Shown: in pieces, positions 1-32,000 of the stretch
How the letters are laid out: every line of letters begins with the position of its first letter
Numbering within the stretch: position 1 is the stretch's first letter
Assembly: GCF_000017305.1 (NCBI RefSeq)
Contig: NC_009664.2
Location: 2,460,001 to 2,492,000, forward strand
Direction: 5' to 3'
DNA: 32,000 nt
Source: Kineococcus radiotolerans SRS30216 = ATCC BAA-149
GTDB lineage: Bacteria; Actinomycetota; Actinomycetes; Actinomycetales; Kineococcaceae
Position numbers and translations under genes: made by a program
Notes under the pieces: generated by a model
What the model was told of the DNA's origin: nothing
What the model saw: only the letters and a program-made list of their open reading frames with translations
Database searches by the model: none

Positions 1-1
1 C

Positions 2-2059
2 GATTTCATCGACAATATCGGCCGGTTGCGCCGCTACGTTAACGAGACGTACCGACTGAACCGTCGAGTGGTGAGGCATCGCCGTGAGCGCGTTCTGACG
101 GGAGTGCCGTGCGGACCCAACAGTCCTGAGTTCGAGGTCACCGGGCGCAGCGAACCGCAACTGCTTGTCCCCAACGATCCGGTAGGGGACCAAGCAGAAC
201 TGTTCTTGGAAGAGTGGCGTCAGGACGTTGTCGATCACCTCAATGTCAGTGGCGCGCAGTTCACCGATGACTACGAAAACCTGTACGGGCTCTTCCTGGC
301 GTCAGCGCGCAGTCCACAACACCTGAGTCAACTCATGCACGTGCGCCTATCCGCCATCGATCGCGAGGCTATGGTCTCGCAACTTAGTGACGCGGAGTGG
401 GCAATGCTTACAGAGGCGCCCCCACTCCCCGCAGACCAACGGCTCCTCACGCAGTTGGCCTCACTCTCGCACGGGGATCACATCAGTGCTTTGATCCACG
501 CCGTTCGTCCCGCATGCAAAAAGCATCAACAGATCGTCATGTTCGTGGACTCGACGCTTGTTGGACACCAGTTGGCTGCCGCGCTGCGCGCAAAGTTCCG
601 CGGCCTCCAGGTGGCTGAGCACTTCACCGATCAGTCGCCTACGGAGCGCGAGGAGTCCGTGGCGCAGTGGAGACGTGGCAGTAGCCGCGTACTCATCTGT
701 GATAGCAGCGCTGAGGAGGGCAGGAACTTCCAAGACGCGGACGCCATGGTGCACGTGAACCTCCCCTCCTCGGTCAACCGTCTCGAACAACGCATTGGAC
801 GTGTGGACCGGCACGGCAGCGAAGGGGCAGCAGAGCAGTACGTGGTCGCCCCGGACTCCATTGAGTCTCTCACCGGAGCTTGGTTAGAACTGCTCCGTGA
901 CGGCTTCGGCGTGTGGCGGACATCCCTAGCGAGCCTGCAGTACACCATCGAGGCTTTGCACCCGCAAATTCGCCATTCCGTCTTCACTCGCGGCGGGGAA
1001 GGCCTCGTGGACCTGGTGGAAGTCGTATGTGCGGAACTGACACGCAGTGCAACGGACATCACCGCAGAGGACCAGCTTGAGGCATCATTCCTTAGTGGCG
1101 GCGGCATCCATTCTCTCGTTGCCTTGGATCAAATCGAGACCGACTGGCCGCAGTTCGACGCAGCACTGAACGACTTGGCCTATAAAGCGGATGGAAGCCT
1201 TCAACTCCATCCACTGCCCGGCGGTGACCGCTTCACCCGCCGTTTCGAGCCAGGGGAGCGGCCCTTGCTTACCAGCCACCAGGTGCAAACAGCCCTTCCA
1301 GGGACCTGGGACACGCCGGGCAGTTGCAATCGCACCGCAGCGCTACGGCGGCCCGGACACCGAGTGCTTCGGTATGGATCGCCCCTGATCGACAGCCTCG
1401 CCACGTGGGTCGAACAAGACGACCGAGGACAAGCCAGCGCTCTGTGGCGACTGGCGCCCGGCCTGCCAGACGAGCAGGTCTACCTGGCCTTCGACTACCT
1501 CGTCGAAGGCGACGTCGGCGGCATTGCCCCGAACCTGGACCCCGACGAGAGCAGAGCACTGCGTCGCCGCCTCGACGGCTGGCTGGCGCCTTTCATGCAC
1601 CGGGTATGGCTGGATGCATGGAAGCAGGAGCCACCACTTCCGGGTCTCCTGCCCCTGCTCGAGCGCCGCTATGACCCACGCCCCCACATCGGCGACGTCA
1701 ACCTGAACCCCGACCGCATCGCGGCACTTCACCACCTGTTCGGCGGCGAGCGAGCATTTGGCCAGGCAGTGCGGCTTACCCACGCCGCCGCTCCGGGCAA
1801 CCTTCGCAGCCAACGCCGCGTCGATGCCCTCATCGAAGATGCCTGCGCCCGAGCACGCATAGACCTCCATGATGAGCTCGCCGTGCTCACTGCCCGAGAG
1901 GTAGCCGGTCTTGCTGACTCAACCGCCGGTCTCACCGAGGAACGCGTCGAGGCTCTCCTCAACGCGTGCCGGAATCCGCGTATCCGACTCCGCTCCGTGA
2001 CCTGCATGGTCATTAGCGGTCAACGGTTCAACGACGCATCGGGGGCAATGCGTGCATAA
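2..2059 (+). CDS. dpdE: SNF2/RapA-type helicase, C-terminal ~685 aa only (gene begins upstream of the window); DpdE-like restriction component
   Basis: The frame is open from nt 2 (DFIDNIGRLRRYVNE...), so the TTG at 26 in the ORF track is not the true start. Helicase C-terminal lobe: QIVMFVDS...RVLICDSSAEEGRNFQ...LEQRIGRVDRHG (motif VI, nt 788-817), close to the RapA/SNF2 pattern EQRIGRLDRIGQ. About 400 aa follow with no motif I recognise. The stop overlaps the next start by 8 nt. The letter E is assigned from position and domain order only. Confidence 0.75.
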   Translation, partial: DFIDNIGRLRRYVNETYRLNRRVVRHRRERVLTGVPCGPNSPEFEVTGRSEPQLLVPNDPVGDQAELFLEEWRQDVVDHLNVSGAQFTDDYENLYGLFLASARSPQHLSQLMHVRLSAIDREAMVSQLSDAEWAMLTEAPPLPADQRLLTQLASLSHGDHISALIHAVRPACKKHQQIVMFVDSTLVGHQLAAALRAKFRGLQVAEHFTDQSPTEREESVAQWRRGSSRVLICDSSAEEGRNFQDADAMVHVNLPSSVNRLEQRIGRVDRHGSEGAAEQYVVAPDSIESLTGAWLELLRDGFGVWRTSLASLQYTIEALHPQIRHSVFTRGGEGLVDLVEVVCAELTRSATDITAEDQLEASFLSGGGIHSLVALDQIETDWPQFDAALNDLAYKADGSLQLHPLPGGDRFTRRFEPGERPLLTSHQVQTALPGTWDTPGSCNRTAALRRPGHRVLRYGSPLIDSLATWVEQDDRGQASALWRLAPGLPDEQVYLAFDYLVEGDVGGIAPNLDPDESRALRRRLDGWLAPFMHRVWLDAWKQEPPLPGLLPLLERRYDPRPHIGDVNLNPDRIAALHHLFGGERAFGQAVRLTHAAAPGNLRSQRRVDALIEDACARARIDLHDELAVLTAREVAGLADSTAGLTEERVEALLNACRNPRIRLRSVTCMVISGQRFNDASGAMRA

Positions 2060-4580
2060 TCATCATGACGGAGCCTGGGCGTGCACCGAAGCGGCTTTGG
2101 CCGGTAACGGCCTGGCCGACTGCCGCCCCACGTTGCCCCGCCCCCATCGCCGCCTCCACGACGCGCTGGAAGCAGCCAACGCCTCACCGGCAGACCTCGC
2201 CGTCCTCCTGCGTCACGTTTTGGGGTGGGAGGACAGTCGAGGCGGCTCGGGCTTCGGTTTGCGGCTCACCCCCCGCGATGCCCTGCCCGACCAAGACACC
2301 CTCAGCAACGCAGGCATCGACGTCACGCCCTTGACCGAGGGGCGGTGGCTGCTGCAGCGCCGCGCGTGGAGTGTGCCCGGTGACCCGACCTCCACACTGC
2401 GGGGAGACCCCCTCCGTGAGGTTTACCTGGAGCATGACTCCAGCCAGCGTCGGACCGACTCCGATGTGCCAGCGGATACCTTCTGGGTTCAGACGGTCGG
2501 CCATTCGACATACCGCACGTCCGGTCAAGGGCAGGCAGCTAGGTCCGTGGTGACCGCGCCGCCGGGCAGCACTGTGCTGCTCAACCTTCCCACCGGAACG
2601 GGTAAGACTTCCCTGGCGCTGGCCCCCGCCCTGCTGAGGTCTTGGCATGTCGGGGTCTCCATCGTCATCGTGCCCACTGTCGTCCTAGCTCTCGACCAAG
2701 AACGTCGCGTTCAGGACACGATCGCCGAGCTTAGCCACCGCCCCTCCCCATCGGGACGCTATGCCTACCTCGGAGAGATGACAGACAGCGATAAGCAGGC
2801 GATCCGAGAAGCCATTCGGACAGGCGAGCAGCGCATCCTTTATACCTCCCCCGAAGCCTTCTCAGCCGGCCTTGCGCCGGCACTGTTCGACGCCGCAGAG
2901 TCTGGGCACCTGCGTTACCTGGTCATCGACGAAGCACACATGGTGCACCAGTGGGGGGCGGACTTCCGCCCCGACTTCCAGGCACTCGTCGGCATGCAAC
3001 GCGCACTCGTTGCCCGGTCTCAACCCGATGTGCGTCCTGTCACCGTTCTGATGACCGGGACCCTGTCATCAGCCGCCGCTCAGACGCTGCAACAACTTTT
3101 CGGCGACGCGCAGCCCGTCCAGTTGCTCAGCAGCGCCAATCTGCGCGGAGAACCGGAGTACTTCCTCACCCGGTGGAACGATCCTGAGTCACGACTGGCA
3201 GCCCTCCGAGAAGTCCTATGGCACACGCCCCGCCCTGCCGTGGTGTACGTGTCGACCCCGGAGCAGGTGGATGAGGTCCGCAAGGCGCTGAGAACGTGGG
3301 GGTTAACGCGCCACGCTGGAGTCAGTGGACGCAGCAGTGCCATCGAACGCCAGGAGGTCGTGCGTGACTGGCGAGGCGAGAACAGTCCCGCGACCATCGA
3401 CGTGGTGGTGGCCACATCAGCCTTTGGCCTTGGCGTCGACATGCCTGACGTGCGCACGGTCATTCACGCCTGCGAGCCGGAGTCACTAGATCGCTTCTAT
3501 CAAGAGGTCGGGCGTGGTGGGCGTGACGGCGCCCCCTCAATGAGCATCTACCTTCCCGCTGCGCAAGATGCATTTCTCGCGGAGTCACTGTCGGATCCCA
3601 CCATCCTCTTGGCGACGACCGCGCAGGGCCGCTGGGAGGCCCTCCTGGCGGCCTCCACAACTGCCGAAGAGGGCCGCCTGCGGCTCGACCTTGACGCGAG
3701 GCCGGTCAACGTTGTCGAGTCGGGCCCGAAGAACCGCGCGTGGAACCTTCGTCTACTGACCCTGCTAGTGCGGACAGGTGCACTGAGCCTCCTTGCTGAG
3801 GAGACGTACACTGAACGACAAGAAGGCAACACCGAGGTCGTTCCTCACCGATACCTGCGCGTCAACTTCCACCGGGAGTTGGACTGGACGGCGTTCGAAG
3901 CCGAACGTACGCGCACATTGGCAGCCAGCAGACACGGCCTGCGGCATCTGCGAAGGCTCGCGTCTGGTGATCGGTGTAGCGGCGAGGAGCTGCACGAGTA
4001 CTACACCTTCGAGGAAGCGTGGGGGTACTCCCACGTACCCACCGCGTGCCGTGGGTGCCCCACGTGCCGCCGAGAACGACGGGCAGTTCCCAGCGCCGCG
4101 GCACCGACCCCTCCTGTCATCGCGTGGCAGAATCAGTCAGGCCCGTCACCGCAGGTTCGACTGCTCATGCCCACGGGGCGACTCGCGGTCGTTGTGGATA
4201 CGCAGCGTGGTGCTGACTATCGACGTCGCGCCGTGCAAATCGTAGAGCGTCTCATCGAACTAGGGTTCATCCACATCATCGACTTGGGCGATGTTGGATC
4301 TGTTTCGACGTGGCAGCGTTTGCAACGCCACGCAAATCCCGCCCCAGTCATGCAGTCATACGATGAACCCAACCCTTGGCACCCCTTTGTCCCCACCGTC
4401 ATCCTTCTCGGTTTCACCCACCAGGAAGGGCCCGATTTCGACACGTGGGCAGCACACTTTCCCTACACCGTGATCATCACGCCGTCGCACAACACGGCGC
4501 CGGGGCGCCCGGGAACACCATGGCAGGATTTGAACGGACCGTGTATCAGCGAAATGCGTCTCACTAAGGACATGACATGA
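2052..4580 (+). CDS. dpdF: RecQ-like DEAH helicase; DpdF-like
   Basis: Walker A LPTGTGKTS. RecQ signature VIDEAHMVHQWGADFRPDF (nt 2928-2978; compare E. coli RecQ DEAHCISQWGHDFRP). Motif VI-like YQEVGRGGRDG. RecQ-style zinc motif C-x23-C-x2-C-x2-C (nt 3975-4067). The GTG start overlaps the upstream stop, and there is an ATGA overlap with the next gene. Confidence 0.8.
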   Translation: MHNHHDGAWACTEAALAGNGLADCRPTLPRPHRRLHDALEAANASPADLAVLLRHVLGWEDSRGGSGFGLRLTPRDALPDQDTLSNAGIDVTPLTEGRWLLQRRAWSVPGDPTSTLRGDPLREVYLEHDSSQRRTDSDVPADTFWVQTVGHSTYRTSGQGQAARSVVTAPPGSTVLLNLPTGTGKTSLALAPALLRSWHVGVSIVIVPTVVLALDQERRVQDTIAELSHRPSPSGRYAYLGEMTDSDKQAIREAIRTGEQRILYTSPEAFSAGLAPALFDAAESGHLRYLVIDEAHMVHQWGADFRPDFQALVGMQRALVARSQPDVRPVTVLMTGTLSSAAAQTLQQLFGDAQPVQLLSSANLRGEPEYFLTRWNDPESRLAALREVLWHTPRPAVVYVSTPEQVDEVRKALRTWGLTRHAGVSGRSSAIERQEVVRDWRGENSPATIDVVVATSAFGLGVDMPDVRTVIHACEPESLDRFYQEVGRGGRDGAPSMSIYLPAAQDAFLAESLSDPTILLATTAQGRWEALLAASTTAEEGRLRLDLDARPVNVVESGPKNRAWNLRLLTLLVRTGALSLLAEETYTERQEGNTEVVPHRYLRVNFHRELDWTAFEAERTRTLAASRHGLRHLRRLASGDRCSGEELHEYYTFEEAWGYSHVPTACRGCPTCRRERRAVPSAAAPTPPVIAWQNQSGPSPQVRLLMPTGRLAVVVDTQRGADYRRRAVQIVERLIELGFIHIIDLGDVGSVSTWQRLQRHANPAPVMQSYDEPNPWHPFVPTVILLGFTHQEGPDFDTWAAHFPYTVIITPSHNTAPGRPGTPWQDLNGPCISEMRLTKDMT

Positions 4581-5461
4581 CGCTTCTTCAACCGCCCAAC
4601 ATCCTTCCCAAGGGCATGTTCGTCATTTCTCGGACGCTGCGCGAACACGGAAAACCTTATGACCGGAGCAGGCTGAAGGGGTTGCTTCAACCGTCAACGC
4701 TCGTGCTGCGCAGGACGGGCGCCAACACCTTCGACGCTTCCTTCAAAGCGTTGCGCGATCTGGGCATCGCGCGACTGGAGGGCGACGAGGTCACACTCGC
4801 CGCCGACGCGCCGGACGTCGGAGATATGTCCACGTTCTACCGGGATCTCGTCAAGCGCGTGTTCGCTGGCGTCGACGAATCAAATGCCGCATCTACGCCT
4901 CAGTCTGACTTGCTCATCTCGCTCGCTTGGTGGTGCGCTCAAGATCCTCACGGAGAGCCACTAGGCTGGGAGAACGTCCAGCCACTGCTGTTTCACGACA
5001 TGGGTGAGGCATATCAAAGCTTCCCCATCGGCAACTCCAACCCTTGGGCCTCGTTCACTCGGTGGGCTCTCGCGCTAGGCTTCGCAGAGACGCAGTCCAT
5101 CGGCGACGGAACGTCAGGACGTGTCGTTCCCGATGCGACTCGGGCAGTCAAGAGTGCCATCCAGGCCGCAACATTCTTAGAGGTACGTGCAGATCAACTG
5201 CTCACCTACCTTCAGGAGCAACTGCCGGTCTTAGATGGTGGCCGCCTCGCGCAGTACTGGCGTCCTGAGTGGAACTTGCCGCCTGGGCGCCGGGCGGTTG
5301 TCGGGGCAGTCGACCGTGTCTTCAGCCACGCCCTCCTCCGCGCCGAGGAGGACGGTGTCCTCGCGCTCCAGACCTTGTCCGACGCCGGAAAGATCACGCT
5401 CTCGGATGGCGAGCGAGACCGACCGGTCAGCCACGTCCGAGTCCTCCAGGAGGTAATGTGA
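4577..5461 (+). CDS. dpdG: Protein of unknown function, DpdG-like by position
   Basis: 294-aa ORF with high third-position GC. ATGA overlap upstream and GTGA overlap downstream. The N-terminal segment (...FKALRDLGIARLEGDEVTL) looks winged-helix-like. No catalytic motif recognised. Confidence 0.55.
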   Translation: MTLLQPPNILPKGMFVISRTLREHGKPYDRSRLKGLLQPSTLVLRRTGANTFDASFKALRDLGIARLEGDEVTLAADAPDVGDMSTFYRDLVKRVFAGVDESNAASTPQSDLLISLAWWCAQDPHGEPLGWENVQPLLFHDMGEAYQSFPIGNSNPWASFTRWALALGFAETQSIGDGTSGRVVPDATRAVKSAIQAATFLEVRADQLLTYLQEQLPVLDGGRLAQYWRPEWNLPPGRRAVVGAVDRVFSHALLRAEEDGVLALQTLSDAGKITLSDGERDRPVSHVRVLQEVM

Positions 5462-8400
5462 CCGCCACCGACTTCCCCGGCTTCGTCTGCTGGAAGCGCC
5501 CCTTCGTCGCAGAGACCGTGGCGACCGAAGCCGTCCATGCCGACCCTGCGGTGTTCCTGGCGACTCATCGCCCGTTGCGTGTGGTCCGCACTGCCTGGGA
5601 GCGCGAGGCCAGTGGCGACATCGTTGACGAGCAAGACGTCCTCAACGACTTCGCCAGTCGAGAGCCTGTAGGCGGTGTCGTGCTCATGCCCATCCTCGGT
5701 GAGTCCGGGACCGGCAAGTCTCACCTGGTGCGCTGGGTCCGTGAGCACCTCTCGGAGACACCGCAACGGCGGGTGGTCTACCTGCCGAAGACGGGCACGA
5801 ACCTCGTCGGACTGGTACGTGCTCTGCTGCTGGACTTAGAAGGCGATCCCTTCGACGACATCCGCAACCGCGTCGCCAAGAGCGCTGGCCAGTTCGACCA
5901 ACAACGCCTTCCCCATGACTTGCTCGCTCGCTTGGCCGTGGCGGTGCGGTTCCACACACCCCAAGTGGCAGAGACGGCAAAAGTTCCCCTAGCGAAGCTT
6001 TTGGTGAGCGAGCGTGGCCTGCCGGCACTGCTCAACGACTTCGAGTACCAGCGCCACCTGTTGGTTGAGGGTGGCATTTTGGATCGGGTGGCAGCCGAAC
6101 TACAGCGAGGTCGCGGGGAAGGGGAGTCTGAACGACCCGCCGGCTTCGTCGCAACCGATCTACGCCCGACCGGCGTCAACGTGAAGGACATGGGTGCGGC
6201 CGCACAACGCATTTACGAGCAACTCCTGGGACACCCCTTGCTGCCGCAACTTGCGGCTGACATCCTGAATGCGAACCTCGAAAACGCTGTCCAGGCACTC
6301 GCGGATCTCGGCGCTGGTCAACTGCAAAGCGCGATGGTCGACGTGCGCCGCGAACTTCACCGTCGGGGTCAGGAAATTCTGCTCCTGATTGAAGACTTCG
6401 CCGTTATTCAAGGCGTGCAAGGGGATCTTCTCGACGCCATCAGCGAGACCGGCGTGCGAGAAGGCCAGCAGGAGTTGGCCACCGTGCGAACACTGCTCGC
6501 CGTAACTCCCGGCTACTACAAAGACAATGTCCCTGAAACGTTCAAGACTCGCGCGACGGCAAGCGTCCCGCATTCCTACACCCTCGATGTCAGCGTGGGC
6601 CGGGGTCACAGTGTCGATCACCAGCATGTTATCGACTTCGTAGGTCGTTACCTCAACGCGGCGCGGCTTGGCGCGCAAGCATTGCGCACTGCTCGCGACA
6701 ACAACGGCACACTACCCAACGCCTGCACTTCCTGCAAATTCAAGGCGCCCTGCCATGACGCATTCGGCACCTCCAACGACGACTTCGGACTGTACCCATA
6801 CAACGCCGCGGCACTGACCCGAGCGGTGCACCTGTCCATGCCGCGCGAAAGTGCACGGTTTAATCCCCGCCGCATCCTGTCACGAGTCGTGCGACACGTC
6901 CTCGACAACTATGACCAAGATGTTGCAAACGGCGCATTTCCGTCGATGACGTTCCGCAGCGATTTCCCTACCGATCGGCAAGGAAGCCTCACTGCCGAAC
7001 AGGCGGACTACCTGACGCGTCACGATGCGCTCCATGAGCGCCGGATCCCCCTTCTGGAGTTCTGGGGAGGTGGCGACGCGGCCAACCTCAATGACGGAAT
7101 TCATCACGCCTTTCGCCTCGCGCCCCTTAGCGCCGAGGCTCTTGAGGCGCTTCGTGGCCGCACTCCAGACCCCGACCCAGACCCCGACGACCCCGACCCC
7201 ATTCGGGATCCTGCAGCGAGCAAGGCGCGCGTCGTTGACGCCTGGCATCGCGGCGAACTGCTGCACCAATCGGTAGCGAACGAGTTGCGGCAGACAATCC
7301 GCGAAGCGATCGTTGCGCACGTCAACTGGGGTGACCTCGGATTGGCGACGCCGACCATGCCGGTGCGACGCGCAGTGCTCAAGCACCCATTTGGTCTCGG
7401 CGTGATCATCGAAGGAGCCTTCGGAGACCGCACCTTGGACCCCCCGACGACTGCGACGGTGGTGCTTCTGAGGGGACCCGCCAATGCCACCTTGTTTAAG
7501 GCGCTTCTTGATCGAAAGAGGCTCGGCACGTGGAACTTTTCAGGTGGAGCAGAGCAGCAACGCCGCTTCACGCGCCTCCTGGAGACCTGGGGCGCTCAGA
7601 TGGTGAATGCGATCCGTGCCCATCTGGGACTCCACCAGCCTGACACCCTGCAGGCAGCGGTGGACATTTCCCTCATCGGCGCGCGACTGTTGAATCTGGA
7701 AGGCAACCGAAGCGCCAACGCCGAAGCACTGGTGACGTGCCTCTTCGATGCCGCCAACGTCAAGGCGAGACCGGACGCGCGTCTGCACGACGACGAACTA
7801 CTTCGCGCGCCGTCTTATACAACCCTCGCACGCCAGCACGCCGCGACGCGAGGGGACGTTATTGCGCAGTTGCGCGAAATCGTGGGGGTGGCCCAGGGGG
7901 CTGGAGAGGAGCAATTGATCGATGCCCTCCAGTTGCTGCCGCTTATCGACAAGGCTCGCAAGGCACTGCGACCAACACCGCACGCCGACGCGCCTGAGTG
8001 GCTGGGTAAGGCCCACAAAGTTCTCACCAAGGGACTGGATCGTGCAATCCAGGATCAGTGGGGGCTGGCGTGGGAGGTGGCCAATGAGGTCGAGGGACAC
8101 CTCGGTGACGCCGACCCCAACGCTGTGCTCGCAGCTGTAGCCGAGGCGTTCGAGACGGCCCAGCAGGCGATCCCCGGGGTACTCTCGGTTGATTCTGAGC
8201 AACTCCGCCAGGAGTTGTTAAGGGCTCGCAACTTCCCGTGGTCGGCTTCGCGTGATCACGCGAGAACGATGCTGGCCGCAGGCGCCGACCCTGCCAACGC
8301 CGCGGACCCGCTGCGCATGTTCCTCGCGGTCAGTGCTGATCGAGGCCCCAACGCCGCTGTCATGATGGAGTTCCTGAGAGACACCGACAAGCGCTTGGAC

Positions 8401-8523
8401 ACCCTCGCCAAACGAGCGCAGCGTGACTTGAGCACCGTGCCGGAAAGTCCTATCGATCGGCTACAACAAGTCCTGATCCAGGCTCAAAGTGCGGTGCAGG
8501 AATGGGGAGTGACCGATGCCTGA
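5458..8523 (+). CDS. dpdH: Large P-loop NTPase, DpdH-like by position
   Basis: I place the start at GTG 5458, preceded by GGAGG (5449-5453) and overlapping the dpdG stop as GTGA. The ORF-track start at 5269 would lie inside dpdG. Walker A GESGTGKSHL (nt 5698-5727). Candidate Walker B ILLLIEDFA. Cys/His cluster CTSCKFKAPCH. PD-rich linker TPDPDPDPDDPDP. Confidence 0.65.
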   Translation: MTATDFPGFVCWKRPFVAETVATEAVHADPAVFLATHRPLRVVRTAWEREASGDIVDEQDVLNDFASREPVGGVVLMPILGESGTGKSHLVRWVREHLSETPQRRVVYLPKTGTNLVGLVRALLLDLEGDPFDDIRNRVAKSAGQFDQQRLPHDLLARLAVAVRFHTPQVAETAKVPLAKLLVSERGLPALLNDFEYQRHLLVEGGILDRVAAELQRGRGEGESERPAGFVATDLRPTGVNVKDMGAAAQRIYEQLLGHPLLPQLAADILNANLENAVQALADLGAGQLQSAMVDVRRELHRRGQEILLLIEDFAVIQGVQGDLLDAISETGVREGQQELATVRTLLAVTPGYYKDNVPETFKTRATASVPHSYTLDVSVGRGHSVDHQHVIDFVGRYLNAARLGAQALRTARDNNGTLPNACTSCKFKAPCHDAFGTSNDDFGLYPYNAAALTRAVHLSMPRESARFNPRRILSRVVRHVLDNYDQDVANGAFPSMTFRSDFPTDRQGSLTAEQADYLTRHDALHERRIPLLEFWGGGDAANLNDGIHHAFRLAPLSAEALEALRGRTPDPDPDPDDPDPIRDPAASKARVVDAWHRGELLHQSVANELRQTIREAIVAHVNWGDLGLATPTMPVRRAVLKHPFGLGVIIEGAFGDRTLDPPTTATVVLLRGPANATLFKALLDRKRLGTWNFSGGAEQQRRFTRLLETWGAQMVNAIRAHLGLHQPDTLQAAVDISLIGARLLNLEGNRSANAEALVTCLFDAANVKARPDARLHDDELLRAPSYTTLARQHAATRGDVIAQLREIVGVAQGAGEEQLIDALQLLPLIDKARKALRPTPHADAPEWLGKAHKVLTKGLDRAIQDQWGLAWEVANEVEGHLGDADPNAVLAAVAEAFETAQQAIPGVLSVDSEQLRQELLRARNFPWSASRDHARTMLAAGADPANAADPLRMFLAVSADRGPNAAVMMEFLRDTDKRLDTLAKRAQRDLSTVPESPIDRLQQVLIQAQSAVQEWGVTDA

Positions 8524-9211
8524 GACGTTGCTGCAGCGCGCATCTGACGTGGCGGATGCTTGCCGAGCGGTGCGGGCGCACCGGTTGGCGATGCAGGACG
8601 CTGAGCGACTGCGGCGCCGGACTCAAGAATTGTCGGACGCGCTCACTCGGGCGAGCGACGTCGTCCAGAGATGGCGGGTCTACCGCGACGGCAACGTCTC
8701 AGTGACTCCGCTTCCCCCCTGTGACGTCCTGCAGACTGCTTTCACAGCGCTGAGTGAGACGGTTACAGTCGGCGGCGAGACACCCGACGACCTCTTCATC
8801 GCTGTCCGCAACGCCCTGAGCAGTTTCACGACACGGCTCAGCGTCTCCCTTGACGAAGCCTGGCAGGTGCATGCACAGTCTCAAATTGATCGGGCCGGAA
8901 TAACGTCGGCAGGCTTGCTGCCGCTAGGGGAGCGCCGGGCGCTGGGACCAGCGCTACGGGACATCAGCGCCGCCGCCGCCACCGCGCCTTCCAGTGCTGT
9001 AGCTGTTCGCTGGTTCAACGAACTCATCGACGACGTCACACAGCGCCTGACAGCGGCGCGTGTGAGCGAACTGCCCGCCGGTCTACGGCAGGTCGTGCGC
9101 AGCATTGACAGTGGCGGGCTATCACTGAACGAACTGAGTGAGCAGGATCTGCGTGACTTGAAGGAGCGTGGCTATGCAGCGCACCTCCAGGTCCGGTGGA
9201 GCGCCTCGTGA
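8516..9211 (+). CDS. dpdI: Protein of unknown function, DpdI-like by position
   Basis: 231-aa Ala/Arg/Leu-rich ORF with high GC3. The ATG overlaps the upstream stop by 8 nt, and its own stop overlaps the dpdJ start. No motif recognised. Confidence 0.5.
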   Translation: MPETLLQRASDVADACRAVRAHRLAMQDAERLRRRTQELSDALTRASDVVQRWRVYRDGNVSVTPLPPCDVLQTAFTALSETVTVGGETPDDLFIAVRNALSSFTTRLSVSLDEAWQVHAQSQIDRAGITSAGLLPLGERRALGPALRDISAAAATAPSSAVAVRWFNELIDDVTQRLTAARVSELPAGLRQVVRSIDSGGLSLNELSEQDLRDLKERGYAAHLQVRWSAS

Positions 9212-12200
9212 GCGAGAGCCTCTCGGCCGCAACTCTCGGAGCTCTCCTCAGCAGCGTCGAGGACGTGGAGTTGCCCTTGCTGACGTGGGGCTACGTCGAG
9301 GGCGCCCTGGACACCTCCGAGGTGCTACGTGCCCTCGAAGTCGGACTTTCTGAGGCCGGCGACGGCGATATGGACGACATCGACGCCGACGAGGTCCTGC
9401 AGCTGCTGGAGGAGCGCGGTCTGCTGGTGCAGGTCAGCCCAGATCGCTGGCGTTCCCGGCTGGCTGAGACGCTGCGATTGACCGCCCACCTGCGGCAACT
9501 GCTCGGCGAGGGCAATGGCCAGTGGTGGTTGCGCGGCCGCTCGTTGGTGTCTGACTTCCGGTTGAACGTGCAGCCGCGACGTTATCCCCGCCGAGATCTG
9601 CCCGGCTCGAACGCTCAGCAGGCCCTGGAGGCCGTGCAGCCACTCACTGATGCCGCGCAGGTAGCGGTCTCGGCCTTTGTGCGACCAGAGCAGCGACTAG
9701 CCCGCTTCCAACTCGATGCATCTACCGCCATCCGCAGTGCCCTGCTCAGCAGTCGCACGGAAGCCGTCATCGTAGCCGCCGGCACCGGCAGTGGTAAGAC
9801 CCTCGCGTTTTACCTGCCAGCCTTCGCGTGGATGAGTGAACGTCTCACAGCGGGGGAGGGCGTGCAGACGCTTGCAATCTATCCGCGAACCGAACTGCTG
9901 AAGGATCAGGTCGGCGAGGCACTGGCCAGTGCGCTGGTCATCAGTGAGCAACTGGCCCAGCATGGGCACCGCCCACTGCGTATCGCCACCCTCTACGGCG
10001 ACACCCCATGGGCAGCATCCTCGCTGGAGTCCGCCAGTTGGCACCAGGAGGCGTGGCCTCACGTGGGCGATGGGCGACGCTGCCCTTATGCGGTATGTCC
10101 ACACTGCCAGTCAGACCTCGTGTGGCTGGACAGCGATCGCTCAGCGACGCCGCCCCGGGAACGACTCGTTTGCCGCGGGTGCGCGAGGACTATTCCTGGT
10201 GATGTGTTGGCGCTGACACGACAATCCATGATCGCCCAGGCGCCAGATGTGCTCTTCACCACCACCGAAATGCTCAACCGCGCCTCCTCCCACCCCAGCC
10301 TGGGGCGCCTGCTCGGCTTCCGCCCCGGCACTGCACGTCCGCGCCTGCTCCTGCTCGATGAGGTTCACACCTACGAGGGGGTCCACGGTGCGCAGGTCGC
10401 ACTCCTTTTGCGCAGGTGGCGCCACGCGATCGGCCAAGCGGTCACCGTGGTCGGCTTGAGCGCCACACTGCGCGACGCGGACACGTTCATGGCGCGACTC
10501 GTCGGCATTTCTGAGGCCGACGTCACCTTGATCGAACCGGCAGAAGTTGACTTGGTCGACGAAGGCAGGCAATACCAGCTGGTCATCCGAGGTGACGCCA
10601 CCTCAGGAGCGAGTCTGCTCTCAACGACCATCCAGACCTCCATGCTTCTCGGCCGTGTCTTGGACCCACCTCATACCGCAAACACCATTCACGGCAGCAA
10701 AGGCTTCCTCTTTACTGACGACCTCGATGTCACCAACCGCCTCTTTCACGACCTGAGGGACGCAGAAGGGGAGGGATGGATGTCCAAGCGCCGCAGTGGC
10801 GCGCAGAAGGTGCTGGCCAACCTCCGCTCGCCCCGCCTGCCCGCGTGTAGCTCACGAGACGTCGACGGGCAGGTCTGGACGCTGCCGGAACGCATCGGGC
10901 ACGCACTGCCCGGAATGTTCCCCGCCCGCGGCCTCAAGATCAGTAAAACGTCATCGCAGGATCCAGGAGTCGCCGCCGGCGCCGACCTCGTCGTGGCCAC
11001 AGCGTCGCTCGACGTGGGCTTTAACGACCCGCGGGTGGGGTTGGTCCTACAGCACAAGTCCCCCCGTGACGCCGCGCAGTTCCTCCAGCGACGTGGGCGT
11101 GCCGGACGTACCCGCGACGTCCGCCCCCTGACTGCGGTCGTGCTCAGCGACTTCGGACGTGACCGCTTGACGTATCAGGCCTATGACCAGCTCTTCGACC
11201 CCGAATTGCTGCCCCGGGCACTGCCTGTCGGCAACCGCTACGTCTTGCGGATGCAAGCAACTCTTGCCCTCAAGGACTGGCTGACACGGCAGGTGCAGTG
11301 GCGTGAGGACGCGGGGCGGGTCCTGACCAAGAACGACCGACGCGAGGAGCAAGACCTCCGCGACCGTGTGGCGGAGCTTCTCAACAGTGTCCTCACCGAC
11401 ACGGTCACTCAGGACGCCTTGGCCGAGTACCTGCGCCGCGCCCTGCGCATCGACGCCGACGAGGTGCAGAACCTGCTGTGGGATCCACCCCGAGCCTTGA
11501 TGACTGCGGTGGTGCCCACGCTGCTGCGGCGCCTGCGTACCCTGTGGCGGCCCGTCGGGGAGGACCCAGGCGGTGAGGCGAAGACCTTCGCTGTCGAGTT
11601 CGTGCCACCGGCCTTGTTCGCGGAGTTGAACCTGCCCGAAGTGCAACTGTTGTTGCCCGACAGCTACCGCGGCACCGTGGAGACACGCATGCCGATCCTC
11701 CAAGCGCTTCGCGAAGCGGCACCAGGTCGCATCAGCAAGCGGTTCGCCGTACGTTCCAGCGCCCAGACCACCTGGGTGCCCATCCCCACCGACGCTAGTG
11801 ATGTGCAGTTGCCACTGGGCGACTTCGTCAAGTCCGGCAGCGTGGAAGGGACGTGGCGAGACGACACCAGCGGTGATCAGCGCCGGGTGGTCCGCCCCTA
11901 CCTCATTCAACTGGAGCAGCCACCGCGGACCCTGGCGGAGTCCTCCAACAGTCGCCCCCTGTGGTGCAGCCAGATCGTCGCCGGCGATGGTGAAATCACG
12001 ACCACCCCAGTACCTCAACCATGGTCTGCGCACATCCGTGCGCTCAGCATCCACACGCACGCGAACCGCCGCCCTCTAGAGGTGCGCCGCTTCACCCCAG
12101 GCACCCGCGCCCGCCTGCGCTCATCCGGCGCCCGCACCGCGGACCCCGCGCCGAACAGCACCAGCATCACCTACATCGACCGTCACGGTGACCCCGCCGC

Positions 12201-13677
12201 ACTGGGCTTCGCCCTTGACGTAGACGGACTCCGTGTGAGCGTAAGACTGCCCTCGCCGCAGGCACTGCTTGCCTCACCTCACCTGCGCACCCCAGCGTGG
12301 CGCTCCGCACGCGTGCGCCACCTCATCGCCGCCGACACCTCGCTGGACTCCTTAGCTGATGAGTTCACCCGCCCCTGGCTGGCCCTCACCCTCGAAGTGG
12401 CGCTCCTGACTCGAGCAGTGGATGAGGACATCAGCATCGCCACCGCCTTAGACCGCGTCAGCGAGGCGGACCTCCTCGCCGCCGCCGGCCAGGTGGCAGG
12501 CGCCGAGGCGCCAACAACTGACGCCAAAGCAGACGGAGCCCACGACGAACCGAACAGTGACGCGTCGGAAATCCGCGACCTTCACGGCCGCTTGCGAGCG
12601 GCCCTGACATCCACCACGGTGCGTGACGCGCTGCTGCAACATGCGCAGGCCCTCCATGCCGACCCTGGACCAGCGGACGCGCGTTTCGCACAGCAGGTCT
12701 TCGCCCGCACCCTGGGTGCCGCCCTGCAACGGACGTGTCTACTGATCGTAAGCAACGCCCAAGACAATGACCTCGTGCTTGACGTTGTCGACGACGAGGA
12801 AGAATCAACAATCTGGCTGACGGAAGCCACGGTCGGTGGCGCAGGCATCATCGAAGCGATAACCGCCGAGTACGCCCGCAACCCCCGACGCTTTTGGCGC
12901 CTCACCCTCAACGCCCTAGAAGCGGGGGAGTACGAGACGCTTGATCACGAGTTGAGCCGCCTCGTCGCCGACCTCAGCGGGGACCCCGACGGCGCACTCG
13001 CCCTCGCCGTCCGGGCAGTCCGCACCGCTACCTCGGCGCACGACACCCGAGCACACCTGGACCGGCTACATCAAGCCCTCACCATCGCCGGCTATGCCAC
13101 CACCCACCCCGTGCTGGCCGCTATCGCCATCCGCCTGCTACGACCGGGCACGACGCCACGCTTCGATGACGCCCTGCACCGTCTCGCGCAAGGGTGGAGC
13201 CGGGTCAGCCAGCAGTTGGGCATGGACATCGACGCGCGGGCGTGGTCCCTCATCGCCGGCCGGGCACTGCCCGACATCACCGACGTGTTTTCCACACCAG
13301 ACCATATCTACGCCAGCCTCTGGCCGCGCGGAAGTGAGGTCTTCCACCGTGACCTGGCCATCTATGCCCCCTATGTCGATCGCGTCCTGCCACTGAACCG
13401 CCATCTCACCGCCGCACTGTTCAGCGAGACGGTGGCCGAGGTGTCCGTCACGGAGGCGGACTGGCGGCAACGCGTGCAAGATGCCGTGGTAGAGCAAGGC
13501 CTGGTCGACCTGACCGCGCCCGTGGATAAGGTCGCAGTGTTGAAGGCGGCACTGCTGCACCTCAGCGTCGACCCGTTGGACAGCGGCTACATGCTCCTAC
13601 ACCCCGTCCTGCACGCCCTGCGCCGCAGTGGTGGCCACTTCACCGCGCGACTGGAACTGAGGGAGGCCGAGCAGTGA
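9196..13677 (+). CDS. dpdJ: Very large DExH-box (superfamily 2) helicase; DpdJ-like
   Basis: Motif I AAGTGSGKTLAF, motif II LLLLDEVHTYEG, motif III SATL, motif VI QRRGRAGR. A four-Cys zinc-ribbon-like insert lies between motifs I and II (CPYAVCPHC...CRGC, nt 10081-10182). About 800 aa of C-terminal extension. The start is GTG 9196 or in-frame GTG 9208, which gives a GTGA overlap with the dpdI stop. Confidence 0.8.
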   Translation: MERLVSESLSAATLGALLSSVEDVELPLLTWGYVEGALDTSEVLRALEVGLSEAGDGDMDDIDADEVLQLLEERGLLVQVSPDRWRSRLAETLRLTAHLRQLLGEGNGQWWLRGRSLVSDFRLNVQPRRYPRRDLPGSNAQQALEAVQPLTDAAQVAVSAFVRPEQRLARFQLDASTAIRSALLSSRTEAVIVAAGTGSGKTLAFYLPAFAWMSERLTAGEGVQTLAIYPRTELLKDQVGEALASALVISEQLAQHGHRPLRIATLYGDTPWAASSLESASWHQEAWPHVGDGRRCPYAVCPHCQSDLVWLDSDRSATPPRERLVCRGCARTIPGDVLALTRQSMIAQAPDVLFTTTEMLNRASSHPSLGRLLGFRPGTARPRLLLLDEVHTYEGVHGAQVALLLRRWRHAIGQAVTVVGLSATLRDADTFMARLVGISEADVTLIEPAEVDLVDEGRQYQLVIRGDATSGASLLSTTIQTSMLLGRVLDPPHTANTIHGSKGFLFTDDLDVTNRLFHDLRDAEGEGWMSKRRSGAQKVLANLRSPRLPACSSRDVDGQVWTLPERIGHALPGMFPARGLKISKTSSQDPGVAAGADLVVATASLDVGFNDPRVGLVLQHKSPRDAAQFLQRRGRAGRTRDVRPLTAVVLSDFGRDRLTYQAYDQLFDPELLPRALPVGNRYVLRMQATLALKDWLTRQVQWREDAGRVLTKNDRREEQDLRDRVAELLNSVLTDTVTQDALAEYLRRALRIDADEVQNLLWDPPRALMTAVVPTLLRRLRTLWRPVGEDPGGEAKTFAVEFVPPALFAELNLPEVQLLLPDSYRGTVETRMPILQALREAAPGRISKRFAVRSSAQTTWVPIPTDASDVQLPLGDFVKSGSVEGTWRDDTSGDQRRVVRPYLIQLEQPPRTLAESSNSRPLWCSQIVAGDGEITTTPVPQPWSAHIRALSIHTHANRRPLEVRRFTPGTRARLRSSGARTADPAPNSTSITYIDRHGDPAALGFALDVDGLRVSVRLPSPQALLASPHLRTPAWRSARVRHLIAADTSLDSLADEFTRPWLALTLEVALLTRAVDEDISIATALDRVSEADLLAAAGQVAGAEAPTTDAKADGAHDEPNSDASEIRDLHGRLRAALTSTTVRDALLQHAQALHADPGPADARFAQQVFARTLGAALQRTCLLIVSNAQDNDLVLDVVDDEEESTIWLTEATVGGAGIIEAITAEYARNPRRFWRLTLNALEAGEYETLDHELSRLVADLSGDPDGALALAVRAVRTATSAHDTRAHLDRLHQALTIAGYATTHPVLAAIAIRLLRPGTTPRFDDALHRLAQGWSRVSQQLGMDIDARAWSLIAGRALPDITDVFSTPDHIYASLWPRGSEVFHRDLAIYAPYVDRVLPLNRHLTAALFSETVAEVSVTEADWRQRVQDAVVEQGLVDLTAPVDKVAVLKAALLHLSVDPLDSGYMLLHPVLHALRRSGGHFTARLELREAEQ

Positions 13678-14192
13678 GGGCACGCACGATCCGGCGCGGG
13701 CACAACCGCACCACCGATGATCTACGCGCGCTGATGCAATCCCTCTTCGTCGCAGAACTTCTGCAACCCAGCGACGAACTGTGGCTGATCAGCCCATGGA
13801 TCAGTGACATTGCTGTCATCGACAACGCTGACCTCGGCTTCAGCGGCCTCCAGCCTGACTGGGGTGCGCGCGACATCCTGCTGAGTGAAATCCTCGGCGC
13901 CCTCACGGTGCGGGGATGCGCGGTCTACGTCGAGTTGCGTCCCGATGACCACAACACCCGTTTCGTGAAGCGTCTGCGCGCTGCCGCCCCCTCCGGCGCT
14001 TCCTTGAACCTGCGCACTTCCGAAGTCCTGCACGAGAAAGGACTTCTTGCCGACAGTTTCATCCTGAGCGGCTCGATGAACGTCACTTATAGTGGCGTGC
14101 AGTTGCTCGACGAGCTCGTGAGACTGGACACGTCAGCGTCAGCCATCGCCGAGGCGCGCCTCGCATTCCGTGCCCGCTGGGGGATCGCCTGA
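13674..14192 (+). CDS. dpdK: Phospholipase D-family (single HKD) nuclease; DpdK-like
   Basis: Canonical motif H-x-K-x4-D-x6-G-S-x-N: LHEKGLLADSFILSGSMN (nt 14031-14081). At 172 aa with one HKD copy it should act as a dimer, as Nuc/BfiI-type nucleases do. GTGA overlap with the dpdJ stop. Confidence 0.85.
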   Translation: MRARTIRRGHNRTTDDLRALMQSLFVAELLQPSDELWLISPWISDIAVIDNADLGFSGLQPDWGARDILLSEILGALTVRGCAVYVELRPDDHNTRFVKRLRAAAPSGASLNLRTSEVLHEKGLLADSFILSGSMNVTYSGVQLLDELVRLDTSASAIAEARLAFRARWGIA

Positions 14193-16363
14193 TGGACACC
14201 GCCCAATTCATGACAACGTGGTTCGGCCCCGGCAACGACTTCACGCTCCCTAGCTCGTGGGAGACCGACCCGCGCTACACGCGAATGCGGCCCTTCCTGC
14301 TGGACCTCGACGCGATCCCGAATCAACCTCTATTTCTGCCCCGACTGCAAGCCGCCGGGCGCCTCATGTACGCCACGGCTTTCAACGCGGCTCAAGCGCG
14401 GCAACTTCAGGAGGCACTCACCGCATTCGTGGGCCCCAGCTATAGCAATTTTGACCCGGTCCCGACGCGACTCAACGCCCACGACCCCCTGGAAAGCGCC
14501 CTGCAGCGACTCGGGACGCACACCACCTGGCGACTCACGGTGCCGACAGCAGCCTGGGAGGCGGCATGGCAAGCCGCCGCACTGCTGCGCGCGACGTGGC
14601 TTCGGCGACCCTGGCGCGAAGCAGACACCCCCACCCCGGTAGGGCGACTTCTGCGCGACTTCCGCCTGTCCCTCGCCGCCGGTGACGAGGCTCTCTCTGC
14701 ACGCTACCTTCAGCGGCTCATCGACTCGGGGTCACTGGACACGGCCAACATCACCTACCTCAAGATTCGCCGACTCAATGCTCTCGGGGCGCGTGAGCGC
14801 ACTCTGGACCTACCCGAGTTCGATGACGTTTTGCGGATGCGGCTACCTCGCGGGGTGCGCCAGGTCCTGCTGGCAGCAGTCCATGAGCGGTATCTGGGCG
14901 ACGCAGAAGCCCACCAGGACACCGCCTGGGCCCGCCAAGCGCTGCAGCGACACCCGCACTTAAGCGCCCTACAGAGCGGGGGAGACGTCACCGGGCCGCG
15001 GGAAGCACTCAGTACGCTGCTGGTCCTCAACCGCCTCTACCCCAACCAAGCGCAGGCTCCCAACGAAGAGCTTTGGCGGGATGACCCGTGGCTGCGCGCC
15101 CTCGCCGAAGACATACCGCCTGCTGCGACCAGTCCCGCCCCGGCAACCGCACCGGCAGTCGAACCGGATGTTCCGGCATTGCTGAACGCTGCCCGCTACG
15201 CCGAGGCGTGGGACAAGATCCAGGTCTTGCCGCGTGGACCTGAGCGGGACCGCCTCGCGGTGATGTGTGCACTCAACTTGGATGATGCGCAGTGCAGTCT
15301 CGGGCTCGCTGCGGAATTCACTCAGCAAGGTGAGGACTATCTCACGAGCATCGCAGTGCCTGGCTGGCTTCAAGAGTCGTGGCAGCGACATCTGCGCCAG
15401 GTGGCCGGCCTCAATGGTCAACCGCAGGCTTGGGCGGACCTGCTGCGCCTGGCGGCCGCCGGTTCCATGACAGCCGGGATGCTCACGGCCTTGGAGGAGG
15501 TCATCGACGGTTGGCCCAGTCCGGGCGCCGACGACGACACCATTGCCGCGATCCTGGAAGCGAACTCGCTGTCTGGACCTGGGCTGACTCAGACCCTGGA
15601 CGTAATCCCCCTGCTCTTGCAGAGCGTGGAAGCCGGTGAGGCGCCACGGACCAGTGGCGGTGTATTGCAGTTGCTCATATTCTCGGAGGAGTACACCGCC
15701 GCCACGCTGTCAGCGTTGGCCGTGGCCTTGCAGCGCTTTCTCGCTGCATCTCCGGAGGGTGCCACCTACGGTGACACCCTCGGCATGCTCAGCGAGACCA
15801 GCGCACGCTGGGTGCAGGTGCGCACGGCAGACACCGTTCTGGACCTCATTGACGTCATCCTCGCCGGTCCAAACATCGCACCTAGTGCACGCGTGGCCAC
15901 ATGTGGGGAGTTGTTGACGCGACTGCGGTCCTTCGCCGTGCGCCTCAGCCCAGCCCAACTCGTCCTTGCTTCAGCACTCAGCGATGAGGTTGACTGCGCC
16001 CTCAGTTGGCCACTGCCTCAGGCAGACGTAGCAAACGTTGCCGACGCGTCGGCGCAGATCACAGCGACCGTCCTGTTGTACAGCCTGCAGGAGCACGTAC
16101 TGCAACGTGCAGAACAGGCCCTGTCTTTCCTCTTTCCGCGTGTGACCGTGCACACCAGCAGTCACCTGGCCGGCACGAGCCAACTGCGGGACCAAGCCAG
16201 GGCTTGCGACGTGCTGGTCGTTGCTACAACGCGCGCTAGCCACGCGGCGACGGACTTCCTGCAGCGGCACAAGACCGGATCGATCGTCTATCCCAGTGGC
16301 GCCGGGTCAGGATCGATGCTGCGCGCTGCCACTGAGGCACTGCTGAGGCTGTCCGAGGAGTGA
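14192..16363 (+). CDS. 723-aa protein of unknown function, last gene of the restriction operon (a DpdD equivalent or an extra component)
   Basis: The ATG overlaps the dpdK stop (TGATG). High GC3 throughout. Ala/Leu-rich and helical-repeat-like over most of its length. The C-terminal ~100 aa (ITATVLLYSLQEH...ACDVLVVATTRASHAATDFLQ...GSIVYPSGAGSGSM) resembles a small Rossmann/DUF2325-like module, judged from memory. Confidence 0.6.
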   Translation: MDTAQFMTTWFGPGNDFTLPSSWETDPRYTRMRPFLLDLDAIPNQPLFLPRLQAAGRLMYATAFNAAQARQLQEALTAFVGPSYSNFDPVPTRLNAHDPLESALQRLGTHTTWRLTVPTAAWEAAWQAAALLRATWLRRPWREADTPTPVGRLLRDFRLSLAAGDEALSARYLQRLIDSGSLDTANITYLKIRRLNALGARERTLDLPEFDDVLRMRLPRGVRQVLLAAVHERYLGDAEAHQDTAWARQALQRHPHLSALQSGGDVTGPREALSTLLVLNRLYPNQAQAPNEELWRDDPWLRALAEDIPPAATSPAPATAPAVEPDVPALLNAARYAEAWDKIQVLPRGPERDRLAVMCALNLDDAQCSLGLAAEFTQQGEDYLTSIAVPGWLQESWQRHLRQVAGLNGQPQAWADLLRLAAAGSMTAGMLTALEEVIDGWPSPGADDDTIAAILEANSLSGPGLTQTLDVIPLLLQSVEAGEAPRTSGGVLQLLIFSEEYTAATLSALAVALQRFLAASPEGATYGDTLGMLSETSARWVQVRTADTVLDLIDVILAGPNIAPSARVATCGELLTRLRSFAVRLSPAQLVLASALSDEVDCALSWPLPQADVANVADASAQITATVLLYSLQEHVLQRAEQALSFLFPRVTVHTSSHLAGTSQLRDQARACDVLVVATTRASHAATDFLQRHKTGSIVYPSGAGSGSMLRAATEALLRLSEE

Positions 16364-16379
16364 GCAGTGGTCGGGTCTG

Positions 16380-16395
16380 CTGCGCTTCAGCGCAG
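16380..16395 (+). terminator. Weak stem-loop downstream of the restriction operon
   Basis: ctgcgc-ttca-gcgcag: 6-bp GC stem with a tetraloop, 17 nt after the stop at 16363. No U tract. Confidence 0.2.
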
Positions 16396-16561
16396 GGCCT
16401 GACCCCACTGTGACCTCGCCGTGAGCCCAGCGACGTTGACCCGGCGCCGCAACACCCGCGGCACCCTCTGCCCTAGCAGCACAGGGCTAGGTGTCGAGGC
16501 GCGTGCATCCACACTGCGTGCTCATGCTGCGGGCTTCAGTACACGACCTGGAAACAAGGAG

Positions 16562-16586
16562 GGGTCTGCTGCACTGATCGGTGACA
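16562..16586 (+). repeat. IS left terminal inverted repeat
   Basis: Exact reverse complement of 17852-17876. Confidence 0.9.
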
Positions 16587-16657
16587 ACCTGACGTGCCCC
16601 ACCCTCTGATTACCTCACCTCCTGTGAAGATCGAGCTTTTCCTGAGAGGCTCTGATC

Positions 16658-16953
16658 ATGCCCAGACCGTTCCCACCGAGTTCCGAGCCAGGGCTGTGGC
16701 CCTCGTCCGGGCGGGCAAACCCGTCACGACTGCGGCCATCGAGCTCGTCATCAGCGCGGGCGCGCTGCACAAGTAGGTTCGTCAAGACCAGATCGACCGC
16801 GGTGAACGCAACGGGTTGAAGAGCCCCGAAAGCGCGGAGCTGACCCAAGCCAAGAAGCGCATCCATCAACTCGAAGTCGAAGTGGAGATTCTACGACAGG
16901 CCGCTCACCTGCTCGGGGAGGATCGACCCCACCCAAAAGGATTCACCCGGTGA
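16658..16953 (+). pseudogene. IS3 orfA (HTH plus leucine zipper), disrupted
   Basis: GAGAGG RBS followed by ATG 16658 gives MPRPFPP. A 1-nt shift near 16675-16678 is then needed to read EFRARAVALVRAGKPVTTAAIELVISAGALHK. In-frame TAG at 16774-16776 falls where family members have Trp (..HKWVRQ), consistent with TGG->TAG. The frame then continues VRQDQIDRGE...KKRIHQLEVEVEILRQAAHLL. Confidence 0.75.
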
Positions 16954-17806
16954 TCGACGTCCTCGTCGACGCTGGGCACCCGGTCAAGCTCTCCTGCCGC
17001 CTGCTGGGCGTCAGTAGCCCTGGCTACTACCGCTACAAGCACCGTCCCATCGCGCCGCGGACGATCCGCCGGGAATGGCTCACCGGGCTGATCCGAGAGG
17101 TTTACACCGCCTCCCGCCAGACCTACGGTTCCCGTCGCGTCCACGCTGTGCTCACCCAGGCGATGGGCGTGCAAGTCAGTGAGCGTCTCGTCGCGGTGCT
17201 GATGAGTCTGGCTGGGATCGCTGGACTTCCCGGGCCGGCGAAGGTCAAACGCCTCAGCGGCATTGCCATCGCGGACGACTGGTGTACCGCAAGTTTCATC
17301 GGCTGTCACCCAACGAGTTGTGGGTCACCGACATCACCGAGCATCCCACCCGGGAGGGCAAGGTGTACTGCTGCGCGGTGATGGACACGTTCTCGCGCCG
17401 GATCGTGGGCTGGGCCATCGACACCGCCCAAGTCTCCAACCTCGTCGTCAACGCCCTCGACATGGCCATCAAGAACCGCAACCCACCGGCCGGCGGTATT
17501 GTGCATGCGGATCACGGAGTTCAATTCACGTCGTGGGCCTTCACCAACAAGATCCGGGCTGCGAGGTTGATGCCGTCGTTCGGAACCATCGGCGACGGTT
17601 GTGACAACGCGATGATGGGATCGTTCTGGTCCAGCATGCAGATCGAGCTGCTGAACCGGAAGAAGTGGCGAACCCGCATCGAGTTGGCGAACGCGATCTT
17701 CGACTACATCGAGATCTTCTACAACCGCCAGCGTCGCCACTCCCGGCTCGACTACGTCAGCCCGGTTGAGCATGAACTACGCTACAAGGCGGCCGCCCCC
17801 ACTTGA
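16950..17806 (+). pseudogene. IS3 orfB (DDE transposase/integrase core), frameshifted
   Basis: Frame 3 reads IDVLVDAGHPVKLSCRLLGVSSPGYYRY...SGIAIADD. The homologous reading then continues in frame 2 from ~17282 (VYRKFHRLSPNELWVTDITEH...). Restoring one nt (gac gac Ctg gtg tac) would rejoin the two parts. Confidence 0.8.
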
Positions 17807-17851
17807 TCTTCACACCGCAGTGGGTAACCAAGGGGTGGGGCGGGTCATAGC

Positions 17852-17876
17852 TGTCACCGATCAGTGCAGCAGACCC
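17852..17876 (-). repeat. IS right terminal inverted repeat
   Basis: Exact reverse complement of 16562-16586. Confidence 0.9.
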
Positions 17877-17958
17877 GAGTTTCGATGCGCGCCGGTGCAC
17901 GCGCGGGCCAGGGTAGTGGCGCGCGCTGTAGAGGTCGGTACGGTGCTTGAAGGCGGCA

Positions 17959-18543
17959 CTACCCCTGTCGCCCGACGGCGCTGGGCTCACCGCCAGACGA
18001 GACGGTCGGTCCGACATGGCCGCGACGTCGTCGCAGCAAGGCCAGCACGAGTACGGCCGCCGCGGTCATCCACGCCTTGCCCACAAGTTGGCCAGGCAGG
18101 AACGCCAGAGAGTTGAAAGCGAGCCAGAGGAAGATCAGAGAGTCCACTATAAAGCCAGCGATGTTGCTGAGGACGACTGCGGTCAGCCAGCGCCGCTTGC
18201 GCAGTGGGGTGTAGACGGCGAAGTCAGCTAGTTCGCTGAGGAGGAAGGCGGCGGCGCTGGCTAGGGCGAACTGCGGGGAGATCAGCGCTGAGAGCAGGGT
18301 GCCGATGACGATGGCGGCTAGCACCGCGCGCTTGCCGAGGTGGTCCTGGGTCAGGTCGCGCAGCGTGAAGGCCAGGCCGGCGAAGTACACCCCTGCTGGT
18401 GCGACCAGGCCGAAGCCGACGGGCACGGCGCCGAAGGTGGTGATGGCGTAGTTGGCGAGCAGCACGGTCGCCACGTAGCACGCCGCCAGCACCAGGCCCA
18501 CCCGCCGACTCGTGCGCGGCGCGGCCAGATCAGAGGTGCTCAT
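17959..18543 (-). CDS. VUT-family (YhhQ/DUF165-like) queuosine-precursor transporter
   Basis: Polytopic membrane protein with the family pattern [11 protein letters not shown]...[36 protein letters not shown] 18543 is preferred because GAGGAG lies 6-11 nt upstream on the minus strand. It overlaps the queD 3' end by 14 nt. Confidence 0.75.
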
Positions 18544-18901
18544 CGGTTTCTCCTCGGTAGGTGGCACCAGAGGTGCAGGTCTCGCGGACGGTCACGGCAC
18601 TGAGCAGGGCCAAGGTGGGGGAGAGTTGCTGCCACATCCAGCGCGCGAGGACTTCGCTGGTGGGGTTGTCCAGCCCTTCGACCTCGTTGAGGTAGTAGTG
18701 GTCCAGACGCTCGATGACCGGGGCGACGAGCTTCTTCAGGTCGCCAAAGTCCATCACCCAGCCCAGGAGTGGGTCGGGTAGGCCGTTCACGTGCACGCTG
18801 ACTCGGTAGGAGTGCCCGTGCAGGCGCGCGCACTTGTGCCCTGCGGGAACGTGCGGCAGGCGGTGCGCGGCTTCGAAGGTGAATTCGCGGAAGATCTCCA
18901 T
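18530..18901 (-). CDS. queD: 6-carboxy-5,6,7,8-tetrahydropterin synthase
   Basis: [34 protein letters not shown]... carries the QueD/PTPS His/Cys motif set. ATG at 18901 overlaps the queE stop (TGATG). The ORF-track start at 18946 would lie inside queE. Confidence 0.9.
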
Positions 18902-19620
18902 CAGGCGATCCCGAGGTACTTGTGGGTCTGCATCGATAGGCTCCACTGCGGATGGGTCAGGCAGTAGTCGATCGCGGCGCGGGTGTGGGCTTGCACGTCG
19001 GGTCCATCCATCGGCTGCAGGCGGAAGGAGGTGAAGTCCAGTTCGGCGAACTGCGCTGGATCTCCGCCGGCTTGCGGGTAGACGAGCTTCAGTTCGTCTC
19101 CCCTGCTCACCACCAGGTCTGCACCAATCTTGGGGCTAACGCAGAGCCAGTCGATGCCTGGTGGGGGAGTGCGGGTGCCGTTGGTCTCCACCGCCACCTC
19201 GAAGCCGCGCTGGTGCAGTGCCTGCACCGCCGCGTCGTCGAGTTGCAGCAACGGCTCCCCGCCGGTGCATACCACGAACTTGCGCTGGGCGCCGTGAGGG
19301 GCGTGGGAGTGTGCGCTGGAGTCGGACTCTGCAGTGATGGCGGAGCCATCGGTGAAGTCATCGGTGAGGCCAGCTGCTGGCCAACTCGCGTCCACGGCGG
19401 CGGCGAGGTCGTCGGCGGTAGCGAAGCGTCCTCCACCGACGCCGTCGGTACCGACGAAGTCGGTGTCGCAGAAGGTGCAGATCGCGCGGGCGCGATCTTT
19501 CTCTCGACCGGTCCACAGGTTGCAGCGCGAGAAGCGGCAGAAGACGGCGGGGCGGCCGGCGTGGGTGCCTTCACCTTGCAGCGTGTAGAAAATCTCCTTG
19601 AGCAGGTAGGTCACCGTCAC
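18901..19620 (-). CDS. queE: 7-carboxy-7-deazaguanine synthase (radical SAM)
   Basis: [49 protein letters not shown]. The cluster motif is C-x14-C-x2-C (nt 19468-19524), the variant known from Burkholderia QueE. GTG 19620 overlaps the queC stop as GTGA. The upstream extension to 19704 lies inside queC. Confidence 0.9.
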
Positions 19621-20306
19621 GCTCCGCGGTAGGGCAGGGGGTCGGTGCTGCCTGCCTCGGCGAAGCCGTTCAAGCGCAGGAGGCAGGAGTCGCAGTGCCC
19701 GCACGGGTGTCCGGCCGCGTCCGGGTCGTAGCAGGAGGAGGTCATGCCGTAGTCCACGCCCAGGGCCAAGCCCGCTCGCACGATGTCGGCCTTGGTCATC
19801 TGCATCAGGGGGGCGTGGATGGTCAGTTCGGTGCCCTGCACGCCAGCGCGGGTGGCCAGGCGTCCCATGGCTTGGAAGGCGTCGACGTACTCGGGGCGGC
19901 AGTCCGGGTAGCCGCTGTAGTCCAGGGCGTTGACGCCGATGAAGATGTCGCCGGCGCCGACGACCTCGGCGTAGGCCAAGGCGTAGGACAAGAAGATCGT
20001 GTTGCGGGCCGGCACGTAGGTGATCGGGATGTCGGCCTGCAGGTCCTCGACCGTGTCGTGCTTGGGCACCGCGATGTCCGCGGTGAGGGCTGAGCCGCCG
20101 AAGACGGTGAGGTCGATGGTGGCGATGACGTGCCCGGCCGCGCCCAGGGCCGTGGCGACGCGGCGGGCAGCGTCCAACTCCACGGCGTGGCGCTGGCCAT
20201 AGGCGAAGCTCAGGGCGTAGGGGGTGAAGCCTTGGGACTTAGCGATGGCGAGGACGGTGGTGGAGTCCAGGCCTCCGCTGAGCAAGACGACGGCGGGTCG
20301 GTCCAT
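19617..20306 (-). CDS. queC: 7-cyano-7-deazaguanine (preQ0) synthase
   Basis: PP-loop [23 protein letters not shown], and the C-terminal zinc motif CYDP...[19 protein letters not shown] lies upstream of the ATG. Confidence 0.95.
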
Positions 20307-20464
20307 GGGGCATCCCTCAAGTGATCGTTAACTGCGCTGGCGGCATGTCGGTGTGACTTGCCGGTGTGATGTGCAGGTGCGCGAGCACCACCGTAGACCA
20401 GTAACTGCAGATCCAGCCAGCGACACGTAGCCTGTAGTATCGAAGTGCTCAAAGGAGGCGCAGC
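20307..20464. promoter_or_regulatory. Divergent promoter/control region between queC (-) and the modification operon (+)
   Basis: 158-bp gap. Candidate actinobacterial -10 TAGTAT (20435-20440) and RBS AAGGAGG (20452-20458) for the + operon. Direct repeat TG(T/C)CGGTGTGA at 20346-20356 and 20359-20369, 13 bp apart. No transcription start can be proven from sequence. Confidence 0.35.
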
Positions 20465-21583
20465 GTGCGTAAACTGACCGTGGTGGTGACCTGCAGCGAC
20501 CGCAAGTCGCAACCGGTCGCTCCTGACCTCCGCCTGCGCGACGTCCCCGAGGAGCACCCCGAGTCCCGTGCCCACGCCTGGGACGGGCGACTGCGCCGGG
20601 CCGCGCAGCACCACCCGGGCTCGCAGCGACCCCTGGCCACGCTCTACCAAGGTGATCACTGGGCGCAGGCGCAAACCCTGCCCGCTGCCGCCGCCCGCGT
20701 CGGCTTCCACGCCGACCTCTGGGTCGCCTCCGCCGGGCTGGGACTGCAGCCCATCACCGCACAGGCACCCGCCTACGCGGCCACCTTCGCCGCTCGCCAC
20801 CTCGACCGCGTCGCCGCCGACGCGTGCGGGCGGCAGCAGTGGTGGGCGGCTCTGCAAGCCCGCCGTGGCGCCAGCACCCTGGCCGACTTGGCCCGCGCCG
20901 GCTCACTGCTGATGATCTTCTCCGAGGACTACGGCCACGCCGTGCAGGAAGAACTGCACGCAGTCGCCCACGTCGGCGCTGACGCCCTGCTCATCGGCGG
21001 CGCCAGCGACATCGACGGTCTGCCACGCCTGGCCGCCGATCGACGCCTGCGGTCCCACCTGGGGGGCACCTTAACCAGCCTGAACGTGCGCACGGCGCTG
21101 GCGTGGCTGCAGCGACTGAGCCCCAGCACCACCACCAGCTCTGGCTCCGCCTTGGCCACCACGGCCGGACCCCTCGTTGGTGGGCCCACGTTGACCTCGA
21201 CCGCTGCCTGGCGGCGTTGGCGGCGCTGGAGCACCGCGCACGCGCACGAAGAGGTCTACGACCGACGTCCCTTGAGCGACGAGCAGGTACGCGCCTACAT
21301 CGGCACCCGGCACGCGCTCATGGCCCGCCCCAGCCGCACCACACTGCTACGAGCCCTCCGTGAGGACGGCTACGCCTGCGAGCAGTCCCGCTTCGGCCAC
21401 CTCTACACCCAGGTCCTGCAGCACCTGGCTGAGCAAGACGCTCACCACGACGCTGAGCAGGACGTCGGCTTGGACATCGCCGAGGCCAGTGGACACAGCA
21501 AGCGAGGCATCGTGCAGAGCACGCAGCGAGCACGGCACGGCCCCAGTCCAGGGCGCGATCAGGTAGCAGGGGGAGCAGCATGA
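20465..21583 (+). CDS. 372-aa protein of unknown function, first gene of the modification operon
   Basis: GTG lies 6 nt after AAGGAGG. ATGA overlap with the next gene. The N-terminal pattern VVVTCSDRKS...LYQGDHW...LWVASAGLGL...PAYAATF recalls the DUF6884-type pattern (CSxxK...LYxG...SAxxGL...Y), a weak recollection. Ser/Thr/Ala linker, then a C-terminal HTH-like segment (RPSRTTLLRALREDGYA). Confidence 0.6.
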   Translation: MRKLTVVVTCSDRKSQPVAPDLRLRDVPEEHPESRAHAWDGRLRRAAQHHPGSQRPLATLYQGDHWAQAQTLPAAAARVGFHADLWVASAGLGLQPITAQAPAYAATFAARHLDRVAADACGRQQWWAALQARRGASTLADLARAGSLLMIFSEDYGHAVQEELHAVAHVGADALLIGGASDIDGLPRLAADRRLRSHLGGTLTSLNVRTALAWLQRLSPSTTTSSGSALATTAGPLVGGPTLTSTAAWRRWRRWSTAHAHEEVYDRRPLSDEQVRAYIGTRHALMARPSRTTLLRALREDGYACEQSRFGHLYTQVLQHLAEQDAHHDAEQDVGLDIAEASGHSKRGIVQSTQRARHGPSPGRDQVAGGAA

Positions 21584-22713
21584 GCGAAGGCATCATCCGA
21601 CGACGGGCACTGCGCATCCTGCAACGCGAGGACGTGCCGCTGTACCTGTTCGCGCTCGCCGCCTCCGACGTCGCCCGCATCGCCGACGTCGCGCGCATCT
21701 CGCGCGACGACTTCGGCAAGCTCATCGGCTACCAGCGCCCGGAGAAGAAGCAGCACGTCAACCAGATCGTCGACTACCTCGACACCGACGGCGCGCTCTT
21801 CCCCAACGGCCTGATCCTGGCTCTGCCCACCAGCGTGCATTTCCGCTCCAGCCGCGGCCCCGGCGCCAGCGACGGCCTCGCCACCGCCGGGGAGTTGGAG
21901 ATCCCCTGCCCTGAAGAAGACGGCGCACCACGCCCGGCGTGGATCGTCGATGGCCAACAGCGCAGCCTGGCGCTCGCCCGCACCCGCAACACCTCCTTCC
22001 CCGTACCGGTCGCCGGCTTCGTCACCGAGAACCTCGACATGCAGCGTGAGCAGTTCCTGCGGGTGAATACCGTGCAGCCCCTGCCGACCAACCTAGTCAC
22101 CGAACTGCTGCCGGAGGTTCCGACCACCATCTCCCCGCGCATGTCCGCGCGCCGGCTGCCCTCGGCCTTGGTGGACATGCTCAACCAAGACCCCGAGTCT
22201 CCCTTCCGCGGCTTGATCCGCCGCGCCTCCACCGACGTGGACAAGAAGTCCGGCGCGGTCATCACCGACAACAGCCTGGTGCTTGCCATCGGTGAGTCCC
22301 TCAACTCCCCCCTCGGGGTGCTCTTCCCCTACCGCAACCTCGCCGACGGCACCACCGACACCGCAGGCATCCGCCAGTTGCTCATCACCTACTGGACCGC
22401 GGTACGCCGCCTCTTCCCCGATGCATGGGGCAAGCCACCCACGGAAAGTCGACTTATGCATGGCCTCGGCATCCGCGCCATGGGCCGACTGATGGACCGC
22501 ATCATGGTCAGCATCGACGCTGCTGCCCCCAGCGCAATTGACGACGTCATGACGGAGTTGTGGCGGGTGGCTCCGGTGTGTCGGTGGACGCACGGCACGT
22601 GGGAGGGACTGCGAGTGGACTGGAACGGACTGCAGAACAACCCTAAGGACATCAGCACCCTGTCCAACTACCTCGTGCGCGCGTATCTGCAGGCAAGGAC
22701 GAGCACCTCATGA
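21580..22713 (+). CDS. dpdB: DGQHR-domain (DndB/DpdB-like) protein, paralogue 1
   Basis: WIVDGQQRSLAL (DGQQRS at nt 21949-21966), GYQRPE, QFLRVNTVQPLPTNLVTELLP, C-terminal LQNNPKD..LSNYL. ATGA overlaps on both sides. Confidence 0.75.
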   Translation: MSEGIIRRRALRILQREDVPLYLFALAASDVARIADVARISRDDFGKLIGYQRPEKKQHVNQIVDYLDTDGALFPNGLILALPTSVHFRSSRGPGASDGLATAGELEIPCPEEDGAPRPAWIVDGQQRSLALARTRNTSFPVPVAGFVTENLDMQREQFLRVNTVQPLPTNLVTELLPEVPTTISPRMSARRLPSALVDMLNQDPESPFRGLIRRASTDVDKKSGAVITDNSLVLAIGESLNSPLGVLFPYRNLADGTTDTAGIRQLLITYWTAVRRLFPDAWGKPPTESRLMHGLGIRAMGRLMDRIMVSIDAAAPSAIDDVMTELWRVAPVCRWTHGTWEGLRVDWNGLQNNPKDISTLSNYLVRAYLQARTSTS

Positions 22714-24218
22714 AGTTCTACTTCCCCGACAGTCAAGACCTGATCAGCCCCACCTACGACTTTGACCGGGATGAGTACCACCCGTTGCGAGTGCGTCAGC
22801 GCGACGATCGCTACGCACACGAAGCACTTACCGCCCGCCCTTACGACGGCATCCTCGTCAGCAAGGGCATCGTCGACGGTTCCATCAGCGGAACCGGCAA
22901 GTACACCACCTCTCAACGCGCACGCCTGTACCGCCTGGGCGTGCGCGACTTCTTCCGACTCCCTGACGGGATCGAGACTCTTGGTGACAACGGCGCCTTC
23001 GCCTACGCCACCGAGGAAATCCCGCCCGTCACCGTGGAGCAGGTCCTCGACTTCTACGACGGCTGCGGCTTCGACGCCGGCGTCAGCCTGGACCACATCG
23101 TCTTCGGATACCAACCCGACGAAGTCGTGCAGGCGGCCGGCGGCATCTTAAACGACGAGCAGAACGCTTGGGAAACCAGACGCGAGCTCACCCTGAAATA
23201 CGCAGCGGAGTTCCTAGAAGCAATCCACGAACGCGGATCCACCCTGGTACCCGTCGGGGCAGCACAAGGGTGGAGTCCAAGCACCTACGCCAACAGCGTG
23301 CAACGTCTCCAAGATTTGGGCTACCAGCGCATCGCCCTCGGCGGCATGGTCCCGTTGAGAACGCCCGCTATCCTCGCGTGCCTCAACGCCATCGACGCCG
23401 TCCGCAAACCCGACACCCAACTGCATCTGCTGGGCATCACCCGTCTCGACGCCATGGAAGAGTTCGCCCGACTAGGCGTGTCTAGCCTGGACAGCACTTC
23501 CGGCTTCCGGCAGGCGTTCATGGACGAAAAAAATAACTACCACACCGCCAACGGCAATTACGCCGCTATCCGCGTGCCCCAGGTCGATGGAAACCTCAAA
23601 CTCAAGAAGGCCATCGTGGCTGGTCAGGTCTCCCAAGCCAGTGCCGTTCGTTTGGAACGCGAATGCTTGAGTGCCCTGCGTGCCTACGACGAGGGCGCCG
23701 CCAGTCTCGAAGAGGCTTTGGAGACCGTCTTGGCCTACGACGCGTTAGTGCGTCCGCCGGCCGACCGCGCGAAACAATCGTATGAGGAGATGTACCGCAC
23801 CACCCTCCAGGACCGCCCCTGGACGACGTGCTCATGCGGATTGTGCGAGCGACACGGCATTCAGTTGGTCATCTTTCGAGGCACCGAACGCAACAAGCGG
23901 CGCGGTTTTCACAACCTCGCTGTCCTGGCCGCCAAGATGCACACCCTGCGCCCCGCCAGAGTCAAGCCGACTGCGTCGCGGACCAGGGCAAAGGCGCAGA
24001 CAACATCAGGCGCGCCGATGCGCACGACGCAGGGGCGGACCACTGCGGCCACGGGGGGATTGGCGGCGGCCGACTCGACCGTAACGAAGGCCACGGCGAG
24101 GACCGCGAAGGTCACCGCGAAGAAGTCCACCGCAGTGGAAGTTCCTGCAAGGAAGACTGTCACCAAGAAGACGGCGGCGAAGACAACGACGAAGCGCACA
24201 AGGGGAACTGATGGCTGA
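22710..24218 (+). CDS. dpdA: DNA-guanine transglycosylase DpdA (TGT superfamily) with a ~90-aa basic C-terminal tail
   Basis: The N-terminus MKFYFPDSQDLISPTYDF is characteristic of DpdA. TIM-barrel core GDNGAFAY...ALGGMVPL...LHLLGI. Zinc motif CSCGLCERH (C-x-C-x2-C). Tail aa ~414-502 is rich in K/R/T/A (..AKVTAKKSTAVEVPARKTVTKKTAAKTTTKRTRG). Confidence 0.9.
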   Translation: MKFYFPDSQDLISPTYDFDRDEYHPLRVRQRDDRYAHEALTARPYDGILVSKGIVDGSISGTGKYTTSQRARLYRLGVRDFFRLPDGIETLGDNGAFAYATEEIPPVTVEQVLDFYDGCGFDAGVSLDHIVFGYQPDEVVQAAGGILNDEQNAWETRRELTLKYAAEFLEAIHERGSTLVPVGAAQGWSPSTYANSVQRLQDLGYQRIALGGMVPLRTPAILACLNAIDAVRKPDTQLHLLGITRLDAMEEFARLGVSSLDSTSGFRQAFMDEKNNYHTANGNYAAIRVPQVDGNLKLKKAIVAGQVSQASAVRLERECLSALRAYDEGAASLEEALETVLAYDALVRPPADRAKQSYEEMYRTTLQDRPWTTCSCGLCERHGIQLVIFRGTERNKRRGFHNLAVLAAKMHTLRPARVKPTASRTRAKAQTTSGAPMRTTQGRTTAATGGLAAADSTVTKATARTAKVTAKKSTAVEVPARKTVTKKTAAKTTTKRTRGTDG

Positions 24219-25329
24219 CCGGTACGAACTGCGACTGCCCGCCCTGCAGATCCGCCAGGGCGAGCGCTTCATCTACTGCTTTGCCGTCGACGGCAAAGTG
24301 CTGCCGTCGTTCACCGCCGTCTCGCGCGTGCACCGTAGCAACGCCGCACTGCACGGCTATCAACGCCCAGAAGTGCTTAGTCACATCAAGGCCATTCGTC
24401 GCTACCTCGAGTCCTCAGACGCGATGCTGCCCAACGCCATCGTCTTGGCCTTCAACGAGAGCGTGCGCTTCCAGCCGAGCAGGCGCAAAAACATTGTGGA
24501 CTACTCCACCATGGGCGAGTTGATCATCCCCATCGACGAAACGATCGATGAGGCGGACAAGGCCGCGTGGCTCGTTGACGGGCAACAGCGTAGTGCAGCA
24601 ATCCGCGACGCCAACGTCGATGAGTTCCCCGTCGCTGCAGTCGGCTTCATTACTCACGGTGAGGAGGAGCAGCGTTCACAGTTTATACTCGTCAACAACG
24701 CCAAGCCCCTACCCAAGGGACTGATCCACGAATTGCTGCCCGACACCGTTGGGCACCTGCCAGCGAAATACGCCAAACGTCAACTTCCGGCGTTGCTGAT
24801 GTCGCGCCTGAACAACGAAGACTTGTTCAGCTACAACGACGACGACAGTCCTTTTCAGGGTCGCATCGCCACCCCCACCGCCCCAGACGGCTACATCAAA
24901 GACAACAGCGTCTTGAAGATGATCGAAAGCAGCCTCAACGAGGGGGCCCTCTACCAGTACCGCAACCCCAGCGACCACTCCGGCGACGCCGACGCCATGC
25001 TGCTTCACCTGAAAATCTTCTGGAGCCTGGTCCGCGCGACCTTCCCCGAGGCCTGGAGCATGCCGCCGCGCAAGTCGCGCCTTACCCACGGCGTCGGCAT
25101 CCAAGCCATGGGCTTCGTCATGGACGCCCTGACCGAGAACACCCCCGCCGCCAAACTTCCTGACCTAGATCTGCACGAGCCGTTGCAGCGACTACGCGAG
25201 GCGTGCGCTTGGACCTCGGGCACATGGCAGTTCGGCAAGAGTGATCAGCGACACTGGAACAGCCTCCAAAATACCCCCAATGATGTGCGGTTGTTGACCA
25301 ACTACCTCCTGCGCGTCATCCGATCTTGA
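24211..25329 (+). CDS. dpdB: DGQHR-domain (DndB/DpdB-like) protein, paralogue 2
   Basis: WLVDGQQRSAAI (nt 24577-24594), GYQRPE, QFILVNNAKPLPKGLIHELLP, LQNTPNDVRLLTNYL. Collinear with paralogue 1 along its whole length. The start overlaps the dpdA stop by 8 nt. Confidence 0.75.
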   Translation: MADRYELRLPALQIRQGERFIYCFAVDGKVLPSFTAVSRVHRSNAALHGYQRPEVLSHIKAIRRYLESSDAMLPNAIVLAFNESVRFQPSRRKNIVDYSTMGELIIPIDETIDEADKAAWLVDGQQRSAAIRDANVDEFPVAAVGFITHGEEEQRSQFILVNNAKPLPKGLIHELLPDTVGHLPAKYAKRQLPALLMSRLNNEDLFSYNDDDSPFQGRIATPTAPDGYIKDNSVLKMIESSLNEGALYQYRNPSDHSGDADAMLLHLKIFWSLVRATFPEAWSMPPRKSRLTHGVGIQAMGFVMDALTENTPAAKLPDLDLHEPLQRLREACAWTSGTWQFGKSDQRHWNSLQNTPNDVRLLTNYLLRVIRS

Positions 25330-25410
25330 AACGGTGATGGGCCGTAGAACTATTGCCGAATTGAGTCTGCTATTTAGTCTTGAGCAGGTTGGCCCGGCAG
25401 TCGAGGCGGC

Positions 25411-26451
25411 TTGAAGATGAAAGTCAAGGCACACCATCCCCGGCCGACGCTCTTGCTGCTCGCGAATCCACGCCCGCAGCGGCTGCACCGCCGGGACGGT
25501 GAGGAGCATCTCGCGTCGTTCGGCAAGGCGAGCCGCGTCAGCGAGACCGCGGGGTGCGTCGAGGAACATGCGCGGCAGCGTAGGACCGCCGCGATCGCCG
25601 ATGCTGTTCTCGTGCGCTTCCACTTGGATACGTCGGCCACTGCCGTTGAGGCGTGGAGCGAGGCCCGGCTGCAGTTCGAGCCTCGCGGCTGGCAGGTGGA
25701 GTACCGCCAGAGTCTGAGGGAAGCAATAGCTGACCTGGATCCCCGAGCTGCACACGGGTTGCTGGCGGAGTACCTCACCCCGGATGACGTGTTCGTCGAC
25801 GTGGAGAACGTCCTGCTCTACAACGTCGGGACGGCGGTATTCGCTCCTGTCGTCGCGGTAGGGATCACCTGCCGACAGGGGCGCGCCCCCGATGACCGCC
25901 ACCACGTCAGGTACCGCGTCGTGGAGTCTCCTCTTGCGCCTGGCGGCGGGGCGTTGATCGGCCAGGTCGCAGCCGACCTCGGTACCGGGGTACCGAAGAC
26001 CGCCGGGCGGTGGTGGGCGGCACTACGCGAATCCGCCGTCACACCGCAGCCCTTCCGCCAATCCGCGGGGAGCGACGCCGCTTTCACCGTGGACGTCGTC
26101 CTGACCAGCCCCACCCCTGCACGAGTACGCCTCCCCGGGTTGCTCAAGCCGCTTCTGGATGGGTTGATCAGCTGCTTTCACGCGCATGACAGTACGAACG
26201 CGGCCCTGTTGCCGAAGCGGCTGGCGGCCCATGGCCTGCCTGAACACGCGTGGGACCTGCTGGTGGACAGCGCCACAAGCGGACTGGGGACCCGTCCCCT
26301 CGTACGCCCCTACCGCGACGGCATCGCGTGGAATCCGGCTGATGACCGGTGCGATGCCTTCCGGGTGGTTCTACAGGCAGGCTCACCGTGGTCCATCGCC
26401 GCGGAGCTGCGCGAGCACGTGCCAGAAGCAGCGGCCCCCACCCCCTGGTGA
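25411..26451 (+). CDS. Hypothetical protein (true start probably further downstream, ~25610-25700)
   Basis: From ~25700 onward it has high GC3 and protein-like sequence (DDVFVDVENVLLYNVG...LLKPLLDGLISCFHAHD...). The first ~65 aa (HHPRPTLLLLANPRPQRLHRRDGEEH) look like antisense noise. No family recognised. Confidence 0.45.
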   Translation: MKMKVKAHHPRPTLLLLANPRPQRLHRRDGEEHLASFGKASRVSETAGCVEEHARQRRTAAIADAVLVRFHLDTSATAVEAWSEARLQFEPRGWQVEYRQSLREAIADLDPRAAHGLLAEYLTPDDVFVDVENVLLYNVGTAVFAPVVAVGITCRQGRAPDDRHHVRYRVVESPLAPGGGALIGQVAADLGTGVPKTAGRWWAALRESAVTPQPFRQSAGSDAAFTVDVVLTSPTPARVRLPGLLKPLLDGLISCFHAHDSTNAALLPKRLAAHGLPEHAWDLLVDSATSGLGTRPLVRPYRDGIAWNPADDRCDAFRVVLQAGSPWSIAAELREHVPEAAAPTPW

Positions 26452-26638
26452 ACCCGTATCGCGCTGAGCGAAGTGCGCCCCAGCACATCGTTCTGGCGGT
26501 CTTGACTGCCTGCCGCTATCGGCAGTAAACGACCCTTTAGTGCCGAACCCCGTGCCAAGGGGGGCTCCGTGACCCCAGCTCCTCCACCCGAGAGCACCAA
26601 GACCACCACTCGGGTCACCCTCCAGGCTGCCCCCTCGG

Positions 26639-27289
26639 GTGCTGGCCTACCTGCGCGTCTCCACCGCCAAGCAGGCCGACTCGGGCGCCGGCCTGCAGGC
26701 CCAGCGCAGCGCCCTGCAGGCCGAGGCCGATCGACAGGGCTGGGACCTGGAGTACGTCGAAGACGCCGGCTACTCCGCCAAGGACCTCAACCGCCCCGCC
26801 CTGACCGGCGCACTGGCTCGGCTGAACGCCCGCGAGGTCGACGTGCTGCTGGTGGCGAAGCTGGCCCGTCTCTCCCGCTCCGTGCACGACCTCTCTGGAC
26901 TGGTGAAAGGGGCCACCCGGCGCGGATGGTCGGTGGTCTGCCTCGACGTCGGCGTGGACACCTCCACCCCTAACGGCAAGTTCATGGCCACCGTCACTGC
27001 CGGCATCGCCGAGCTCGAGCGGGAGCTGATCGGCCAACGCACCCGCGACGCCCTGGCCGCGAAGAAGGCCGCCGGTGTACGCCTGGGTCGGCCCCCGGTG
27101 CTCCCTGGGTCCGTGGTGCGCCGCATCGTCGAAGAGCCTGAGGCCGGCCGCTCCTGGCAGACCATCGCCGACGGCCTCACCGCCGACGGGGTGCCCACCG
27201 CCCGTGGCGGTGCCACCTGGACCTTTTCTTCGGCCCGGGCCGTCTACCGATCCCAGGCCGCCGCAGGTCTCACCGCCTCCCAGTTCTGA
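26639..27289 (+). CDS. Small serine recombinase (resolvase/invertase family)
   Basis: N-terminal catalytic motif LAYLRVSTAKQ (Ser nucleophile), VLLVAKLARLSRS, GIAELERELIGQRTRDALAAKKAAGVRLGRPP, and a C-terminal HTH (SWQTIADGLTADGVPTARGGATW). GTG 26639 is the first canonical start after the in-frame stop at 26570. Confidence 0.9.
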   Translation: MLAYLRVSTAKQADSGAGLQAQRSALQAEADRQGWDLEYVEDAGYSAKDLNRPALTGALARLNAREVDVLLVAKLARLSRSVHDLSGLVKGATRRGWSVVCLDVGVDTSTPNGKFMATVTAGIAELERELIGQRTRDALAAKKAAGVRLGRPPVLPGSVVRRIVEEPEAGRSWQTIADGLTADGVPTARGGATWTFSSARAVYRSQAAAGLTASQF

Positions 27290-27419
27290 GAGGCGCGCTT
27301 CCTGCAATACGGCGACCCACTGCTTCTGGGCGCATCAGCACACCCGATCGGAGTCTTCAGCCATCCCTACGACCACGTCGATCCCTTGGAGGCAGCAGCT
27401 TCGAGCGCAAGGGATGGTC

Positions 27420-27704
27420 ATGAGTCAGTCCGGTCCGGTCTACAGCCCCGACGGGCGTCATCTCTGGGACGGCCAGCAGTGGGTACCGATCGCCTCCTCC
27501 ACCTTCCTGCCCTCCCAGCCGACTGCCGCCGCACCTTGGTACCGCAAGCAGATCGCTAGCCCCGGCATGGTCATGATCATGCTGGTGATCGTCGTACTTC
27601 TTGGAGGGCTCATGGTCCACGCAGCCCAGGAGGAGCAGAAGTCAGAACGGCAGTCTCACTACATCTACTGCCAGACCTACGGCGAGGGGGACCTCCAGTG
27701 CTGA
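27420..27704 (+). CDS. Small single-pass membrane protein
   Basis: ATG 27420 lies 5 nt after AAGGGA (alternative start ATG 27414). The ORF-track start at 27075 overlaps the recombinase. N-terminal YSPDGRHLWDGQQWVP (DUF2510-like motif), TM helix MVMIMLVIVVLLGGLMV, and a Cys-containing tail. Confidence 0.5.
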   Translation: MSQSGPVYSPDGRHLWDGQQWVPIASSTFLPSQPTAAAPWYRKQIASPGMVMIMLVIVVLLGGLMVHAAQEEQKSERQSHYIYCQTYGEGDLQC

Positions 27705-28114
27705 CCCTGCGCCGTCTCGCCGTCCCCGTGCTCACCGCTGCCGCGCTGCTCACTCTGACCGCCTGTGGCTCTGACGCCGCGGCCACGGAAGCGACTATGG
27801 CCACCGGCGAATGGCTGGAAGGCCCCATGAACTCCAGCATGGGCTCACTCACCGCCGCCGCCGGCGCGGCCAGTGACCACTCCACTGCCACCACCTTCGT
27901 GCCGGCTGACTGCGAGGCCCTGGCCAACGCGGTCGACGACGCCCGGGCCCAGTCGCTGCCCTCCGACGCCGAGTTGGCAGGTCACTGGGGCACGTTCGTC
28001 GACCTCTTCGCCGCCATGGGCGATGCCTGCCAGGCCAACGAGCCCGCCACCTTTCTGACCCACATGCAGGAGATTTCCCTTCTGCTCGACGCATTCGAAG
28101 AGCGCATCGAGTAG
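27698..28114 (+). CDS. Predicted lipoprotein
   Basis: Signal peptide with lipobox: MLTLRRLAVPVLTAAALLTLTA-C-GSD. The GTG start overlaps the upstream stop by 7 nt. Mature part is acidic and helical. Confidence 0.65.
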   Translation: MLTLRRLAVPVLTAAALLTLTACGSDAAATEATMATGEWLEGPMNSSMGSLTAAAGAASDHSTATTFVPADCEALANAVDDARAQSLPSDAELAGHWGTFVDLFAAMGDACQANEPATFLTHMQEISLLLDAFEERIE

Positions 28115-28318
28115 CTCTAGCGGTCTTCCAGCGCTGTGATCCGACACATCCCCAGGACCGGGATGGACCACCGCGAGGTGACGCAACCACGCTGCCGCAC
28201 AACCAACGCCGTCGAAGACGGCCTGTACCCGCGCCATGTACGGGCGGTAGGCGAGCCCGTGCGAGACACCTACCTCGGGCAACACCGACGAGGCACACTG
28301 CGACCAAGGGTTGGAACC

Positions 28319-28786
28319 ATGGCTACACGCCGAGACTTCATTCTGATGAGCGAGGTGCTGCGCACGACGGCCATGCCTTCGTCGCTGCGGCTCGAACTGG
28401 CAAACGTGCTGGCGCGCGAGCTCGCTGAGCGCACGCCCCACTTCGACCCTGTCCGCTTCATCCATGAGGCCACCCGTGGCTCTCGCCCCGGCGAGCCCTT
28501 CACCATGGCGCTGCCCGACAGCCCGCTCATGGTCAGCCCCGCCGACCTGCGGTCCTCTTGGGCCGAAGACGACGATCTGACGATGGAGGAGCGCGCCTTG
28601 CTGGCGCAGGCCGCTGACCCGCTCATCCTGGCTGCGCTCGTCGCCTCGGTCGATGAGCACGGCGATGCCATCGCCAAGGTGGTCGACGACGTGATCTACG
28701 ACGCCACCAGCAACCTGATCGAGCACGTCTACAGGAAGCACAACCTAAACGCTCCAATCCGGCCTGACCGCCGCGTCGAGGCGTAG
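28319..28786 (+). CDS. Hypothetical protein
   Basis: ATG 28319 lies 8 nt after AAGGG. High GC3. MATRRDFILMSEVLRTTAMPSSLRLELANVLARELAERTPHFDPVRFIHEA... The ORF-track N-terminal extension from 28136 does not look protein-like. The long minus-strand ORF 27845-28741 is judged to be its antisense shadow. Confidence 0.45.
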   Translation: MATRRDFILMSEVLRTTAMPSSLRLELANVLARELAERTPHFDPVRFIHEATRGSRPGEPFTMALPDSPLMVSPADLRSSWAEDDDLTMEERALLAQAADPLILAALVASVDEHGDAIAKVVDDVIYDATSNLIEHVYRKHNLNAPIRPDRRVEA

Positions 28787-28844
28787 GCACTTTGCCCTCT
28801 TCGCTACGCACCTCGACCAGGTAACCGGGAAGGGGTCTCTTCAC

Positions 28845-28881
28845 GGTGAGGATGGAGCTGTACATCCTCGCTTTCCTCACC
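28845..28881. terminator. Stem-loop(s) in a convergent intergenic gap
   Basis: GAGGATG (28848-28854) pairs with CATCCTC (28863-28869). Alternatively GGTGAGGA (28845-28852) pairs with TCCTCACC (28874-28881). The site lies between the 3' ends of the 28319-28786 (+) and 29032-30090 (-) genes. Confidence 0.3.
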
Positions 28882-29031
28882 AGCTGCTGTGGGCGGTCGG
28901 TTGCCTGCGCAGCGGCTCCAGGACGGAGGGTGAACAGACTTCTCGTCTGCGTCAGTGGGCTTGCCCGGTACCGCTTGGGCGCCTGCGTACCCGCCTGATG
29001 CCAGTCCGATGACCACCACTTCCCAGGCTGG

Positions 29032-30090
29032 CTACCGGAGGTTCTCTGCTTCGGGGTCTTCCTCCGTGGTGTCCGCTTCGGCTTCCTCCCAGCACGCCAG
29101 CGACGCCGGCAGTGGCAGGCCGTACTTCTCGCACAGGAACCTCGTCCGGCAGAACCGCCGTGCGTCCTTGGCCACCTGCGTCATCACCGCTGCGCTGCCA
29201 CCAGCACTGAGGGCCATCCCCACCACGGGCACGAACTTGCTGACCTGGCTCACTGAAACGGTGGCGCTTTTGGGCCCCAACTGCTCCGCGGCCGTCTTCA
29301 TCGCCGCCAGCAGTCGGTGGTCGCTCAGCAGCTTGGCCGACCACTTCTTGCGGCCATCGATGGCCCAGTAGGCCTGCGCGGCATCCCGCATTGGGACAGC
29401 TTTGCTGGCCTGCTCAATGAAGGAGCGCCGCAGCAGATGGGTGATGAACACCCGTTCGGAGTCCGCGCCGGCGTCGAAGCCGTAGCCGTAGGCGATGCGG
29501 GTGGCCACCGATGTAGTGAGGGCCTGCACCAGCAGCAGGTCCATGGGGATCGCCGCCACCGGGCCGAAGGGCACCAGGGACAGTGCGCCCATCGCCGCGC
29601 CCTCGGCGGCACCCATGGTGCCGGCCTTCGCGGTCAGGCCGTGGTTGAGGGAGTCAACGACCTGCAGGTCGAGTTGGTGCAGGTCACGGAAGCTGGCCAC
29701 CTGGAGGCCACGGTCCTCAATGAGGCGCTGCACGCCGGCGGGGTTGTTCAGGTCCAGCATCCACTCGTTGGCCAGCTCCAGCAGGTGGGTGACCTGGCCC
29801 AGCAGCGGTGCCGCGGCCCGGTCAGTGACCGTCGTGGCGATTGTTCCGGTGAGCTGGGCCACCGGCCGGCGCACGGCGTCGGGCACGCCCTTGGCCGCGG
29901 CTGCGGCGACGCGTTGGGTGCCGTGGGCGAGCTTGGCGCCGATCTGCCATGCGGGCCTGCGGTGGCGGCGCTGGTCCCAATGAGCTTGCAGTGCGAGCCA
30001 CTCGCGGCGCTCGTAGGCACTCAGCGGTGCCGGCGGGGCAGCAGGGGAGACCGCGGCCTGCTGGTCCTGGTTCAACGACCCGTCGTCCAT
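29032..30090 (-). CDS. EcsC-family-like protein
   Basis: N-terminal LSAYERREWLALQAHW, central Gly/Ala-rich hydrophobic block GTMGAAEGAAMGALSLVPFGPVAAIPMDLLLVQAL..RIAYGYGFD, and C-terminal VPVVGMALSAGGSAAV. This matches my recollection of the EcsC (PF12787) pattern. RBS GAGAGG lies 5 nt before the ATG. Confidence 0.55.
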   Translation of the reverse strand: MDDGSLNQDQQAAVSPAAPPAPLSAYERREWLALQAHWDQRRHRRPAWQIGAKLAHGTQRVAAAAAKGVPDAVRRPVAQLTGTIATTVTDRAAAPLLGQVTHLLELANEWMLDLNNPAGVQRLIEDRGLQVASFRDLHQLDLQVVDSLNHGLTAKAGTMGAAEGAAMGALSLVPFGPVAAIPMDLLLVQALTTSVATRIAYGYGFDAGADSERVFITHLLRRSFIEQASKAVPMRDAAQAYWAIDGRKKWSAKLLSDHRLLAAMKTAAEQLGPKSATVSVSQVSKFVPVVGMALSAGGSAAVMTQVAKDARRFCRTRFLCEKYGLPLPASLACWEEAEADTTEEDPEAENLR

Positions 30091-30177
30091 GTGGCCCTCT
30101 CACTTCGCCCTCTGCAACTTTCTCGGTACTCAAGGTATGCAGATAAGGTAGGTCGCCGCTGGTGATCGGGGACTGCT

Positions 30178-30462
30178 ATGTCCCACCGACCGATCGTCGT
30201 GACCCTCGCCGGGCACCTGACCCCGCTGTTGGGGCCCTACGACCCCGCTGCCACCGACAGCCGCCAGATTGCCGTGCGGGGGCGCGTCGGGCACCTGCTC
30301 GAAGCGCGCACCGTCCGCCCGGGGCGCCGCCTCTCGACGGCGCTGCTCGATGAGGGCGGCGTCGAGGAACGGCACTTGCCGACCTCGGCGACCGGCGGCG
30401 CGGCCGGGTTCGTCGATGACGCGGTGCGCGAAGCGCTGCGTGGGCGGGTCCGCTACAGCTGA
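30178..30462 (+). CDS. Hypothetical 94-aa protein
   Basis: Very high GC3. A perfect 14-bp hairpin follows 33 nt after the stop. No family recognised. Confidence 0.45.
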   Translation: MSHRPIVVTLAGHLTPLLGPYDPAATDSRQIAVRGRVGHLLEARTVRPGRRLSTALLDEGGVEERHLPTSATGGAAGFVDDAVREALRGRVRYS

Positions 30463-30494
30463 CCCACCCGCCCGGGCTGCCGGGCGCCTGTGAC

Positions 30495-30534
30495 CACCAC
30501 CGCCCCGACCGGCTGACGCCTCGGGGCGGTGGTG
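30495..30534 (+). terminator. Strong GC-rich hairpin (intrinsic-terminator-like, no U tract)
   Basis: CACCACCGCCCCGA (30495-30508) is the exact reverse complement of TCGGGGCGGTGGTG (30521-30534). The loop is 12 nt. Confidence 0.55.
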
Positions 30535-30729
30535 CGTCGTCGCAGGTCAGGTGGGGTGCGTTAGGCCAATGGTGAAGTCAACAGAGGGGTTGTTGCCTGC
30601 TATTTCCGATTTAGGGGTGGGCCGTCCGTCGTCCTGGCCGGGATGCGAAGCGGTTACGCCGTTCGAGAAAGGAGTCGGCGCTTGCTCCGCATGACCCATG
30701 ACCACACCACCGACCGAAAGTAGGCCCCT

Positions 30730-31113
30730 GTGCTGATCGTGAAGCTGACCGTCGACGAAGTCACCGCCGACGGCATCGAACTCGACCTCGAGTCAACCCT
30801 GACCGTCACCACCAGGGACGTTTTCGCCGACGGCGTCGAGGTGCTGTGCGCTGACGTTCTGCGGCACCTCGGCGCTGGACCTGCTGAGCCGGGCGTGCTC
30901 GTCGACGACGCGGCCACCACCGCCGTCGATGTCGCCACCGCTGGCGGGCCGCTCGACACGCTCACCCCCCGCGAACTAGGGCGGCTGCGGATGACCGTCG
31001 AGAACGAGGACATCCGCGACCGACGCCGCCGCTTCGACCCCATCGCGTCCGCCGACGACCTCGCGATGGTGCTGCCGATCCTGCGGAAGCTGCTCGCCGC
31101 GCACCCCAGCTAA
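30730..31113 (+). CDS. Hypothetical acidic 127-aa protein
   Basis: High GC3. The GTG start has no RBS of its own. A strong RBS and short in-frame ORF lie immediately upstream (see findings). Confidence 0.45.
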   Translation: MLIVKLTVDEVTADGIELDLESTLTVTTRDVFADGVEVLCADVLRHLGAGPAEPGVLVDDAATTAVDVATAGGPLDTLTPRELGRLRMTVENEDIRDRRRRFDPIASADDLAMVLPILRKLLAAHPS

Positions 31114-31265
31114 AGGCGGAGCGTTGTCAACACCCTCAAGCCGAACGTGTTCGACGAGCACGCCGCCTTGGTCAGGCTCGCCGAGGCTCTGACCGGTGCG
31201 ATGGAACGGCGCGCGCTCGTGCTCGAAGCCGACGGGCAGCAGATCGCGCGGTCACCGCGAGCGGG

Positions 31266-31640
31266 ATGCACAACACGGCGGCGTGGCGCTCATCTGAGCG
31301 ATGCCCCCCTGATCGCTTTCCCATGCCGTGCCCACCCCGTGGCGTGGCGACCATCGCGCAACTCCTCGATGAGGTGCTGCCGCAGACACCGATCACGACG
31401 GTGGCCCAGCTGGTCCGGCTCACGGGCCGCTCCCCGCAGGCCGTCAAAGAGGCCGTCGACCGGCTGCACCGGGCCGGTGTTCTGGTGCAGACCACCGCGG
31501 GCCGCCGCAACCGTGCCTTCGAGGTTGACGGGCTCGTCGAGCTCATCGCCGGGTTCGAGCGGTCGCTGGCCTCACCCGTCGGCGACACCGCGGTCGAGTC
31601 ACCCGTCCGGCCCGTGCCGCGGCGCTCGCCCGACCATTGA
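31266..31640 (+). CDS. Winged-helix DNA-binding segment resembling the C-terminal wHTH of Fic-family proteins; possibly a gene remnant
   Basis: IAQLLDEVLPQTPITTVAQLVRLTGRSPQAVKEAVDRLHRAGVLVQTTAGRRNRAFEVDGLVELI matches the pattern L..L...P.vt...a..l.vs...a.....L...GiL.e.tg..RnR.f. The protein-like sequence upstream (FDEHAALVRLAEALTGAMERRALVLE) is in a different frame (31147 ORF). No Fic HPFxxGNG motif is present. Confidence 0.35.
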   Translation: MHNTAAWRSSERCPPDRFPMPCPPRGVATIAQLLDEVLPQTPITTVAQLVRLTGRSPQAVKEAVDRLHRAGVLVQTTAGRRNRAFEVDGLVELIAGFERSLASPVGDTAVESPVRPVPRRSPDH

Positions 31641-31809
31641 CATCGATCATCAGTTGATTGCGCGATCCGCGCACCGGGGCTAGCGTGCTTCGTGCGTCCT
31701 GAACGGATCGACGCGCTGCTTTCTGACCAGCACGGCGCCCAGGCAGAGCGACGGTCTCGTCCCGAGATGCGGATGAGCTGTGCGACAGAAGGTCGACGAG
31801 GAGGTCGAA

Positions 31810-32000
31810 GTGGGAGATCTGCTCATCCTCGCCGACGATCTTTCCGGCGCCGCGGAGTCAGCCGCCGCCCTGCGAGTGCGCGGTTCGCGCAGAACGGACC
31901 CGGTCCATGTTGGCTTCTGGCCCACCGACGTCCCAGCGGACGACACCGTCCTCGACCTCCACTGCCGCCACCTGAGCCCTGCCGACGCCGAGCGCCGCGT
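31810..32000 (+). CDS. Four-carbon acid sugar kinase family (DUF1537-type) protein, N-terminal fragment (runs off the window)
   Basis: GTG lies 5 nt after GAGGAGG (31798-31804). The frame is open to the window end. The N-terminus LLILADDLSGAAESAAAL matches the family pattern (v)iADDlTGA.d.a. Confidence 0.45.
   Translation, partial: MGDLLILADDLSGAAESAAALRVRGSRRTDPVHVGFWPTDVPADDTVLDLHCRHLSPADAERR

Follow-up and report, generated by a model that had tools for sequence, protein, structure and literature searches.

The window, the whole 32,000-nt stretch of DNA analysed here, carries a series of genes that curated profile models resolved into dpdE-F-G-H, an ORF of 231 aa and dpdJ-K-D on the plus strand, followed by queC-queE-queD with a yhhQ-like transporter gene on the minus strand and by dpdC-dpdB-dpdA-dpdB, again on the plus strand (Table 1). 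DpdA, both copies of DpdB, and DpdD, F, G, H, J and K matched NCBIfam models at the equivalog level above the respective cut-offs. All eleven dpd functions, A to K, and the preQ0 synthesis genes were assigned, DpdI provisionally by its position and an iterated profile and the others by curated models. Because the E-values of the island gene matches range from 1e-31 to 0, chance similarity is excluded. With high confidence, we identify the locus as the island that encodes the Dpd restriction-modification system of Kineococcus radiotolerans SRS30216. Profile searches, the check proposed with the original prediction of a Dpd-type modification and restriction island, recovered dpd functions A to K, with DpdI as a probable assignment, and every element described there was found in its place. 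Kineococcus had been named there as an actinobacterial example; the locus is that of K. radiotolerans SRS30216 itself, with six window proteins matching ABS05839-42, ABS05848 and ABS05850 exactly (range ABS05839-ABS05850; DpdA is ABS05840).

Table 1 Genes and other features of the locus, in window positions, with the matches or remarks on which each assignment is based.
Feature	Position	Strand	Match or remark
dpdE, SNF2/BrxHII-like helicase	2..2059	+	NCBIfam DpdE 4.2e-137; 5′ end outside window
dpdF, RecQ-like DEAH helicase	2052..4580	+	NCBIfam DpdF 717 bits (cut-off 550)
dpdG	4577..5461	+	NCBIfam DpdG 109.5 bits (cut-off 80), full length
dpdH, P-loop ATPase, N-terminal part BrxC-like	5458..8523	+	NCBIfam DpdH 921 bits (cut-off 450)
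putative divergent dpdI, 231 aa, all-helical	8516..9211	+	between dpdH and dpdJ; similar size
dpdJ, YprA-like DExH helicase, 1493 aa	9196..13677	+	NCBIfam DpdJ 1654 bits (cut-off 800), full length
dpdK, single-HKD phospholipase-D-family nuclease	13674..14192	+	NCBIfam DpdK 200 bits (cut-off 100)
dpdD	14192..16363	+	NCBIfam DpdD 553 bits (cut-off 300); PADLOC DpdD 3e-235
decayed IS3-family insertion sequence	16562..17876		intergenic, between dpdD and yhhQ; does not belong to the Dpd system
yhhQ-like queuosine-precursor transporter gene	17959..18567	-	Pfam Vut_1 40.9 bits (gathering score 27.2)
queD	18530..18946	-	TIGR03367 QueD 108.6 bits (cut-off 89); Pfam PTPS
queE	18901..19704	-	TIGR04508 queE_Cx14CxxC 336 bits (cut-off 240), match from residue 33
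queC	19617..20306	-	TIGR00364 206.6 bits (cut-off 150); Pfam QueC 1.2e-73
dpdC (preQ0-DNA to ADG-DNA)	20465..21583	+	PADLOC DpdC PDLC02817 3.4e-127
dpdB1, extra DpdB paralogue upstream of dpdA	21580..22713	+	NCBIfam DpdB 408 bits (cut-off 300)
dpdA, DNA-guanine transglycosylase	22710..24218	+	NCBIfam DpdA NF041059 588 bits (cut-off 200)
dpdB2, orthologue of the canonical DpdB ATPase	24211..25329	+	NCBIfam DpdB 520 bits (cut-off 300)

The upstream operon encodes, as had been predicted, three helicases (DpdE, DpdF and DpdJ), the P-loop ATPase DpdH and the single-HKD protein DpdK, and the NCBIfam models for E, F, G, H, J and K were matched in the sequence in which dpdE-K follow one another in the model cluster. 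DpdE reached 458.7 bits against an NCBIfam cut-off of 500, solely because the start of the window cuts the gene: profile positions 397–1048 of 1048 (62% of the protein) lie inside, the reading frame stays open from base 2 onwards, and Pfam Helicase_C was matched. The start of the island at position 2 in the original prediction is the window edge, with about 396 residues of DpdE falling outside. DpdF has a DEAH box at residue 293 together with Pfam DEAD and Helicase_C domains, DpdH a Walker A motif GESGTGKS, DpdJ a DEVH box at residue 388 and DpdK one HEKGLLAD motif at residue 120. The GTG start codon of dpdH overlaps the dpdG stop codon as GTGA and is preceded by GGAGG; start and stop codons also overlap at the other junctions checked in both dpd operons.

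The 231-aa protein encoded between dpdH and dpdJ found no match in NCBIfam, Pfam or PADLOC, a PDB sequence search with it returned nothing, and a word-indexed homologue search returned the protein itself alone. Only 6 relatives were present among 1.8 billion representatives, and a single-sequence AlphaFold model gave a pLDDT of 45. In 15 loci, a profile built from these relatives selected the ORF just 5′ of dpdJ; its second round reached the ORF in the DpdI slot of Enterobacter (E 4e-6; the database searched was small, with 3363 ORFs), to which the Kineococcus protein has no pairwise similarity. From its position and the iterated profile, we judge the gene to be a probable, fast-evolving dpdI. 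The candidate reading that DpdI and DpdC are absent was rejected, as PGAP calls both proteins ‘hypothetical’ even in the canonical Enterobacter cluster, and as PADLOC recovered DpdC and the iterated profiles the probable DpdI.

For comparison with the island, we took the Dpd system of Salmonella enterica sv. Montevideo (dpdA-K; Thiaville 2016; Gedara et al. 2023, PMC10164549), for which the Enterobacter cloacae pPOL9A cluster (L040) stood in. Both consist of the same eleven gene families and have in common the transcription order E-F-G-H-I-J-K-D as well as the order dpdC-dpdA-dpdB. The position of dpdD after dpdK, considered as a possible departure from the model cluster, is the normal transcription order also seen in pPOL9A, and was discarded as a distinguishing feature. 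DpdA, DpdB2 and DpdK are 48%, 45% and 37% identical to their enterobacterial counterparts, whereas DpdC (22%), DpdD (24%) and DpdI (no pairwise similarity) are strongly diverged. The modification and restriction operons are co-directional in Kineococcus with the que genes between them, whereas their enterobacterial counterparts converge. The Kineococcus island departs from the enterobacterial model in a second DpdB, encoded between dpdC and dpdA, in queC, queE, queD and yhhQ lying within the cluster, in a basic DpdA tail of 90 aa, and in a decayed IS3-family element.

Several helicase and nuclease families are shared with DISARM and BREX: DpdE resembles DrmD/BrxHII, DpdJ the YprA-like DrmA, DpdK the PLD nuclease DrmC, and DpdH/I BrxC. 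The relationships of DpdJ to YprA helicases and of DpdHI to BrxC have been described in bioRxiv 10.1101/2025.09.15.676423. The DISARM models nevertheless scored far under their cut-offs on the island (DrmD 43 bits versus 610, DrmA 21 bits versus 999), and no methyltransferase was found among its ORFs, so that the combination that defines DISARM, the DrmA, DrmB, DrmC and DrmD equivalogs with a methyltransferase, is not what the locus encodes. The self mark in Dpd is instead a 7-deazaguanine put in by base exchange.

The transglycosylase carries the hallmarks by which it had been recognised, the N-terminus MKFYFPDSQD and a zinc site CSCGLCERH (CxCxxCxxH) at residue 374. Compared with the solved S. 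Montevideo DpdA (7UI4), it is 48% identical with an E-value of 2.8e-120 over residues 1–410; its residues D93, F97, D128, Q186, L241 and D261 correspond to D95, F99, D130, H181, L236 and D256. The catalytic Asp pair of the solved Salmonella enzyme, general acid/base and nucleophile (D93/D261 for Asp95/Asp256), its base-stacking Phe and its structural zinc site are retained. Unlike S. Montevideo, Kineococcus has Gln in place of His181, as do 37 of 41 aligned DpdA sequences; the choice of Gln or His showed no clean correlation with DpdB copy number. Residues 413–502 (23946-24215) form the basic tail, which is rich in T, A, K and R and unique to this strain.

The preQ0 genes and the precursor transporter are common to the pathways for tRNA queuosine or archaeosine modification and for 7-deazapurine secondary metabolites, and the cluster might serve one of these in place of DNA modification. 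We regard this explanation as extremely improbable here. By its sequence, the TGT-like protein sides with DpdA rather than tRNA TGT: against 588 bits on the DpdA equivalog, it scored 16 bits on Pfam TGT (PF01702; gathering score 26.3), and the tgt and arcTGT models of NCBIfam gave no match at E < 0.01. It resembles a crystallised DNA-guanine transglycosylase, its gene is set among those for DpdB and DpdC and for helicases and nucleases, and neither queA, queF and queG nor nucleoside-antibiotic tailoring genes were found among the island ORFs.

For DpdC, we found no NCBIfam or Pfam match, and a PDB sequence search returned nothing; the protein is related to the product of the Enterobacter gene upstream of dpdA (22% identity, E 1e-9). 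The que operon was correctly predicted and lies on the minus strand (17959-20306), but the gene diverging from it is dpdC and not dpdA. The true start of queE probably lies some 30 codons into the listed ORF. The yhhQ-like gene gave a partial family-profile match to NCBIfam TIGR00697 (38.5 bits, under its cut-off), and its product is 93% identical in comparison locus L001. A FolE gene is absent from the window, a sigma-70 and terminator scan of the divergent queC/dpdC region found nothing, Rfam at its gathering threshold gave no preQ1 or other riboswitch, and ARAGORN no tRNA that might mark an integration site. Neither dpdC nor dpdD (14192-16363) nor the IS element (16562-17876) had been listed in the original prediction.

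At the level of the island, the finding is not new, as the same locus of K. radiotolerans SRS30216, identical in sequence, was already drawn in Fig. 3 of Hutinet et al. 2016 (PMC5699537) and later papers cite its validation; this very locus contributed to the definition of the Dpd system. A passage of PMC12235509 terms it experimentally validated for 7-deazapurines (dPreQ0/dADG) in DNA, and statements in both PMC12235509 and PMC5699537 trace the modified bases dPreQ0 and dADG in K. radiotolerans DNA to Thiaville 2016. Most island genes already bear PGAP names. The value of the locus is that of a positive control, a complex defence island recognised correctly from raw sequence.

The chemistry of DpdA, DpdB and DpdC has been worked out in vitro with the Salmonella proteins (PMC10164549). 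By this model, QueD, QueE and QueC would make preQ0 from the FolE product, with import by the YhhQ-like permease as an alternative supply; DpdA would replace selected guanines of double-stranded DNA with preQ0, assisted by ATP hydrolysis by the ParB-like DpdB, and DpdC would hydrate the nitrile to the amide dADG. The translationally coupled dpdE-F-G-H-I-J-K-D operon would then act on unmarked DNA. This analysis establishes the gene identities, the intact reading frames and the conserved catalytic motifs; by analogy with DISARM and BREX, we infer a division of labour in which the YprA-like helicase DpdJ and the PLD nuclease DpdK would most likely be the effector pair, and DpdE (SNF2/BrxHII-like) and the BrxC-like ATPase DpdH/I may be the sensing or loading components.

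Restriction of unmodified incoming DNA has been demonstrated in S. Montevideo only, and no restriction phenotype for K. radiotolerans was found in the literature searched. The DNA modification might persist beside a silent or decayed restriction half, leaving an epigenetic or DNA-protective mark; a protective role is conceivable because K. radiotolerans is radiation-resistant. Between two Kineococcus species, the restriction genes (66–71% nucleotide identity) are much more diverged than the modification genes (80–87%), and an IS3-family element has inserted beside the 3′ end of the restriction operon. This element has terminal inverted repeats of about 53 bp and a 3-bp GAG duplication, its HTH_21 and rve domains are broken across frames, and it is missing from the locus of Kineococcus sp. 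SYSU DK005; lying between dpdD and yhhQ, it could alter expression. It is intergenic, however, and interrupts no gene. The eight restriction ORFs are full length, dpdE being cut only by the start of the window, their start and stop codons are coupled, and they retain intact Walker A, DExH and HKD motifs. We consider a silent restriction half unlikely and favour an island with both functions.

The two genes flanking dpdA were predicted to encode DGQHR proteins, and both products indeed belong to the DGQHR family and exceed the DpdB cut-off, with DGQQR as the actual motif. DpdB1 and DpdB2 are 39% identical to each other, and Enterobacter DpdB is closer to DpdB2 (45%) than to DpdB1 (37%). In a DpdB tree, DpdB2 grouped with canonical DpdB and DpdB1 formed a clade of its own; the separate clades span Actinomycetota, Acidobacteriota, Planctomycetota, Verrucomicrobiota and Alphaproteobacteria, and both paralogues occur together in 36 of 40 comparison loci. 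The second paralogue is of ancient divergence. A PDB sequence search with DpdB2 returned nothing, and in the literature searched extra dpdB copies were counted but not treated functionally. Tentatively, DpdB1 and DpdB2 may pair obligately as a heterodimeric, ParB-like ATP clamp, through which the target site of DpdA would become asymmetric or different. If true, this would define a ‘two-DpdB’ subtype of Dpd, widespread among the sampled loci, with a biochemistry unlike that of the homodimeric, single-DpdB model from Salmonella, to which all in vitro work has been confined. K. radiotolerans is the experimentally validated representative of this architecture, which is common among the sampled loci and lies outside the Salmonella biochemistry. 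Both paralogues keep the nucleotide-binding motifs GYQR and DGQQR, and each has invariant residues specific to it.

Profile and motif searches bore out, far beyond chance, the original prediction that a Dpd island, which combines DNA modification and restriction using 7-deazaguanine bases, occupies 2–25329. The six-frame ORF listing of the window shows two long plus-strand gene runs with a minus-strand block in between, and start and stop codons of adjacent genes overlap at the junctions checked. Using NCBIfam equivalog models with per-model bit-score cut-offs, nearly all genes could be named, and together with PADLOC, DpdA to DpdH, DpdJ and DpdK were matched. DpdE scored below its cut-off solely because profile positions 1–396 fall outside the window, as does the left edge of the island. 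The predicted gene list held for the genes it named but left out dpdC. Direct inspection located the DGQQR motif in both DpdB copies, the zinc-site motif CSCGLCERH in DpdA, the Walker A motif GESGTGKS in DpdH, DEAH in DpdF, DEVH in DpdJ and a single HEKGLLAD motif in DpdK.

Features of the Kineococcus radiotolerans Dpd island, with the evidence for each assignment
Feature	Position	Strand	Evidence
DpdE	2–2059	+	NCBIfam 458.7 bits, cut-off 500
DpdF	2052–4580	+	NCBIfam 717 bits, cut-off 550
DpdG	4577–5461	+	NCBIfam 109.5 bits, cut-off 80
DpdH	5458–8523	+	NCBIfam 921 bits, cut-off 450
Putative DpdI (231 aa)	8516–9211	+	position and iterated profile
DpdJ	9196–13677	+	NCBIfam 1654 bits, cut-off 800
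DpdK	13674–14192	+	NCBIfam 200 bits, cut-off 100
DpdD	14192–16363	+	NCBIfam 553 bits, cut-off 300
IS3-family insertion sequence	16562–17876		HTH_21 and rve domains
Transporter	17959–18567	-	passes Pfam Vut_1; below NCBIfam cut-off
QueC, QueE, QueD	18530–20306	-	each above own NCBIfam cut-off
DpdC	20465–21583	+	PADLOC 3.4e-127
DpdB (B1)	21580–22713	+	NCBIfam 408 bits, cut-off 300
DpdA	22710–24218	+	NCBIfam 588 bits, cut-off 200
DpdB (B2)	24211–25329	+	NCBIfam 520 bits, cut-off 300

Six window proteins match ABS05839–ABS05842, ABS05848 and ABS05850 of K. radiotolerans SRS30216 exactly, all on a contig of 4,761,183 bp, and ABS05840 was listed as DpdA of this neighborhood in Fig. 3 of Hutinet et al. 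2016 (PMC5699537). A passage of the GATOR-GC study (PMC12235509) counts K. radiotolerans among the bacteria whose islands put dPreQ0 and dADG into DNA and calls its 7-deazapurines experimentally validated. With the locus drawn in one paper and the modification cited in the other, the island as such is already known; only the architecture with two DpdB proteins retains some novelty.

These two copies, B1 upstream and B2 downstream of dpdA, share 39% identity and fall into two separate clades in a neighbor-joining tree of 77 DpdB sequences, in which the canonical single DpdB groups with B2. The DpdB of Enterobacter shares 45% identity with B2 and 37% with B1. The order C-B1-A-B2 recurs in 36 of 40 comparison loci, a sample biased because most were fetched by similarity to the window DpdA, and includes Tunturiibacter, Planctomycetota, Verrucomicrobia and a Skermanella plasmid. 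The two clades are anciently diverged and flank dpdA across several phyla. Both keep GYQR, DGQQR and QRxQF, alongside invariant positions specific to each clade, which indicates that selection acts on both and that both are probably active as NTPases. In the GATOR-GC count, extra dpdB copies number 801 (PMC12235509); we found no functional treatment of them in the literature searched.

The TGT-superfamily protein between these copies had been predicted to be DpdA, and the comparison agrees. A tRNA TGT identity was ruled out: the protein scored 16 bits on Pfam TGT (gathering score 26.3), matched neither the tgt nor the arcTGT NCBIfam model, and aligned over residues 1–410 with the solved S. Montevideo DNA-guanine transglycosylase (7UI4; E 2.8e-120). 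Judged by its sequence, it is DpdA and not a tRNA enzyme. An alignment of 41 DpdA sequences was used to locate the residues to which PMC10164549 assigns a function; D93, F97, D128, L241, D261 and F270, corresponding to Asp95, Phe99, Asp130, Leu236, Asp256 and Phe265 of S. Montevideo, are invariant throughout. The window DpdA has Gln at residue 186, as do 37 of the 41 sequences, with His the minority state (S. Montevideo, Enterobacter and two MAG loci); the S. [quoted passage not shown] Residues 413–502 (23946–24215) form a T/A/K/R-rich, histone-H1-like tail (21 K+R, 3 D+E), at this 90-residue length unique among the 41. In the closest relative the tail is 24 residues long and has the identical ending TKRTR.TDG, and two Mycobacterium DpdAs carry 17-residue basic tails.

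For the 231-aa product encoded between dpdH and dpdJ, NCBIfam, Pfam, PADLOC and PDB gave no match, and a word-indexed homolog search returned only the protein itself. HMMER, run in full over 1.8 billion representatives, yielded six relatives of 169–234 aa. A profile built from these was searched against every ORF in the comparison loci and matched the one directly upstream of dpdJ in 15 loci (E 1e-24 to 1e-5). The iteration 1 profile, then containing no enterobacterial sequence, reached the same-slot Enterobacter cloacae ORF (E 4e-6 in a small database of 3363 ORFs). Because PGAP leaves this counterpart "hypothetical" too, the missing library name is uninformative. We take the product to be a putative, fast-evolving DpdI, on position and this small-database match.

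In the enterobacterial form on E. cloacae plasmid pPOL9A, the modification genes follow the order dpdC-like, dpdA, dpdB, and the restriction genes, convergent to them, are transcribed E-F-G-H-(I)-J-K-D. The window has the identical E-to-D order, which is thus the standard arrangement. Four real differences set the window apart: the second DpdB, the preQ0 genes with a transporter inside the island and divergent from dpdC, the DpdA tail, and the IS3-family element.

Gene identities, intact frames and catalytic motifs come from the window sequence itself. In the known system, DpdA, together with the ATP-hydrolyzing DpdB, replaces guanine in DNA with preQ0 by double displacement, DpdC converts preQ0-DNA to ADG-DNA, and DpdD-K confer the restriction phenotype in Salmonella (PMC10164549). 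A preprint (bioRxiv 10.1101/2025.09.15.676423) places DpdJ in the YprA helicase family, as a relative of DISARM DrmA that works alongside a PLD nuclease as its partner, and matches DpdH/I to BrxC of BREX. DpdJ and DpdK would form the effector pair, with DpdE and DpdH/I possibly acting in sensing or loading.

Nucleotide similarity to the Kineococcus sp. SYSU DK005 locus ends at 25313, the end of dpdB2, so the predicted right edge is correct. Between the two species, identity is 80–87% over the modification and que part (18021–25313) and 66–71% over the restriction part (11222–16330), a contrast that suggests the restriction module has evolved faster, or has been exchanged or replaced. Island G+C is 61–68% (~70% over queC and dpdC), compared with ~74% for the genome, which would fit horizontal acquisition.

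The IS3-family element, absent from the SYSU DK005 locus, occupies the intergenic gap where dpdD and yhhQ converge. It has ~53-bp imperfect terminal inverted repeats (outer 25 nt perfect) and a 3-bp target duplication, GAG; frameshifts split HTH_21 and rve, leaving its ORFs broken. A 16-nt near-copy of its end lies at 16371–16386.

In the right flank (G+C ~69%), a 346-aa ORF (25411–26451) with neither a library match nor a counterpart in related loci precedes a small serine recombinase (Resolvase and Recombinase domains; 26639–27289), 1.3 kb downstream of the island edge. An EcsC-family protein (29032–30090, minus strand) and a small, weakly MarR-like winged-helix protein (31266–31640, plus strand) follow, both apparently unlinked to the island.

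What the first reader, a model, noticed from the sequence alone, without database searches (positions are those of the whole stretch)
21580..25329. Two diverged DGQHR (DpdB-like) paralogues bracket dpdA
The 377-aa and 372-aa proteins are collinear over their whole length. Shared blocks are GYQRPE, PN-I-LA, GEL-IP, AW-VDGQQRS, FPV--GF-T, QF--VN---PLP--L--ELLP, SPF-G-I, DNS-L--IESL, FP-AW--PP-SRL-HG-GI-AMG and LQN-P-D---L-NYL. They are clearly diverged, roughly one third identical by eye, so this is an old duplication rather than an assembly artefact. As I recall the model Dpd system, it has a single DpdB ATPase partner for DpdA. Here DpdA is translationally coupled to one paralogue on each side. 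They could form a heteromeric loader, recognise different sequence contexts, or one could have taken over another role.
Basis: partly seen in the sequence, partly recalled or inferred. Interest (0 to 1): 0.7.

Follow-up and report, generated by a model that had tools for sequence, protein, structure and literature searches.

The report
Dpd system with two DpdB paralogues
In this Kineococcus radiotolerans DNA-modification island the enzyme that writes 7-deazaguanine into DNA (DpdA) is flanked by two old, both well-conserved copies of its ATPase partner DpdB. This two-copy layout is a widespread, uncharacterised variant of a system whose studied model has only one copy.

Summary
ORFs 21580-22713 (B1, 377 aa) and 24211-25329 (B2, 372 aa) are collinear paralogues: 39% identity, E 2e-80. 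They bracket dpdA with 4-bp and 8-bp overlaps.

- **Family:** both pass the NCBIfam DpdB equivalog cut-off and both hit the same PADLOC DpdB model.
- **Context:** the window is the complete K. radiotolerans Dpd island: dpdE-K, dpdD, yhhQ-like, queD/E/C, then dpdC-B1-dpdA-B2.
- **Spread:** dpdC-B-dpdA-B occurs in 80 of 80 actinobacterial species loci, three alphaproteobacterial plasmids and 37 of 61 non-redundant metagenome loci. It is not an actinobacterial oddity.
- **Orthology:** upstream copies form one clade (89% bootstrap). The single DpdB of canonical C-A-B systems (Enterobacter, E. coli) always groups with B2. So B2 is the orthologue of the studied DpdB, and B1 is a distinct, unnamed subfamily.
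- **Constraint:** B1 keeps GYQRPE, DGQQR and the other core motifs. It is the most constrained gene of the module (dN/dS 0.06) and is more basic than B2.

How B1 works is inferred, not shown. My preferred reading is a second, non-redundant subunit of the ATP-driven DpdA loader, probably a B1:B2 hetero-oligomer. Published work only counts extra dpdB copies in passing. I file it as a new variant of a known system, of moderate interest.

The parts
20465..21583 (+). dpdC (divergent DUF6884-type; converts preQ0-DNA to ADG-DNA in the model system)
   Evidence: PADLOC DpdC PDLC02817, 421.9 bits, E 3e-127. BLASTP to the gene upstream of dpdA in Enterobacter gives E 1e-10. A homologue sits at this position in 80/80 actinobacterial loci. 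No Pfam or NCBIfam hit.
21580..22713 (+). B1: upstream DpdB paralogue, a member of a distinct 'upstream-copy' subfamily
   Evidence: NCBIfam DpdB 407.8 bits. PADLOC DpdB 489 bits. The clade is monophyletic in 268/300 bootstraps. All 124 upstream copies score closer to B1 than to B2. dN/dS 0.06. DGQQR at residues 124-128.
22710..24218 (+). dpdA, DNA-guanine transglycosylase, with a C-terminal Lys/Thr/Ala-rich tail from about residue 413 to 502
   Evidence: NCBIfam DpdA NF041059, 588 bits, over residues 1-412. PADLOC DpdA 617.7 bits. The tail is read directly from the translation.
24211..25329 (+). B2: downstream DpdB, orthologue of the characterised single DpdB ATPase
   Evidence: NCBIfam DpdB 519.7 bits. 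100% identical to the K. radiotolerans protein annotated DpdB (P0121). All 28 single-type and all 120 downstream copies score closer to B2. 44.9% identity to Enterobacter DpdB. DGQQR at residues 123-127.
19617..20306 (-). queC (preQ0 synthesis), divergent from dpdC
   Evidence: TIGR00364, 206.6 bits.
18901..19704 (-). queE
   Evidence: TIGR04508, 336.4 bits.
18530..18946 (-). queD
   Evidence: TIGR03367, 108.6 bits.
17959..18567 (-). YhhQ/Vut_1-like queuosine-precursor transporter (sub-threshold match)
   Evidence: PF02592, 40.9 bits. TIGR00697, 38.5 bits, below its cut-off.
14192..16363 (+). dpdD
   Evidence: NF041061, 552.8 bits.
13674..14192 (+). dpdK (PLD-like)
   Evidence: NF041068, 200.2 bits.
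9196..13677 (+). dpdJ
   Evidence: NF041067, 1654.3 bits.
8516..9211 (+). 231-aa ORF in the dpdI position (assigned by position only)
   Evidence: No hit in NCBIfam, Pfam or PADLOC.
5269..8523 (+). dpdH
   Evidence: NF041065, 920.9 bits.
4577..5461 (+). dpdG
   Evidence: NF041064, 109.5 bits.
2052..4580 (+). dpdF
   Evidence: NF041063, 717.2 bits.
26..2059 (+). dpdE, C-terminal part (cut by the window edge)
   Evidence: NF041062, 458.7 bits, model positions 397-1048.

Best explanation
**What it is (well supported, about 0.9).** This is the modification module of a complete Dpd 7-deazaguanine restriction-modification island, in a conserved four-gene form: dpdC-B1-dpdA-B2. B2 is the orthologue of the characterised DpdB, a ParB/SspE-like ATPase whose ATP hydrolysis is needed for DpdA to exchange guanine for preQ0 in DNA. 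B1 is an ancient paralogue that has been co-inherited with dpdA and B2. It keeps all core NTPase motifs and is under the strongest purifying selection of the module.

**How it works (inferred, about 0.4).** B1 is a second, non-redundant subunit of the ATP-driven DpdA loader. Canonical DpdB is a homodimer whose N-terminal ParB-like domains form an ATP-regulated interface and whose C-terminal domains surround DNA. I propose that B1 and B2 assemble into a hetero-oligomeric, asymmetric clamp. The more basic B1 would contribute DNA contact. B2 would keep the canonical coupling to DpdA. DpdC then hydrolyses preQ0-DNA to ADG-DNA.

**History (about 0.6).** The one-DpdB systems of Salmonella, E. coli and Enterobacter are most parsimoniously derived forms that lost B1.
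For: - **Family membership:** both copies exceed the NCBIfam DpdB equivalog cut-off and hit the same PADLOC DpdB model.
- **Conserved architecture:** C-B-A-B is seen in 80/80 actinobacterial species loci, 3 alphaproteobacterial plasmids and 37 of 61 non-redundant metagenome loci. The upstream copy is never seen without the downstream copy where the flank is adequate.
- **Orthology by position:** 124/124 upstream copies are closer to B1. All 120 downstream, 28 single-type and 3 orphan copies are closer to B2. The upstream clade has 89-90% NJ bootstrap. Group identities are up-up 0.57, down(dual)-single 0.48 and up-down 0.36.
- **Functionality of both copies:** 54 alignment columns are at least 90% identical in all three groups, including GYQRPE, DGQQR, QF..VN, PLP, ELLP, SRL.HG.G and QN. 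dN/dS is 0.06 for B1, 0.11 for B2, 0.115 for DpdA and 0.24 for DpdC.
- **Co-inheritance:** pairwise distances of B1, B2 and DpdA correlate at r 0.90-0.97.
- **Coupling:** B1-to-dpdA overlap occurs in 109/114 loci and dpdC-to-B1 overlap in 101/107.
- **Physical link of DpdA to the B2 type:** five DpdA-DpdB fusion proteins all carry a B2-type domain.
- **Charge asymmetry:** B1-type net charge is +1/+4 (N- and C-terminal halves) against -4/0 for B2-type.
- **Model-system facts:** DpdB is a homodimeric ATPase with a DGQQR motif and is required for DpdA activity (PMC10164549).
- **Derived single form:** single-type DpdB nests inside the downstream clade. Single-type DpdA lineages occupy several positions among dual ones.
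Against: - No interaction between B1 and B2 was tested.
- B2 in two-copy systems keeps every column that is conserved in single-copy DpdB. Only one column shows a complementation pattern. This fits B2 still working as a canonical homodimer, with B1 acting separately.
- The apparently repeated loss of B1 shows that B2 alone can suffice.
- In Salmonella no stable DpdA-DpdB complex was seen by SEC, so gene adjacency need not mean a stable complex.
- Deep branching among the alphaproteobacterial downstream copies, one rogue sequence and the rest is unresolved. The trees are NJ only, so the 'ancestral two-copy' reading is not secure.
Confidence: 0.45

Rival explanations
1. B1 works separately from B2, as its own homodimer in a different step of modification. 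It could load or position DpdC on preQ0-DNA, or direct DpdA to a second set of sequence contexts. B2 homodimers would carry out the canonical DpdA-supporting reaction.
For: - B2 is indistinguishable from single-copy DpdB at conserved columns, and there is no subfunctionalisation signature.
- B1 has its own 19 clade-specific conserved columns and a different charge.
- B1 sits between dpdC and dpdA and overlaps both.
- One-DpdB systems are functional without B1.
Against: - In the model system DpdC acts independently of DpdA and DpdB in vitro, so DpdC has no known need for an ATPase.
- No locus shows B1 travelling with DpdC alone or with DpdA alone.
- The orphan DpdB plus DUF6884 pair in Variovorax carries a B2-type copy, not a B1-type copy.
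Confidence: 0.3
2. B1 is a DndB-like regulator. It would be a DNA-binding protein that tunes expression or the extent of modification rather than taking part in catalysis.
For: - DpdB belongs to the DndB/ParB superfamily, and DndB is reported to be a regulatory DNA-binding protein of the dnd cluster (PMC5699537).
- B1 is the more basic paralogue.
- B1 can be lost without loss of the system.
Against: - B1 retains the full set of NTPase motifs and is under very strong constraint (dN/dS 0.06).
- It fails the DndB models. TIGR03233 gives no hit, and TIGR04172 gives 42.7 bits against a cut-off of 450.
- It is translationally coupled inside the operon it would regulate.
Confidence: 0.12
3. B1 is a redundant or decaying duplicate, or the pair is an assembly or annotation artefact.
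For: Both copies receive the same database name.
Against: - The paralogues are 30-44% identical in all 114 loci.
- B1 has the lowest dN/dS of the module.
- The motifs are intact.
- The architecture is fixed in 80/80 species.
- Independent assemblies give the same gene calls.
Confidence: 0.02

Closest known systems
Salmonella enterica serovar Montevideo DpdA/DpdB/DpdC modification machinery (Gedara et al. 2023, PMC10164549)
   Same: The same three families (DpdA, DpdB, DpdC) sit next to a dpdD-K restriction set and preQ0 synthesis genes. B2 is the orthologue of its DpdB and carries the DGQQR motif. Published reviews state that K. radiotolerans DNA carries dPreQ0 and dADG.
   Different: The model has one DpdB (C-A-B order), which is a homodimer. 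Here a second, distinct DpdB-family gene lies between dpdC and dpdA. The DpdC here is too divergent for Pfam DUF6884. The DpdA here has a basic C-terminal tail.
SspE (phosphorothioate-sensing NTPase/nickase of the SspABCD-SspE system)
   Same: According to PMC10164549, SspE shares with DpdB an N-terminal DGQQR-motif NTPase domain and a C-terminal helical domain. SspE chains appear among the weak fold matches of the B1 model.
   Different: SspE is about twice as long and has an EHxxP nicking motif, which the paper reports as absent from DpdB. The fold matches here are not significant (E 0.4-0.5).
ParB / KorB CTPase DNA clamps
   Same: These are ParB-like N-domains in which nucleotide binding gates dimerisation around DNA. 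They are the top-ranked fold matches of the B1 model (6sdk, 8qa9).
   Different: The matches are weak (E 0.05-0.1, TM below 0.3). The nucleotide is ATP in DpdB. ParB and KorB are homodimers, and no paralogue pair is known there.
DndB (dnd phosphorothioation cluster)
   Same: Pfam places both copies in PF14072 DndB, at 61.6 and 154.9 bits.
   Different: Neither copy reaches the DndB equivalog TIGR03233. DndB is described as a regulator, not a transglycosylase partner.
GATOR-GC survey of dpd islands (NAR 2025, PMC12235509)
   Same: It reports that dpdB has the most additional copies (n = 801) among 2,335 unique dpd islands. That count is the only mention of extra dpdB copies found in the searchable literature.
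   Different: It is a count only. It gives no positions, no phylogeny, no distinction of two subfamilies and no functional proposal.

Membership tests
DpdB (NCBIfam NF041060 equivalog) | Full-length score above the curated cut-off of 300 bits | tested here: met
   B1 scores 407.8 bits and B2 519.7 bits, both over the whole 352-position model. Both also hit PADLOC DpdB PDLC02811, at 489 and 503 bits.
DpdB (NCBIfam NF041060 equivalog) | DGQQR/DGQHR NTPase motif and the other conserved DGQHR-domain blocks | tested here: met
   VDGQQRS is present in both copies. 54 columns are at least 90% identical across the upstream, downstream and single-type groups. TIGR03187 DGQHR domain scores 237.6 and 239.4 bits.
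DpdB (NCBIfam NF041060 equivalog) | Encoded next to dpdA in a dpd cluster | tested here: met
   Both copies overlap dpdA. The full dpdC-K set is in the window.
DpdB (NCBIfam NF041060 equivalog) | Orthology to the experimentally characterised DpdB (the single copy downstream of dpdA) | tested here: met
   This holds for B2 only. All 28 single-type DpdB score closer to B2 and nest in the downstream clade. B1 does not meet this feature: it belongs to a separate clade with 89% bootstrap.
DpdB (NCBIfam NF041060 equivalog) | DNA-stimulated ATPase activity required for DpdA transglycosylation; homodimer | not testable with these tools
   Known only for Salmonella DpdB (PMC10164549).
ParB-like fold (ParB/SspE/DndB superfamily) | Structural match of the N-terminal domain to solved ParB-fold NTPases | tested here: inconclusive
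   AF2 models have pLDDT 78.8 and 72.3. For B1 the top Foldseek hits are ParB-CDP, KorB and SspE, but E is at least 0.047. B2 gives nothing meaningful. No PDB sequence match was found.
DndB (TIGR03233 equivalog) | Score above 328 bits | tested here: not met
   B1 gives no hit. B2 scores 16.2 bits.
Dpd restriction-modification system | DpdA plus DpdB plus DpdC modification genes, with dpdD-K restriction genes | tested here: met
   DpdA scores 588 bits and DpdC (PADLOC) 421.9 bits. DpdD, F, G, H, J and K are all above their cut-offs. DpdE is partial at the window edge. DpdI is assigned by position only.
Dpd restriction-modification system | dPreQ0 and dADG present in genomic DNA | not testable with these tools
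   Reported for K. radiotolerans by Thiaville et al. 2016, as cited in PMC5699537 and PMC12235509. The primary paper could not be read.

The most novel reading that the evidence does not exclude
The two-DpdB module (dpdC-B1-dpdA-B2) is the ancestral and most diverse form of the Dpd modification machinery. In it, DpdB works as an obligate asymmetric B1:B2 ATP-gated DNA clamp, with one subunit specialised for DNA and the other for DpdA. The Salmonella and E. coli one-DpdB system now used as the model would then be a secondarily simplified derivative. Mechanistic conclusions drawn from it (homodimer, no stable DpdA complex) would not describe most Dpd systems.
Probability: 0.3. Interest if true: 0.6.

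Novelty: new variant of a known kind. Interest (0 to 1): 0.45.

Why it matters
How DpdB's ATP hydrolysis enables DpdA to swap a base inside duplex DNA is an open question for the Dpd system (PMC10164549). A natural, widespread version has two non-equivalent DpdB subunits. One of them is the most conserved gene of the module. This gives an asymmetric handle on that question: the two ATP sites and the two DNA-facing domains can be mutated separately. The host is an organism reported to carry dPreQ0 and dADG in its DNA. There are also practical consequences. Annotation pipelines (PGAP, PADLOC) give both genes the same name and so hide a distinct subfamily. Surveys that treat dpdB as one gene will miscount system types.

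Tried and rejected
1. **Solved relatives by sequence.** Single-sequence and profile searches of PDB found nothing for either copy.
2. **AlphaFold2 monomers.** Models of B1 and B2 built from 64-65-sequence alignments had moderate confidence, and it was lowest exactly at the conserved GYQRPE and VN..PLP..ELLP loops. Foldseek against PDB gave no significant hit. The structure route therefore added only a weak ParB/KorB/SspE ranking for B1.
3. **Linked B1-B2 prediction.** A prediction with a paired alignment was considered and not attempted.
4. **Broad genome scan.** The genome-contig scan with a diverse DpdA alignment returned only the 80 closest loci, all actinobacterial. Distant systems had to come from plasmids and metagenomes.
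5. **Primary paper.** Thiaville et al. 2016 (PNAS) is not held. I could not check whether its figure already draws two dndB-like genes for K. radiotolerans. The GATOR-GC supplements are not held either.
6. **Subfunctionalisation.** A scan for columns kept in single-type and B1 but lost in B2 found only one column, so this idea was rejected.
7. **Decaying duplicate.** Rejected by dN/dS.
8. **Non-coding features.** No Rfam family and no tRNA were found in the window.
9. **Tree methods.** No maximum-likelihood tree software was available. The trees are NJ with Kimura distances.
Full report
**Observation**

The window carries two collinear ORFs on the + strand: 21580-22713 (377 aa, here B1) and 24211-25329 (372 aa, here B2). 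BLASTP gives 39% identity and 54% positives over 373 columns, E 2e-80.

Between them lies a 502-aa ORF (22710-24218). It scores 588 bits on the NCBIfam DpdA equivalog. The junctions are read directly from the sequence:
- ATGA at 21580 (upstream gene/B1);
- ATGA at 22710 (B1/dpdA);
- ATGGCTGA at 24211 (dpdA/B2).

Purine-rich stretches precede the starts at 21580 and 24211. Public gene calls on an independent assembly give the same four ORFs.

**Context**

B2 is 100% identical to a Kineococcus radiotolerans protein on a 4.76-Mb contig, so the window is from that chromosome. It holds a complete Dpd island:
- dpdE (cut by the window edge), dpdF, dpdG, dpdH, a 231-aa ORF in the dpdI position, dpdJ, dpdK and dpdD;
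- on the opposite strand, a YhhQ-like transporter, queD, queE and queC;
- then the operon dpdC-B1-dpdA-B2.

The 372-aa gene upstream of B1 has no Pfam or NCBIfam hit. It is still DpdC. It scores 421.9 bits on PADLOC DpdC PDLC02817. It aligns with the gene upstream of dpdA in Enterobacter at E 1e-10.

Downstream of B2 lies a 346-aa ORF with no homologue in any related locus. A serine recombinase follows it. The island probably ends there.

**Both copies are DpdB by every library**

B1 scores 407.8 bits and B2 519.7 bits on NCBIfam NF041060, whose cut-off is 300. Both hit PADLOC DpdB PDLC02811, at 489 and 503 bits. Neither reaches DndB TIGR03233. No library has a separate model for B1.

**How widespread the layout is**

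Each copy has its own set of orthologues at 64-85% identity in many Actinomycetota. Many contigs carry both.

- **Actinobacterial genomes.** A scan of one genome per species with a DpdA profile returned 80 actinobacterial loci from more than 20 genera. All 80 have dpdC-B1-dpdA-B2 in the same order and strand.
- **Alphaproteobacterial plasmids.** Plasmids of Sinorhizobium, Caulobacter and Bradyrhizobium have the same bracket, followed by queE-queD-queC. PGAP calls both copies DpdB.
- **Metagenomes.** A scan anchored on Enterobacter DpdA gave 80 more loci. After removing near-duplicates these comprise 37 two-copy, 14 one-copy and 10 undecidable loci.
- **All loci together.** Over all 168 loci, 124 are two-copy and 28 one-copy. 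The upstream copy is never seen without the downstream one where the flank is long enough.
- **The model form.** The canonical C-A-B layout is seen on Enterobacter cloacae pPOL9A. It is also in 161 of 5,426 complete E. coli genomes, with one place each.

**Which copy is the 'real' DpdB**

- **Score comparison.** Every one of 124 upstream copies scores higher against B1. Every one of 120 downstream copies, 28 single-type DpdB and 3 orphan DpdB scores higher against B2.
- **Group identities.** Mean identities among representatives are 0.57 within the upstream group, 0.48 between downstream and single-type, and 0.36-0.37 between upstream and either of the others.
- **Trees.** In NJ trees of 144 representatives the upstream clade is monophyletic in 180/200 and 268/300 bootstraps. 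Rooted on two distant DGQHR proteins, the single-type DpdBs nest inside the downstream clade. The deepest order among the alphaproteobacterial downstream copies, one rogue sequence and the rest is unresolved.
- **DpdA tree.** Most single-type loci form one pure clade, but six sit elsewhere among two-copy lineages. The alphaproteobacterial two-copy systems branch deepest under midpoint rooting.

Upstream copies from Actinomycetota, metagenomes and Alphaproteobacteria form one clade. Single-type DpdB falls within the spread of their downstream partners. The simplest history is therefore one old duplication followed by loss of B1 in the one-copy lineages. This rests on NJ trees only, and I give it about 0.6.

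**Are both functional?**

Fifty-four alignment columns are at least 90% identical in the upstream, downstream and single-type groups. They include GYQRPE, PN, DGQQR, QF..VN, PLP, ELLP, SRL.HG.G, MD, W.G.W and QN.

Nei-Gojobori dN/dS over 60 actinobacterial locus pairs is:

| Gene | dN/dS |
|---|---|
| B1 | 0.06 |
| B2 | 0.11 |
| DpdA | 0.115 |
| DpdC | 0.24 |

Pairwise distances of B1, B2 and DpdA correlate at r 0.90-0.97. Within-locus paralogue identity stays at 30-44%. This shows co-inheritance without gene conversion. B1 is therefore not a decaying duplicate.

B1 carries 19 clade-specific conserved columns, and the downstream and single-type copies share 19 that B1 lacks. B1-type proteins are more basic. 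Net charge of the N- and C-terminal halves is +1/+4, against -4/0 for downstream and -4/-4 for single-type.

**Mechanism**

The facts about the model system come from PMC10164549:
- DpdB is a DNA-stimulated ATPase required for DpdA to insert preQ0.
- It is a homodimer with a ParB/SspE-like N-domain bearing DGQQR.
- Its C-terminal domains surround a basic tunnel.
- No stable DpdA-DpdB complex was seen.
- DpdC acts independently.

The points shown here are these:
- B2 is that protein's orthologue.
- B1 is a conserved extra member.
- The B1/dpdA junction overlaps in 109/114 loci and the dpdC/B1 junction in 101/107, while dpdA/B2 is looser.
- Five DpdA-DpdB fusion proteins all carry a B2-type domain. 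Many DpdC-DpdA fusions also exist.

From this I infer that B1 is a second, non-redundant subunit of the ATP-driven loader, most likely in a B1:B2 hetero-oligomer (about 0.4).

The main rival is that B1 acts as a separate homodimer in another step (about 0.3). Two results favour it. B2 shows no loss of single-type conserved columns. One-copy systems also work without B1. A DndB-like regulatory role (about 0.12) fits poorly with the intact NTPase motifs and the very low dN/dS.

**Structure attempts**

AF2 monomer models had pLDDT 78.8 (B1) and 72.3 (B2), with low confidence at the conserved loops. Foldseek found no significant PDB match. B1's top-ranked hits were ParB-CDP, KorB and SspE, at E 0.05-0.5. 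B2's hits were noise. Fold membership therefore rests on sequence families and the literature.

**Novelty**

In the searchable literature the only trace is one sentence in the GATOR-GC paper. It says that dpdB has the most additional copies (801) among 2,335 unique dpd islands, without further analysis. Searches for named paralogues found nothing relevant. The 2016 primary paper could not be read.

Public annotation already labels both genes DpdB. What is new is that these are two distinct, anciently separated subfamilies in a fixed bracket around dpdA. The studied DpdB corresponds to the downstream one. The two-copy form dominates outside the Enterobacteriaceae. I file this as a new variant of a known system, of moderate interest.

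Noticed in passing
window 23947-24215 (DpdA residues ~413-502): K. radiotolerans DpdA has a roughly 90-residue C-terminal tail rich in Lys, Thr, Ala and Arg, beyond the end of the NCBIfam DpdA model. It looks like a basic, disordered DNA-binding tail. In some Streptomyces loci (L018, L021, L027) the match extends to residue 493, so the tail is shared by part of the clade.
   Followed up: partly
window 25411-26451 and 26639-27289: The 346-aa ORF just after B2 has no Pfam, NCBIfam or PADLOC hit and no homologue in any of the 80 related actinobacterial loci. A serine recombinase (Resolvase, 138 bits) follows it. This is probably the edge of the island or a separate mobile insertion.
   Followed up: partly
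window 8516-9211: The 231-aa ORF in the dpdI position, between dpdH and dpdJ with overlapping ends, matches no DpdI or other model in NCBIfam, Pfam or PADLOC.
   Followed up: no
L086 5968-7562 (Variovorax sp. SRS16 plasmid 2); L083 8001-9107 (Nonomuraea plasmid); L084 5989-7134 (Euzebya pacifica plasmid): B2-type 'DpdB' genes occur without any dpdA nearby. In Variovorax the gene overlaps a classical 157-aa DUF6884 gene next to type I-E cas genes. In Nonomuraea it sits beside dnaE. In Euzebya it lies among DNA cytosine methyltransferases and an AAA ATPase. DpdB-type ATPases may serve other partners.
   Followed up: partly
proteins P0247, P0258, P0292, P0301, P0382; P0242, P0251 and others; P0256: Natural fusion proteins exist: DpdA-DpdB (always a B2-type domain at the C-terminus) and many DpdC/DUF6884-DpdA. 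One protein, P0256, joins a B1-type C-terminal part to DpdA. That could be a real fusion or a frameshift in the assembly.
   Followed up: partly
L057 1443-2561 (-), L122 5250-6377 (+), L144 3937-5100 (-), L069 about 11807-12364 (-): A few dpd loci carry a third DGQHR gene a few kilobases from the module. Two are very distant DGQHR proteins and were used as outgroups. The one in L144 is a full DpdB-family member of unstable tree position.
   Followed up: partly
L082 11507-14671, L085 9474-11181, L087 7040-10322: In the alphaproteobacterial plasmid version the bracket is followed in the same operon by queE-queD-queC. In two of the three plasmids (Sinorhizobium, Bradyrhizobium) a hypothetical gene and a HAD-family hydrolase follow, and Sinorhizobium also has a VUT-family transporter. 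The Sinorhizobium locus shows no dpdD-K genes within 8 kb, so it may be a modification-only island.
   Followed up: no
B1 residues 39-53 and 161-187; B2 residues 28-75, 123-140, 159-168: AlphaFold2 confidence is lowest exactly over the most conserved motifs (GYQRPE; VN..PLP..ELLP; in B2 also around DGQQR). This is as expected if these loops become ordered only on nucleotide binding or partner contact.
   Followed up: no
The word-index protein search returned the exact K. radiotolerans protein for B2 but not for B1, whose best hit was 85% (Kineococcus sp. SYSU DK005). Yet the same 377-aa gene is called in public assemblies. This looks like a limit of the candidate filter rather than biology.
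   Followed up: partly
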